Origin: Mytilus edulis | Lineage: Eukaryota | Assembly: GCF_963676685.1 (NCBI RefSeq) | Contig: NC_092344.1 | Coordinates: forward strand, 120,280,001 to 120,344,000 | Direction of reading: 5' to 3' | Length of the DNA stretch: 64,000 bases | Notes under the pieces: generated by a model | What the model saw: only the letters and a program-made list of their open reading frames with translations | Databases searched by the model: none | What the model was told of the DNA's origin: nothing | In this document: piece after piece, positions 1 through 64,000 of the stretch | Layout of the letters: the number at the start of each line of letters is the position of its first letter | Position numbering within the stretch: the first letter of the stretch is position 1 | Position numbers and translations under genes: made by a program

Positions 1-485
1 CCTCTAATGATTTAAAGACAATATTTCCTTCATAGAGGATTGCTGCTCACAAGGAAACTATCAAACCAAGAATTACAAATGGGGAAGTTGAAATCATCCC
101 TGCGTAAATTTTACGGACTCCATCACGAGTTGGTTGACCGTTAAGGAACAACCGTGACAAAGATGATATCGGATATGTTCCTTGTGTCGTAACGACAATA
201 CCCTTCCCTTTTCACGAATGTGAACTACCGAATTAGACTATTTACCGGATTTGTAATAACATAATCAACACGACGGGTGCCACATGTTGAGCAGGATCTG
301 CTTTCCCTTCCTGAGCACCTGAGATAACCCCAAGTTTTGGCTGGGTTTCGTGATGCTTAGTCTTTAGTTTTCTATGTTGTGTCTTCTGTACTATTATTTA
401 TCTGTTTGTCTTTTTATTTTTAGCCATGGCGTTGTCAGTTTATTTTCAATTTATGAGTTTGACTGTCCCTCTGGTATCTTTCGTA
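1..485 (+). mobile_element. 3' fragment of a Penelope-like retroelement (RT C-terminus plus 3' region), decayed
   Basis: Matches the reverse complement of 9714-10200 (RGLLLTRKL...KLKSSLRKFYG.HHELVDR coding remnant; acgacgggtgccacatg, tttagccatggcgttgtcagt, ctgtccctctggtatctttcg). Confidence 0.8.
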
Positions 486-1994
486 TCTTTACATTTCAAT
501 ACTACACAGACAAATTAAAAAAATAGAACAGGGATATAAAAAGAAATTGTATCCGACTAATACAAGTCATTATTGCCTATTTTCCAATTCGAAGAAGACT
601 ACTTAATGTACTTACAGTACATTCTGTTCTGTATGATATCCCTTTGTCAGCTGTGAAAGTAAGAGTGAAACCCAATGATTGGTGTGTCAGTGACGTATAA
701 ACATTGTTTAATGAGGGGGTTTGTTTTTTATTTGATATAGAAGAAACAAAATGTGTTAGAATTTTCAATGAGACAACTATCCATCGAAATTAAAATAAAG
801 TGGATGAAAGCAATAATAAGCACCCGAACGTCCTTCAACAATGAACTAAAATATATATGGATTGTAAAGCATTTCAAGAACATTGTTATTTACGATTTGT
901 TTATATCAAATATCTCACCTTCTTGTGATGAATGTGTATGTCTGGTTGACTATTCGCGTTCTTGTACTTTCATTATTTTTCGATATTTTGATTTTCACAG
1001 TACCACATTCTTAAGTATTCCAAGTATAAAAATTAATGTTTCGGGTTGGTTTCAATGTAAATTAATAAATCTTGAACTTCAAAATACGTACACAGGATAA
1101 CTGTAAATGAAACACTTGTAAGACATGCAATGTCGCCGTAAAGAAATTTCTAAATTGGTACGAGTCTAAACAAGTTGTAAATGTATATATCTTAGTCGAT
1201 CAAATTCGTCAATCTATAAACTAATACAATACCCAATTTACAATGCCTACTTGGTGCATGCGTATAAACATTTATGGGTCAAACCACTTTTGTTGAGAAA
1301 AAAAATGAACAAAAATAGATTTAAAACGCAACATGAACAAAAAACATTGAATGGTAGTAATATTTCACCAGTTGTATCGGTAGTATAGAAAACCAAAACA
1401 CAATCAATAAAATCAATAATGTATCTTACACTCTTTTATTTTAATATACATAGTTGTTGACCATTATTCGATAAAAATTAAGCATCCGGAGGTAAGCCCC
1501 AGCTGATTCCTAAAAAAAATAGTGTACTATTTCAGTGAAAATTGATACATTTGGTTACAATAGCTACTATTAACAATGTGCAACAAACTATTATCGAATT
1601 AGACTCAGTTATGCCAAAGTATTGCTTTTGTGTATTACCACATTAAAATATATGGGAAAATGTTACAATAAATGTGTATGCAGTAAATGAAAAAAGTTTT
1701 TTTTTTATATTTTACCTTTTGTTGTTAATCAGATAGTTATAATTGAACGTGTTTCTCTTTCCTGCAGAACTTAAATACGTGACAAATATATTATAACATG
1801 TCTTTTCCATATTGGCCCTGAAATAATCCCCAACCGATATAGGCCATCGGCTTAAGCTTCGGGATGATGTCTGAGACAATATTGAAAAGAGCATGTTATT
1901 ATATATAAATAGTATTGTGAAACTACCCCTGCACAATAAGGGCAAGCAACATCGGGATACTGACACATGCGTCATCAAAACATTGTATGTTTAT

Positions 1995-2048
1995 AGTAGT
2001 TATCAAAGGTACCAGGATTATAATTTAGTACGCCAGACGCGCGTTTCA
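1995..2048 (-). repeat. Truncated retrozyme fragment (3' half of hammerhead region)
   Basis: gttatcaaaggtaccaggattataatttagtacgccagacgcgcgtttc is near-identical to the 36961 and 37313 units; the CUGAUGA core is missing. Confidence 0.7.
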
Positions 2049-2349
2049 TGTAACATTAAATAATTGTACTAAAATATGTAGCAAGATAGTTACAGATATT
2101 TAAAAATGTAATTAAGGATAAAATAGCAGAATACAGTTATTATGTCTTAAAGGTGCATTGCAATAACAAGTTAATATTGCTCTAGAACATAGGAGCATCG
2201 GAATCCTAATGGTATCATTAGTTCAACTACTGCATCACTGACTTGTCAACACCGATGTTGTAAGTTCATATATAACAAAGGGACCTCGGTAGCCAGTCAC
2301 ACTCGTCCAAGTACTGTACAACTCACTTATTAACACTGAGTTCATATAT

Positions 2350-2513
2350 AAAAGAGGGACGAAAGATACCAAAGGGACAGTCAAACTTATAAATCTAAAA
2401 CAAACTGACAACGCCATGGCTAAAAATGAGAAAGACAAACAGACAAACAATAGTACACATGACACAACATAGAAAACTAAGGAATAAACAACACTAACCC
2501 CACTAAAAACTAG
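2350..2513 (-). mobile_element. Terminal fragment of the Penelope-like element inserted in the 84-bp array
   Basis: aaagagggacgaaagataccaaagggacagtcaaact...acacaacatagaaaactaa is near-identical to 9712-9875. Confidence 0.85.
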
Positions 2514-3436
2514 TTTAACATAGGGACATCGGTAGCCAGTCACACTCGTCAAAGAATTGCACCACTGACTTGTCAAAACCGATGTTGTAAGTTCATATAT
2601 AACATAGGGACCTCGGTAGCCAGTCACAATCGTCCAAGAACTGCACCACTGACTTGTCAAAACCGATGTTGTAAGTTCATATATAACATAGGGACCTCGG
2701 TAGCCAGTCACACTCGTCCAAGTACTGCACCACTGACTTGTCAAAACCGATGTTGTAAGTTCATATATAACATAGGGACCTCGGTAGCCAGTCACAATCG
2801 TCCAAGTACTGCACCACTGACCTGTCAAAACCGATGTTGTAAGTTCATATATAACATAGGGACCTCGGTAGCCAGTCACAATCGTCCAAGTACTGCACCA
2901 CTGACCTGTCAAGACCGATGTTGTAAGTTCGTATATAACATAGGGACTTAGGTAGCCAGTCACAATCGTCCAAGTACTGCACCACTGACCTGTCAAGACC
3001 GATGTTGTAAGTTCGTATATAACATAGGGACCTCGGTAGCCAGTCACACTCGTCCAAGAACTGCACCACTGACTTGTCAAAACCGATGTTGTAAGTTCGT
3101 ATATAACATCGGGACTTCGGTAGCCATTCACACTCGTCCAAGTACTGCACCACTGACTTGTCAAAACCGATGTTGTAAGTTCATATATAACATAGGGACC
3201 TCGGTAGCCAGTCACACTCGTCCAAGTACTGCACCACTGACTTGTCAAAACCGATGTTGTAAGTTCATATATAACATCGGGACCTCGGTAGCCAGTCACA
3301 CTCGTCCAAGAACTGCACCACTGACTTGTCAAAGCCGATGTTGTAAGTTCATATATAACATAGGGACCTCGGTAGCCAGTCACACTCGTCCAAGTACTGC
3401 ACCACTGACTTGTCAAAACCGATGTTGTAAGTTCAT

Positions 3437-3848
3437 TTCTCTAATTTTTGTGCTATTTTCACATTTCCTGACCGGTGTGAGAAAAATATTTCTCCTCACT
3501 AGTGAAAAATCTGTTCTCGGCAAATGATTAGTCGAAATTTGATTATGACGTCAAAATGTTTTGTTTTCTTCTCAATTTTCCTATTGTGACGTCATGGAAA
3601 AAGGCGACCTTGCCTGATGACGTCGCATATAAAGAGCACAATTTTCTGAAAATCTTTGAAAAAGAACGATAAAAAGCATTAGAGAAACAGATTCCGACAC
3701 TATAACTCGTGTATTACGATATTTCTCCACTCTCGACAGTTCAATTTTATTATTTAAAGGGCTCGGCAAGCCTCGCTCTTTAAATAATAAAATTTAACTG
3801 TCTCGAGTGGAGAAATATCGTAATACACTTGTTGCAGTGTAAGAATCT
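3437..3848. mobile_element. Unclassified non-autonomous insertion containing a ~160-bp imperfect hairpin
   Basis: Interrupts the 84-bp array; arms gtgtattacgatatttctccactc...ttttattatttaaag and ctttaaataataaaa...gagtggagaaatatcgtaatacac within ~3689-3848. Confidence 0.6.
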
Positions 3849-6630
3849 ATATATATAACATAGGGACCTCGGTAGTCAGTCACACTCGTCCAAGTACTGC
3901 ACCACTGACTTGTCAAAACCGATGTTGTAAGTTCATATATAACATAGGGACCTCGGTAGCCAGTCACACTCGTCCAAATACTGCACCACTGACCTGTCAA
4001 GACCGATGTTGTAAGTTCGTATATAACATAGGGACCTCGGTAGCCAGTCACAATCGTCCAAGTACTGCACCACTGACCTGTCAACACCGATGTTGTAAGT
4101 TCGTATATAACATAGGGATCTCGGTAGCCAGTCACACTCGTCCAAGTACTGCACCACTGACCTGTCAAAACCGATGTTGTAAGTTCATATATAACATAGG
4201 GACCTCGGTAGCCAGTCACAATCGTCCAAGTACTGCACCACTGACCTGTCAAAACCGATGTTGTAAGTTCGTATATAACATAGGGACCTCGGTAGCCAGT
4301 CACAATCGTCCAAGTACTGCACCACTGACTTGTCAAAACCGATGTTGTAAGTTCATATATAACATCGGGACTTCGGTAGCCAGTCACAATCGTCCAAGTA
4401 CTGTACAACTCACTTATTAACACTGAGAGTTTCAGTTCATATATGACATAGGGCTTTAGTAACCGGTGTCATTAGTCCTACTACTGTATCACTGGCATGT
4501 CAACACGGAGGTTGTCAGTTCATATAATACATAGGGGCCACGGTAGCCAATCACACTTGTTCAACTGATTTTTATAGTTTGTTCATATGTTGTATTGTTA
4601 CACCGCTGTCCCGTTTTTTGTATAAATATCCGAGTCTCCGTACTAAAATCATGAAAAAAAACAACAAGGAAAAAAACATTTCTGTGTGAGAAAAAAAGAC
4701 GATAGAACTTTGAACTTATTAAAAAGATGGCTCATATATAAAACTTCAAAAGAAAACAGGTGTAGCCGCGGAATTCTTTTTCTTGCTATAATCACATTGA
4801 TTTAACATTCCTTTATTAAGGATCTGAGTTATCTCCCCTTATATAGCTAAGATGACAGAAATTGAAATTTCGTATTAATATGAAAAAAACATATCATATT
4901 CTTAAGTAAGATAAAGCGTTTTACACTTTAATAACATTTAAAAACAAACGGAATAAGCATGATAATCAAATATCGAAACCATGGTATAGATAAAAGGATA
5001 TTTTGGTTAAAATGTAACTCCAAAGAAGGTCATATGGATAATATATTATGTTTGTCGGCTGTGCTTAGTTGTAAATCTTGGCATCAACTCATTATTTCCA
5101 CTAATTTCTTCCCTATATACTTTGTCATTTGGCTTATAAATAAGAGAGGCGAAGGATACCAAAGAGACTTTCAATAATAACCACATGTTAATCAAATCGC
5201 CAAATGTAGTTTTGCAGCCCGTTTCCGCACAAGGCATATATATATAAAAAATTAACACGAAACCAATTGATGTCGATATTTTTTTTTTAATTATCCCATG
5301 ACGTAAACAAATACAAAAAAAATATGCAAAATGACAAAACTACTGAACTCGGAGGAAAATTCAAAGTGAAACTCTAGTTGTAGATTATACAAAAGCGTAA
5401 ACCGAGCACATATATTTATTAAGATGGATACACAAAATGCTTCTGTCAACGCTTTTATATCAAATGGATGTAATGCTTACTAAAATGAATAGTGAAAGCA
5501 GATCTGTATATAAATTATTTGAAAACGGACCAGAAATAGACCTGATTGATAAATTGGTAAATGCTTTACGTCAAAAAAGAAAATATAACATACATATTTA
5601 TAACAACGTCTTTATGAGTTGTACCTCCATTGTTCCTAGCATTAAATCGGACTGTCAATGTGCTATTTCACATTGAGACAGTCCCAATACATATGACCTT
5701 TATCGACCGATACGTCTTTTCCTAATGCTACATGCTTTGTGGAGGAGCAGCAATAGCTAATTGTATGGCCATTGTTATAACCAAGCTGGAGCTTGTACAT
5801 ACAACGTATGTTGAATACGGTATCTCGATACCATAAATAAAATATTATCAAAAATAGCAAGGGAGGTTCCCATTTGTATCGAATGCCCTTATATCAGAGG
5901 GGGGAAGTACTCATAGCTATCAATATCTGTAGTTAGGGTATTTAAAGATATGTTTTCTAATATAAAATTTATCTGCATCAAAACTTTGAAGAAAATGTAA
6001 TTTGTAGTTTAAAGGAAATAAATTGGATGCTTGAGTGGTACGAACAAAAATTATAATGAAAAATAAGCATAATGCAACTTCTCCTCAAAGTTAAAGTCTC
6101 TCTTACTTTTTCCCTGCAAACCAGTAAATGTAAATTTCTTTAATTTTTTTAACATCGTTGTTAGTCTTGTTTGGACGTGGCGCGCGTCTGGCGTATAAAA
6201 TTTTAAACCAGGTCCCTGTTATTGGCTATTAATCGTTTGTTTCTCTGTCTTATAGTTTCTCCCATTTATTTGTATTGTAGTTCTGTCATGTTATGTTGTC
6301 GTTTGAATGTTATAATTAACATTGCCATTAAAGCGGGAGGTTTGGCATGCCACAAAACCAGGTTCAACACATCATTATTTTCTTAAAATGCCCTGTTTTT
6401 AGTCGGGGAAATGGCCATTGTTATGTTATAGTTCGTTTCTGTGTGCGTTGCGTTTTGGTGTTGTGTTTCTGTTGTGTCGTGGTTCTGTTATGTTTGATGC
6501 GTTTCCCTCGGTTTTGGTTTTGTGGCTCGGGTTTGTTTTTTCTCTATCGTTTCGGACAACGGTATACTACTGTTGCCTTTGTTGAAACATTTTCTGTTAA
6601 TGACATAAAAGATTAACGACTTTGTGTATG

Positions 6631-7520
6631 TGTTCCGGACCATATGAGTATTTGGACCATACGCGTATGGTCATGACCATATACGTATACTCATATGGTC
6701 CGACCAATCGCGTATGGTCCGACCGTACGCGTATGGTCTGGCCATATGAGTATAATACTCGTTTTGGTTATTAACGGGTCGGCCCATATGAGTATTTGGA
6801 TCAGATAGGTAAAGCAAAAAATACATTATAAAAGTTTCAATAATACAAAAACTTTCTCTAAAAAAAACAATGATGGTTACATGACAATGTATTATTTTTA
6901 TAATTCAAATACTTCGTAAAATTTAATATTGATGCCATAGTTAGTTTTCATCACTAATTACATTCTGATGACATTTACTTTCACATGGTATCATAGATTG
7001 TTTGCATTTGCAAGTCTTGGTTGTGCACGATCCTTTTCATGTATACCTTCTGTTTGCGAGTGAAAAGCTAGCCTTTTTGCAGCTGCGTTCAGTGTTACCG
7101 AGGTCTTGGGCCATTCCGATATTTCTAAGGTGTTTTTAAGAAGCTCCAGTTTTTAAATATCGTAACAAGATTGTATTCACAAGACAAATTAAATAAACTA
7201 TGTTACATTTTTAGTGACTTCTTGTGTAACAGTTCATTAAGAAATCTTTGGAATTTATTTTTAAGTCGACATACCGCCATTCACTCGTTATAACAAATCG
7301 ATAAGTAAGTAAAATTAACTATGTGAAACATCTAATTTTTATATAGCTAATCTTTCTATTATTATATAATAATAAAATTATCTATATGATAGCGTCTTTT
7401 TCATGTATTGGTCATACCATATGAAAAGTTTAGAAATATTAAAAGTAAACTGTAATAAAGTGTTACGCGTATGTTCGGACTATATGAGTATATACCCATA
7501 TACTCATATTGTCCGGAACA
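6631..7520. mobile_element. Non-autonomous DNA transposon (MITE-like) with TIRs and subterminal palindromic repeats
   Basis: Left TGTTCCGGACCATATGAGTA (6631) and right TACTCATATTGTCCGGAACA (7501-7520) are inverted; multiple ccatatgagta / ccatacgcgtatgg sub-repeats near both ends. Confidence 0.75.
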
Positions 7521-7964
7521 TAGGTATCATTCAAAGTGGATTTATTGAAAACAAGTCAAACCTTCAAAAACCGCATACCATTTGGAGGGCTGTAGAGCTT
7601 TTAATAAAGACCACAGTGGTATATCGCTGTTTAAAAGTCATAAATCGATGTAGAGAAAAAAATCCAGTTTACAAAAAAAATAGAAAGAAACACATCAACT
7701 ATAAAAGGGGAAAAAAGAAACAAGAATAATGAGGTGCAACAAAAACGCCAACATACATAGAAAACAACTGCCATATTCCTTACTTGTCACAGGGCATTTT
7801 AAGAAAATAAACTGGTGGTTTGAAACTTTTTTATGGCTAGCCAAACCTCCGGTTATATTGCAATGTTAAAAAATTTCGCTAAAATGACACAACTACGTGA
7901 TAAACATGATAAAGCACAAATACGCAAGAAAACTCACATATCATAAATAATGTAAAAGGGGAAA

Positions 7965-8190
7965 ACCAACCAGAGGGACAGTCAAGCTCATTGATCTAAA
8001 ATTAACTGACAACGCCGTGGCTAAAACAGAAAAAGACAAACAGACACATAATAGTAAACAAAACACAACATAGAAAACTAAAGACTGCGCCACAGAAACT
8101 CCACCAAAAACTTGGGTCGACCGCAGGTTCTCCGGAAGGGTAAGCAGATCCTGTTCCACATGTGGCACCCGTTGTGTTGCTCATGTAATT
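7965..8190 (-). mobile_element. Diverged terminal fragment of the Penelope-like element
   Basis: ccagagggacagtcaagctcat...ctccggaagggtaagcagatcctgttccacatgtggcacccgt matches 9730-9945. Confidence 0.8.
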
Positions 8191-8709
8191 ATAACCTCGA
8201 CCGATACAACATGCAAACCACAGAACAACAACGAACATCTTCCATTAACGACAGACAGCATCGGACATCACAAACATTAAATTATAAAATAAATGAATTA
8301 AAAAAATATACATAAATCTAGATGATTAATTATTGCTAAATGTTACGTCAGTTGAAAAAAGCTATTTCGTGAGGACCTTTTTATGGGAAAATCTAATAGG
8401 ACTTGTGTTAGAGAAATGATGATTCAAGACAATTCTATGAATTTTTTTTTATTGGTTTAATGAAAATTGTATATGCATGATATATTCATGTAAAATATAT
8501 AATATAAACGTAATGTAATCAATGCATTTTACTTGAAGAAAACATGAATAAGAATACACGCTTAAATGGTATCACATATTTTCAGTTGCATTACCTTTTA
8601 ATTTTTCAAATAATGATTACGTCACAAAGAAAAACTGAATATTTATTATAAGTTAGGTAAATGAATGAGTACACTTTTGATTAATAACGTAATATCACGA
8701 ATTTCAATA

Positions 8710-8962
8710 CCTATTATGTCTGCTTGTTTTGTTCACAAACTGTTTCATTTCAATATAACGGAATGTTTATGTGATTACCATTCAACTGAAGGTTATATAT
8801 TTATATAAAACCCTGTTTAATCCACCATTTTCTACATAGAAAATATCTTTGCCAAGTCAGGAATATGACAGTTGTTATCCATTCGTTTGATGCGTTTGAG
8901 CTTTTGATTTGGCCATTTGATTAAGGACTTTCAAGTTCGGTATTTTTGTTATTTTACTTTTT
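8710..8962 (+). repeat. Abundant interspersed repeat (SINE-like); related copies ~11488-11615, 26030-26335, 29185-29455
   Basis: Shared aatccaccattttctaca...caagtcaggaatatgacagttg...ccattcgtttgatg...gccatttgatta motifs among the copies. Confidence 0.65.
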
Positions 8963-9136
8963 TCAAACAAAACAAAAAGTGTGGTATTATTGGTACATTG
9001 TCAAAACGAGAATTTTTTTATGTAGTGTTGATGGTGGTAAATAAGTTGCTATAATTTAGTAAAATGGAGATACATTTCATTTAACAAAAATAAGTAGTTA
9101 ATTATCACAAGTGTTTTTGTTCTCTTTTAAAAACAT

Positions 9137-9346
9137 TTATTTCATTTGGTCATTATATAATTCCTCTCTAACATCCATCAGAATTGTTCCCAGAAGATTG
9201 GTTCCGCGCCATTTTTCTTTGTTAAATGCATCTGGATTATCTGCCGCTAACCCGATTCCCCATTTCTCATCAAACGGACTAGCCTCTGCTAGTGTTTTGT
9301 TTCTGGTGTTTAGCAGTACGGCTTTGAGTTTTGGATTCTGTGAGAA
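9137..9346 (-). CDS. NADAR-domain protein 1, coding exon 3
   Basis: tttcag acceptor, then FSQNPKLKAVLLNTRNKTLAEASPFDEKWGIGL...WRGTNLLGTILMDVREEL-stop, containing the NADAR/YbiA EASPxDxxWG and GxNxLGxxLMxVR motifs. Confidence 0.93.
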   Translation of the reverse strand, partial: FSQNPKLKAVLLNTRNKTLAEASPFDEKWGIGLAADNPDAFNKEKWRGTNLLGTILMDVREELYNDQMK

Positions 9347-9439
9347 CTGAAAGAGAATTTTTAAAGAAAGAATAACATATTTTGTATTAGCTGTCTGTAA
9401 AATTATCATGATATATATAGAAAATAACAAGGCCAAACG

Positions 9440-9713
9440 CGTTTATGATCATTTTTGAAATTTACTGTTTGCTAAAGTATGAAATATTCGTAAAAGTTAG
9501 GATTTTTAATCCCAAGCATGGATAACCTATAAATTTTTGGGAGTTTTGGGTCCTCAATACTCTTTAATTTTATACTTGTTTGGCTTTCTAACTATTTTCA
9601 TATGAGTGTCACTGATGAATTCTTCGCTATGTACATGTTTGGCTTAAAACAATTTTTATCTGAGGGTCACTGGTGAGTCTAATCTAGACGAAACGAGCGT
9701 CTGCCGTATCAAA
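9440..9713 (+). repeat. Decayed retrozyme copy with mutated hammerhead (continues at 10889-10985 after an insertion)
   Basis: gtcactggtgagtctaatctagacgaaacgagcgtctgccgta (9666-9708) is a degenerate copy of the hammerhead at 36995-37041 in the opposite orientation. Confidence 0.7.
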
Positions 9714-10888
9714 AGAGGGACGAAAGATACCAAAGGGACAGTCAAACTCATAAATCCAAAACAAACTGACAACGCCATGGCTAAAAATGAAAAAGACAAA
9801 CAGAAAAACAATAGTACACACGACACAACATAGAAAACTAAAGAATAAACAACACGAACCCCACCAAAAACTAGGGGTGATCTCAGGTGCTCCGGAAGGG
9901 TAAGCAGATCCTCCTCCACATGTGGCACCCGTCGTGTTGCTTATGTGATTACAAATCCGGTAAATAGTCTAATTCGGTAGGTCATATTCATGAAAGGGAA
10001 GGGGATTGTAGTTACGACGTAAGGAACATATCCGATATCATTTGTGAAACGGTTATTCTATAACGGTCAACCAACTCGTGATGGCGTCCGTAAAATTTAC
10101 GAAGGGATGATTTCAACTTCACCATTTGGAACTCTTGGTTTAATAGCTTCCTTGTGAGCAGCAAACCTCTATCAAAGAAAATCATGATAGGAAATGCAAG
10201 CACGGGAATATCGTATCAATTGGGAGATATATACCCCGTATGCAGGTGCTGCTGGAATGTTGCTACTTAGAAATGGAAAGTTCACAATTGGAAAGCTGAA
10301 ATCATCTCTTTTGTCGTAAAGTTTTGTTTTCAACCGACCCTCATTGTCAATTTCTAGATGTAAGTCAAGATATGAAGCCGACTTAACTGTATCTGTAGTA
10401 TCCTTTATCTCTAGTTCGATTGGATAGATGCGTTCCACATAGTCACCAAATTTTGAATTGTTTAGTGAAAGAACATCATCTATATAGCGGAACGTAGAGT
10501 TAAAGGATATTGCTAACTTCTTATCTTTCTTCCTAAGAAGTTCCTGCATGAAGTCAGCCTCATAATAATAAAGAAACAAGTCGGCGAGTAGAGGTGCACA
10601 GTTTGTTCCCATTGGAATGCCGACAGTCTGTTGAAAAACACGTCCTCCGAACGTAACAAATATGTTGTCGATCAAGAAATCAAGCATCTTGATAATATCA
10701 GTTTCAGAGAATTTTTTGTTTGAATCAGAGTGATTCTTTACAAAGTAGGATTTATCCCTCCCTAAGACAAGATACTTGTATCTACGTTGGCCATTCTTTT
10801 TTATGAAGCAAAGGAATACCAACTCTTTCAATTTGTCTTTTAGTTTGGAATGTGGAATACTTGTGTACAGAGTAGAAAAGTCAAATGT
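9714..10888 (-). mobile_element. 5'-truncated Penelope-like retroelement; RT pseudogene fragment
   Basis: ORF 10172-10831 has GIPMGTNCAPLLADLFL, FRYIDD, YLDLHL and LYDKRDDF (Penelope-type RT motifs); a frameshift near 10175 leads into DRGLLLTRKLL...; the upstream frame continues DFSTLYTSIPH to ~10888. Confidence 0.88.
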
Positions 10889-11004
10889 TCAAATTATAAT
10901 ACTGGTACCTTTGGGTACTATTATATAGACGAAACGTGCGACTGTCGTATCAAATTATAAGCCTGGTATGTTTGATAACTATTTAGGGTCTATATAAATA
11001 TTGT

Positions 11005-11080
11005 CGAGTTTTCTTGTGAAACATTTGAGAGTTTTCTTGTGAAACATCTGAGAGTTTTCTTGTGAAACATCTGAGAGTTT
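11005..11080. repeat. Short tandem repeat, ~3 x 24 bp
   Basis: gagagttttcttgtgaaacatct repeated. Confidence 0.8.
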
Positions 11081-12223
11081 TGTATACTCATTACGGCAGA
11101 AACCCCAAATTTCTGCTGTGAAAGGGGAAATATGACTTAGATAAGCCTTCATTAGTAATTTTCACTAACAGTTTGAGCGATTTTGTAAAATCCATGATAA
11201 CTTGTTTAAACGTGATATTCGAAATGTGGTTTCTTCATATAAAAATAGGCCAATGATTTTGAAATATATTTTATATTTTATAAGATATAGGAAGATGTGG
11301 TATGAGTGCCAATGAGACAGCGAAGCTTTGGCTCACACCGAACAAGAAACTATAAAGGGCCCCAAAATTACTAGTGTGAAACCATTCAAACGGGAAAACC
11401 AACGGTCTAGTCGTGGAACAAGAAACACTTATAAATTGCATACGACAACTACTGTACATCAGAGTCCTGACTTAGGACAGGTGTATGCCTGTACCGAGTC
11501 AGGAATATGACAGCTGTCCGTTCGTTTGGTGTGTTTTATCATTTGATTTTGCCATTTGGTTAGGGACTTTCCGTTTTGAGTTTTCTCGGTGTTCAGTGTT
11601 TTGTAATTTTGCTTTTTTATATATTTCTAGTTAACACGTTTGTTAAGCGATAATGAATAAAATGCATTTGAACTGTAATTAAGGTCATTCGATACAATTA
11701 CAGGGGAGGTAATGACGTTGCTACCGAAAAATGTTATTTTCTCAACATCAAACTGTGACATATCGGTAAAAGATGCTTTTAAATATTGGGTTATTTTTCC
11801 TTTAAAGATTTTAACTGATTTAGCTCGAAAGCGAGTACCTGGACCCCTCTTTTTAAAAAGGCATTAGGTTTGATTACGTTTGAAGATTATTTGTACCAAT
11901 TTTAATGAATGTTTAACATTATTTTTTTTAATTTGATAAATATACTGCAAAAATGCTGTTGAATATATAAAGAGCATATTAATGTAAAAGAGATGTTCAT
12001 AATTATTCTACATAAATATGCGATTAAGTAACAATAAATTTTCTGCCTATGTTTATCTGTAAAAATTAAAAAATAAAATTGAGTAATTTTTTTTATGTCA
12101 CCTTTTTTATTGTGTGTGAACTTAATACTTTGATTGAAATCTAACGCAAATGAAAAAGTAAAAAACAAATTTCACACTAAACCTGAAAGTAACTTAGCGA
12201 AATCATGTCTTTTTGAGATTTAC

Positions 12224-12384
12224 CTTCGCAATATTTCCCTGTTTCACAATTTCTTCACATTTACTATTCCACAACGGTCTATCAAAGCTAGATAATTTTG
12301 CTGCCTGTCGACCCAAATCCTTTTGTTCTTCCGGGTCTGTTGATGTCATAACTCTTTCTGTTAACTTTTCATCATCACACAAAC
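12224..12384 (-). CDS. NADAR-domain protein 1, coding exon 2
   Basis: ttcttctataaaag acceptor and GTAAAT donor; encodes (R)LCDDEKLTERVMTSTDPEEQKDLGRQAAKLSSFDRPLWNSKCEEIVKQGNIAK with the PxxxKxLGR motif; phases 1/0 join exons 1 and 3 in frame. Confidence 0.9.
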
Positions 12385-13475
12385 CTTTTATAGAAGAATT
12401 AAAATAAATAAATGTATGCTGAATAGATAAAGTTAACAGATAACATTTCTCTTAATCTTTTTTATTTGTGAGTTGATGAAGCGACAACCAAACAGTCACA
12501 TGACATCACAATAGGCAACTTGAAAAAAACAGAATCTGGTATAGTTAATCAAAACAAGTTTTTAATGTATGGTTTATATAAAGGACAATATAAAGTATCG
12601 TTTAAACTCTTCAAATAGGGTGATGTTTTCGAGTGATCAGAGAGAATATACATAGCCGAATTTAACACATTTTAAATGTTACCACCATGAAGGTCGTCCT
12701 TCATTTTCAAGTTTTATCAGTACCCAGTAAACGAGAAAAATAGGAAAATCTAATAATTGTACACCTCTGTCAAATCTTGAATGTAGCATGTATTTGGTAA
12801 AACGACATTTATTTTCTAAGGAACGTAGGTTCATGTTTAAAAAATCATAAATACAAAGAAACAATAACAAAATAAATCTAGATTTATTCGCTCTAACCAA
12901 ACAACCCATATGACAAATATAATTAAAATTTTGAACACAATTGTTTTATCAAGTAGTAATTTAAATTCAGATGTAACGCGTCTTCTGATTGACTGAACGT
13001 GTTTTGTCCATCACCTCATAGACATGATTTTTTTCAAGTGGTGACTGCGACGACATCGTTTTTTTTAAACGATTCACTCCTTAAAAATGAATTTAGAATT
13101 TTATGATAATGATTGACAGTAATACTTGTTTCTGCCTATTCGAAATACCTAAAGGTTTTATAACAATTGTATACCATTTTCTGTTAACGATTCTCTAGGC
13201 TACAAACTTTAAAATTCAAAAATAAAAAAAGCTAAACATCGTACAAATGCTAAAATTATTCAATTTCGTCAAACAAAAATAATGGTTAAATAATATTGTA
13301 GAGCATCGTAGCTATTTCAAAGTTTCTATATTTTTACTGACACATTTAAGACACTCTCTCCACTAAGCATTTCTTTTATAAAAAAAAATAATTATTGTTT
13401 ACACAATTCTAGATGGTTCTAAATTCATTGCATGAAAACGGGTCGACATACATTCTATATCCGATTATATCTTAC

Positions 13476-13827
13476 GTGTTTTATGGTACATCATAAACTG
13501 CTCTGCACAGTTAAACGTCAGTTCGTCCACTGTGAACATTGAATAATGCCACTGACTGAACACGGAGCCTTTCTGCCAGAATAGTACGAAATCTTTGTTT
13601 TCTTTTTCTGTAAATACTGGATCGCTGTATTTAGGTTTAAGAAAGTTTCCCATGTTCCTTTTTCCCCTATTGGGCCGCCGTCTAGATCCTTCGGAATGCT
13701 TTTGAACTTTTGGTTTCTTGTACGGTTTTTCTTTCTTATGATCTTGTTTTACACGCCCATCACCTCCTGGGTGTTTACCTCTTGTATGCTTTCTTTCCCG
13801 TTTATCTGAACTTAGTGCGTCACCCAT
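13476..13827 (-). CDS. NADAR-domain protein 1, coding exon 1 (spliced product 240 aa)
   Basis: ATG at 13827; K/R-rich N-terminus, then FVLFWQKGSVFSQWHYSMFTVDELTFNCAEQFMMYHKT; GTAAG donor at 13475-13471. Confidence 0.9.
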
Positions 13828-14188
13828 TAAAGTTATATGTTGTTCTACCGCACAACAACTTCTTCTGACGGATCAACTAAACTTAAACGTCGTTCATCTT
13901 TGAAAGAATGTGTTTCCTCTGTCATGAAGTAAATCGAAAGTAGACTGATATATGGTCATAGGTAAATGACTAAATCAAATACGTATATATACGTTTAAAT
14001 TCCGTACATTTATGTACACCAATTTAAATCCTTTTTAGCGTAACTGATCTCTTTAATATAATAACATTCGAAACGATAATTGTATGATTACTTTTGCACA
14101 AAAGGATTGATTAATTGAGCGAGTAATGGGTTCTTTTTTATTTTCATGCCGTTTTATTTAAAAGTTTAAGTGAACAAATGCGTGCAAC

Positions 14189-14550
14189 ACAATTAACGGT
14201 ACCAATTTTCTTGCACCAGATGCGTATTTCGACAATACATATCTCTTCAGTGATGCTCGTGGTCAAAATATTTGAAATCCAAATCTTATATAAAAGATGA
14301 AGAGCTATAATCCAAAAGGTCGAAAAAGTAAAGCCAAATCCGTGAAAGGAATCAAAGCTTTGCATGAGGGAGATACATTCCTTAATTTAAAATAATTTCT
14401 ATTATTTTGTAACAGCAAATTTTAATAACACAAAAAATCCGTATTTTCATGCCAGTACCGAAGTACTGGCTACTGGGCTGGTGATACCCTCGGGGACTAA
14501 TAGTCCACCAGCAGAGGCATCGACCCAGTGGTAGTAATACAATTAACGGT
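14189..14550 (-). mobile_element. Non-LTR retrozyme monomer (350-bp period), family B
   Basis: Terminal redundancy acaattaacggt at 14189 and 14539; contains a hammerhead and shares a structured motif with the 36961 retrozyme. Confidence 0.75.
14213..14258 (-). ncRNA. Minimal type I hammerhead ribozyme (one stem III mismatch)
   Basis: Minus strand GCAUCA-CUGAAGA-GAUA UGUAU UGUC-GAAA-UACGCA-UC/UGGUGC: conserved core, stem II, AUC triplet, stem I GCAUCA:UGGUGC. Confidence 0.75.
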
Positions 14551-15116
14551 GTAATTTATGTTATTTGTTTCCGTCATACAATAATAAAGGATTGTTACCA
14601 AAGTTTTAAAATATGTCAACATTCGTAATGTTTAACTGTTTAGTATAGGAAATAAATGATACAAAATGAGTAATAAGGTAAAAAGTTAGACAACTTGAAT
14701 AGCAAATGAATTTAATGTAATTTAAAAATTACATTGGTGAAATGATGTTAGTTAGATTATTTTTTAATTTGATGTCAGAAACTATCATTTTTTTCTTTTT
14801 TTTTAATTTTTTCATTTTCAACCTATCTATCATGATTTAAAGACATATTGAGCATTGTAACTTACCTTAAGAAATATATTGCAAATACTTGATAGTATTG
14901 TGACAGATATTTGAACTACATTTTGGACATTGCTGACGTTACAATTATTAATTAAGACAGACATTGCTAAGCGGCCCAGTGGACACTACGGAGTTTTTCT
15001 GAGCTCTTGCAAAATTTAGATTTTTGAATCATTAGTAACGATAATTTGTCAAATTTCTGAAAGAACAGTATTTAAAACTATTAGTAACCATTATATGGTA
15101 CAATAACTTTGCTCTT

Positions 15117-16403
15117 TTGAGTCTTGGAATGACAAAATCATTGAATTTCGACAGTGCCAACTCAACTGTAAACAAAGAAAAAATGGCGGAAACATATTCA
15201 AAGGTAGTCCAAAATGGTAATAACAACGACATGAGTGTGAAACCAATTTTCTTATTGGAATCAGATATGTTTGGTCCAAAACCCTCTGACAAAGATTTCC
15301 TTTTGCATCACGAACTTTACAAAATAATTGGTCAACTCATACCCTCTTCCCATCTGAGAGCGCTTCAAAGAGTTCGAGGTATGTGGCGAGTCTACACACA
15401 GAGTGAAGACGATCGCAGCAAGCTTCTAATATCAGGAATTGTGGTAAGAGACCGTTTGGTGAATTTTTATTCACAAAACCCTAGATTCCAAGGTAGTGTA
15501 AACCCAGATCACGTTAAAATTCGAGTAAAAGACATTCCATGCTCGGCTGACGATGGTCAGATTACCTATTTCTTAGAGAATGCAGGGTGTAAAATACACA
15601 GATACTTTAGGGAGCGCATACGAGTTGATGGCTTAATAACAAACTGCCTATCAGGAGACCGAATATTTTATTGTGAACCGATGGAACATCCTTTTCCAAG
15701 ACAAGTAACAATAGGAAACTACAGAGCAACAATCTTACATAAAGGTCAGCCAACTAAAAACAGAGACGACATAGTTTGTAAAAAATGCCTCGAAAAGGGC
15801 CACTTCATCAGCAATTGTCCAAATGATTGGACATGTAATATATGTAAAAAATCTGGACACAAACAATCAGAATGTGAAGAGCCCTTTTCAGACAACAACA
15901 ATGAACATAATGAAAACGAATCAACAAACACTGATGATGACAACACAGATTCAGAAACTGATGACAATAACAATGATGAGGCTGCACATGCTCAACAACA
16001 TGAACCTGAAGTTGAACAAATGCAGGACATGCCTAACGAACAATCACAGGAAACGCCTACTCGTGATCTGAAGAAAACTCAAAACAAAAATTCACAAAAG
16101 GTACCTACTCATCAATCTCAACCTTCATTTCAATCAATCACCAATGAAGAGAATGACGAATATACAGGAGATGCAGCAACACCAAGTTCTAAAAAAGCTA
16201 AAAAAAAATCTGGTAAAAAGAAGACAACTTGTCAAAATGATTCGAAAGACGAAAAACAAAGTTCAATGCAACAATTTCTAGTTGAGAAACAAACCAGTGC
16301 AACCACTCCTGGAAATAAAGTCTCAAAAAGGTCTGCAACAACTCCTACAACGGACCTTTTCGATAGAGAGAATCAAACAACCAAACCAAAAACACAAAGT
16401 TAA
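15117..16403 (+). CDS. LINE ORF1p (gag-like, two CCHC zinc knuckles, acidic low-complexity C-terminus); true start probably ATG 15129 or 15183
   Basis: CKKCLEKGHFISNC and CNICKKSGHKQSEC (CX2CX4HX4C); position 5' of ORF2. Confidence 0.9.
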   Translation: MSLGMTKSLNFDSANSTVNKEKMAETYSKVVQNGNNNDMSVKPIFLLESDMFGPKPSDKDFLLHHELYKIIGQLIPSSHLRALQRVRGMWRVYTQSEDDRSKLLISGIVVRDRLVNFYSQNPRFQGSVNPDHVKIRVKDIPCSADDGQITYFLENAGCKIHRYFRERIRVDGLITNCLSGDRIFYCEPMEHPFPRQVTIGNYRATILHKGQPTKNRDDIVCKKCLEKGHFISNCPNDWTCNICKKSGHKQSECEEPFSDNNNEHNENESTNTDDDNTDSETDDNNNDEAAHAQQHEPEVEQMQDMPNEQSQETPTRDLKKTQNKNSQKVPTHQSQPSFQSITNEENDEYTGDAATPSSKKAKKKSGKKKTTCQNDSKDEKQSSMQQFLVEKQTSATTPGNKVSKRSATTPTTDLFDRENQTTKPKTQS

Positions 16404-16418
16404 AAAGGAGAAATAAAC

Positions 16419-17698
16419 ATGTATAAACAATTATGTAGCTAACTCCTTTTTTTTTCTGTTGGTTTATCATCTCTATATACTTTTTTGCTTACAATGATTT
16501 GTTTGTATATATTTTTATTATTATTCTTACATATATGTATGACAAGCATATTCCTAAAGGTAAACAACCACCTTGAAGACAATGCTTTTTATGTAAATTT
16601 TAAAAAAAACAGTAAAAATACCAAAATATGTAGCGATGATTGTGATGGAATATTAGATTTCATACTTTCAAGAAGTAATAGAAAGAAGAGTAAAATAGAA
16701 AAGAACTGTAATGTTGTATGTTATAACATAATGTCAAAGAGTAATAGAAAAAAAAATGTATTGGTTTGTGTTATCAACTGGATCATGCAAATAATACACA
16801 CATAATTAAAGAATGTTCTTTAATAAACAGACCTATACACAATAAATATCTAATAATATTCCATAAATTTGCAATATCGATTCCTTTATGTATGTATTAT
16901 CATACTAGAAAGAACAGTTTTCAAACAAAATATAACTTCCAACAGTTTTACTGGAGTAAGAATCTCAAAATTCCAATCTTATGCAGCTGGGAAAATAAAT
17001 CCATGAATCAACCAGTAATCCAGCAACATTTAACTGCAGATCATAATTACATCTGGAAAAAAACACACTGTACATGTAAATTCGTTCGTATTAACTTTTG
17101 GCTTCAATATATTGCATCACTATACAAATACACGCACAGATATAGATACTGGGAAGGAATTCCTAGTCAAAATCCAGCAATAGTATTGCTCACACACGTA
17201 TGTATTCTTGTAAAAGTCTTCAGCATCACTAAATCCAAGAGTTTTAGTCTTCTTGTGAAACAAGAAAATTTATCCTGTTACCAAATGGTGTCGAATATAT
17301 CCGAAGTACCTACAAAAATAAAAACAAAATTGATACAATCAACTTCAACTAAAACAAAACATAGCAATATAAGTGCATTATTAGAACCAATAGAATTCAA
17401 CAGAACAAAAACAATTAATAGAAATTACATGAGCAAACTATGGCTATTTATAGATGTGGGAAAATCCCTACACAAATTATTTAAAACATGTACACCTTTC
17501 CTGAAATGGTGTCCAATTTTTAAGATAGATAAAATATATATAAAAGATCATGTATTTATTATATGTATAGTTATTATTATCATGTTAAATATACTGTTGT
17601 TCTTAATATATATATATATTTTCTTTACTATGCATGTTATTGTTGTTGTATACATGTATGTTTGTCAAATGTATTTAGTTTTAAAATACTCGCTTTAA
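16419..17698 (+). other. Putative additional hydrophobic ORF inside the LINE between ORF1 and ORF2 (one stop, one frameshift)
   Basis: 310 stop-free codons (16766-17698) in very AT-rich DNA; overlaps ORF 16485-16805 at an A9 run; hydrophobic N- and C-terminal segments. Confidence 0.5.
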
Positions 17699-17719
17699 GC
17701 TACAAAAAATATAAGAATA

Positions 17720-20700
17720 ATGAATAAAACTTTACATATCTGTTCCTTAAATTGTCAAGGACTAGGCCAAAAAGAAAAAAGAAATAGGCTTTATACATGG
17801 TTAAAATATCAAAAAACAGATATACTTTTTATCCAAGAAACTCATTTTGTTAAAGAAATAGAAAATAAAGTAAGTAATGAATATGACGCAGATATTTTTC
17901 ACAGTTTTGGCACAACACAATCAAAAGGAGTAGCTATATTTATTAAAAAAACAATAAACCCAAAGATAATTGATACTTTTACTGATCAAGAAGGTCGCAT
18001 AATTCTTGTAAATGTTGAAATAAACAACAACATATTTTCTTTAATAAATTTATATGCACCTAATGAGAAAAAAAAGCGAAACATCTTCTTTAAAAATGTA
18101 AATAAAATAATTGAAGAACATAGTCTCGGAATTTTAGTAGTAGGGGGAGATATGAATGAAACATTGAGTAGTACAGATAGAAAGAATAATAATAAAAAAA
18201 GAGAACAAAAAATTACAAATAGTTTGAAAACTTTAATAAAAACAAACAAACTAGAAGATATTTGGAGACAATTACATCCGAAACTATATCAATATACATG
18301 GAAACGTAAAAATAAAGACGATGAGGCAAGTAGAATAGATTATTTTCTAACGGGTAAGGAATTGAGAACTATGATAAAGTCTACAGATATAAGACCAGCC
18401 CTAATTTCTAGTACAGACCATCAGGCAATTTCATTGAAAATTAACATGTCCAATGATAATAAGGGTAAAGGGTTCTTTAAAATAAACAACAGCATACTAA
18501 CTGACAAATCTTATAAAGATAAAATAGAAAAAGTTATAGACTATTTTATACTTAAAAGCAATTACACTGAAAATTTATCACAACTATGGGACCTGTTTAA
18601 AATTGAAGTAAGAGAATCAACGATACAGTTTTGCAAAAATAAATCTAGGCAAAGGAAAAATGAAATTCAAAATTTGGAAAAAAAACTTCAAACATTACAG
18701 AAAAGAAAGGATAATAATAAACCAAGTGAAGTAGAAAAGAACGAAATCAATTTATTAGAAAGTGAGATAGAATCTCTTTATAGTTATAAAGCAAAAGGTG
18801 CACAAATACGTTCAAGAATAAAATGGATAGAAGAAGGGGAAAAGAATTCTAAATTTTTTCTAGGATTAGAGAAAAGTAGACAAACAAGAAAAAATATAAT
18901 AAATTTAAAAAACGATAAAGGGGAGATAATTACAAAACAATCAGAAATACTAAATTTAGAAAAGAAATATTATGAAAAGCTTTACACAAGCACTAAACCA
19001 GATAAAAATTTTATAAACACATATATTAAGGATACAAATATTAAACAATCATTAAGTAAAGAAGAAAGCAATTCTCTAAATGGACTTCTATCAACAGAAG
19101 AATGTACAAAATCAATTTTTCAAATGAAATTAAATAAATCCCCAGGCCTAGATGGACTCTCAGTAGAGTTTTATAGAGAATTTTGGGACAAATTAAAGAA
19201 TTATGCAATTCAAAGCTTTAATTATTGCTATAAAAAAGGAATGTTATCTGAATCACAAAAAATAGGCCTAATTTCTCTAATATTTAAAAAAGGAGACCCC
19301 ACTGAATTAGGTAATTACAGACCAATTACACTATTAAATGTTGATGTTAAAATTATTGCATATACATTAGCCCAAAGATTAAAACCTGTGATGTCAAAAA
19401 TTATCCACAGTGACCAAAATGGATACATTAAAAACCGTTATATAGGTTTTAATATACGTCAGATACAAGACATTATAGATCATGCAGAAAAGTTAAAAAT
19501 AGATGGAGCTATACTTTTTCTAGACTTTTCCAAAGCCTTTGATTCCCTAGAGTGGGAATTCATGTATCAATCACTAACAAAATTTGGTATAGAAAATTCT
19601 ATGTTAAGATGGGTCAAAACCTTGTATGCAGATATCAAGGCATGTATTTCTAATAATGGATGGATTTCAAGCCCACTGAATATTTTTAGAGGAATTCGAC
19701 AAGGATGTCCTTTAAGCGCCATTTTATTCGTCTTTGCAGTCGAAATATTAGCCTGTAGAATAAGAAACGACAATAATCTTAAGGGAATAAATATAAAGTT
19801 AGATGGAAAAACGCACAGCCTTATAATAAGCCAGTTAGCTGATGATACTACATTGTTTCTCTGCTCTAAAGATGAAATCTCTCAGTCATTTAATATAATT
19901 GAAGTATTTGGTTCTCTATCAGGACTTATTTTAAATCGAAGTAAAACTGAAGGATTAGGTTTTGGAAAATTAAAACATATTCAAGACAATTTTGAGAATA
20001 TTAACTGGAGCAAAGAGACTGTTAAAAGCCTTGGCATTCACTTTGGATATAATAAATCTCAATGTATGAATTTAAACATAGAAAAACAACTTCAAAAATC
20101 TGAAAAAATTCTTAACTCATGGAAAAAAAGAAAGCTAACAATGATCGGAAAAGTAACTGTCGTGAAATCTCTAGTTATACCAATATAACATATTTAGCTT
20201 CTGTAACTGATATCGACAAAAATTCACTATTTAAGTTTAAAAAAATGATTTATGAATTCATTTGGGACCATAAAAAAGAAAAAAATTAAAAGAAAAACAA
20301 TTAACATGAAAAAAACTGAGGGAGGACTTGGAATGATAGATATTGACAAGTTTATTAATGCAATAAAAATTAAATGGGTAAAAAGATTAATAGAAGGTGA
20401 ACAGTCAAATTGGAAAATTATTCCCACATTATACTTTAATCAATATGGATCAAATTTTTTAATATTTCACATGAATCTGGATAATTTAAAATCAATAAAT
20501 ATAAAAAACAACAAAATCCCTAATTTTTACTTTGAAATACTTAAAACCTGGGTAAAATATGGCGGTGGTCAAACTAATAAACCAGAAAACTTTAGAACCA
20601 TTAGACAACAAATTATATGGGGTAACAAATACATAAAGTTAAATGGGCACAGTTTAGTTTTTAATCATTGGATAAAAGACAACATAATCTATGTAAATGA

Positions 20701-21520
20701 CATAATTGATGACAGAGGAAGAATATCAAAAGAAAAAATACTCAATAAGTTAAAATGTAAAAGAAATTGGATTGCAGAAATAATACAAATAAGAAAGAGC
20801 ATACCAAATCATTGGAAAGATATATTACAAAAACAAAACTCATTAAAAACTATTGTTAATTGTAAAAAACAACTATGTTTAAAACAAGGCGCAATTATAT
20901 ATGATTTACAAAAAATTAATAATAAAGATATTTATGTCATCTTATCTAATGTAAATAAAGATATTCATATAGGGTTTACAAAATGGCGGAAAGAACTAAA
21001 TATAGATAAAATTCAACCAAAAATTAAATACACATTAAATTTTATTTTTAATTATTTAGAAGACAATAAATTAAAAATGGTTCGATGGAAATTATTACAT
21101 TATATACTACCTGTAGGTACACATCTTTTCACATGGAAAATTAAAAACGCCAATCTGTGTTCAGTGTGTGGGATACCAGATACTTATCAACACAATTTCA
21201 TGGAATGTACTTATTTTAAAGTTTTTTGGAATAAAATTTGTATTTTATTAAATAAGCTTCATATTGGTGAGCATATAGTTACTTTAAAACACTTAGTAGT
21301 AGGATATAAAATAGAAGAGGACTCATTAAATGATATTAATTATCTCCTGACAGTCATCCTATTCACTCTACACAAATGCAATTGTATTTCAAATAATAAA
21401 ATAAATCAAGTTAATGTTTATGAAATATTTAAACAAGAATTTAAATACAGATATCATCTGATGGAGTATAGAAATAAAACAATAAGTAAGATGCTTAAAA
21501 ATATTCAAAATTATATGTAA
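17720..21520 (+). CDS. LINE ORF2p: APE endonuclease, reverse transcriptase, C-terminal zinc motif; two compensating 1-nt indels near 20182 and 20280
   Basis: APE motifs SLNCQGL, IQETH, NLYAPN, GGDMN, SRIDYF, TDH; RT motifs KSPGLDG, YRPITLLN, LDFSKAFD, GIRQGCPLS, QLADD; CSVC..H..C. ORFs 17720-20188 and 20252-21520 are in the same frame. Confidence 0.93.
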
Positions 21521-22775
21521 TTGAAATGTATACAATTGTGTGGTGTGATAATCAATAGCTACATGTATGCTAGATTTTATATTGTACATGTATGTTGTAG
21601 TTGTTGGTTTTTCATTTTTTGTATGTAAAAACAAACCAAACAAGACACTTTATTTAATGTAATATATAAAACTAAAATGATTATAATTCAACACTGATTT
21701 GTTAAATTTACACCGAATATCATCAAGTAATATATTGTGTGTATGTTCACTTTGTTGGTATCAAATCACATGTTAAAATCCTTATTCTTTCTATTATATT
21801 TCCAGAAACATCTAATCTTTTTCACTTTAGATACATTTATTTTGTTTCTATGACAAAATCGTTAACGAATAACACTTACCAAACAAGTTTTATCTAATCC
21901 AAAAATTTATTTTCACAACAAACATGTGCTTCCTTTTGCACTAGCTTTCGGACAATGATTTGTAACTAATCCAGCACAAAAGGTCAAAGATGTAAACACG
22001 GGACGATGAACACAAATTCGGAAGGCAAAATGATGTTCCGTAAACACGTGATTTATACTATGAAATTTTATTGTTAAATATGTATATACACTGTATTTAA
22101 AAGAATGTGTATGTGATATATATAATTAACACTTTAATACTTAAGTATACTTTACTGAACTTTTCCCTGGAAATTCAGTAACTAATTACAGGGATACTCG
22201 GGCTAACGCTGTAATCCGAGTAAATTGTTAAAGCAGCAGATATATAATAAAAGATATTTACTTTGAAAAAAAAAAAAAAAAAAAAAAAAACAATTATTAA
22301 TTAAATTTTATTTAAATAAGAAAGATAATTATTTTGTTAATCAATATGTATATTGTGGGATAATGCCAACAGTTCTCTGGTCATTTAAAGATTATTTATT
22401 ACCAAAGTCAAAGTGAAAATATTTGTTTTACCTTATTGTTGTTTGTAACTGTTTTGTATTATTTTGTTTTTATTTATTTTATTAAAAAGTTTGAACTACG
22501 CCCGGCCTGCCTATACAGCGGCAGCAATGCCATACACCATCGAAGGCAATGTTCCCAGCTTGTTTCCCCCAGCATGTAACAACAAAATACCAACTCTCAC
22601 AGAGTCCTTCTTCTGTTGAGAGAAAATGGGTCTGCAAAGAACAACTAACTCTGCAGACCAACATACTACTACATAACATCGACAATACGAAGATCAACAA
22701 CTTCTTGATATAATAATAGTATGACTTAATCTTTGCATTTGATATGTAAACATGAACACTTGGGGACTTTAAAAT

Positions 22776-22900
22776 GGACGAAAGATACCAGAGGGACAGT
22801 CTAATTCATAAATCAAAAATGAACTGACAATGCCATGGCTAAAACTGAAAAGGACAAACAATAGTACACATGACACAACATAGAAAACTAAAGAATAAGC
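22776..22900 (-). mobile_element. Terminal fragment of the Penelope-like element
   Basis: ggacgaaagataccagagggacagtc...catgacacaacatagaaaactaaagaataa matches 9717-9848. Confidence 0.8.
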
Positions 22901-23189
22901 ATGACTAACCTCATTCCATGCATGCATGGACGAAGGCAACTAACGTTAACTAAGGCCAGACTAGCATGGATTAAGTCTGCTTGAATAATTGAATAATTTC
23001 TAATGTCTAACGAAATTGTCGTAACTTATTTTTGAATGTGTACGGAATGACGTTTATCAAATCAATCGATAACATAAGTTTGGAATCAAAACGCATTAAG
23101 TGCATAAAAATCTTACTACATATTAACATTCAAAATCGTGTGTAGTTAATATTCATGAAGTCGTTATAACCTGTTTTAAGTATATCCCT

Positions 23190-23640
23190 CGTGTTCAATT
23201 AAAGCAGAAAGAAATGTATATATATAATGATTTGCAATTGGAAACTTGGTCGACTTTAAAGTTACAGTATCTTCAGTTTGACGAGTCTTTGGTTTTTATT
23301 ACCAAAAGAAATTGACTAAATACCAACTGATTGCAGTGAAAGTGCGCATTAGCTCAACGTCAATGTAATTCATGTCTTCTTAGTATCAAAAATATAATTA
23401 TATTTTTTTTCAAAATAACTATTTTAAGGTTTTTGAATCCAAATTCAATACTCAATTGATGCATGTTACAGGCTAAAGCTATCTACTGATTATTCAAACG
23501 ATACCAATTTTTAGTTGTTTTTCAGTAATTTAATCTTTGTATATTCACTTGCATTTTATTCATAACTTGTCTATAATCAATCAGGATTAAATGGAGTATA
23601 CTTTTAAAATAGTCAAGACTTTCGGCTATTGCTGAAATCC
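23190..23640 (+). repeat. ~450-bp dispersed direct repeat, copy 1 (copy 2 at ~31371-31835)
   Basis: Collinear similarity: aaagcagaaa, cttggtcgacttt, cagtatcttcagttt, ggtttttattaccaaaa, ttaaggtttttgaatc, taacttgtctataatca. Confidence 0.8.
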
Positions 23641-24396
23641 TTGAAATTTGATTTCCTGATTAGTATCGTTTTATCAGGTTTACATATGAGGTAAAAGCAA
23701 AGGTCAATATCTAGAACGTCAGATTTACCTATAACCTTGAGCTCAATTTCAAGGTCATAATCTAAGGACCTCAAATCAAAAGAGCCTAGATCTTAATTAT
23801 ATATGATTAAGTTATATCTTTATATGCGTATATTTAAAAACAAGTGGGGAGGAAACTCTAGTTTAATATAAGCTTCCTTTTTAAACCAAAGTTAATGTGT
23901 TACAACATGTCGTAACTAACAAATTAGTAAAATTTGTTGTCAATATCTTATGTGGTTTTTGAAAGGAAGTGGTAATAATCCAAAATCCAAAATTTACAAT
24001 ATGACCTTGACCTTAAACCTAGACCGTTAAACTTTTTAACCAAGTACCTCAAATCAAAATAATCTAGGTCTCTATCACTTATGGTTTACCAGTTACAAAT
24101 ACATTTTCTTATTATAATTACAGAACGGGAAATAACTCTCATATGGAGTCAAAATTATTCTTAAGATCCGAAGGATATATCGAGCAAATTGGAGAACTAA
24201 TTTTGTCGTAATCTTTTACGGTTGCAAAGAAGATGCACACACATGAAAATCCATGTTACAAAAGTCTTACAATAAAAAGTGTTCTGTTAAACAGAGTTAG
24301 TTAGAAATTTGCAGTAACTGTTTGATATCATATTTACTTTAATTTCATCAGTTTAATACTTCATATATAATAGAGAGTAACAATCTATGATAAAAA

Positions 24397-25332
24397 CTAG
24401 AGGCTCTTAAGAGCCTGTGTCGCTCACCTTGGTCTATGTGCATATTAAACAAAGGACACAGATGATTTCTTGACAAAATTTTGTTTTGGTGATGGTGATG
24501 TGTTTGAAGTTCTTACTTTTCTGAACGTTCTTGCTACTTACAATTATCTCTATCTATAATAAACTTTGCCCATTAGTAACAGAGGAACTTATTTGTAAAC
24601 ATTTATAAAAATTTACCAAATTAATGAAAATTGTTAAAAAAATGACTATAAAGGGCAATAACTCCTTAAGAGGTCAACTGACCATTTTGGTCATATTGAC
24701 TTATTTGTAGATCTTACTTTGTTGAACATAATTGCTGTTTACAGTTTATCTCTATCTATAATAATATTTAGGATAATAAACAAAAGCTGCAAAATATTCT
24801 TAAAATTACTAATTGAGGTGCAGCAACCCAACAACAGGTTGCCTGATTGGTCTGAAAAAGCAGATAGATCTTGACCTAATGAACAATTTTATCTCTATCT
24901 ATAATAGTATTCAAGATAATTACCAAAAACGGCAAAAATTCTTTAAAAATTAGCAATGGGGAGGGCAGCAATTCAAGAACCGGTTGTCCAATTCATCTGA
25001 AAATTTCAGGGCAGATAGATATTGACTTGATAAACAATTCAACTCCTTGTCGGATTTGCTCTAAATGCTTTGGTTTCAAAAGTTATAAACCAAAATCTAC
25101 ATTTTACCCCTATGTTTCATTTTTAGCCATGGCGGCCATCTTGTATGGTTGGCTGGGTCACCGGACACATTTTTTAAACTAAATACCCTAATGATGATTG
25201 TGGCCAAGTTCGGTTAAATTTGGCCCAGTAGTTTCAGAGAAAAAGATTTTTGCAAAAGTTAACGACGACGGACGACGAACGCCAAATGATGAGAGTAGCT
25301 CACTTAGCCCTTTGGGCCAGGTGAGCTAAAAA
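24397..25332 (-). mobile_element. HINE/Helentron-type non-autonomous element; related ends at ~43950-44087 and ~44800-45146
   Basis: Ends agctcacttagccctttgggccaggtgagctaaaa (hairpin, subterminal GCTCACC) after a gacgacggac microsatellite; the other end is actagaggctcttaagagcctgtgtcgctcacc (short palindrome plus GCTCACC); internal duplicated core. Confidence 0.7.
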
Positions 25333-27689
25333 ATGAATCTGTCTACAATTAGTACACAAAATTACAATACTTTATTGCAATATTTTAATATAAAGAATGG
25401 ATGTTGCTTTTCATATATAAGAATTCAGTGAGAGTTAATATAGGTGAAGGTGCACACTTCAAAAGTTATAAATAGAATGTTGACTTTGCATGCTTCCTGG
25501 AATTATACTGTTTTCGTATCGTGTAGCTAATCAAATATGTAGAATGCTGCTGCCTAGTATTGATCGCAACACAAAAACGAAACAGTCACAGTGCCAAATT
25601 CTTTTGACGTTGAATTATTCTTAGAGAGTTTTTGATTGATTTAGCAAATTGTTTTCCTAAACAAGCAACGTACTTTAAATTTGTAGAAGTAAGTGAACAT
25701 ATTATAATTGTTGATGTTGCACAACTCATACTGAATACTTGTATGTAGATTAACGACACATTTTCGGTTTTGGACGTAAGAGAGGAATGTAAACTTAACT
25801 CATAATGCTTCTGTATTTGTGAAATTAACGTGTTAATATTAGTAGACAATTATCTTACTTTAATCAGGTAAGTTTTTTCTCATTATCTCATTAGTAAACC
25901 TTTGGAATGACATTAGGTAAATGTTTGTTTAAGAATAATTAATCCTAAAAGTTAGAAAAAGTAAATATAATTTGATAGATTCTTTTTTGTGCTTCTTTGT
26001 TAAATAGTTGTTTGTTTTTGTTCTAATTGAGATTATGACACGGTGATGACTGCTGTACCCATATTTTGACTATTTTATTTATTATGTCTGTTTTGTTCAC
26101 GCATCGTTGTAAATGTAAAGGAATTTGATGCGAGTGTCATACATGTGAGAGGTTAAGCGCTATAAAACAAGGCTCAATCCACCATTTTCTACATTTAAAA
26201 ATGCCTGTTCCTAGTCGAAAATATGACAGTTGTTGTCCATTCGTTTGATGAGTTTTATCATTTGATTTTGCCATTTGATTAAGTACTTTCCGTTTTAAAT
26301 TTTCCTCGGAGTTCAGTATTTTTGTTATTTTACTCTTTTTTTTAATATCAATTATTTAATTTTTTGATTTTACAAGATGTATTGTAGACAGAAATTTAAG
26401 ACCAAAGTGTTTTAAGTAGTAAATGAAAGGCAGTTATATATAATCATTTATTCTTCACGCGTGCAAAAAGCGGGCGTTTTTCTAAGTAATTTTTTGATAT
26501 TGCAATGATTGATGAAATGGGGTGGACTGAGTATTCACAAGCTATTTAATCAAGAAAACAATTCACCTTGCCTTCACATATACAGGAACAAGGTCATAAT
26601 TTGTCTGTGTTTAAATGATACAGCTGTTTGGTACAATAATGAATTTTATGTTCAAAGAACATTTTGGTCATTGTTTTGCTACATTTATTTTCAAATTGTC
26701 TGTTTTCTCGATCGCTTGCTATTTGAAAACGTATGATTTTGAATTTCCACATCTAACTAACGTAAAGATCTCCGTATAATTGGCACCTCTTCTTCGTGAT
26801 ACTTGAAGATAAATAAGTCACTAGTTTGCTTTTATGTGTGTATATAAACCAAATCAATACTACTGAAAAACTGAATACAAAGAAATTATGTTTCCATTTC
26901 GGATAATGAAAGTGAATCCTAAATCAATGTCAAACCCTGTTAGCGATTTTTCTCTATTTATTTGATATTCCAGAGTATATTAAACATGTTTAATTCTGTC
27001 ATTTTATATTCTTAACGTTTAATGATAAATCAGAACACTAGTAGTGCTCGTTATACTCCGGAAAAGGCTGTCTAATTGGAAAAAGTTCAAGTTGTAAGTT
27101 AAAAAGTATCGACATAGAGAGTAAGCTATAAACATTTGACATATGTTTAAAGTTGATACTAATAATCTATTCAGACAAAAATGTCATTCTGGAAAATGTA
27201 TTATAGGACAAATCTGAATATTCTGCGTATTAATAATTGACGATGTATTGATTAAAGTGAATTCTTTTTTTATTTTGTTTTCGTTGACTAGTATATAAAG
27301 AAATTATCTTTAATAAGGTTTTACACATTTAAAACAGTCCTAGTTTACTATGAATATGTGAAATAGACAGTATTAACCTCAAACAAGAAAATATGCAGGG
27401 ACGCTAGTAAAAGGATAAAACCGTTGTCGGTATACATGTAACAAAATTTCGAAATTTTGTTAAATTTTGTAGGACATTAGTTAATCTCTAATCGCTACTA
27501 AGTGGATGAAAGATAATGAGATGTTAGGTGACAGTCAAAAACACAAGTAGAAATCTACTGATTTTTGCCACATTGCAAATTCAGAAACAATAGCGTAAGG
27601 ACAACTCCACAAGTTTGACTATCATGATGCAACCACTTAACCTCAATCATTTTTCTGAAAGAAAGCATTTCTGACTCCAGCTTGTGTAT

Positions 27690-28745
27690 GCATATATATT
27701 AACATGCATCATGACTTGATAACACTCATAATTGTATATCAGGATTAACACATTCCATTTTGTATGGTTGTACTCTGTTGAGCACAGACATGTCGGCATT
27801 CACCTCGTAAATTAACCAAAACATTAAACTGCGGTCAAGTTATTCAAGATGGCATTTTTTGGGACTTACATTGATTTTTTCATAGTGTCTTTGCATCGAA
27901 AATAAACACATTGATTCTAAAAACCAGTTGTTTGCATGATACATGTATAATATATAAAGCATTATACTTAACCCCTAACGGGAGTGATTGTGGTTTGAAC
28001 TTTATGTGATGAAATGATTTTTGGTTCTGATTAGTTGAGATCTGGAGCTGGCATGTCTATATCTACTAATAGTCCTTTGTTAATTTATGTTGATCTGGAG
28101 CTAGCATGTCTATATCTACTAATAGTCCTTTGTTAATTTATGTTGATCTGGAGCTGGCATGTCTATATCTACTAATAGTCCTTTGTTAATTTATGTTGAT
28201 CTGGAGCTGGCATGTCTATATCTCCTAATAGTCCTTTGTTAATTTATGTTGATCTGGAGCTGGCATGCCTATATCTACTAATAGTCCTTTGTTAATTTAT
28301 GTTGATCTGGAGCTGGCATGTCTATATCTACTAATATTCCTTTTTAATTTATGTTGATCTGGAGCTGGCATGTCTATATCTACTAATAGTCCTTTGTTAA
28401 TTTATGTTGATCTGGAGCTGGCATGTCTATATCTACTAATAGTCCTTTGTTAATTTATGTTGATCTGGAGCTGGCATGTCTATATCTACTAATATTCCTT
28501 TTTAATTTATGTTGATCTGGAGCTGGCATGTCTATATTTACTAATAGTCCTTTGTAAATTTATGTTAATCATTGTTATTTTACTTAGTTTCTTCGATTAC
28601 TTATTTTAACATCTGACTTGAAATTTTTTAAACGGATTTTTACTGTGCAAATTGCTGTTTGTTTGTTTATTTCACATTTGCTAGAGGTAAAGGGGTTTAA
28701 ATTTCCCAAAACAGGTTAAACACCGCTGCATCTTTGCGCCTGTCC
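27690..28745 (+). mobile_element. Decayed copy of the Penelope-like element seen at 54135-55145, hosting a minisatellite
   Basis: gtctttgcatcg, aacccctaacggga, tctggagctggcatgtc, gctagaggta and tgcgcctgtcc occur in the same order as in 54530-55140. Confidence 0.7.
28039..28566. repeat. 53-bp minisatellite, ~10 copies
   Basis: Unit GATCTGGAGCTGGCATGTCTATATCTACTAATAGTCCTTTGTTAATTTATGTT; starts at 28039, 28092 and onward. Confidence 0.95.
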
Positions 28746-31370
28746 TAATTTTTGATTCAATTTTTGATTCTTTATCCTTTGTAAGTCCTACGAATTTTTT
28801 TGATTTTTTTTTTTTCATTTGTTTGTTTTGGGGTTTAGTGTGGCATTCATTCCGCAAATATCTCGACCTTTTAGTTGGAACACATTTGTTCATCTTTGAA
28901 TATATTTTCAAATGCGACTAATCTTTGAGACATGTGTTTTTATAAGTCATTCGTGTCTTTCAACTAGCAAGAAAGCAATAAAACACATAATAATTTAAAT
29001 GACGGGACCATTTCTTCTGAAAAGTATTGTGGTTTTTAACGGCATGTTTGTCATATATCATATAATCATGTTAGGTAAACTTTTTAAAGTTTAATCCATC
29101 TATTCTTTCATTTTTTGCTTATGTGTCTTGTCTATATGTCAAATTGTTTTTATTTGTTAACATATTAGTTTGTTGTTATAGTGATAAAGATTATAACACA
29201 GTGTTGACGATTTTGTCTCTATTTTTGACATTTTTACATATCATGTCTGTTTGTTATGTTCAAACAGTGTTGTCAATATAATGGTACTTCATCCGACTGA
29301 CATACAAGTTGGAGGTTTAAATAGCTGTAAAACCAGGTTTCATCTGATATTTCTTACATAAGGAAATGTCTGAACGAAGTCAATTTTGTCATGTGGTAAG
29401 GACATTGCGTTTTCATTTTTCCTTTGAGTTCGTTTTTTGTTGTTGTCATTTTACTTTCTTCTATTGTATGTTGTAAAATAATGATATTTACTTATCACTA
29501 TTATAAAAAAAAACATTGATAATTTACAAGTATACGAGTACGTTACAACACTGTATCGTTCACCGCACTATATGATTATGTAAATTAAATATAACTTAGT
29601 TTTAAATACAGCATGGAGAATTTAACAAGCAAGACTATCACTGTATACAGATGTATATTGCAATTAATATATGAACCAAACACAATCCTATATACCTTAC
29701 TAAAAAAAGCAACAGTAGTACACCGGTGTTTGAATTTCATAAATTGAGAGAAAACAAATCCGGGTTACAAACTAAAACCGAGAGAAACATAAGATTGGCA
29801 GAAATTACGTAAATAAAGGGCTGTTGGGTTCTACTTTCGGTTTAGGAAACGGACATATTTCATTTAAGCATCACTTCTTCTGATATTGTAAAATGTCTTG
29901 AAAGCTAAATACACATATATTACATATTTACCCTGTGTTAACATTACTGTTCACAAAGGTAAACAAGTGTTGTCTTAATATTTATCTTTCGGCATTTGTC
30001 AGTGCTATCGAAGAATGATAATTGACTCATAAACTTCTAGCATGGCTAAATTTCTCATAATAATATTTATATGATAACTTTCTTCATCATCCAAAGTAGT
30101 TGTATATGATCCGATAACTACAACCCTTCCCATCAGTAGAATATTAGAGCAAGTAGTATTCTCGAATACACATGATACATTTCGGAGAATAACCGATTTT
30201 CGAGAAATTATCATTGTTATATGCACTTGCAACAATTTCTTATTCCTACAACGAGTTAACACTAATTCAGTCTATTTTACACAGTTAGCTCAAATTGTAA
30301 AATTCATATAAATGATTTATTTTAAAGATAAGGATAATGTATTGACAGGACTGAACCACCTTGATGATATTTACGATGTTATACAATCATTTATAGATCA
30401 TTAATATTCATGTCATACACAGAAACATCTATTTGTATCACATCTATGTGATGTATAAAATGTAACGTTATATTATTTATATATAATGTTCACCATTAGC
30501 AACATCCAAACAAACACACAAGTTTAGCCAGTTTAAATCTTTCATAAACATATTTCAGTTAAGATATACGATATGTCTACAATCAATCAATAACAATAAC
30601 AATCCTTAACTAAATCCCTGAACCAGTGTATTACACAATTGAATTGTTTCGATACTTTTGACTTACTATAATTAATTAAATATTTATTTATATCTTAAAG
30701 CTATAAAGCTAAAATATGTTTAATTTGTCACATATTAATGTGTCCAAGTCAGGAAGAACTCTAGTCCTGTAGATGTGTTTTTTTTTAACTGTTTTGATAA
30801 ACGATGTTTATTTAATGTTAAAGCATAAAGCAGGCTGTTATTTATCTCTATTGAGCTTTTTATCATTTGATTATTCTATGACCTTTTACAGACTTGAAAT
30901 AATCAGTCGTAGGTACAGTGCATATTAAAAAGATATAGGTAAATGTGGTATGGGTGCCAATGAGACAACTCTCCATCCAAGATACATTTTTTTTTAAAGT
31001 ATACCATTGTAGGTCAAGGTACGGTCATCAACAGAGAGCCTTGGCTAACAACGAACACCAATCCTATTATTAAGGATTTTTAAAGTCTTGAGCATTATTT
31101 TGACCTCAAATATTCCACGATAGTGTTAATGGTTATAAACATTAGGTATCTATTAGAACAGTGCAACCGATTTGTTCATGAAGGAACTTATCAGAGATTA
31201 TATTAACACTAAATGTAGCATTCATAAACTTTTATATTCTCTCATAAGTTGTTTGTTTTCTCCATTTTTCTAAAAACCTTTACTTCGGAAGGTGAATGGA
31301 AACGCATTTGATAAAAGTAAGTCAATACAATGTGACCAGGTAGCTATAAAATTAACAAAATATATTCATC

Positions 31371-31835
31371 GTGCTCAATAAAAGCAGAAATTAATATAAT
31401 GATTTGTAATTGGAAGCTTGGTCGACTTTTAAGTCGCAGTATCTTCAGTTTAACGAGTCTTTGGTTTTTATTACCAAAAACAGTTATCAAAATTGACTAT
31501 AAACCAACTGCAATGTTTGGATGAAACTGCCAAATAGCTCAATGGCAATGTTGTTCATTATTTAATTCATATGTTCTTAGTATTAATAATACCTTTGTCT
31601 TCTTTATTTAAAAAAACCTGGTTTAAGGTTTTTGAATCTATTTATAATATTCAATTGATGTATGTTGCCGGTTAAAGCCTTTCTCTAATTACTGATGATT
31701 CTAACGATACAACTTTCGTTTCAGCAATTTAATCTTTGTATAATCACTATCATGTTATTTATAACTTGTCTATAATCAGGACTATATGAATGATTACTTC
31801 GATAGTCACGACGTTCGTCTATTTTTGAAAATCGA
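31371..31835 (+). repeat. ~450-bp dispersed direct repeat, copy 2
   Basis: Collinear with 23190-23640. Confidence 0.8.
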
Positions 31836-32989
31836 ATTTAATTCTTCAAATTTGTTTTCCGCTTTGTAACGTTTTTATGACTGGCTTTGTATTTATAGTA
31901 AAATATAAAGAAGCATATACAAGATTTTCCGCGTAAAAGAAGCCATCTAAAAGATTCACCACAATAACTGATTGTCGCAATATGCAGGAATAACGAAAAG
32001 TGAACAAAACGAGCAAAGTCAAATTTGTTGTTGTAAAAAAAAACAATAACCATAAGGTAGCGACTGCATCTTATGTATCAAAGCAATAAAGTATATTCCG
32101 ATACTATTCAATTTGAAAAAAAAATGTCTTTTGTTCTTTTTCTGGTATTCAAGCATCATATAAAGAAGCAAAAAAAAAGATTTACACAGCTTCGGATTCT
32201 CGAAAACAATTCAGCGAATAGTTTGATGTTAAGTGAAACGAACAAGCCACATAAACCAAATGTACCTACCTTCATTAAGACAGCAATTATTAGGATGCAA
32301 CATATTTGGATTAATTTTTAATCAAAAGTAATATATAAATACTCCATTTTCTATAATGAATCGTAAAATGTACAGAAAAAGGACCTCAATACATTTTTAA
32401 TACAATATTTGGTTGATACACACATTGAATAAATAAAAACAAAATAGACAATACAAAAAAACTAAACAAATAATTAATAATAATAATCATAATGGTAATA
32501 AAAATAACAGAGATAATATATAAACAAATGAAAGACTTTGGAAGTGTAATAGGACTGACTTTTTTATTTATCACTCTCAATTTAAATGTGGAAATCCTAT
32601 TTCAATTAAGCAGAGTGTGAAATTGAGATCGAAGTATGGACAAAAGTGTTATAGGGAAGATGGCATAAATATTTCATATAAATATGATATGTTAATTGAT
32701 CATTTACACACAAGAGTGTGATATAGCAATTCCATTCATTTGTCAATTTCAAATTTCTTTAAAATTGTACTAATCTGTACTTGTGTACCTTGAAATAATC
32801 TATATTAATTCCCATATTTTATAGACGATTATCGTTTGTATGACAGACGTTGTGATATGATATAGTCATATATTATATTTGCATATGTTATATTTACTTT
32901 ACTGCTTAATTTCTATAAATGACAACCTAAGCAATTTAAAATAAGTTAATTTTAGAATCGCTGTAACAATATTCAAAAATATTTTTTGG

Positions 32990-34252
32990 TTATTTCGTAC
33001 CTAACTTTTCGATGTTATAAAGTTTAACATGGTTGCCATCGATTTCCGCTGCAAGAATTTTCAACTCTGGTTGGTAGGCAATATATCTCGGTCTTTTAAC
33101 TCTGCTGTCCTCGTCAAGGAGATGGTAAATCAATCCATCAGTTGTATTCATCTGATATATTCTGTTGACTTCACTGCTTGCCACGAACAGAATATTATTG
33201 AACATAACGATGCCCCGTGGACTCCTGACCTTCACTGACCAACATAAATTCCCCTTAAAATCAACACTGTGAATGGATTCATTTACAATATCTACAACGA
33301 ATACGGTCTTTTTCACAAAGTCTAGTGCGAGACGTATAGTATTGCCAGTGAATTGCCCAAAGCTTCTTGTATTTCCGGGTATGACAAACAACTCCTTTCC
33401 ACCCAATTCATAAATACGAATGGCACCATCTTCCCCTTCTCCACTCTCTACGGCAAAATGTTCCTTATGATATGCAATACTGTATGGTTTTTCTTTTACT
33501 TTGAATGTTTTATAAGTACGTATCTTATTATCAATTCTAAAAATTCTTATCTCCTTTTTATCAGCAATAGTAACCGCTATTAGATCATTTGGTGTGCTTG
33601 CAATACCTCTAGGATCGTCTTTCAGTTCTCTTGCCATTTCAAATTTTAGATCACGTTTGAATAGCTTCAAACTTCGATTTTTGTAATCAGCAACGACAAT
33701 TTTACCGTCAGACAGAATTGCTATTCCTCGGACTCGTGTAACTTCTTTATCAGCCGGAGCAGAGCTCATTAATTCATTCGCAAATTGTCCCCTAAATGGC
33801 CCGTTATCTTGTACTTGTGCTTGAAATGAGTCATCACGATGTTGAGTAAATGCCAGTGACCTGCGATTGTCGCTAACACTTTGACGATCGGAAACTACTG
33901 ATATGGTTTCATCTATTGGTAGTTGTTTAGCCGCGATTGCGATATGATGTTTCGTTGCTTTAAGTGACGAATGTTTGTTCGTACAGTTGGTACAAAGTAA
34001 CTGTTTGCAGTCGATACACAGACTTACTGCTGGTTCACCACAGTCATTACCACAATTGGCATTCACTGAGCTTAGATTTAAGTCGGTTATGTCGTGTGAT
34101 GCATCTACCAGGATATGTATGCGAGTAGACTTCAGTTTTCTGTGGTACAACGTGCAATCGTGACAAAATGCTTGGTCACAATTTGCACAATATACTTCTA
34201 AGGTTTCCGTAACTTCATCACATCCATCGCAGACTTTTGAAACTGTTGCCAT
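32990..34252 (-). CDS. TRIM-like protein A: two B-box zinc fingers plus NHL-like beta-propeller (420 aa, single coding exon)
   Basis: CDGC..CANCDQAFCHDCTLYH..H and CGNDC..CIDCKQLLCTNCTNKH..H; propeller blades VRGIAILSDGKIVVAD, PRGIA, PYSIAY, PRGIV, PRYIAY; ATG lies 2 nt after a catttag acceptor (34255). Confidence 0.9.
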   Translation of the reverse strand: MATVSKVCDGCDEVTETLEVYCANCDQAFCHDCTLYHRKLKSTRIHILVDASHDITDLNLSSVNANCGNDCGEPAVSLCIDCKQLLCTNCTNKHSSLKATKHHIAIAAKQLPIDETISVVSDRQSVSDNRRSLAFTQHRDDSFQAQVQDNGPFRGQFANELMSSAPADKEVTRVRGIAILSDGKIVVADYKNRSLKLFKRDLKFEMARELKDDPRGIASTPNDLIAVTIADKKEIRIFRIDNKIRTYKTFKVKEKPYSIAYHKEHFAVESGEGEDGAIRIYELGGKELFVIPGNTRSFGQFTGNTIRLALDFVKKTVFVVDIVNESIHSVDFKGNLCWSVKVRSPRGIVMFNNILFVASSEVNRIYQMNTTDGLIYHLLDEDSRVKRPRYIAYQPELKILAAEIDGNHVKLYNIEKLGTK

Positions 34253-35465
34253 ATCTAAATGATAAACAAAAACCACACTAGAATGGTTTAGATAACTTAC
34301 TATTTCTATTGGACGATTTGCAGCTTTTTTAAAGCAGCATGTTTATCAGAGTCATAATGACGCTGATCGTCAACATTGTAAATAAAAAACAAAACGACGA
34401 AACTCAAAGCTAACTAACGATATCAAAATCTAAGAGAAATAATGGAGACATATCATCAAAATGGGGAAATTAAACATTACTTCCAAATATATTTGAATTG
34501 AATGGAGAAACATGGCCTTTTCACAGTTCTATCGTTCAAAGCCTCGTATGTCTAACGTGATTTGAACTAACTTTTGCATACCATTAGGTATTAGCAATAA
34601 AAAAAAATGATATAAGGTACCATTAAATTATATCTGAATATCACAATTGAATAATAGATCGACTCAATTATTCTATGTAACAGCAATAATAGCGTCTGGT
34701 GTATATACAAGGTTTAGTAGTGGTATCTATGATATATGTTTAAATAAAAATTAATAAATCGAAACATCTCACTGGCTGCATCCGTTATTTTAAATAATAT
34801 ATTAAATAAAAGAGAAGTGTACCTATCTGCTTACCTTTTTAAATCAGTTATAACATACCATTTGTGTTTGGTTAGATTTTAAATGTATATGTATCAATAA
34901 ATATATTATATGCATTCATCTATTTAAAAATACATAGGGTTAGAAGAGAAAACGATATTTTAAAAGTTTACCTTTCTCAGAATCTGAGGTTTACCAAATC
35001 AAAAACATTCCAGTAATGGATGAAAATATTGTCAGTTTAAAATATGATGAACCTCCCACTAACAATTTTAACCTAACAATCATCCTTTACAAATAGTGTA
35101 TGCATTTTGGTGCTTGATCGCACATGAATGATCTTCTTAGAGCATGGATCGTGTAACCTGATATAACAGTTGTTTGCATTAATCTTCACTAAGAACATGC
35201 AAACCCCATGCAATATTTAAAACCAAAGTGTGTAATAATATTGAAGGCCCGACGACCTATATGACCGTACAGACCTACAAATAATAGACGGGTCCATCTA
35301 AAGTCTAAAACTTTCAGTAAATATCAGGTTTTTCTTTTTCAAAAGTCAATATAACCATATATGGTTGCTGCTCATAATTAAGCTATGGTGTTTGTGTTGT
35401 TTAAATTTGTGTTATCTTGTGTTTGTTTGTTTGTGTTTTTAGGATTTTTATATTTTGTATAGCTT

Positions 35466-35962
35466 TTTATGCCCCACCTACGATAGTAGAGGGGCATTAT
35501 GTTTTCTGGTGTGTGCGTCCGTTCGTCCGTCCGTTCGTCCGTCCGTTCGTTCGTCCGTTCGTTCGTCCGTCCGTCTGTTCGTTCGTCCGTCTGTCCCGCT
35601 TCAGGTTAAAGTTTTTGGTCAAGGTAGTTTTTGATGAAGTTGAAGTCCAATCAACTTGAAACTTAGTACACATGTTCCTTATGATATGATCTTTCTAATT
35701 TTAAAGCCAAATTAAACTTTTGACCCCAATTTCACGGTCCACTGAACATAGAAAATGAAAGTGCATGTTTCAGGTTTTGGTCAAGGTAGTTTTTGATGAA
35801 GTTGAAGTCCAATCAACTTGAAACTTAGTACACATGTTCCTTATGATATGATCTTTCTAATGTTAATGCCTAATGATATTTTTTATCCAATTTTGCGGTC
35901 CATTGAACATGGAAAATGATAGTGCGAGTGGGGCATCCGTGTACTTTGGACACATTCTTGTT
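35466..35962 (+). mobile_element. HINE/Helentron-associated MITE with GTCY microsatellite; related copies ~42660-42898 (minus) and ~57668-58217
   Basis: atgccccacctacgatagtagaggggcat hairpin, (CGTY)n tract 35516-35592, two ~177-bp core repeats, subterminal tggggcat, 3' gtgtactttggacac palindrome, ends ttcttgtt. Confidence 0.8.
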
Positions 35963-36994
35963 CCTTTTTTTTGATCATTTTTTTGCTTGTTTTCTCTGGG
36001 TTTTTTTATAACCTTTTTGTATCGCATTCTTTCTTTTTATAAAGTGGTCTTTTTTATGTGTTTTTTTTACAATATAAAATGTCTATATTTTTTTGTATTC
36101 TATATATTGAGTTTTGATGTAGCTTATCGAGGTTTCATATTAACTAAACCAGCTCAACTGAATCAATTTTTTTTCATGTTTATTTTAATTTTGGTAATGC
36201 GGTCGAGTAGTTGATCGACTGTGTTGAATATATTTACAATTGTATCCACTCGTAGTGTTTATGATTTTTTCGCATAGAAAAAGGCTGCGCCTAATGTCGT
36301 CATTTTAACAGACATCTTTCTTATTGTTTGAATTATCAAAATTGACTCTTCAAATTTGAAAGCAATGCAGAATATAATGGGAAGAATTGTTTTACAGAGG
36401 AAATCAAAATTTCGCAGAGGAACAGAATATTAAAGAAAGAATTAATCAGACATAATTCATCACACTATAAAAATAAGGAGATGTGTTAAAAAATGCAAAT
36501 CACGTGGGTGTAAATAATTATGGGCAACCGTACGGCCTTCAACAATGAGAAAAACACATACCGTAAAGTCGACTATAAATCGCACCGACATAAAAATATG
36601 AAACAATTCAATTGGGAAAACTAACAGCATAATTTATAAAAAAAATATATACTATTTACGAAAACAAAATGATTGACAATCACTAAACTACAGGTTCCTA
36701 ACTTGGACTAGGCACATACACTATGTTGCGGGATTAACCATGTTTTTGAACGCTCAATCCTCATCTAACATGTTCCAGAGCTTTTAAAGCACACCATATG
36801 AACAAACTATTACAATCAGTTAAAAATGACATAACTCATCAGATCGAATCATAAATGGGTAAATTGTCAGAGTTAAGCCAAATTTGAAATGTTTCAGCTA
36901 TTCTGACGTAAAAGACTAATTTGAACATGATACTGATGTTAAGAAAGCAAAATTGTGTGAATAGTTATCAAATGTACCAGGATTTTAATTTAGT

Positions 36995-37041
36995 ACGCCA
37001 GACGCGCGTTTCGTCTACATAAAGACTCATCAGTGACGCTC
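36995..37041 (-). ncRNA. Minimal type I hammerhead ribozyme (intact)
   Basis: GCGUCA-CUGAUGA-GUCU UUAUGU AGAC-GAAA-CGCGCG-UC/UGGCGU; predicted cleavage between 37001 and 37000. Confidence 0.85.
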
Positions 37042-37346
37042 AGATCCAAATAGTTGTACAGCCAAACAAGAAGAAAGTTGAAGAGCATTGAGGACTCAAA
37101 ATTCCAAAAAGTTGTGCCAAATACGGCTATGGTAATCTATTCCTGGGAAAAGAACATCCTTAGTTTTTAAAATTCAAAGTTTTGTAACAGGAAATTATGA
37201 AAAATGACCATAAAATTGATATTCATATCAACACCGAAGTGCTGACTACTGGGCTGATGATACCCTCGGGTACGAAACGTCCACCAGCAGTGGCATCGAC
37301 CCAGTGGTGTAAATAGATATCAAAGGTACCAGGATTATAATTTAGT

Positions 37347-37393
37347 ACACCAAACGCGCGTTTCGTCTACATAAAGACTCATCAGTGACGCTC
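37347..37393 (-). ncRNA. Minimal type I hammerhead ribozyme, second copy (GUU triplet)
   Basis: Same core and stems as 36995-37041, with a GUU cleavage triplet and UGGUGU as the stem I 3' arm. Confidence 0.75.
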
Positions 37394-37920
37394 AGATCCA
37401 AATAGTTATAAAGCCAAACAAGTAGAAGGTCGAAGAGCATTCAGGACCCAAAATTCCCAAAAGTTGAAATCATATTATTAACTCTTAATATCTATTAGTG
37501 TAAATATAAAGACTCGTTGTACTCACTGTATGTATAATTTACCTTCGACCATGCGCTGGTATTCGGGTTACAAACCCGAAAATGATCAATATATTGATAG
37601 TAAATATGATTTAACGTAAATGTTTGTTACAAGGAAAAACAGATTTTCCAGTTTTATTTTTAAAATTTACCTGTGAAAAACGAACCTCAATTTCAATACA
37701 AGAAATTTATACAGGTGACGCCATATTGTTAAACGTAAAAGTAAACAACTCTCTGTGTTGCAACCTACATGTAAGTCCAGTAGTACCTATAAGCGGTAAG
37801 TTTATTCGGGAATCAATTATCAACATTACCATAGACTTTAATCAAAATATTAATGAAATTCAATGCTCAAACTTTGTTTTATCAAAATTTATTAAATCAT
37901 TTTTTATTTTTACTGTAGGA

Positions 37921-39171
37921 ATGGAAGCTGCATCAACAGCTTGTGATGGCTGCGAAAAGGATGAAAAGGTAGAATCATTTTGCGTCAATTGTGAGCAGCT
38001 TTATTGCCCTGAGTGCACCGCTTATCATATGAAATGTAAAGCGACACGTTCCCACGTCTTATTAGATGCATCACATCTTGATACAGATATAACTCACGCT
38101 TCAACTGATGTCCAGTGTGGCAATGAATGCGGAGAGCAGGCAGTAGTTCTTTGTCTAGACTGTAAACAGTTACTTTGTGACAACTGTACACAGAAACATG
38201 CAAGGCTTAAAGCAACCAAAGAACATTATGCAATAACCGCGAAACAACTCGCGAGAGACGAAACAGCATCTTTAACTTCCTTTGGTGCTTACTCTGAAAG
38301 AACTTCTATAGTTTCACGTCCAAAGGAACTAGTGCATGCACAGGTTCAAGTTGAGAAAGGTCCACACTCGGGTATATTTGCACATGAGTTCATGAGTTCC
38401 GCTCCAGGAGACAAAGAAGTAACAAGAGTTCGTGGAATAGTAATTCTTTCCGATGGCAGAATTATTGTTGCCGATTATAAAAATCGGAGTTTGAAATTAT
38501 ATAGCAGTGAATTGAAATTTGAAATGGCAAAGGATATAAAAGAGGATCCAAGAGGAATGGCTGCTTCTGCTAACGATTTTGTAGTAGTCACTATTGCTGA
38601 TAAAAAGGAAATAAAAATATATAAAGTCGAACATAATAAGATACGTACTCACAAAACGATTAAAGTGAAAGAAAAACCTTACAGTATTGGTTATAATAAA
38701 GACCACTTTGCTGTTGAACACGGTGAGGGAGAAGATGGCACAATTCGTATTTATGATCAAAACATTAGAGAAATGTGTGTCATACCGGGTAATACCAGAC
38801 ACTTTGGACAATTCACTGGCAATACAATACGCCTTGCCTTAGATTATACAAAACAGGTCATATTTGTAATCGATATAGTAAAGGAGTCGGTTCACTGTGT
38901 CGATTTTAAAGGTGGTCTGATCTGGACAGTGAAAGTCGGAAGTCCTAGAGGAATTGTGTTCCACAACAATATTCTGTTTGTTGCCAGCAGTACAGAAAAC
39001 AAGATAATCCAGATGAATGCTGTCGATGGATTAGTTTACTCTATGTTAGACGAAGACAATAGAATTAAGCGTCCTCGTTACATTTCCTACAATCCTGATT
39101 TGAGGAAACTTGCTGTTGAAATCGACGGCAACCATATAAAGCTTTACAACATTATCAAATGTGACAAATGA
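37921..39171 (+). CDS. TRIM-like protein B: two B-box zinc fingers plus NHL-like beta-propeller (416 aa, single coding exon)
   Basis: Clear paralogue of 32990-34252 (shared DKEVTRVRGI, VADYKNRSLKL, GEGEDG, FGQFTGNTIRLALD, EIDGNH); ATG lies 2 nt after a T-rich ctgtag acceptor (37918). Confidence 0.92.
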   Translation: MEAASTACDGCEKDEKVESFCVNCEQLYCPECTAYHMKCKATRSHVLLDASHLDTDITHASTDVQCGNECGEQAVVLCLDCKQLLCDNCTQKHARLKATKEHYAITAKQLARDETASLTSFGAYSERTSIVSRPKELVHAQVQVEKGPHSGIFAHEFMSSAPGDKEVTRVRGIVILSDGRIIVADYKNRSLKLYSSELKFEMAKDIKEDPRGMAASANDFVVVTIADKKEIKIYKVEHNKIRTHKTIKVKEKPYSIGYNKDHFAVEHGEGEDGTIRIYDQNIREMCVIPGNTRHFGQFTGNTIRLALDYTKQVIFVIDIVKESVHCVDFKGGLIWTVKVGSPRGIVFHNNILFVASSTENKIIQMNAVDGLVYSMLDEDNRIKRPRYISYNPDLRKLAVEIDGNHIKLYNIIKCDK

Positions 39172-40826
39172 AATGTGCAAGTCTTTCAATATTTTGAAAT
39201 GTTAGTTTGATAACTATTAACTAGCTGCTTTGTTTGCAATCAACTACATACATCATGACAAAACTTAAACAATACTCAAAGATACAAGGATTATCATTTA
39301 ATTATGCAAGACGCACGGTTTGTCTAAACAAGAGTCATTTGTCACTCTTGAATTGAAACAGCTGCAAGGCAACACCAATAACGAAGTTGGAGCGCATTGA
39401 AAACCTAAAACTATAGTTTATTATGTAATTTATAAGTCAGAAAAAGGATTTTTTTTGGTAAAAATACAACTGAAATACAAGCATGTCGTATAGCTTGAAC
39501 TATTTTACGCTTTACTTTTTCAGTATAATTGACGTTAGAGATTTTTGTTCAGGCATTTTACATTATTTTCAACATTTTAATCATGTGTTACTTATTGAAT
39601 TCTTCCAGTTAAAGATAAATTCTCTATAGAAATCGTACTGCCTGCCACAATTTATATCTAGTCTGTATTTTCTGTATGTTGTCAATTTTAGGGATTACAT
39701 TTATATAAAGGTAAGAAATTTTCATATATTACGGTTCAATTCGATTTGTGTATATTTTTAACCTAAAATTCAACCTATGTAGTTAATATTGATAAGTTCT
39801 TAGATGACTTCGTGACTGAAGTGTAAAATATACCTGAAGGAAACCCCTCTGATGTGTGTTTGTATGGGTATTTTGGCGGATCCGGTATGGTTGTTGCCAA
39901 TTTTCTTGCAAGAACCTTAAACTTTCAATGTAATAGTAATGGAAATGTCTTTGTGATTTTTTTACCGATGAGAGCTGTTGTATTTTGAATGGAAGAAAAA
40001 CGCTAGAAAAGAATACACTTATGTATCAGCTCGCGGGTTAATTGTCTCTGATTACTACGTCACATTATCTTCGCTCCCTTCCTCTCTACCCTTGACAGAT
40101 TAAGCCAACAATAGTGATAACAATGTTGCCCCAAATATTGGTTGATCAAAGTCACGCTCATTCCAAATACATTATTCTTGACCAAAGGTAGCACTTGAAC
40201 TCTCTCCAGAGTGGAGATGAAAATACGGTAGCGTTTGGTTTAAAAAACTGGGTGAAGCAGGAATCGAAAATGTACGTTGACATTCCAACATTTGTGCAAG
40301 AAACAACTTACACAAGAACTTCTATTAGTTGATTGAGAACATTTAAATTATCACTAAATATCGTCGTATGTTTGGGGGGATAAAAACGTTATGCTTAATC
40401 AACAAGCTGAAATGTTTCGCCTCCTTTAATAACTATTGATATTATGTTGATGGTCCTAAATATAAAGCTTTACAAATTACAATTATCACGCAAACTCAAC
40501 ATGTACACACAAACTTTCATGCACTTAATATAGTTGAACTATTGCTTATAGTTTATAAGAAACAGATTTATCCAAGAAAACTTAACATTGATCAATTAAC
40601 CCTAAAAATGAAGTCAAGGTCAGATGACCCATGCCAGACAGACATGTACAACTTACAACTATACCATACAACAAATACATTTGACCTCGTGCTTAAAGTT
40701 AGTAAAAACTTGTCAAAACACAAAAACTTAACACACAGCAATGACCCGTAAAAATAACGTCAATTTCAAATAAAACCTCGGAGACTGACATGTACATCAT
40801 AAATTATTTCCATACACAAAACATAG

Positions 40827-41261
40827 AATCATATTCAAAACTGTAGCTGTGGCCATTGATTGACGACCTTAATTTATCCCATTGACAGGGGCAGATTATG
40901 TGAACGTTTGTCTGTAACGACCGCTGCTCACTGTGTACTTGTTAAAGACACTTAAACTGTGGGGTCACAAAAGGTTCTCAACACCCAAATAAAGTAATTA
41001 GAAAAACTAATCAGGAATAACACGATGTTTTGATTTGTATCAGTAATATAAATCAAAACATAGTTATTCCTGATTAATTTTTCGAATTATTTTAATATTA
41101 AAGGCGTTAAGAACCTTTGGTGACCAACAGCTTAAATTCTATAATAAGTAAGTAGTGAGCAGTGGTCGTTATAGACAAACGTTCACATAATCTGCCCAGG
41201 TCAATGGGATAATTTAAGGTCGTCAATTAATGGCCACAGCTACACTGTTTTGAATATGATT
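40827..41261. mobile_element. Foldback/MITE: 435-bp imperfect palindrome
   Basis: aatcatattcaaaac...tgtagctgtggccatt...gcagattatgtgaacgtttgtct is mirrored by agacaaacgttcacataatctgc...aatggccacagctaca...gttttgaatatgatt; centre ~41043. Confidence 0.9.
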
Positions 41262-41344
41262 ATAATTGATCTATTGCATATAGTACTGGAAAGAAAGAAA
41301 AAAACTCCTCAACTTTGACCACTGAACTATTAAAATGAGATAAA

Positions 41345-42235
41345 TCAGATGACACCTATCAATAAATGTACACCTTACAATCATTTAATACATCAAATAG
41401 TGTAAACCTAAGAACAACAGACTAAAACACAAAAACTATAACCACTGAACGATGAAAATAAGGTCATGGTTAAATGACACCTGCCAGTTGGACATGTACA
41501 CCTTACAATCCTTCCATACATCAAATAGTGTAAACCTATTGCATACAGTATAAGAACAACAGACCAAAACACAAAAACTATAACCACTGAACGATGAAAA
41601 TTAGGTCATGGTTAGATGACACCTGCCAGTTGGACATGTATACCTTACAATCCTTCCATACATCAAATAGTGTAAACCTATTGCATACAGTATAAGAACA
41701 ACAGACCAAAACACAAAAAATATAACCACTGAACGATGAAAATTAGGTCATGGTTAGATGACACCTGCCAGTTGGACATGTACACCTTACAATCCTTCCA
41801 TACATCAAATAGTGTAAACCTATTGCATACAGTATAAGAACAACAGACCAAAACACAAAAACTATAACCACTGAACGATGAAAATAAGGTCATGGTTAGA
41901 TGACACCTGTCAGTTGGACTTGTACACCTTACAATCCTTCCATACATCAAATAGTGTAAACCTATTGCATACAGTATAAGAACAACAGACCAAAACACAA
42001 AAAATATAACCACTGAACGATGAAAATTAGGTCATGGTTAGATGACACCTGCCAGTTGGACATGTACACCTTACAATCCTTCCATACATCAAATAGTGTA
42101 AACCTATTGCATACAGTATAAGAACAACAGACCAAAACACAAAAACTATAACCACTGAACGATGAAAATAAGGTCATGGTTAGATGACACCTGCCAGTTG
42201 GACATGTACAACCTACAATCCTTCCATACACCAAG
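41345..42235. repeat. 142-bp tandem repeat, ~6 copies
   Basis: accactgaacgatgaaaa at 41441, 41583, 41725 and onward. Confidence 0.95.
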
Positions 42236-43371
42236 TATACAAGTCCTATTGCTTAAAGTACCTGAGATATTGACTTGAGCAACAAACCTTAACCTTGTTC
42301 ACTGATCCACGAAATGAGGTCGAGGTCAAGTGAAAACTGTCTGATGGGCATAAGGATCCTCCAAGGTATGCACATACCAAATATAGTTATCCAATCATAA
42401 TAAGACAAATTAACATCACAAAAATTCTTAACTTTTTTTTCAAGTAGTCACTGTTCCATAAATAATGAAGTCAAGGACAATCGAAATATGACAAATGGAG
42501 ACTTTGTAACACAAGGCTTCTATATATATATACAAAGTATGAATCATCAAGGCCTTCACCTCTTTAAATATAAAGCTTTTAAGAAGTTAGTTAACACCGC
42601 CAAATCAAAATTCCTATGTCGACCTTTCTGCGACTTAAATCGCAGGCTCAACAAAATAATTTTCAATGTTCAGTGGACCGTGAAATTGGGGGTCAAAACT
42701 TTAATTTTGTATTCAAATTAAAAAGGTCATACAAAAGGGAACATTTCAACTCCGTTTCAAGTTCAGACTTCAACTTCATCAAAAATTACCATGACTAAAT
42801 TTTAGTCTGAAGCGAAACATACAGAGGGAAGAACGGACAGACAAACGAACGGACACACAAACACCGTAAAACATAATGACTCTAGCTAGGGCATAAAAAT
42901 ACATTGGTTTTGCGCATGACGAGTTTAAGTGTGTTTATCATGATATACAAAATATGATTATAAGTACAGTGCATACTTTTTTAAATGCAAGCATCATAAT
43001 GTTTATTTTAGCAGATGCTGTACTGTGAGAAAGATTGATTATCAAATAAAATAGATGTGGTGTACTGAAATCATACGGTCCTCCTACCAAGTGATCGTTC
43101 AATAACTTTTAACACGGCATTTATACTATTTAACTCACACTTTCACCTAAAAGCTTCAAGACAAATCAAATACTGTTGTATTGACTGTTCAAACATTTTT
43201 ATATTTCAAATACAAAATAGATTAAATTCAAATACCTATTTCAAAATATGTCCAAGTTTATTATCTCATAAACTTTGAATGTTACAAAATTAGTTCACTG
43301 AAAAAATAATGAAAAAGATGTTCATGAGGATGAGTTAATCTATTCTTTCTAAAAACGTTCATAGCGATGAG

Positions 43372-43596
43372 TTAATCTATTCTTTCGAAGAATCCTGCTT
43401 CCTTTAACAACTCGTCTCTCACTTCTGTCAGTATTTTTCCCAGTAGATTTTTTCCATTCCATGTTTCCTGGTTTAGAGCCTCTGGGTCATCTGATCGAAG
43501 TCCTATTCCCCAAATCTTATCATTTTTACTGGCCAATATCAAAGTCTTTGGGTATGTCTTAATCAGGTGTTCTTTTAACTCCTTATTCTGGGAATA
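43372..43596 (-). CDS. NADAR-domain protein 2, coding exon 3
   Basis: tttttacag acceptor; YSQNKELKEHLIKTYPKTLILASKNDKIWGIGLRSDDPEALNQETWNGKNLLGKILTEVRDELLKEAGFFERID-stop (absent from the ORF track). Confidence 0.9.
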   Translation of the reverse strand, partial: YSQNKELKEHLIKTYPKTLILASKNDKIWGIGLRSDDPEALNQETWNGKNLLGKILTEVRDELLKEAGFFERID

Positions 43597-45769
43597 CTGT
43601 AAAAATAATTAAGTACAATTCATATTTATGAAATTATTACAAATTGGTATGCTAGTACTACAGTATTCAATTTTGTTTTTGTTGCTTCCTTGAAATATTC
43701 AAAGTCATCTAAACACAGCTACTTCAATGTTCCCATGTAAGTGTGCTTTTTTAGTGATGTTCGTGGGTTCGACCCCAGTCAGGTCTAAACAAAGACTTAA
43801 AAAGACGAGTGTGGGGCTCCTATGCTCAGCAATCACTCGATATCAGGTTAATTTTTCCGTTTATGACCAGTTAAATTGTAATAAATGGACAGTAAGTAGA
43901 TCTCACCAATGGAACATTTTTCTATTCATTGCTGTTTTCAAATAATAGTCGAAACTCGCTCATCGGACACATTTTTAAAACTATATACCCTAATTTAAAA
44001 GCTCAGTAGTTTGATTGAAGCTTTTTGTAAGTTTCCGGACGACGCTGTGAGAAACGCTCACTTGATTCTTTTGGCCAGGTGAGCTAAACGTCTACATGCT
44101 GTCCAAATTGTTTTGAATGATTCTAATCTAATTAGGAAATTAACCCTTTTGTAGTTTGTTTGCCTATATACTGTTTATATGTCACCTCGAGTTTACTTTT
44201 AGGTCATTGAGTTCAGTCAAATATTTTTCATCATGAGAAGGAAGTTTTCCATGCATTTTTTAACTGCAGTTGTCGTTTATACACTTGAAAACTTAAAAAG
44301 CTTCCCCAATCAAAACTTCCTTACCAGCTAAATGATATAAGTGTCATACATAATGTACAAACACTTGCGCCATCCAAAAGCTAAGAATATTCTTTTCGGA
44401 ATCATGTGGTGTAAATTACCATGTTTATTACACACCTTTGAACTGTAAACAAGCTAAGTATTTAGACAAGATTTTTAGAAAGCTTAAACAGATTGAAGAC
44501 AGACTGATGGTAGATACCAAATAAAATAAATGCGGTGCAAACACCGGCGTGATGGACCTATGATCTATGACCTATTAAATCAATATGAATGCGTAATACT
44601 TACTACATTTTAGAAGAAGACAAGCCTGACTCTGGTGTTGTTTTCGTATTACCACTACAACTAGCGACATAAAAATGCAGAAAAAAACTCTTAAAAGTAT
44701 TTCTTTCATGGTTACAGTGATAAGTTTTTATATTCTGACAACGACAATAGAGACGGACATATGTCGGATGAAAACTGCAGATCAAAAGTCATCTGTAAAC
44801 AAGACATGGATTAGCCAGTTCATTCCCCATCTGATTTATTAATTTTGTTGTAGATCTTGACATCCTTAGCATATCTTTTATGTCACATTTCCATTATCTA
44901 TAACAGCTTTTAAGATGTTAGACAACACTTGCATTTACTTCTGTGTTCTATTTTCAGCAATGTCGACCAGGTTAGTTAAAAGGAGGGATAATATGATGTA
45001 AATTTCCAATTTGAGAACCCAATTGTGATGGTGGCCAACTTTTATTCCATTTGTCCGAGTAGTTTCAGAGATTATTTTCAAATCAACGGACGACGACAGA
45101 CGATGGATACAGATAAAACTGTGGCTTTGGACCAGGTGAGCTAAACAGGAGCCATGTTAGAAGACATCACACAGATATTATTTCAGCAGATCGTCAGAAA
45201 GCTGACACATCATTCAAAATCAAGAAAACAAATTGTACAATTGTGTCCAGAGCTATTTGATTAGTACCGGACTCAAGCGTTCAATTTCCAAATGCACTTA
45301 ACTTCTCAACCACCTGTGTGGTGATAGTGCCACTTACAACAACTATTTAGAGTCTGAAGATGATGGAATCGAAATGACAAATGTAAAACAATTCAAATGG
45401 CCTGATTTATGTATTATGTATAAAAGAATAAAAGAATAAACAGCTGCACCATGAGCCTACGATACACTCGTCACTATTTCAACGAATAAAGTTCCACAAC
45501 TTCTATGTCATCGAAAACTGGAAAATCGCCCCCCCCCCCCCCCCCCACCCTCTTCCTTTTTTTAATGAAAATAATCCCATAACTCGGACACGTGAAATCT
45601 AAAAATATGATTTTTTAAGGAAGCTTACGTCAATAGATATAAACAATTCCCCAGTTTCATGGTAATTGATTAAAGCGATTTTGATTTATTGTGAGTCATG
45701 TTGACGACGGATGGACACAGGTAAACCATAATACGTCCTGTAAACGAACGTATTAAAACGTAGGGAATC

Positions 45770-46575
45770 TTATAATGTCTGACTACCCTCTTTATACATC
45801 TTCACGTACAGTATTCTAAACATTTCTGAAATAAATTGCCTTACAAATGGTGACATCCTTTATTTTCTTTCCATGTAGGGAATTCCAATATATCTGGAAT
45901 ACTTTATCTTGGCCATGGTGGTCGCTCTTAACTATTTCCTCAAATGTAGAATCCAACAAAATACCTTAGCAAAGGTGGCATTCTTCATTATTTCATCACG
46001 TGCAAAATCTACAACCTCGAATTAATTTACCTTACACATGGTGGCGCACTTTACTATAGGTCTGCGCGCGTAGAATCCCACAACCTCAGGAATAATTTTC
46101 CATACAATGATGGCGCTCTTTACTATAGGTCTGCAGTACAGAAGCCCAGGCCATGTTGGCGCTCTTTACCATTTCTTCACGTACAGAAGCCAACAACTTC
46201 TGGAATAACTTACCGTGACTTTTTTGGTGTTCTTTTCAGTTTTTTTTATGCAGAATGCAACAGGTGTGCAGGTACAGAACCCCACAACTCTTAAATAACT
46301 TACATTGGCAATGCATGATTGTGGCGTTCTTTACTATAGGCCTTCATGTACAGAGACCCACAACTCCTGGAATAATTCATCGTGGCAATGGAGGCGCTCT
46401 TTATCATTACCTCACGTGCAGAAGCTCACAGCTTTTGGAATAACTTACCTTAGACATAGTGGCGCTCTTTACTATTTTTTCAATTACAGAGTCCCACAAC
46501 TTGTAGAAATACTCACCTTGGCCATGGTGGCGCTCTTCACAATTTCCTCACGTACAGAATCCCATAACTTCTGAT
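45770..46575 (-). repeat. Degenerate ~68-bp tandem array derived from the 3' end of NADAR2 exon 2 plus splice donor (~11 units)
   Basis: Exon-end equivalents at 46517, 46449, 46381, 46304, 46214, 46031, 45965, 45908 and 45840; recurring ggcgctctttacta and gtacagaa.cccacaac. Confidence 0.85.
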
Positions 46576-46668
46576 CAAACTTTGGAATTAACCTTCCAAG
46601 TCTTTTCTGTTCTGCAGGATTCTTTTCTGACATTATTGCTTCAGATATCCAGTCACATTTTAGTATTT
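46517..46668 (-). CDS. NADAR-domain protein 2, coding exon 2
   Basis: ttttgttttag acceptor and GTGAGT donor; (K)ILKCDWISEAIMSEKNPAEQKRLGRLIPKFDQKLWDSVREEIVKSATMAK. Confidence 0.9.
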
Positions 46669-46847
46669 CTAAAACAAAAGTTTATATTGTTCATTATTTT
46701 TCTTTTTTTCAGAAGCCAATCAATCGATGTTTTTTTTCAAAAATGACTTTGTCAAGGAGGCAACCAGAGCAACAGCATAGGTTTAAAAATTTCGAACCAT
46801 TCATTCAGCTTGAGCCAAATCATGTCAGACAGTTCACATATTGGTAT

Positions 46848-47011
46848 CAGTGGCGGATCTAGAACTTTTCCTAAAGGGGGGGGGGGGGGGGGGGGGGGCG
46901 CTGACTGACCTAAGATGGGCCCTCTCCAGTCATGCTCCAATGATTCCCTGTATAATCAACCAAATTTTTTCACGAAAGGGGAGCCTGCCCCCCCCCCTGT
47001 ATCCGCCTATG
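46848..47011. mobile_element. Short MITE-like element with poly-G/poly-C tracts
   Basis: Imperfect inverted ends cagtggcggatctag and ctgtatccgcctatg; no clear TSD. Confidence 0.5.
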
Positions 47012-47187
47012 GACCATATCAAATACAATCATTCGTTTACCTTCTACTAGTAATAACATGGCCTATAAGAAGTATAAAGTATATCAATATTCATAAGAAT
47101 ATAAGAATATAAATGGGATAGCTGCAGGAAAAATTAATGGAATACATTCAATTGTTATAAACCAAGGACGAAAATTCACATACTTAC

Positions 47188-47533
47188 TGGCTTTTCTAAA
47201 CATCATGTATTGTTCTGCACAATTAAATTTGCGACCATCAACTGAGAACTCTGATGGATACCATTGACTAAATGGCGAACTTTGTCTAAAGAAATACACA
47301 AAGCTATCTGTTTCTTTGTGCCCAAAGTCCCCACGTGGTTTGTTCATGACTGATTTGTGTCCACTTCCTGTACGTTTATTGTAAGTTGGTGAAGAACTCC
47401 ATCGGTCCCAGTCTCTGTATCCCCAGTTCATATTAGAGTAACCCCAGTTACCATAACAACCAGGAAACATATACGCGTTATATCCACCAGTCTGGAGTCT
47501 GTTATTACGTCGTTTGTCTGTATATGCCGTCAT
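47188..47533 (-). CDS. NADAR-domain protein 2, coding exon 1 (spliced product 240 aa)
   Basis: ATG directly after a tttgcag acceptor; FVYFFRQSSPFSQWYPSEFSVDGRKFNCAEQYMMFRKA; GTAAGT donor at 47187; probable 5' UTR exon ending at 47598 (GTAAGT). Confidence 0.9.
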
Positions 47534-50500
47534 CTGCAAATTAAAGTATTTTATACTAATAAATTATATAAGATTTTAGATTGAAAGAACGACTTACCGT
47601 TTAGTCTGAGAGGAGACATTACGTCTTATGTTCTGTGTAGGGTGATAGACACTATTCACACTTGCAACAATTAACTGAATAGGCCGTAGCTATCCCTTAT
47701 TGAAAGCAATTTTTCGACATGTAACATGCATTTCAAAGAGGGAGACGAGAGCAACGTATAATTAATTTTTTAAACATAGATAAAGGCCGGGAAATAAGAA
47801 AGTCGTCAGGTAAAATGGTAGTGTTTAAGAATAGAGGAGAAATGTTTTATAGCAATGGTTAAGCTTCTGACCGACCCTCAAAAAATTGTTGCAAGGATTT
47901 TAAAGACATGAAAAAAGAGGGGGACTCAATTTGCCCCTCTCCGACAGGACTTAACTATTTACAAAATCTGAGACTACTATAACACATGTGTCATAGACAA
48001 AATGGAAAGTAAGACATTTATCATGCATCCCATACACCTACTTAAATGACTATCACTTCGACCCTTTATCAGTTTATGGAAACGTTCACTAGACCATATT
48101 TGTATATCCAAGTCAAAATTCGTGGTCTCTTGCTGGTGTTACAGTGTACATGATATATCAAATTGTTTGATTGATTGCCATTGACCAATAGTCCAGATTG
48201 GTTTGCTCTTTTACCATCAATATTTTAATTGCAAGGCGACTCCGTTTTTAATATTACTTCAGATGTCATGTTTTCGGATTCTTGATATACGTCTTTATAG
48301 TAGCTACGATTTGGTCAAAATTTTAAAGCTGCTAAAATAAAAGATAATTATGAACTAAAAATAAGCAATAACATCGCTAGAATGTTTTCATAAACTACAG
48401 AAGTGTTTAAAATTGATAATTCATATCGTCATACGCAACTATTATCAGCACTCGCAGTGCGCATGCGCTAAATTTGATCGCAATCGATATCGATAAATTT
48501 ACTATAGATTATTAAAGGAAATATTGAATTTTGGTTAGCTGACAGTAAACAAAAATAAATATCTTTTTCATTGGCATCACATTAGAAAATACATTTTCTT
48601 AGCTTTCTAATGACATATTTTATAATTGAATCGGGATAGCAGAAGTTACGGCCATTTTCATTTTAAAAAAAGTGGTTCATTCCCTATTACTTCATACAAT
48701 TCAAAATCAAAAATGTTTGCAAAGGAGTTTTCATATATGATTACATCTTTCACTATTTTTAGAAATAAATTCATTGGCATAAATATATATTCTTTGCTTT
48801 ATAATCTTTCCAATGATATATATTTGATATTTTAGAAAATTTAATGAATCGGGGCCTTTTTTATCCAAAACTGGAGTTATTGTCATTGTTTGAAGATTGC
48901 GAGAAAAATTCTAAGTCCATGGAAGTATTATATTGATATAGTACTTCCATGGTCCTACCAAGTAAATTGCTCGATCACAAGTCACAAAACAAAGTTTAAT
49001 CTATTTGCATATAAAATATTTATACATTTAATACAAAGTTTTATATCATGAATTTAAAAATTCAGTAAATAAAGTAAAAGAAGTGTAACTTTTAATTTAA
49101 AAGAATTTCTTTTGTCCAGCCGTCAGTTTTCTTTATTTTTGATAATATAAAATCTTTCACTACTACATTAACTCAGACTTTTGGATGTTTTTCGTGAAGC
49201 GTATTAAAAAAATTGAAATCCCATCTAAAATGATTTTTTTTTGTTGCAATTTTTTTACATATCTTTTTAAAAGTTTTTTTTTAAATAATTAGGCGGCCGT
49301 AACTAAACAATTTTGATACTTAAACATGCTCATCTGATTTACATAGAAGTAATAGATACATATTTTATATATATTATTTTCATGTTCTAAAAAGACCAAT
49401 TAGTTTTGAAGAAACAGGAAAAGTGTCATTATCTTAAATTTTTCAGATGCAGTAACACTTTCAGAAGATCATTTGTAGTAGATGGATTTGGAATGAAATC
49501 TTAAACGTCAAATTTTCTTTCATCAATTTTATATATATATATATATATATAATTAATTTTAATTTGTCTCTCTCCTTTTAGAAGTTTCTATCGGGAAATA
49601 TATTTAATTTTATACTTGAACATTTATGTAAAATTTGTATTAAAAAGGAAACTTATTTTAATTTTTGTATTGTTAAGGTAAAGTTTACGGAGAGCTGTCT
49701 CATTGGAACTCATACCAACTCATCCCCGGAAATCTTCTTGCATTTATATTGTACATGTATTTGCAGATTTTTTTATTTTTTTCATTTATCGAATGAATGA
49801 GATAGTTGGAATCGTTAAAATTTAGTATTGTACATGCTAACAGATGCCTGCGACCCCTGTTGTTTCGATTAGCATGTTTTCTAAAGATATCCGTGTGAAG
49901 TTCACAAATTTCATCATTCATTTGATCACCTGTTGTGAATTTCAGATAACACTGTCAAGTTCAGTCAGTTCCGTGGTTTAAACTTTCCTATACATATCAG
50001 TAATATTATTTTCTGGGTAGGGTATTCCCCCCCCCCTTTTTTATATATTATACTCGGAACATTATTGTAAACACTTTTTCTGCGGGACTTTCTTTACGGT
50101 TTTAGGAAAATTTGAGAATATCAGTATATAAATTCATTAGTATGTGCTTCGATTGGCTTATATCTATATAAAAAAAAGTAATCTAAGACTATATCATTAT
50201 TGTAAGTGAGAGACCTTTCCATCCATCAACGAACATGTGAAGCGTGCATAAATATTGTTGAAACTGAGAAATATGTATTGGTATACTGTCCATTCTAAGA
50301 TCACCCGCAAACTGATCTTTTATAGAAAAACTTTGTCACTTCGGAACATCCAAACTTTAAAAAAACAATCCAATTTGAAAAATTGTCTATTGTTTTATAG
50401 GTAGGCAGTGAATGTGATAGAAGTGCCAAAATCTGCAATCTTATTTTACATAGAAGACGCTGCTTTTCAAATCGTTAAACAGTTTGTCTTAACTGAAGAC

Positions 50501-52687
50501 ATTTTTAAAGAAATTAGAATTATTAATACGACATTTGTCTTTTTTTCACATAGCAAAATTAATGCTATTTAAAGGACAATACGGTGATGTACTGTAGCGT
50601 GTTTTCCATTGTGATTTATAAACAAACTGCATCGTCGCGGGCAAAAGTATTATTAAACTGCATCGTCGCGGGCAAACGTACTATTAAGCATTTAGTGTTG
50701 AAGGCCAATTTTTCTCTCAGAAATCGTGGCTGAAAAGTTAGAGCAAATATTGATAAACAAACAATTCTGGGAGGTAACTGAAAATAAGAGTAAAATCAGT
50801 GAATTTATTCTTTTAATAAAAAAGCAAAATGTTGCAATGAGTTTGTGTTTGTGTATGTATATTCAAATTCTACGCTGTCTCATATTCGGGTTTATACGTC
50901 GAAAGATATATATATATATATATATATATATGTTTGGTAATCATGATCTCATATTTGTCCTTTTTCAACTTTTTATTTTGTATGCATGGTTTGATATTCG
51001 GTAAAATCGAATTGTATATCTTTCGGGAAATAAAGTCAGTTTATAATCTTTATACAACTCGTATTCATGCCGCGGAACCTAGCATGCTACAGTGTCATAT
51101 ATTTATAATATTGTTTACTTAGGTTAGTCAAATTATTTACGAGTGTCAACATTGTCTTTACAAACTCAGCATGTTGTCTTGATAAGATATTATCACACAC
51201 AGAAAAGACTGATCAGACGGATAAGAAATCAAAATCATGCGCGATAACTCGTACTGGCTTACACTGAGGACAATAGTTGGCCATGGTTGCGCATCGGGTT
51301 TACTTTCCGAACTTTGCCGACACAGCGAGTGAGATAACCAAGATATAAATAGATGTATACACGTGTTCGTGTGTTGAATCGGGGCCTTCGTGAAGGATAC
51401 ACTTGAAGAATAATATTAAATTGTAGGAATTTGATTTCTAATTTCTTCTAAGGTGGGAGATCACTTACCGTTAATTTATAAACATAATTTGGACAATAAT
51501 GAACACGTCGCGATTTATTTTCATGTGATCTGGAACATTTTAGAAATGTATACATTACGTAAACCGTCGGCTACTTCTGTTTTACTTTGCCTGTGTGGCA
51601 GGTGTTTTAAGTAATTTTAATGACCGATCTCATCGCCGTTTTTTTTTTTTTTTTCAATTTACAATAACTTGTCTGAACCTCATGTTTGTTTCTTTTCTAG
51701 CGAAAACTGTAAATTCATATTCCATTTCCGCGATAACATTCCTCCGTTCGACAGTTTTCCCTTCGAGGCACAATGTGCGATTGCGCATTGGGAACTATGG
51801 AGTTAAGATCAACATAGGTCATATGAATAAGGGTTGGCTTAACATCGAATTATTGTCTAGAAGACAAAAAATAATTCAGGTTTTGCACGTTGAAATAGTG
51901 GTTATCATACTTACTAAACTTTTTGTACAAATCCGGCATGCAGATTAAAAAAAAATTAATGAAAATCGTAGCTACTTTCCGTTTACATTTTACAATAAAA
52001 TTCAGACAGTACAATACACTGGTACCGGCTTCTGTTGATTATCAGTAATTGACATATATCATGGTACAGAGTCCGGTGCGGAGCAATGAAAAAGAAAGAC
52101 GCGTTCACGAGTATAGAATTATGGACGATTTGAGTTATATATGCCGATTTCTCGACTTTAGACACAATAATTACGTTTGACATAATTAAGGTACTCGTTT
52201 TATATACCATTGTTTAGATAAATCAATTAAGATTTACGGCATAACAAGTTTTATAGGGGTTGACTACCGAGAAATCGGCATATAACGGAATTCGCGACCT
52301 TGTGTGTAATATATTCATTGTGTTCTATAAGGAAAACAAATTCTGAGACACGTGCCAGTGCTTTGATCACAACGCTAAATATCTGCTTTTGTCACGGCTG
52401 ATTGATTATCAGAGGCGGATTTAGGGGGGCTCTATATTATATATATGGACACTATTTTCTTCCAATTGCCAATATTTTTATACTATTGACAGAACGTCTA
52501 GTGCCTGTGGGTCGGGTTGTAGTCTCTGGCTCATTCCCCATTTCCATTCTCAATTTTATTCTTCTTTTCATCTTTTTTTCTCTCTTTAAATATAGAGGTT
52601 TTAAAAGTTAGTAGCAGTACCAACAATGATCAACAATCTACGACCACAACGAATCTTGTCCGCTGTCGTTGTTCCTGTGCCATATTA

Positions 52688-52920
52688 GAGGGGGAGGACA
52701 GGGGTAAGGGAGACAGGGAGAAAGGGGGTAGGAGAAAGGGGAGGAAGGCTGGGAGAAAGGAGAAAAAGTTGAAGAAAGGAGAAAAAATAAAATATCTCTC
52801 CTTTTAAAAAAAATTCTAATATTTCAAGAAAAAGTATCTCAAAAGGAGATGTTTTATTCTAATGGGAGAAAGGAGAACGGGATAGGAGAAGGGAGAAGGG
52901 TACCCCCTGTCCTCCCCCTC
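52688..52920. mobile_element. 233-bp purine-rich MITE with ~20-bp TIRs and 6-bp TSD
   Basis: GAGGGGGAGGACAGGGGTA ... TACCCCCTGTCCTCCCCCTC; ATATTA at 52682-52687 and 52921-52926. Confidence 0.8.
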
Positions 52921-54134
52921 ATATTAACCTATGACATGGTTCATACAAAATGAAACTGAAGACATGCTACATCTCCCCAGGGGGAGGGCACTTCCTACAT
53001 ACAAGGTGACAGGACGTGTCGCTGGAAAATGTTACATTTTACTTACGCATTACATAGGTATTCATTTTTAAAATCTAAATTATATGAAAACTAAGGGTGG
53101 GGTAACAGAACTCCAGCGGCAACCCCTATCAAATAAGTAATGAGGTAGCAACCCCCCCCCCCCCCCCCCCGTCACTTGAAATGCCTGTGCTTCCCCTCCC
53201 CCTTGAGAGATCAGTTTTGAACATACAAAATAACGGGTCAATATACACATGTCAACTTAAGTCTTCAGTAAAGATGAAAGTCATTTTTGAGATTTGTAAT
53301 AGGTGCTTTAGAACTGGTGTTTGACCGCTGGAAATAATCTGGAAGGGATGTTTTATTTTTAAATCAATCTTTACAATGTCATAATGATGTATGACCTTTC
53401 AAATTTAAATTAAATTCGGTCTTAATTACCTTTGTGGTAGTTTTGTCCTTTCGTTCTCATGCACGATGCTGTGAAGGGGAGTTTTAGAAAGGGGAGTGGA
53501 ACTGATATTGTGACTTCAAGAACGTCTCATGGTGGAAGCTGAAAACAACACGTCGTGTGAAACTATCAGGTTCCGATAATCAGATCTCGATAATTAGATA
53601 TGAGTAAATGTATGATATTTTACTGTCGATTACAAGTATTTGTAACTACAAAAGTGAATTAAAAAGAAGGACGACCGTTGACATTAAGAATTATGCGAAA
53701 TATCTTTTATTTTCCAAGATATGCACGGCTTTGCTTTGCTTTTGTTTTTGTGTTCCTTTGGTTTTTTTTATTTTGTTTTTCTAAGTTTTTTGTCTTTCTG
53801 TTTGTTTTTATTTTGGGGTTGGGTGGTATTTTTTTTATTATTTTTTTTAGATTTTTAGGGGATGTAAAGAGTTGCTTTGAAAATGGTGGAAAGTGTAGCT
53901 GATTTTTTTTTTAATAATGAATTAGATCACATGTCATCATTAGAAACATATCATGTGGAATTGTGTCAGTATCCAATATGTGTATAATTTTTGACAAACG
54001 ATAATATAGTTCATTTATAGATTTTTTTAAGTAACCCCCCCCCCCCCCCCCACACACACACACTAATGCGAAAAAAGGAGCTTGTCGTCGTTTCCCAAAC
54101 ACGAAATGCATTCTTCGATGAATATTTAAAACAT

Positions 54135-55145
54135 TTATTTCAGTATGTATACTAAAGAAATGTATCCTGTTGAACTTACTTTAAATAAAGCTAATACTAA
54201 CAATGACCACTGCCCTTTCCTCGATCTTGATATCTATATCACTAACGGAAAGCTTAATACTAAAATTTATGATAAAAGAGATGATTTTTCATTTCCTATA
54301 GTTAACTATCCATTTTTAGATGGTGACGTTCCATTGTCACCATCTTACGGTGTTTATATATCTCAACTTGTACGATTCGCTCGTGTATGTAACAATGTTT
54401 TAGATTTTAACGAGAGAAATTTATGTATTACTGAAAAATTATTACACCAGGGTTTTCGATATCACAAACTAGTCAAAACATTTACTAAATTTTATCATCG
54501 GTATAAGGACATCATTCGTAAATATAGCTCAACATGCAGACTTCTTATACGTTCAGGTATTTCACATCCAATTTTTTATGGAAATATTCTTTATAAAGCA
54601 CAAAAATGTCAGTATTCACCTCAGAAACTAACAAAACCTTAAAATAGACTTATCAAGAAGGGATATAGTTACGATACTGTTGTCAGGTCACTAAATATTG
54701 CTTATTTTTGCGTTAATATTGATTCACTTATAGGGTCTTTGCATCGGAACTAAACACATTTATTAAAAAAACAGTTGTTGGCATGACACGGGTTATGTTC
54801 TTCTCATATATGTTATGATGGTATGATACTAAACCCCTAACGGGAAGGATTGTGCCTGATATTCATATGATGAAATCATAATCTTTCAATCAGTTTAAAT
54901 GAGGTCTGGAGCTGGCATGTCAGTTTACTGCTAGTAGTCTGTTGTTATTTATGTATTATTGTCATTTTGTTTATTTTCTTTGGTTACATCTTCTGACATC
55001 AGACTCGGACTTCTCTTGAATTGAATTTTAAATGTGCGTATTGTTATGCATTTACTTTTCTACATTGGCTAGAGGTATAGGGGGAGGGTTGAGATCTCAT
55101 AAACATGTTTAACCCCGCCGCATTTTTGCGCCTGTCCCAAGTCAG
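54135..55145 (+). mobile_element. 5'-truncated Penelope-like retroelement, second family (RT C-terminus)
   Basis: ORF 54145-54642 (FLDLDI, KIYDKRDDFSFPIVNYPFL, YGVYISQLVRFARVC) is homologous to the 10172-10831 RT. Confidence 0.85.
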
Positions 55146-55849
55146 GAGCCTCTGGCCTTTGTTAGTCTTGTGTTTTTTTAATTCTAGTTTCTTGTGTACA
55201 ATTAGGAAATTAGTATGGCGTTCATTATCACTGAACTAGTATATATTTGTTTAGGGGCCAGCTCCGGGTGCGGGAATGTCTCGCTACATTGAAGACCTGT
55301 TAGTGACCTTCTGCTGTTGTTTTTTCTATGGTCGGGTTGTTGTCTCTTTGACACATTCCCCATTTCCATTCTCAATTTTATTGCATGCATTGTTTTCCTT
55401 CAACGTCTTCAACAGATTTTGTCGAAAAGTCAACCAGATTTAATTCCAATATTTAACTCCAATGTTTATACTGGATTTTTTTTTTACATAACCTCACGAG
55501 TTATTATACAATATTTGAATTTATTCGTACATTTGTATATTATTATCACAGGGATATTTTACCTTCAAATACAATTATCTGAAATCATTACAACTTATTT
55601 TATAACAGTTTCACACACCCTCATACATCCTTTTCAATAACGCCTTTGTCTACCAGCTCTTACCGAGTCCAGCGACTTCCGAAACAAATTCACAAACCAA
55701 TATAACTGCCGAAAAATCATAACCGCGACAAACTGTTATAGATACTATATAGACATTACAAATGTCTTGTCTCCCTGAATGGAGGAATTTAGTTTTAATT
55801 CATTGGATGTTGGATGCGCACTGATTGATAATTAAGTCTTAAATGCATG

Positions 55850-56618
55850 ATTTTTGTTATTAGTTGTGAGTGGCTTTGAACTAGCTGTCAGTACAATGTA
55901 ACTGCGAGTAATGTCATATTAAAGGGGGGGGCAATACCTTTTTGTGTTAACCTGCAATGGCCCTTTTCAAGGTGTTGTTAACTGTTATCTGAGATCAATT
56001 TAAGCTGTTAACTGTTATCAGCATTTTTGCATTTTTTTAACTGTTTTTGTCAAAATCGAGGTGTTGTTAACATGTTAATGGACCCCCTATTGCCCCCCCC
56101 CCCCCCCCCTCATATAAGTACTTGGTGTCTTTTCGTTGTTGGGATATACAAGTACCTGGCCATGTCCACTCTGTGTTTCTGTTATATGTTTTTCTATTTG
56201 TATCGATCAGATGAGTTAAGCCTTTTTTCAACTGATTTGTATAGTTCGTTCTGAAGTTTTACTGTTACACCCCTGTCCCAAGTAAGGGGAGGGTTGAGAT
56301 CCCGCTAACAGGTTTAACCCCGCCATATTCTGTATGTATGTGCCTGTCCCAAGTCAGGAGCCAGTAATTCAGTGGTTGTCGTTTGTTGATGTGTTATAAC
56401 TTGTTTTTCGTTCAATTTTTGTTCTTTTCGGCCGCAAGTTTTCTCGTTTGAATTGTTTTACGTTCGTCATTTCGGGATCTTTTATAGCTGACTATGCAGC
56501 ATGGGCTTTATTTATTGTTTAAGGCCGTATGATGACCTATAGTTGTTAATATCTGTGTCAGTTGGTCTCTTGTGGAGAGTTGTCTCATTGGCAACCATAC
56601 CACATCTTCTTTTTTTTT
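55850..56618 (-). repeat. Abundant SINE-like interspersed repeat; related copies ~11286-11480, 30930-31060, 36470-36760, 62105-62298
   Basis: Shared agaagatgtggtatg..tgccaatgagacaactctcca and ggccttcaacaatgag motifs. Confidence 0.65.
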
Positions 56619-58402
56619 ATATTAGAAGGATTTCTCATATTTTTTTGCATAGACTAAGGATATGTGAGTGAAAGCCACGATGTTCTGCGACCACAGGATG
56701 TCGTAACAATGGCCGTCAGACATCCAGCAATTTCGGACAACATACTATGAAGATGAATACCAATTGGTACCTACCGTTTAGTTTCAAAAATAAATCAGGA
56801 TCAGAACATGTTAAAGTGATAGGAATATGATGACCCCTGCCATACTAAATCGACATGATGCCTACATGCATATTACTGTGACCTTCATTTGAGATTGACA
56901 TTTTACCTTAGTATACAATGAGTTTGTCTCCTGTTTAACAATGGCAGATACATACGACCTTCACCGTTGGCCTCAAGTCATAATCATTTTGCTTATTAAC
57001 AAAGGTTTTTGAGATATGGAAAAGTGGGATCATCTTCTTCATAGCTTTATCCGGGTTTTTTTTCCATGAACAAACTTCAACTCATATTTCCAAGTTATGA
57101 ACCTACAACGTCCGGAAGGTAAATACACCAAACTAGGGAAGTACATAAAACCTGACAAAACCTCGACTATATCAACAAACTGAAGACAACTGTCATATTC
57201 CTGTTTTGTTACATGGATTTCCCGGGGAAAGATGAATCAAACCTGGTTTTACAGCTAGATAAACCTCCCACTTGTATGACAGTTGTGTATAGTTCCGTTA
57301 TATTGACAAAACACGGGCTGTGGAGCTTTCTTTTCTCATCCTTAAGCTTTACACACGAAATGTATATTGTTGACACTTCTTCGTTATGCTTTCAGCAACA
57401 TTTCTCGTATGCAGAACAAAACACAACATATTTTTTGTATCTATTTCAATGCATATATCATTAACAAGTTTACAAGTGTTAACAAGTTGTATTGGATTAA
57501 CAATCTTATTCAGTAATAAAAAAAATATTTTCTCACAGAAGTACCTGTAAATCTTACCATATTTCAAATTAAAAATTTACATAAATAGAATAATCTAATA
57601 AAATGATAATCAAATTATCACGCAAAATTTACTCATGCTATTTCTATGATTGTCACTCTGTATCTTTCTATGCCCAACTTGTAATAGTAAAGGGGTTGTG
57701 CATTGTGTTTTTGGTCTGTGCGTCGGTCCGTCAATTCGTCCGTTGATCCATACCATGCCAGCTTAAAGTTCTGATTGTGGTCGTTTTCCTTGAAGTGGTC
57801 TCATCGTGAAATTTAGTTCACCGGTTCATTATGATGTGAATTATATACATTGTAACCAGTATGACCGCGATTTCACGTTACATTGGACCCATAAATGATG
57901 TGATTTTTTTTCTTTCTAATATATACATTGTAATCAGCCGTATGACCGCGATTTCACGTTACATTGGACCAATAAATTTGATGATAGTGTGTGAAATTTA
58001 AACATTTTCATGTTAAAGTTTTTGTTAAAGTAATGCCCTAAAGATGTGGTCACATCACTCTGAAACTTAATACAAGTGTTCATTGTGAGGCCAACTCTTT
58101 TTATTTAATGCCAAATAAAAAGTTTGAACCAAATTTACCGGTAAACTTAACATGGACATTATAGATAGTGCAAGCAGGGCCCGGGGTCATGATGTTCTAT
58201 GGACACATATTCTTGTTTAAAATATTTAAGAAGAAAAAAGAAATATAAGGAATATATTTACATTTAAAAATAATGATAAATGTCCAAAGAATAAACCTAT
58301 AGTTTAAACAGCATTTTACAAAGTACTTAATGATGGTGATCACAGATAAGCTCTATTTAAAAAAAAAAAGTAAAAGTTCTTCTTCAAAATCAACAAAAAG
58401 TT

Positions 58403-58621
58403 CTATATTGATGGCTTCAGAAAATCCTTTAATAGTTCATCTCTGACGTCTGTTATAATTTTCCCTAATAGATTGAATCCTCTCCAGTTATTCACATCGA
58501 ATATTTTAGGGTCGTCTGCTGCCAAACCTATTCCCCAAACCTGATCATGTGGACTTGCTTCTACTAAAAGCTTTGGATACGTGTTTACCAGTTCCTCTCT
58601 CAATTTTTCATTTTGGGAAAA
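58403..58621 (-). CDS. NADAR-domain protein 3, last coding exon
   Basis: tttcag acceptor; FSQNEKLREELVNTYPKLLVEASPHDQVWGIGL...WRGFNLLGKIITDVRDEL. Confidence 0.92.
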   Translation of the reverse strand, partial: FSQNEKLREELVNTYPKLLVEASPHDQVWGIGLAADDPKIFDVNNWRGFNLLGKIITDVRDELLKDFLKPSI

Positions 58622-59050
58622 CTGAAATTAAAATCAAGTTGAATATTAATTACATCAAATAATTCTGTTTGTAAAGATGCATTTTGCTTACTTTTCCTCA
58701 TTCAATAAATTGTACATGTATAAATCAAATTAATGAGTAAAAATAAATATTAGCAATGAGATGATAAACAGAAAACATATGAATACAAATTCAAAGTACT
58801 CTTTATAAGAATGAAAACAAATATGCAAAATTGGCAATATTAATATAGCACAGAAAGAAGTAAAAGTAAGTACATTTGTACTAGTATATGAAAGGAATTA
58901 CTTTTCTAATGACATACACCTTTGCTATAGGTCATGACAAACATCTGTGTCAAAATTGAGTGACCAGTGAGTTGTATGGAAAGTATATAAGAGACATTTG
59001 TGATTTACTATTCTGTAGTGTGAAGCAATGTGATAAAGAAAACGCTTCTC

Positions 59051-61420
59051 AGAACTCGTAGTGTGAACAAGTAGCAAGGTTATATGACTAAAGCTAGTCT
59101 GAACTCGTACTGCGAACAAGTAGAAAGGTTATATGGCTAAAGCTACTCACAACTCGTAGTGTGAACAGGTAGCAAGGTTATATGGATAAAGCTAGTCAGA
59201 ACTCGTACTGCGAACAAGAAGCAAGATTATGTTGCTAAAGCTAGTCAGAACTCGTACTGCGAACAAGTAGCAAGGTTATATGGCTAAAGCTAGTCAAAAC
59301 TCGTAGTGCGAACAAGTATCAAGGTTATATGGCTAAAGTTAGTCAGACCTCGTAGTGCGAACAAGTGGCAGGGTAATAAGGCTAAAGTAAGTCAGAACTC
59401 GTAATTCGAACCAGTAGCAAGGTTATATGGCTAAAGATAGTCAGAACTCGTACTGTGAACAAGTAGCAAGGTTATATGGCTAAAGTTAGTCAGAACTCGA
59501 AGTGTGAACAAGGAGAAAAATTATATAACTAAAGCTAGTCAGAACTCGTACTGTGAACAAGTACTAAGGTTATATGGCTAAAGATAGTCAGAACTCGTAG
59601 TGGGAGTTAGTAGCAAGGTAATATGGCTAAAGCTAGTCAGAACTCGTAGTCAGTGGGAGTAAGTAGCAAGGTTATATGGCTAAAGCTAGTCAGAACTCGT
59701 AGTCAGTGGGAGTAAGTAGCAAGGTTATATGGCTAAAGCTAGTCAGAACTCGTAGTGGGAACAAGTACTAAGGTTATATGGCTAAAGCTAGTCAGAACTC
59801 GTAGTGGGAGTTAGTAGCAAGGTAATATGGCTAAAGCTAGTCAGAACTCGTAGTCATTGGGAGTAAGTAGCAAGGTTATATGGCTAAAGTAAGTCAGGCC
59901 TCATAATGGTAGTAAGAAGCAAGGTTATATAGCTAAATCTAGTCAGAACTCGTACTGCGAACAAGTGTCAAGGTGAAATGGCTAAAGTTAGTCAGACCTC
60001 GTAGTGCGAACAAGTGGCAGGGTAATAGGTCTAAAGTAAGTCAGAACTCGTAATTCGAACCAGTAGCAAGGTAAGATGGCTAAAGATAGTCAGAACTCGT
60101 ACTGTGAACAAGTAGCAAGGTTATATGGCTAAGATAGTCAGAACTCGTACTGTGAACAAGTAGCAAGGTTATATGGCTAAAGTTAGTTAGAACTCGTAGT
60201 GCGAACAAGGAGCAAGATTATATGGCTAAAGCTAGTCAGAACTCGTAGTGGGAGTAAGTAGCAAGGTTATATGGCTAAAGCTAGTCAGAACTCGTCGTGG
60301 GAACAAGTAGCAAGGTTGTATAGCTAAAGCTAGTCAAAACTAGAACTGTGAACAGGTAGCAATGTTATATGGCTAAAGCTAGTCAGAACTCGTAGTGGGA
60401 ACAAGTAGCAAGGTTATATGGCTAAAGTAAATCAGGCCTCCTAGTGGGAGTAACTAGCAAGGATATAGTTAAATCTAGTCAGAACTCGAACTGTGAACAA
60501 GTAGCAATGTTAAATGGCTAAAGTTAGTCAGACCACGTAGTGCGAACAAGTGTCAAGGTGAAATGGCTTAAGTAAGTCAGACCTCGTAGTGCGAACAAGT
60601 GGCAGGGTAATAGGTCTAAAGTAAGTCAGAACTCGTAATTCGAACCAGTAGCAAGGTAAGATGGCTAAAGATAGTCAGAACTCGTACTGTGAACAAGTAG
60701 CAAGGTTATATGGCTAAGATAGTCAGAACTCGTACTGTGAACAAGTAGCAAGGTTATATGGCTAAAGTTAGTTAGAACTCGTAGTGCGAACAAGGAGCAA
60801 GATTATATGGCTTAAGCTAGTCAGAACTCGAAGTGGGAGTAAGTAGCAAGGTTATATGGCTAAAGCTAGTCAGAACTCGTCGTGGGAACAAGTAGCAAGG
60901 TTATATAGCTAAAGCTAGTCAGAACTAGAACTGTGAACAAGTAGCAATGTTATATGTCTAAAGCTAGTCAGAACTCGTAGTGGGAACAAGTAGCAAGGTT
61001 ATATGGCTAAAGTAAGTCAGGCCTCCTAGTGGGAGTAACTAGCAAGGATATAGATAAATCTAGTCAGAACTCGAACTATGAACAAGTAGCAATGTTAAAT
61101 GTATAAAGCTAGTCAGAACTCGTAGTGGGAACAAGTAGCAAGGTTGTACGACTAAAGCTAGTCAGAACTCGTAGTGGGAACAAGTAGCAAGGTTGTGCGA
61201 CTAAAGCTAGTCAGAACTCGTAGTGTAAACAAGTAGCAATGTGATATATATAAAGCTAGTCAAAATTCGTAGTGTTAAGAAGTAGCAATGTGATATTGCT
61301 AAAGCTAGTCAGATCTTGTAGTGGGAACAAGTGCTTTAGCTATTTAACCTTGCTACTTGTTCACACTACGAATTCTGACTAGCTTCAGTAAAACCACTTT
61401 GTCACTTGTTCACACTATTG
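59051..61420. repeat. 49-bp satellite, ~46 copies, plus ~2 inverted copies at 61333-61420, in the NADAR3 intron
   Basis: Unit AGAACTCGTAGTGGGAACAAGTAGCAAGGTTATATGGCTAAAGCTAGTC; inverted copy gctttagctatttaaccttgctacttgttcacactacgaattctgact. Confidence 0.95.
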
Positions 61421-61608
61421 ACTTATACGTAAAAATGTTGTATTACCTTCCTACTGATCCATATATATTTATATGTATTCCTATCTTAGCGGTAATGACT
61501 TGTATTGCTGTTTGTATACACTGTAGATCAAACTTAGTCTTTTTTTATTTAAATTTAAAATTATACTTACTTTTGCTGTATTGTCTACCTAAATACATCA
61601 CGACTTAC

Positions 61609-61763
61609 TTTTGCCATATTGCCTTTCTTAACTATCTCTTCACGTTTTTCCTCCCATGCTACATAATCAAGATCACAGATGCTTCTTCCATAGCTCTTCA
61701 TATCGCTAGGATCGTCCAGTGACAATATAACTTTGTCTAGTTTTGCTTCATTTTTAGAAAATT
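61609..61763 (-). CDS. NADAR-domain protein 3, middle coding exon (exon 1 not found in window)
   Basis: cattttag acceptor and GTAAGT donor; FSKNEAKLDKVILSLDDPSDMKSYGRSICDLDYVAWEEKREEIVKKGNMAK; same phases as the paralogues. Confidence 0.88.
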
Positions 61764-62312
61764 CTAAAATGACATTAAGATAAGATACTTCTTTCAGGCA
61801 AAATAATCTAAGCTGACAAAGTATTTTGTTAACATGAAATTACCTATATATAATGTGTGTGTGTACTTTTACCTAAAATATGCACCCCAATGGACTTTTT
61901 CCTTTTGAAACCAACTTTCAAACAGTTTGACAAGAATTTATTGCATTAAAATATATTTTAGGCGCATTAGACATATTATAGCTTAAATACCGTAGAACAG
62001 TTTGTACATACGACTTGAGAATTGCTGTGGACAAGTTCATGTGCGAGAAACAAGAAGTCTCCAAATTTGGTGTTAGGGACTTAAAACTTCACAATCTGAT
62101 TATAAAAAAGAAGATGTGGTATGATTACCAATGACAGTCAGAGACAACTTTCCACAAGAGACCAAAATGACACAGACATTAACAACTATAGCTCACAGTA
62201 TGGCCTTCAACAATGAGCAAAGCCCATACCGCATAGTCAGCTATAAAAGACCCCGAAATGACAATGTAAAACAATCCAAACGAGAAAACTTACGGCCATT
62301 TTTATAAAATAA

Positions 62313-64000
62313 ACCAGATGCTCCGCAGGGCGTAGCTTTATACGACCGCAGAGGTTGAACCCTGAACGGTTGGGGCAAGTATGGACACAACATTCAAGCT
62401 GGATTCAGCTCTAAATTTGGATTGTGATTAAATAGATGACACAGCATAAGTTTCTGACACAGAATGAATGTGTTCTAATGAACTTAAAATTTTTGTTTTC
62501 TCTTAGAGCAATTCACTATGCTGTTGAATATTAATCCTCTCAAAAAAATGTTTGAAGAAATTTTCTTTTTTATTTATGAAATTTCAAATGAGAAAAATTG
62601 AACCCAATTTTTTTAATCACATCCCCCTTTCCCTTATTCCCAAAACTAATCTCAATTAAAATTTCTAATGGAGTTTGCAACAATAACTACTCATTTAAAT
62701 ACATCTTAAAATATTATGATGTAAAAAAAACTGCTTGTTATCACTGAATGGTAAAGATTATTTTAATTTATCAGTTGGTAGTAAAAAGTGAATATACATT
62801 GTATATTGTATATAACAAAGATTTAAGTTGATTCTGGACAAAGAAAGATAACTCCAATTAAAAAAAAATCTTGCTATTGCACAATATTTTGCAATTAGAT
62901 ATTTCTTGCTTACTATTCTGGACAAAGAAAGATAACTCTAATTAAAAAAAAATTTGCTATTTCACAATATTGTGCAATTAGATATTTCTTGCCATTGCGC
63001 AATACTGTGCAATTGAAAAGACTTGCTATTGCACAATACTTAATATAATAATTTTAGATCCTGATTTGGACCAACTTGAAAACTGGGCCCATAATAAAAA
63101 ATCTAAGTACATTTTTGGATTCAGCATATCAAAGAACCCCAAGATTTCAATTTTTGTTAAAATCAGACTAAGTTTAATTTTGGACCCTTTGGACTTTAGT
63201 GTAGACCAATTTGAAAACAGGACCAAAAATGAAGAATCTACATACACAGTTAGATTTGGTATATCAAAGAACCTCATTTATTCAATTTTTGATGAAATCA
63301 AACAAAGTTTAATTTTGGACCCCGATTTGGACCGACTTGAAAACTGGGCCAATAATCAAGAATCTAAGTACATTTTTAGATTCAGCATATCAAAGAACCT
63401 AACTGATTCATTTTTTGTCAAAATCAAACTAAGTTTAATTTTGGACCCTTTGGACCTTAATGTAGACCAATTTGAAAACGGGACCAAAAGTTAAGAATCT
63501 ACATACACAGTCATGACAGTTAGATTCGGCATATCAAAGAACCCAAATTATTCAACTTTGATGAAATCAAACAAAGTTTAATTTTGGACCCTTTGGGCCC
63601 CTTATTATGTTGGGACCAAAACTCCCAAAATCAATACCAACCTTCCTTTTATGGTCATAAACCCTGTGTTTAAATTTCATAGATTTCTATTTACTTATAC
63701 TAACGTTATGGTGCGAAAACCAAAAAAAATGCTTATTTGGGTCCCTTTTTGGCCCCTAATTCCTAAACTGTTGGGACCTAAACTCCCAAAATCAATACCA
63801 ACCTTCCTTTTGTAGTCATTAACATTGTGTTTAAATTTCATTGATTTCTATTTACTTAAACTAAAGTTATTGTGCGAAAACCAAGAATAATGCTTATTTG
63901 GGCCCTTTTTTGGCCCCTAATTCCTAAACTGTTGAAACCAAAACTCCCAAAATCAATCCCAACCGTTCTTTTGTGGTCATAAACCTTGTGTCAAAATTTC
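62313..64000. mobile_element. Non-coding interspersed element with internal tandem sub-repeats, running off the window end
   Basis: Starts abruptly after a SINE-like fragment; repeated blocks 62830-62990, 63050-63595 (~270-bp period) and 63605-64000 (~165-bp period). Confidence 0.6.

Follow-up and report, generated by a model that had tools for sequence, protein, structure and literature searches.

What does a mussel do with a row of NADAR genes? The window that we analysed, a stretch of 64,000 nucleotides from Mytilus edulis, contains three of them, which the original prediction took for an old, domesticated family that could reverse the ADP-ribosylation of nucleic acids, possibly as part of an immunity locus. 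Animals do not make riboflavin, as that prediction also noted. We therefore ask whether the genes are real and expressed, how large and how old their cluster is, whether their active sites are intact, and which of several functions best accounts for these features.

Gene structure and expression

The three genes (A, B and C) lie on the minus strand at the predicted coordinates (Table 1). Their introns are all GT-AG, in phase 1 and then phase 0, and fall in the same alignment columns; the NADAR cores are 48-54% identical in pairwise comparison. The RNA evidence consists of raw runs chosen by species label, and junction matching covers genes A and B. In three of four runs the RNA of gene B joins 43596 to 46517 and 46668 to 47188 exactly as predicted; the join 9346/12224 of gene A is likewise found as predicted in three of four runs, and the 1091-nt intron of gene A is spliced out in three of four. 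The claim of three co-oriented paralogues with shared intron positions and phases and clean splice sites is thus confirmed.

The products of A and B are each 240 amino acids long and that of C, including the exon beyond the window, 344. Gene A has no internal stop, and its model is identical in sequence to protein P0075. The description of the genes as having open frames is correct for A in this respect, but it hides the loss of the catalytic glutamate from B. Spliced RNA, together with purifying selection on the cluster genes (computed on listed variants), rules out pseudogenes or chance reading frames.

Table 1. Coordinates of the NADAR and B-box/NHL features in the window and just beyond its end.
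Feature	Position	Strand	Remarks
NADAR gene A, coding exon 1	13476..13827	-	basic, disordered 74-aa N-terminus and domain start; Glu109, Lys116
NADAR gene A, exon 2	12224..12384	-	Lys139, Arg143, Trp156
NADAR gene A, exon 3	9137..9346	-	catalytic Glu192 at 9286-9284; Asp197, Trp200, stop
NADAR gene B, coding exon 1	47188..47533	-	72-aa N-terminus rich in Gly/Tyr/Trp/Asn/Arg, with inferred start codon; Glu107, Lys114
NADAR gene B, exon 2	46517..46668	-	splice-confirmed by RNA
NADAR gene B, exon 3	43372..43596	-	splice-confirmed by RNA
Gene B codon 187	43534..43536	-	Leu (TTG) where catalytic Glu expected
NADAR gene C, coding exon 1	65893-65233 (extended coordinates, locus L036)	-	1.2-1.9 kb past window end
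NADAR gene C, exon 2	61609..61763	-	inside window
NADAR gene C, exon 3	58403..58621	-	catalytic Glu293 at 58561-58559
B-box/B-box/NHL gene 1, single exon	32990..34252	-	Pfam; no RING match
B-box/B-box/NHL gene 2	37921..39171	+	Pfam; divergent from gene 1

Size, age and surroundings of the cluster

A cluster of three describes the window correctly, but the cluster itself is larger: nine exon-3 matches lie at C1:120.27-120.39 Mb, and the cluster comprises seven complete genes, an eighth broken by a gap in the assembly, and a single orphan exon over about 120 kb. Mytilus thus has a tandem cluster of at least eight NADAR genes. Core identity among the paralogues is 41-68% and orthologues are present in other Mytilus species, which together rule out an assembly duplication. 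A transposon-borne origin of the copies is ruled out as well: introns interrupt them, and the LINE at 15045-21517 includes none of them. The same genome also has intronless NADARs, of a different type from the cluster genes.

The family is indeed old, as had been proposed: relatives occur across molluscs, in scallops, oyster, Solemya, Dreissena, abalone and Babylonia. Its domestication, in the sense of a horizontal origin, is unsupported by our tree, which has no root and weak deep support. Our IQ-TREE phylogeny is unrooted and leaves out SCO5665, AqNADAR, YbiA, DarG1 and the viral NADARs; a FastTree phylogeny of 270 domains agrees with it on A, B and C, and its deep nodes are unsupported. Among papers screened by title and start of abstract, a set that most subscription papers fall outside, we found none on a mollusc NADAR cluster.

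The two other genes in Table 1 are about 71% identical over their NHL part. The name TRIM-like suits their two B-boxes and NHL propeller, but RING gave no match in either (among nine and seven Pfam families listed, respectively), though a further exon may lie upstream. Because of this, and because the B-box/NHL family has at least 92 matches in the genome, the argument from these neighbours to an immunity locus is weak.

Domain identity and active site

The profile search (DUF1768/NADAR) suggested with the original prediction bears out the identification: an orthologue of A, P0001, matches Pfam NADAR (PF08719) with 164.5 bits, and the third exons of B and C do so with 72.3 bits each (cut-off 35.1). 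RefSeq names one A orthologue 'irg-1-like', an automatic label only. The predicted structure of A, in which residues 81-240 reach a pLDDT of about 97, resembles YbiA in being helical with two small sheets. Its best Foldseek match is the NADAR of P. nicotianae, 8BAU (E 2.9e-12), followed by YbiA, 2B3W (6.4e-9), and only these two of 31 hits reach E <= 0.001.

The equivalents of P. nicotianae E43, K50, K75, R79, W89, D130 and W133 are kept in all seven complete paralogues, and that of the catalytic E125, on the last strand, in six; Glu192 of A and Glu293 of C align with it. Judged by this alignment, A and C retain the residues needed for hydrolysis of guanine-ADP-ribose. Cys takes the place of R93 in A, D, F, G and H, which counts against the activity proposed below; it is also the commonest letter at this position (92 of 270 related domains). 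The catalytic Glu is absent from 30 of the 270, all of them from proteins with at least two matched stretches.

Outside the domain the paralogues have disordered and differing N-termini of 72 to 535 amino acids. That of A carries a net charge of +14, that of D is the longest and rich in Lys, Arg and Ser, and that of B is rich in Gly, Tyr, Trp and Asn. Exon 1 of A, searched alone against the PDB, gave no match.

Gene B

Gene B has Leu187 at the catalytic position and no acidic residue two positions upstream in sequence. The leucine is unchanged in RNA contigs X1 and X3, from RNA of two species labels. Since E167D and E167Q each abolish the activity of SCO5665 (PMC12945103), B is predicted to be inactive. 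It is likely a transcribed pseudo-enzyme, whose product likely binds the ADP-ribose mark instead of removing it. Protein searches with exon 3 (13 hits among 82 candidates) or exon 1 (2 of 14) returned no full-length B orthologue. Gene B would be a natural catalytic knock-out among expressed paralogues, and a NADAR that does not cleave would be a candidate probe for the detection of guanine-ADP-ribose.

Proposed function

Our preferred reading, which we hold tentatively and at somewhat below an even chance, is that A and C erase ADP-ribose from guanine, and probably from cytosine, likely as damage left by microbial toxins, and that B only binds the mark. A and C would cut the bond in DNA and in RNA. 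By analogy with characterised relatives, Glu192 of A would act as in an N-glycosidase, attacking the distal ribose or activating water there, while Lys116, Arg143, Trp156 and Trp200 would hold the pyrophosphate. With less support, we suggest that the differing N-termini may route the paralogues to different compartments or substrates, and that the damage most likely comes from ADP-ribosylating toxins of microbes.

All NADARs assayed in PMC12945103, including AqNADAR of a sponge, removed G-ADPr, and members of the NADAR/YbiA family, AqNADAR among them, also removed C-ADPr. Table S2 of that paper places the M. galloprovincialis protein VDI02763.1, an orthologue of gene E of this cluster, in the same family as AqNADAR and SCO5665. 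The idea of an animal eraser is supported for A and C, which retain the residues, but it probably does not extend to B and is not new, because the sponge enzyme had already been shown to act on both bases. NADARs with other jobs share the in-vitro activity on G-ADPr, which counts against our reading here, and Schuller et al. point out that NADARs which stand free may have other targets in the cell. The rescue of DarT1 toxicity that had been proposed as a check is unreliable, as active NADARs often fail it (PMC11125620).

A role in defence, which has less support than erasure, may be suggested by analogy. In C. elegans, P. aeruginosa induces irg-1, a DUF1768 (NADAR) gene (PMC3527274), and PMC12945103 cites work in which ladybirds survived infection less well once a NADAR had been knocked down. 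In worms, translation is inhibited by ToxA (PMC7707567).

Alternative explanations

The writer of the mark may be the mussel's own rather than a microbe's, since a Mytilus homologue of CARP-1 exists on paper. The NADARs would then protect the mussel against, or reset the marks of, its own CARP-1-like guanine ADP-ribosyltransferase, and B would be the reader in an endogenous, reversible system. By the text and Table S1 of PMC12945103, most homologues of CARP-1 are from bivalves, one of them being M. galloprovincialis VDI51142.1; ScARP homologues in Streptomyces are always accompanied by a NADAR (PMC12945103), and the mussel cluster is both expanded and old in molluscs. However, the transferase activity of VDI51142.1 is putative, and the review passage that lists activity names six clam species and no mussel. 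No transferase was recognised among the long reading frames of the window, as originally stated, nor among those of the 264 kb read. Profiles PF22596, PF01375, PF24494 and PF02917 have no match in the genome, a result that is uninformative because the controls were silent (0 of 14 genomes each) and because CARP-1 shares no more than 12% identity with ScARP (PMC12945103). We consider this explanation unlikely but credible. Its fuller form, in which molluscs combine a CARP-1-like writer, an old cluster of NADAR erasers routed to separate compartments by swapped disordered tails and a dead reader in B, seems decidedly less probable; if true, G/C base ADP-ribosylation would for the first time have an endogenous writer-reader-eraser system in an animal.

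It is about equally improbable that the proteins are RNA-processing or RNP factors like SNA-3, the three-NADAR protein of C. elegans that works in trans-splicing. The fold would then bind nucleotides, the N-termini would target, and hydrolysis would be secondary. The basic or low-complexity N-termini of A, B and D agree with this, as does the maintenance of B without a glutamate that other related domains also lack; but six of the seven complete paralogues keep every catalytic residue despite the divergence of their cores.

More doubtful again is a role in clearing damaged N-glycoside metabolites or small derivatives of ADP-ribose, as opposed to modified nucleic acids. Passages of PMC9503650 propose such clean-up for many NADARs from gene context, and the substrates of YbiA are small riboflavin intermediates; yet the closest solved relative is of the nucleic-acid-active 8BAU type, and the basic N-termini would fit nucleic-acid binding. 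Damage control in the riboflavin pathway, after the automatic label 'riboflavin biosynthesis protein' of scallop and abalone relatives, is scarcely tenable, as the absence of riboflavin synthesis is borne out by an exon-wise search in which GTP cyclohydrolase II (RibA, PF00925) has no genome match (control 10 of 14).

We return, then, to erasure by A and C with B as a binder. The cluster adds further members to a known kind of enzyme and may as such be no more than a commonplace expansion; what would be new is the disarmed copy and, possibly, a writer of the mussel's own to pair with the erasers. With a CARP-1 homologue on record and at least eight small, expressed NADAR paralogues, Mytilus is a system to which existing assays are applicable.

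Comparison with known systems

AqNADAR and SCO5665 (PMC12945103) belong to the same family as the cluster in the published table, through the gene E orthologue, and A and C keep their catalytic Glu as well as the rest of the site; in contrast, the mussel has a tandem cluster, long and unrelated disordered N-termini, and one copy with Glu replaced by Leu. The P. nicotianae NADAR 8BAU (PMC11543638) is the best match in sequence (E 8.7e-11) as well as in fold, and A and C have equivalents of its E125 and of the seven other residues listed with it above. Identity is only about 29%, however, R93 is replaced by Cys in A, and the mussel proteins have an extra disordered N-terminus and no insertion after the WGIG motif.

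DarG1 of DarTG1 and E. coli YbiA have the same fold and likely cut the same bond. The mussel site has Glu or Leu where that of DarG1 has Asp, with no adjacent toxin gene among the long reading frames of 264 kb; unlike in the case of YbiA, there is no riboflavin pathway in the genome by the RibA search. The irg-1 and ladybird genes are, like those of the mussel, animal NADAR-domain genes, and are tied to antibacterial responses; recent horizontal transfer is the origin described for the ladybird genes, whereas the mussel genes are intron-bearing and mollusc-wide. SNA-3, likened here by description, differs in having three domains in one chain and in acting as a trans-splicing factor, and it offers a precedent for an animal NADAR-domain protein with a role outside toxin defence.

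Gene models and expression

The window, AT-rich animal DNA at 33% G+C, yields three NADAR genes, A, B and C, on six-frame reading and self-tblastn; all lie on the minus strand. Their introns are all GT-AG, the first in phase 1 and the next in phase 0, and fall in identical alignment columns; of the two introns of gene C, one alone lies fully inside the window. The Pfam NADAR profile matches all five scanned exons of B and C, and also a whole orthologue of A. The original prediction of three NADAR genes with common introns is upheld, except that the cluster is larger than it supposed.

Features of the cluster (window numbering, carried past either end where marked "extended")
Feature	Position	Strand	Remarks
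Orphan copy of gene A exon 3	-11011, extended		94% DNA identity to A
Third B-box/NHL gene	-1456 to -416, extended		
Tandem array	2516-4555		84 bp
Gene A exons	13827-13476, 12384-12224, 9346-9137	-	240 aa, no internal stops
Reverse-transcriptase fragment	10175-10888	-	common repeat, within gene A intron 2
LINE	15045-21517	+	CCHC ORF1; endonuclease/reverse transcriptase ORF2, broken near 20185-20249; upstream of gene A
Tandem array	28039-28570		53 bp
Tandem array	41409-42234		142 bp
Gene B exons	47533-47188, 46668-46517, 43596-43372	-	240 aa, no internal stops
Reverse-transcriptase fragment	54130-54639	+	same common repeat
Gene C exons inside window	61763-61609, 58621-58403	-	
Gene C coding exon 1	65893-65233, extended	-	past window end; full product 344 aa
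Gene D		+	697 aa
Gene E	adjoining assembly gap 83032-83131, extended		exon 3 only here
Genes F, G, H			416, 541 and 424 aa

The model of gene A is identical to a named Mytilus edulis protein (P0075, XP_071149529.1), with orthologues at 90-92% identity in M. galloprovincialis, M. trossulus, M. californianus and M. coruscus. Spliced transcripts, whose absence was to count against the prediction, fit the predicted exon ends of A and B. In gene B, 8 reads of raw RNA run X21 and 66 of X24 span the join 43596/46517, and 11 and 54 respectively span 46668/47188. An 850-nt contig from X3 crosses both joins; X1 yields an exon-3 piece only. For gene A, X22, X24 and X14 contain the join 9346/12224, and X24, X2 and X14 show removal of the 1091-nt intron. 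Of the coding differences listed, which are the best-supported part of the full set and come from runs under two species labels, 11 of 19 are silent for A (pN/pS 0.18, binomial p 0.0003) and 6 of 12 for B (pN/pS 0.24, p 0.018), against about 20% expected. A, B and C are real genes, and spliced RNA shows that A and B are expressed.

At the start of intron 2 of gene B (46060-46516), the 3' end of exon 2 is repeated in tandem as decayed units of about 68 nt; some carry their own GT donor, and the RNA showed the first donor only. Most of gene C intron 2 is taken up by some 46 tandem copies of a 49-bp unit (59049-61332).

Extent and age of the cluster

A genome-wide PF08719 search, the profile check originally proposed, returned 32 matches, nine of them of the exon-3 type and all nine in C1:120.27-120.39 Mb. 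The order, from reading 264 kb around the window, is orphan A exon 3, third B-box/NHL gene, A, LINE, B-box/NHL pair, B, C, D, E exon 3 by the assembly gap, F, G and H. Both introns are common to all seven complete cluster genes, whose cores are 41-68% identical. Named M. edulis proteins match F and H exactly, and E is whole in other Mytilus assemblies. The orphan exon and the third B-box/NHL gene are traces of local duplication. The orphan (L034, extended -11217 to -10984) also takes in part of intron 2, and the third B-box/NHL gene (L035) is 81% identical to that at 37921-39171. Gene F (L038) has 416 aa here, and three records from other Mytilus sequences run to 459 aa; the frames differ after the NADAR domain (3' end, extended ~86470), by polymorphism or an assembly indel. 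Two further intron-bearing NADAR genes, on chromosome C11 (L016/L025, 36.60 Mb; L030, 9.51 Mb), appear to be broken at the cluster's same two positions.

The products of both genes flanked by the NADARs combine two B-boxes with an NHL propeller and give no RING match, which qualifies their description as a TRIM-like pair. The idea of an immunity locus drawn from these neighbours is weak: their family has at least 92 matches genome-wide, and although three close copies lie inside the cluster, nothing shows a functional tie to the NADARs.

In M. coruscus a single contig carries the orthologues of A, E and G, as does a single contig in M. californianus. Relatives occur in Pecten, other scallops, Saccostrea, Solemya, Dreissena, Haliotis and Babylonia. 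Two Pecten proteins with consecutive accession numbers lie on one contig, one D-like and the other near F/G/H, and Dreissena has several relatives on one contig; adjacency outside Mytilus is taken from accession order and the length of the contigs. An IQ-TREE analysis covering 45 selected domains puts A, B and C in a single clade (95/92, starred), joins E-H at 86/88, and pairs D with a Pecten protein at 87/45; the tree is unrooted, leaves 18 of 42 inner branches open, and has YbiA, DarG1, AqNADAR and viral NADARs, some of them named in the proposed phylogeny, outside its sampling. From the mollusc-wide relatives and the tree, therefore, the family is old in molluscs, as was predicted; with the tree unrooted, its origin may be vertical or horizontal. 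Some proteins (P0101 from Haliotis, P0102, P0105, P0110, P0165) have several tandem NADAR domains each, many devoid of both conserved glutamates; abalone P0101 has seven in 4240 aa.

Active site and the probably disarmed copy

The gene A orthologue matches the Phytophthora nicotianae NADAR structure 8BAU (E 8.7e-11) better than YbiA, 2B3W (9e-6), and an AlphaFold model of A (94-row alignment), confident over 74-240 and disordered before, again matches both. To place the 8BAU residues that PMC11543638 names, we used a two-residue offset, which fits eight named positions. E43, K50, K75, R79, W89, D130 and W133 are retained in all seven complete paralogues; at the R93 position, B and C have Arg and the others Cys. 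The Glu of E125 persists in six of the seven; gene B has Leu187 there (TTG, 43536-43534, minus strand), giving LASK in place of EASP, with no acid two residues upstream. Of 270 related domains, 240 have Glu here; the remaining 30 all come from proteins in which at least two stretches matched.

The full exon-3 difference lists of the X1 and X3 contigs, under two species labels, contain none at the Leu187 codon, and an assembly error is therefore ruled out. In SCO5665, a Streptomyces coelicolor NADAR, even E167D kills activity (PMC12945103); we therefore predict that B is a maintained pseudo-enzyme. The frames of A and B are open as first described, but that of B lacks the catalytic Glu. Its retained pyrophosphate residues suggest that B could bind the mark.

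Discussion

Guanine-ADPr hydrolysis has been demonstrated for DarG1 and the oomycete NADAR (PMC11543638), NADAR activity reaches RNA too (PMC11833690), and sponge AqNADAR takes off G- and C-ADPr (PMC12945103). By analogy, A and C most likely hydrolyse the N-glycosidic bond joining ADP-ribose to the base; since all tested intact NADARs are active, we would confidently expect activity of both in vitro. DarT1 rescue can fail even with active NADARs (PMC11125620).

The cluster would then shield the nucleic acids of a filter feeder against transferase toxins. That the writer is microbial is a tentative reading, at somewhat below even chances; defence against actinomycete toxins is proposed in PMC12945103, which also cites an immune role for ladybird NADARs, and C. 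elegans irg-1, a DUF1768 gene, is pathogen-induced (PMC3527274). The mussel's own CARP-1-like enzyme is a less likely writer. Table S1 of PMC12945103 includes a CARP-1 homologue, M. galloprovincialis VDI51142.1, and that paper leaves endogenous G/C-ADPr undecided. Our four-profile search for a writer gave no matches, with controls likewise silent. Riboflavin damage control is unlikely because the genome has no RibA match (control 10/14).

The genome also holds dispersed intronless NADARs of another type (L011, L012 and L013 on C1, C4 and C6; L006, L015, L028; L017, L018, L019, L023; L010). They have His at the cluster's catalytic Glu position, which is reportedly typical of phage NADARs (PMC11125620). 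Near-identical copies occur across chromosomes and either adjoin SGNH/GDSL hydrolase and OTU-like ORFs or are fused to them; some lie within ORFs of 1377-2307 aa, and all are probably carried by mobile DNA elements. An oyster Tx1 LINE carries NADARs (PMC12477816), but the neighbours of the Mytilus copies differ.

Molluscs are among the published NADAR holders, and SNA-3 is noted in the same survey (PMC11125620). Table S2 of PMC12945103 includes M. galloprovincialis VDI02763.1 (P0249); this is the gene E orthologue in a truncated model, and its contig also carries F and H orthologues. The candidate erasers proposed originally are thus probably right in kind but not novel as animal enzymes, the sponge activity being published (PMC12945103). 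The enzyme family and its animal activity are known already, one cluster member is tabulated (PMC12945103), and the cluster adds members to that family; as far as the literature searched goes, its size and age, the swapped disordered N-termini and the disarmed B are new.

Follow-up and report, generated by a model that had tools for sequence, protein, structure and literature searches.

A third reading frame kept open between ORF1 and ORF2 in a clade of L1/Tx1-type LINEs of Mytilus edulis, with little selection on its protein

Human LINE-1 and the L1-Tx1 elements of molluscs carry ORF1, an ORF2 that encodes an AP endonuclease and a reverse transcriptase (APE/RT), a poly(A) tail and a target-site duplication (PMC10294476). 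In L1 of fish, frog and lizard the two ORFs are separated by spacers of 257–1,032 bp, across which internal ribosome entry sites (IRESs) have been proposed and reinitiation has been called risky (PMC5381506). In megabat L1, removal of the spacer AUGs lowers retrotransposition 3.3-fold, and shuffling of the spacer lowers it 8.8-fold (PMC4072516). Long AT-rich spacers persist in fish, frog, lizard, basal mammals and megabat although they are expected to be costly. These studies propose IRESs or small ORFs and found no common structure, and they leave open both how ORF2 is translated across long non-mammalian L1 spacers and why such spacers persist (PMC5381506, PMC4072516).

Termination-reinitiation is described for SART1, in which it depends on an RNA structure located 3′ of the ORF1 stop (Kojima 2005, via PMC10275272); reinitiation following long ORFs is listed for viruses and SART1 (PMC10275272). 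On the opposite strand, HeT-A has an antisense promoter in its 3′ UTR and makes a spliced non-coding antisense RNA, the splicing of which is ascribed to likely cryptic sites in these telomeric elements (PMC2615633). TART of Drosophila also produces spliced antisense RNAs (PMC1636488), and in mouse L1 antisense transcription from a promoter in ORF1 limits retrotransposition (PMC3985663).

The element analysed here lies in a 64,000-nt stretch of the genome of Mytilus edulis (contig NC_092344.1, positions 120,280,001 to 120,344,000; the window), of which it occupies positions 14956–22289. It is a decayed 7.3-kb copy of a LINE of the L1/Tx1 type. Like the human and molluscan elements it has ORF1, an APE/RT ORF2, poly(A) and a target-site duplication, and as in the L1 group the AP endonuclease is N-terminal and the reverse transcriptase akin to that of L1 ORF2p. 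A phmmer search with ORF2 gave human L1 ORF2p as top matches (E 2e-101), with R2 at 7e-26. The N-terminal 234 residues of ORF1 share 99% identity with a protein labelled Mytilus edulis, and its CCHC knuckle (PF00098, PF13696) is a trait of the Tx1 clade, with which an ORF1 of this type is consistent (PMC5203782). In a quick tree, which includes no named Tx1 reference, the 25 families described below form one clade (SH-aLRT 100), separate from 11 metagenome elements. RNA reads of the unoccupied site, from three runs, depart from the window sequence at 14955, so the insertion is polymorphic. ORF2 of the window copy is frameshifted near 20181 and near 20278 (the intact ORF2 of sibling copy L116 has 1,266 aa). 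Together with two single-base deletions in the third frame, these defects mark the window copy as decayed or as containing assembly errors.

The clade differs from human LINE-1 and the molluscan L1-Tx1 elements (PMC10294476) in that it adds a third sense ORF of 202–473 codons, here called ORF-X, and an antisense intron that lies over ORF2. The L1 group is characterised by two sense ORFs only, whereas 23 of the 25 families contain at least one full copy of ORF-X. Compared with the vertebrate and megabat L1 spacers, the spacer of this clade has one long frame, a hairpin supported by covariation and an antisense splice acceptor that is conserved. No third sense ORF appears in the extracts of PMC5203782, PMC7140322, PMC11203168 and PMC10294476, and none between ORF1 and ORF2 of an L1/Tx1 element is described in the literature searched; notes in Repbase and Dfam, subscription journals and supplements were outside its scope and may mention one. 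The coordinates of the features are collected in Table 1.

Table 1. Features of the element, in positions of the window.
Feature	Position	Strand	Remark
Target-site duplication, 5′ copy, 15 bp	14941..14955	+	Identical 15-mer at 22290-22304; element begins at 14956
ORF1, 424 aa, CCHC zinc knuckle	15129..16403	+	Pfam zf-CCHC (PF00098, PF13696)
uORF, 7 codons	16419..16442	+	Start codon of the initial annotation; TAA in 6/6 full copies aligned
ORF-X, third frame, 411 aa in intact siblings	16494..17727	+	Broken in the window copy near 16748 and 17625
Hairpin: lower stem of 3 bp, bulged G, upper stem of 7 bp, loop of 5 nt	16641..16666	+	Covariation
Antisense 3′ splice acceptor, polypyrimidine tract and TAG, within the spacer	17310..17330	-	
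Antisense GT-AG intron, 4,570 nt	17310..21879	-	Excises the whole ORF2 complement
ORF2: AP endonuclease, reverse transcriptase, zf-RVT	17720..21520	+	Pfam; best PDB match human L1 ORF2p
Antisense 5′ splice donor, TTG/GTAAGT, in the 3′ UTR	21874..21882	-	
E-box CACGTG, upstream of the antisense donor	22045..22050	.	Candidate antisense promoter element
Poly(A) tail and 3′ copy of the target-site duplication	22266..22304	+	Tail 22266-22289 (24 nt), then duplication 22290-22304

The gap between the stop of ORF1 (16403) and the start of ORF2 (17720) is 1,316 nt long. The initial annotation had considered that a long stop-free frame in this 1.3-kb gap was unlikely to arise by chance, and this holds: 316 codons are free of stops (16748–17698), a length matched in 0/5,000 base shuffles and 0/9,000 Markov simulations. 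The ATG at 16419, which had been taken as the start of the long frame, opens only the uORF of Table 1, and the long ORF starts at ATG 16494. Five sibling copies have full-length spacers, 95–99% identical, and in three of these (L002, L003 and L005) an intact ORF of 411 codons runs from ATG 16494. In the intact copies the stop of ORF-X overlaps the ATG of ORF2 (ATGAATAA). The apparent shift of frame at an A9 run (16748–16756) had been read as either a slippery site or an indel. All five full siblings have one extra base there and are in frame, as do contigs from three of four public runs, so the shift is a deletion specific to the window copy. A programmed −1 frameshift is rejected for the same reason. 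A second one-base deletion, near 17625, is absent from all six siblings and alters the C-terminus of ORF-X in the window copy; in the intact copies the ORF has a C-terminal hydrophobic run of ~29 residues.

The occurrence of ORF-X was surveyed over the genome (1.37 Gb). Eighty loci were fetched from the 150 best endonuclease and the 150 best ORF1 matches, the spacer not being a criterion; four without an ORF1 match in the stretch were dropped. An ATG-started ORF covers at least 80% of the gap in 57 of the 76 loci kept. These fall into 25 spacer families, with spacers of 0.6–1.4-kb. Among copies with an intact ORF2 (n=45), 41 have a full ORF; in two others a pair of ORFs tiles the gap, and the last two carry a single frameshift. 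The first ATG of ORF-X is found 1–21 codons past an upstream in-frame stop, and the fraction of A ahead of it is 0.58, compared with 0.39 for internal ATGs. At the other end, the ORF-X stop ends between −47 and +69 nt relative to the ORF2 ATG, and for 11 of 23 families it lies between +4 and +8 (at +8 in seven of the 23), so that there is an upstream stop near a downstream AUG, as looked for in termination-reinitiation. In one family, three copies with intact ORF2 have the ORF-X stop 134 nt early. One family has, in all six of its copies, a common stop that divides the frame into an ORF of 49–53 aa and a downstream restart at a new ATG, 30 nt beyond the stop in four of the copies; ORF2 is intact in three of the six.

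Metagenome contigs hold more distant elements, with ~30–40% ORF2 identity, several of which have an L1-like coiled-coil ORF1. Eleven were chosen by eye among 24 with upstream sequence, and three of the eleven have no clear ORF2 start. Seven of the remaining eight (two being one family) have an ATG-started ORF of 53–100 aa that ends at the ORF2 start, and these middle ORFs exceed the lengths found in shuffles (p<0.05). A search of a viral collection gave one distant locus. A further metagenome contig (L190) has spirochaete-like FlaA genes beside an L1 fragment, and is probably chimeric.

Throughout the clade, the frame of ORF-X is under selection to remain open. Neutral simulation of eight family pairs leads one to expect 3–49 stops per pair, and none is present, and when nine pairs are aligned as DNA without regard to frame, 40 of the 52 indels have lengths divisible by three; the pairs for both counts were drawn from full-ORF copies, which biases them toward an open-frame result. 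The protein, on the other hand, is hardly selected, and its amino acids evolve near-neutrally. The pooled DNA-guided dN/dS of five pairs is 0.87 for ORF-X and 1.02 and 0.89 for the off-frames, and in the same comparison 0.11 for ORF2 and 0.07 for the N-terminus of ORF1. Protein-guided values are 0.53–0.86 in eight pairs and are significantly lower than 1 in just two of these, both deep (0.54 and 0.55), for which alignment bias is expected. Codons 1–30 give a dN/dS of 0.43 (LRT 3.5, not significant). The residue frequencies are near those of a stop-free random model from base composition (Cys 4.5% vs 4.0%), and a compensated frameshift of 11 codons separates two subfamilies. The initial annotation had named free accumulation of stops and frameshifts, with a dN/dS near 1, as the outcome that would speak against its third ORF. 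The dN/dS is as this outcome predicted, but stops and frameshifts do not pile up. The part of the proposal that finds support is an open frame under selection between ORF1 and ORF2; a Cys-rich membrane accessory protein is not supported.

It is worth adding that in 5/5 family pairs the spacer shows less synonymous divergence than ORF2 does, which may reflect nucleotide-level constraint, recombination or bias in the selection of pairs.

The sole motif common to the ORF-X proteins has invariant third codon positions, and is an RNA stem-loop (the hairpin of Table 1). When ten families are aligned, which requires no gaps, 92% of the cells are paired and eight of 14 pairs show a compensatory change; the paired fraction or covariation score was equalled by 0/500 shuffles, and slid controls gave 22–59%. 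There are 10 occurrences of G-U and three of A-C, which points to a hairpin in the sense RNA. The model built from the ten families matches three additional, diverged families (E 2e-4, 2e-3 and 0.19) and one that is near-identical to a training family, bringing the total to 14 of 25. A search of the remaining 11 families with this model turned up no convincing match, and 14 metagenome loci gave none (best E 2). A degenerate pattern searched genome-wide gave 34 matches, every one with complementary arms, and a control pattern gave none. Rfam has no match anywhere in the element.

The spacer also provides an exon on the other strand. Evidence of antisense splicing comes from three studies, of which the runs X3 and X5 are presumed to be RNA, and the splice signals give the strand. 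In one contig of run X3, position 17309 is joined directly to 21880; moving the cut by +3 on the joint 17306–21877 gives CT..AC ends. The same junction appears as a loose end in eight raw RNA-seq reads of run X24, which come from a copy that has diverged further. Run X5 has a contig with non-element sequence joined to the same acceptor, so that host read-through uses it too, and two X3 contigs link other non-element sequence to the donor (window 21878–21880), which therefore may also splice into flanking host sequence. The antisense contigs end at 16613–16651. Five X24 molecules, which may be duplicates, start at 16428, 11 nt past an AATAAA. No joint from sense splicing of the spacer was seen in eight runs of low depth, and in public runs the spacer is thinly covered by sense RNA.

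The best-scoring antisense acceptor is at 65–85% of the spacer in nine of the 14 families of the hairpin clade and in none of the 11 others, and within this zone it aligns to the nucleotide in six of eight family pairs. It is kept in 6/6 sister pairs, compared with 2/14 for other antisense acceptors and 3/39 for sense acceptors; outside the hairpin clade, antisense acceptors are unaligned in five of six pairs. Its strength is no higher than in slices of ORF2 (12.1 vs 11.7). The donor is kept in all 11 sibling 3′ ends, and a strong antisense donor is present in 15 of 20 family 3′ UTRs (3.3 expected), against two of 20 on the sense strand; three short 3′ UTRs are without one. The same 3′ UTRs contain CACGTG in 10/20 (0.6 expected) and CCGGA in 11/20 (2.6 expected), which we take to be an E-box and an Ets site. 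Judged from these sequences, the antisense RNA would be made by the element itself, from a promoter in the 3′ UTR. The antisense promoter of HeT-A sits in the 3′ UTR (PMC2615633), as the putative one would here. Unlike the sites in HeT-A, the acceptor of the window clade is homologous over families with ~55–75% spacer identity, and lies inside an open sense frame.

Some other roles for these sequences were considered and rejected. The longest ORFs of the modelled spliced antisense RNAs are 33–99 aa in seven families and 36 aa in the window, and are not conserved, which argues against a coding role. A sense poly(A) signal after ORF1 is not a feature of the clade (14/23 families, 15.0 expected), and an antisense poly(A) signal at the start of ORF-X is not supported (10/23, against 11.9 expected in local shuffles).

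We think it probable that the third frame is a translated bridge for the reinitiation of ORF2, across a spacer that is kept for RNA-level signals. One sense RNA would thus have three cistrons, ORF1, ORF-X and ORF2. Ribosomes finishing ORF1 would reinitiate at the ORF-X ATG and traverse the spacer by translating ORF-X, the polypeptide being largely a by-product; those terminating at the ORF-X stop would reinitiate at ORF2, and the double step would hold ORF2p low. A stop in mid-spacer would leave the ribosomes hundreds of bases short of ORF2, barring a new ATG as in the split family. The range of stop-to-ATG offsets and the stops that come 134 nt early imply that coupling is not strict overlap. 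It is likely that the spacer is not deleted because it holds signals on both strands, namely the hairpin and the antisense exon. The 3′-UTR promoter would yield an antisense RNA that skips ORF2 and damps the element's own RNA. In animals, reinitiation following long ORFs is normally rare. SART1 has, as here, an upstream ORF stop that overlaps or adjoins the ORF2 AUG; there the upstream ORF is ORF1, whereas in the window clade an extra, sequence-free ORF would provide the coupling, with two reinitiations (PMC10275272). If the bridge reading is true, the yield of ORF2 should fall when stops are placed in the spacer frame but not when the frame is recoded.

Other readings were considered. ORF-X could be a functional, very fast-evolving membrane or secreted accessory, for example in counter-defence, on which purifying and positive selection both act; the initial annotation had suggested a Cys-rich protein, possibly an envelope-like or membrane-targeting accessory. 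The first 35 residues are hydrophobic in 17 of 23 families, against 37 of 207 other blocks, but the C-terminus is hydrophobic in only nine of 23; the hydropathy of the window family, with a signal-like start and a C-terminal hydrophobic run, would fit a type I topology. The dN/dS values of codons 1–30 and of the two deep pairs would also agree with such a protein. However, the pooled dN/dS is indistinguishable from that of the off-frames and the composition tracks base content, while the range of lengths, the compensated frameshift and the common split in one family speak against a functional product. The N-terminal hydrophobic run is underlain by a T-rich tract at +15 to +45 (T 50–55%), T being high at all three codon positions, and frame +1 is equally hydrophobic (0.82 vs 0.85 in ORF-X). 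The AlphaFold model of ORF-X is helix-only and of low confidence (pLDDT 45), with no confident domain. No homologue of the protein P0001 was found among 3,084 candidates, none of 23 ORF-X proteins has a Pfam match, and a profile of 12 of them run against 1.8 billion sequences gave seven matches, by eye all near copies of the input families. We regard an accessory of this kind as unlikely; the suggested Cys-rich membrane protein is not supported. The more specific proposal of a captured viral envelope or fusion glycoprotein, which would make the LINE infectious, is largely excluded, and we give it hardly any credence. It would suit the signal-like start, the C-terminal run and a cluster of Cys residues, and in the ESM Atlas the clusters nearest to the window-family protein are viral glycoproteins (best score 0.80, recognition 1029). 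But these values are at the level of shuffled proteins and a sister family has no match, so this lead was dropped; a viral Foldseek search, for which the query was a poor model, gave no match at E<=0.001. There is no conserved Cys pattern in the ORF-X alignment, the single invariant column over 12 families falls in the RNA hairpin, and the topology differs between families. A glycoprotein with a conserved folded, disulphide-bonded ectodomain was rejected on the basis of this one invariant column, the dN/dS of 0.87 and the pLDDT of 45. ORF-X is a caution against labelling such ORFs membrane proteins.

It could also be that the N-terminus alone matters, with a signal-peptide-like start by which the LINE RNA docks at the endoplasmic reticulum while it is translated, the remainder being a tether that ends at ORF2. 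The hydrophobic start common to 17 of 23 families can be seen by eye in the middle ORFs of the distant L1-type elements, in the split family the 53-aa piece retains it, and codons 1–30 have the lowest dN/dS; the run is nevertheless the U-rich tract already described, which is hydrophobic in frame +1 too, and we consider this reading quite improbable. A further account has the frame translated so as to keep ribosomes on the RNA, to avoid nonsense-mediated decay or to clear antisense RNA or structure, with ORF2 started independently, for example at an internal entry site. This would explain the open frame and neutral sequence equally well and would tolerate the loose stop positions, and IRESs are predicted in long vertebrate L1 spacers (PMC5381506). 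It leaves unexplained why 11 of 23 families have their stops clustered at +4 to +8 of the ORF2 ATG, and also the like arrangement in the distant L1-type elements, and the identity between sister families is not clearly higher in the final spacer bins ahead of ORF2. We judge it rather unlikely, and prefer reinitiation by way of the translated third frame.

A wider proposal can be made tentatively, and is possible rather than probable. Long LINE spacers might be a two-strand regulatory module, with on one strand an antisense exon that skips ORF2 and on the other the hairpin and a sequence-free third ORF, used by double reinitiation on a tricistronic mRNA; the same bridge in the distant L1-type elements may be an ancestral way of translating ORF2. 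The M. edulis genome offers 25 diverged natural versions of such a spacer. ORF-X would be an unusual case, in which selection acts on translation itself and almost not at all on the product, and it would thus be a standing source of long random-sequence polypeptides, of relevance to de novo gene birth.

Some observations on the 3′ end may be noted. In most families a conserved element precedes the poly(A) signal (at ~22150–22260 in the window, and in L297–L316). It consists of CCCTG...CAGGG followed by two more complementary pairs, and looks like a pseudoknotted RNA that might serve in recognition by ORF2p. L122, L148 and L162 have one different tail in common although the ORF2 tree separates them, a pattern suggestive of 3′-end swapping. 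The 3′ end (L303) of the C14 copy L116, in which all three ORFs are intact, has poly(A) just 163 nt past the ORF2 stop and is therefore without the antisense donor region, possibly as a result of premature polyadenylation.

The rest of the window contains several other features. Two inverted ORFs with B-box and NHL repeats, of 450 and 518 codons, are found at 32990–34342 (−) and 37615–39171 (+), their DNA being 69% identical. A tandem repeat with 84/42-nt units at 2235–4564 has long open frames on both strands, and a tandem array at 59015–61335 has a period near 49 nt and a strong G skew. Reverse-transcriptase fragments occur at 10172–10888 (−) and 54130–54642 (+), and from their residues are presumably Penelope-like. 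Finally, there is an ORF at 47084–47563 (−), the middle of which we take by eye to resemble a NADAR/YbiA-type domain; in the metagenome locus L179 a similar tail is fused to ORF1.

Follow-up and report, generated by a model that had tools for sequence, protein, structure and literature searches.

Splice-donor minisatellites are the closest described systems to the array reported here. They include the 37-bp VNTR in intron 7 of human F7 and further examples in CBS intron 13, 6-16 intron 2, lamin B2 and PDGF (PMC1557585). In the sections of that paper available to us, the repeat unit of the F7/CBS type straddles the junction of an exon with its intron and is repeated into the intron that follows, with the most upstream donor in use, and this is the type that our locus resembles. 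On a broader scale, internal tandem repeats are described, in the accessible part of a second paper, as modifying recently duplicated paralogues (PMC2812944). The literature that we searched, whose scope left out most subscription journals, yielded no report of an inverted splice-donor minisatellite or of the locus described below.

The array lies in a tandem cluster of NADAR genes of Mytilus edulis. NADARs reverse guanine ADP-ribosylation; what they do in animals is described as unclear in the part of the source that we could consult (PMC11125620). The window, i.e. the whole stretch of DNA analysed, comprises 64,000 nucleotides (NC_092344.1, positions 120,280,001 to 120,344,000); positions are given in its numbering, also beyond its ends, unless they are nine-digit contig coordinates. 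A search with PF08719 combined with tblastn over 174 kb located the cluster at 120268800-120387500 and found seven complete three-exon genes (N1-N4, N6-N8), the lone exon-3 pieces N0 and N5, and broken copies on C10 and C11. A lone exon-3 piece at window -11005 encodes a protein 95% identical to exon 3 of N1. The host gene of the array, N3 (NADAR3), is an intact three-exon gene on the minus strand with a PF08719 domain and a predicted enzyme activity. Relatives of its exon-1 peptide are found in Mytilus edulis (97%) and M. trossulus (85%), and no second copy or haplotig of its flanks was found elsewhere in the assembly.

Several other elements were seen in the surroundings. Intron 1 of N4 holds a 68-bp array (19 copies, 97%, 74563-75864) that is not similar to N4 exons 1 or 2, and a 72-bp array (58 copies, 95%, 101297-105508) lies between N7 and N8. 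An 84-bp tandem array at 2516-4564 is broken by an insert of about 410 bp and has a related 3-copy array at -18761. Long open reading frames on the plus strand at 16748-21517, with an endonuclease-like start, presumably belong to a LINE-type retrotransposon, and a 518-residue open frame at 37615-39168 (plus) has a cysteine pattern that we take to be B-box-like.

We consider it probable that the array in intron 2 of N3, a minisatellite confined to this locus, originated through tandem duplication of the exon-2 end and its donor, was inverted by a template switch, and is neutral. Proceeding inward from exon 2, the intron contains the true donor, a decayed copy of this donor, a spacer of about 140 nt, two units in gene sense, the orientation switch, the antisense array and a degenerate edge unit (Table 1). 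A preliminary description, made from the sequence alone, had anticipated this layout, with about 46 antisense units, about two sense units nearest the exon at 61333-61420 and a degenerate donor copy at about 61565-61586. All of these were recovered, and the claim that the array is mostly antisense in the N3 pre-mRNA holds for 46 of the 48 units. TRF assigned the antisense array a period of 49 and 46.5 copies. The units have a mean pairwise identity of about 81%, and a 12-unit block of 585 bp was duplicated recently, since 568 of 585 bases are identical between 59946-60530 and 60531-61115. The donor copy, read from 61593 to 61565, is identical to the exon-2 end at 23 of 29 positions, a value reached by none of 2000 shuffles. 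The spacer at 61426-61560 bears no significant resemblance to the satellite (20-83 of 500), so that an unbroken ladder of decayed sense units from exon to array is not shown; weak peaks of 14/25 at 61555, 61502 and 61450 are roughly in phase.

Table 1. Features of the N3 locus and of the N2 array, in window numbering.
Feature	Position	Strand	Details
N3 exon 1	outside window, to 65233	minus	
N3 exon 2	61763-61609	minus	true donor GT 61608-61607; spliced RNA
N3 intron 2	58622..61608	minus	2987 nt, GT-AG
N3 exon 3, coding part to stop codon	58403..58621	minus	tblastn, translation, PF08719 match; RNA loose ends at 61609 continue into exon 3
Decayed direct copy of exon-2 end	61565-61593	minus	intact GTAAGT, GT at 61570-61569
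Sense units, two	61333-61425	minus (gene sense)	nhmmer E 6.5e-12 and 8.1e-5
Fold-back junction	61328..61337, switch at 61332/61333		GC/GCTA microhomology, unit against its own reverse complement
Antisense 49-bp minisatellite	59052-61332	plus (antisense to N3)	46 units and tail
Degenerate edge unit of array	59005..59051	plus	read from sequence
Possible decayed mirror of proximal intron flank	58842..59009	plus	antisense AAAAGTAAGTA at 58862-58872
N2 (NADAR2) intron-2 array	45788..46516	minus	about 11 decayed sense copies of N2's own exon-2 end; different repeat from that of N3

A widespread satellite unrelated to NADAR loci had been named as the finding that would overturn an origin from the exon. 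In the 1.37-Gb genome, all 17 DNA matches to a 201-bp satellite query fall inside the N3 array, as do all 27 matches (26 forward, one reverse) to a 28-nt pattern searched with up to two mismatches, for which the reversed control gave none. These searches detect near-identical copies, and distant relatives could escape them. Within this sensitivity the N3 repeat is locus-specific; a widespread satellite is therefore ruled out, and the objection fails.

The relation of the unit to the exon-2 end is less straightforward. The match of 21/25 between 61626-61602 (minus) and 59871-59895 (plus), on which the origin had been proposed, is correct in coordinates and count; it is the best case, found in two of the 46 units, with 19/25 in 17 of 46 and a range of 13-21. 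The donor-identical end AAAGTAAGTC occurs in only 5/46 units, and 22/46 read AAAGCTAGTC. The unit consensus aligns to the last 41 nt of exon 2 and the first 8 nt of the intron without gaps and in register, with 29 of 49 positions identical, compared to 18-24 for the exon ends of the six other paralogues. Based on these values, the homology of the consensus to the exon-2 end is moderate.

This leaves room for the view that the satellite is an unrelated, locus-specific minisatellite whose likeness to the exon is a coincidence of A/G-rich sequence and looks stronger than it is because the best of 46 units was chosen. The match of the exon end is weak by nhmmer (E = 1.6 in 214 kb), and shuffles of a 100-bp exon-end target reached it in 2, 23 and 35 of 500 cases under three scorings, the latter two counting in favour of chance likeness, like the 86/3000 obtained with the whole of exon 2. 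Against the array, two windows with no relation to it reach 18 and 17, close to the 19 of the N3 exon end; the match of the consensus is poor over the upstream 24 columns, and the gapped best match rests on an interior unit variant. On the other side, shuffles of the exon end with its donor never reached the observed score (0/3000), shuffles of the last 46 exon bases only did so in 5/3000 cases, and the consensus, which is free of unit picking, gave 17/3000. Compared with the array, the N3 exon-2 end ranks first of 12,690 54-mers in the 174 kb; likewise, the best ungapped match in 111,459 bases on both strands is the N3 exon end (score 15, next 13), exactly on the donor adjacent to the array. 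The match also agrees in orientation with the two units nearest the exon, and a direct copy of the donor lies between exon and array. Thus, of the significance check proposed earlier for consensus against exon end, the junction and consensus tests speak for the match, and the nhmmer E-value and the whole-exon test against it. Taken together, we regard a chance likeness as unlikely, and amplification of the exon-2 end and donor, as proposed at the outset, as most likely. Judged from the alignments, the repeat very probably derives from the exon-2 junction; the register is less certain. Since the exon-2 ends of N8 and N6 score 18 and 17 with the register shifted by 15 nt (that of N4 scores 16), the exact register is insecure.

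In RNA, exon 2 leaves at 61609 for exon 3 in three of four runs (four reads in X23, one contig each in X18 and X15), and in X24 the exon-2 end is not covered. The four low-depth runs contained no loose end at the donor copy at 61570. Reads were aligned over 61240-62000 and 61255-61680. None of the raw reads in X23 or X24 (33 and 5) crosses the boundary between exon 2 and intron 2, and the contig depth in X15, a crude measure, is 2.4 for intron 2, 3.6 for intron 1 and 68.5 for the exon. Splicing of exon 2 to exon 3 is thus normal in the RNA seen, at low depth. Given this depth, the origin of most X23 reads in a divergent haplotype and the possible presence of DNA in X15, these data speak to normal splicing and not to an absence of regulation. 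Differences at 61344, 61346 and 61372 that could be mistaken for RNA editing are best explained by reads of other units placed on the sense units. The divergent exon-2 haplotype is present in X23 and X3 (61630-61783), with a changed segment near 61675-61707, and 18 of its X23 reads run unspliced into intron 1.

The preliminary description had raised the possibility of splicing control through RNA structure. According to this reading, the antisense array would act as a functional anti-donor. Its units would base-pair with the end of exon 2 and the 5' splice site, delay U1 binding and adjust how often intron 2 is retained or exon 2 skipped; alternatively, the fold-back hairpin would recruit ADAR. 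Array units do appear on the expected pre-mRNA strand (five reads in X23, one in X24, strand inferred), and the predicted energetics are considerable. Duplexes of the donor 31-mer with array units range from −12.8 to −29.5 kcal/mol (median over units −21.8), and among 86 windows none pairs with the array more strongly than this 31-mer, as against −5.6 kcal/mol for a U1 5' motif. Equilibrium folding without a span limit gives a predicted probability of 0.97-1.0 that the donor GT pairs with the array; after in-silico reversal of the array to sense, the GT is paired at 0.10-0.17. The duplex prediction suggested earlier therefore came out as expected for unrestricted folds, but the pairing was lost when base-pair spans were limited to 500 nt or less: the pairing of the donor GT was 0.47-0.55 at a limit of 150 nt, 0.13-0.19 at 300 nt and 0.11-0.24 at 500 nt. 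When the transcript was extended stepwise, it was 0.07-0.21 when 0 or 100 nt of the antisense had been transcribed, 0.72-0.74 after 200 nt, 0.14-0.16 after 300 nt and 1.0 after 500 nt. Pairing of donor and array is accordingly predicted only at spans above 500 nt. The sense units and the nearest antisense units are predicted to form a hairpin of their own (−90.9 kcal/mol, mean pairing probability 0.82).

If pairing had been maintained by selection, the paired columns might be expected to stand out. Scored on the 35 distinct units among the 39 that are 49 bp long, columns matching the exon are not extra conserved (0.92 vs 0.86, p 0.22), and neither is the pairing half (0.91 vs 0.89, p 0.27). 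The base identical to the exon is found in only 10/35 of these units at donor +2 and in 5/35 at +3, although the consensus retains a U-G wobble at +2. Furthermore, any inverted copy folds on its source, so that the fold of donor and array adds little beyond their homology. The orientation switch is present in runs that carry the labels of two organisms and a gill metagenome, which would suit a function, and the RNA depth is too low to speak against condition-specific effects. With normally spliced products in three of the four runs, no read over the boundary, no predicted pairing at short spans and no excess conservation, we did not find backing for the proposed splicing control and rate an anti-donor function as improbable. 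That the flipped minisatellite blocks the 5' splice site of its host gene through antisense elements tunable by length, with repeat number setting intron-2 retention and NADAR3 output, is distinctly improbable. If array length or orientation did alter splicing, this would be a simple route from a repeat to a cis antisense regulator, of which we found no description.

Intron 2 of N2 carries an array as well, and the preliminary description had inferred independent amplification of the homologous junction in both genes, pointing to a recurrent mutational hotspot. The two amplifications indeed appear to be separate: identity of the N3 repeat is 29/49 to the N3 exon end and 20/49 to that of N2; two events are also likely because the N2 copies carry N2's own exon sequence and a tree, with an unresolved backbone, does not group N2 with N3. 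To the hotspot itself, where the exon-2 donor of NADAR genes would be amplified repeatedly, we give very little probability. We compared four junctions in eight paralogues in both orientations (64 tests; N0 and N5, which have exon 3 only, and two broken copies on C11 were left out). Only the exon-2 donor of N2, that of N3 (both orientations) and the intron-1 acceptor of N6 gave 0/200, and two other tests gave 3 and 4/200. In favour of a hotspot, two of the eight exon-2 donors are thus amplified, apparently separately. Against it, the other six show nothing at this site, the third of the three amplified junctions (of 32) is an intron-1 acceptor, three events over four junction types place two on the same type by chance in about 62% of cases, and tandem repeats are dense across the 174 kb.

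The N6 amplification is an exact 49-bp triplication of the intron-1 acceptor and the first bases of exon 2 (87134-87285; 120367134-120367285), resulting in three identical candidate 3' splice sites. In spite of the equal unit length, it is a separate repeat, and we rejected kinship with the N3 array.

At the switch, the two orientations join over a microhomology of 2-4 nt, where GCTA of unit positions 42-45 abuts the reverse complement of positions 21-24. That the switch is a fold-back chimera of sequencing or assembly is next to impossible: although palindromic joints are a known long-read artefact and X12, one of the four DNA runs, gave no contig across it, single contigs from X4 (no differences), X6 (one) and X3 (one) span it and exclude an assembly chimera, unless the assembled animal was the source of all three, and its sense and antisense arms are diverged rather than identical. 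X4, X6 and X3 have three study codes and three different organism labels, including two organisms and a gill metagenome. The switch is genuine and inherited. Within the array itself the short-read contigs break, so that they do not extend over its full length.

No reciprocal second breakpoint was found near the array. Within the 174 kb the 11-mer AAAAGTAAGTA has two occurrences, 61564 on the minus and 58862 on the plus strand, which flank the array and lie about equally far from its respective ends. An anchored global alignment of donor copy and spacer with their putative mirror scored above all but 4/2000 shuffles, the alignment having been chosen post hoc. For the spacer alone the value was 51/1000, with 21/8310 genomic windows, and an unanchored local alignment gave 151-572/1000. 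With their support being post hoc, these alignments are no more than suggestive of a mirrored donor copy and spacer beyond the array. A palindrome comprising the whole intron with an inverted exon 2 was rejected (524/1000 and 243/1000). Two more AAAAGTAAG motifs are found in the 430-bp distal flank, at 58687-58695 (minus) and 58862-58872 (plus), and four of the eight occurrences of this motif in the 174 kb sit in N3 intron 2 or at the N3 donor.

A neutral origin of the N3 array from its own splice donor could be reconstructed in five steps. Slippage or unequal exchange would first have copied some 40-50 nt over the exon-intron boundary into the intron, with the copy at 61570 as a remnant. Drift would then have lowered the identity of the copies with the exon to about 60%, while homogenisation acted within the set of copies. 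A polymerase may next have switched strands where GCTA matches the reverse complement further up the unit, leaving two sense units and an antisense arm. The antisense arm would have grown, most recently by the 12-unit block duplication. Finally, splicing would have stayed unaffected, since the donor is made about 275 nt ahead of the first antisense base, a hairpin with the two sense units could sequester roughly the first 100 nt of antisense, and copies that have been flipped would have ceased to be decoy donors. The origin from the donor is supported by the same process being plain in N2 (0/200) and in the copy at 61570. Among the 599 candidate metagenome stretches listed, none contains an orthologous intron 2; at least two NADAR loci among them, one bacterial-type and one a distant animal exon, are not orthologues of N3. 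The distant animal exon (L074:427-570) has its intron at the same position, after the KGNMAK codons, with no visible repeat in 437 bp of the intron.

Seen in this way, the array is likely a curiosity of repeat evolution. It would mean that a splice-donor minisatellite can flip, turning decoy donors into donor-complementary sequences, and that the gene tolerates the flip. The cluster offers a natural comparison, with a sense array in N2, an antisense array in N3 and none in the five other complete paralogues.

Compared to other known systems, the orientation switch resembles fold-back or template-switch inverted duplications, in which, according to the parts of the reports available, strands switch at a few bases of inverted microhomology and leave a hairpin-shaped junction (PMC11724301, PMC7467729). 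A template-switch fold-back is the likely mechanism in N3 as well, inferred from the junction only. The described cases follow induced breaks in yeast, whereas the N3 event is old and inherited and its inverted arm was then tandemly expanded. In its predicted duplex near an exon, the array is reminiscent of inverted Alu pairs and long-range intronic duplexes, which are likewise formed by inverted repeats in pre-mRNA (PMC13019944, accessible part). In N3, however, pairing would involve the splice site itself, both arms are located 3' of the exon, and any effect on splicing is hypothetical. The expansion of minisatellites at exon-intron boundaries, enriched in large groups of paralogues and explained by slippage or unequal crossover where selection is relaxed, is a closer parallel (PMC2812944). 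Those repeats are human, recent and near-identical, and the sections available to us describe no inverted array.

With the F7/CBS type, the N3 array shares homology to an exon end and 5' splice site, at a moderate level, and a locus-specific array. It differs in lacking a direct run of sense copies from the boundary, for which a single decayed copy and a spacer stand instead. It also lacks usable pseudo-donors, as antisense units cannot be donors, one sense unit is truncated where its donor would lie and the second has GC there, leaving GTAAGT to the copy at 61570. In F7, as far as the available part of the source goes, the copies are identical pseudo-donors that follow the true site, in contrast to N3, where most units are antisense and without a GT, the consensus has diverged from the exon end and about 140 nt separate the donor copy from the array (PMC1557585). 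Without sense orientation and usable pseudo-donors, we therefore class the N3 array as a variant of the splice-donor minisatellite.
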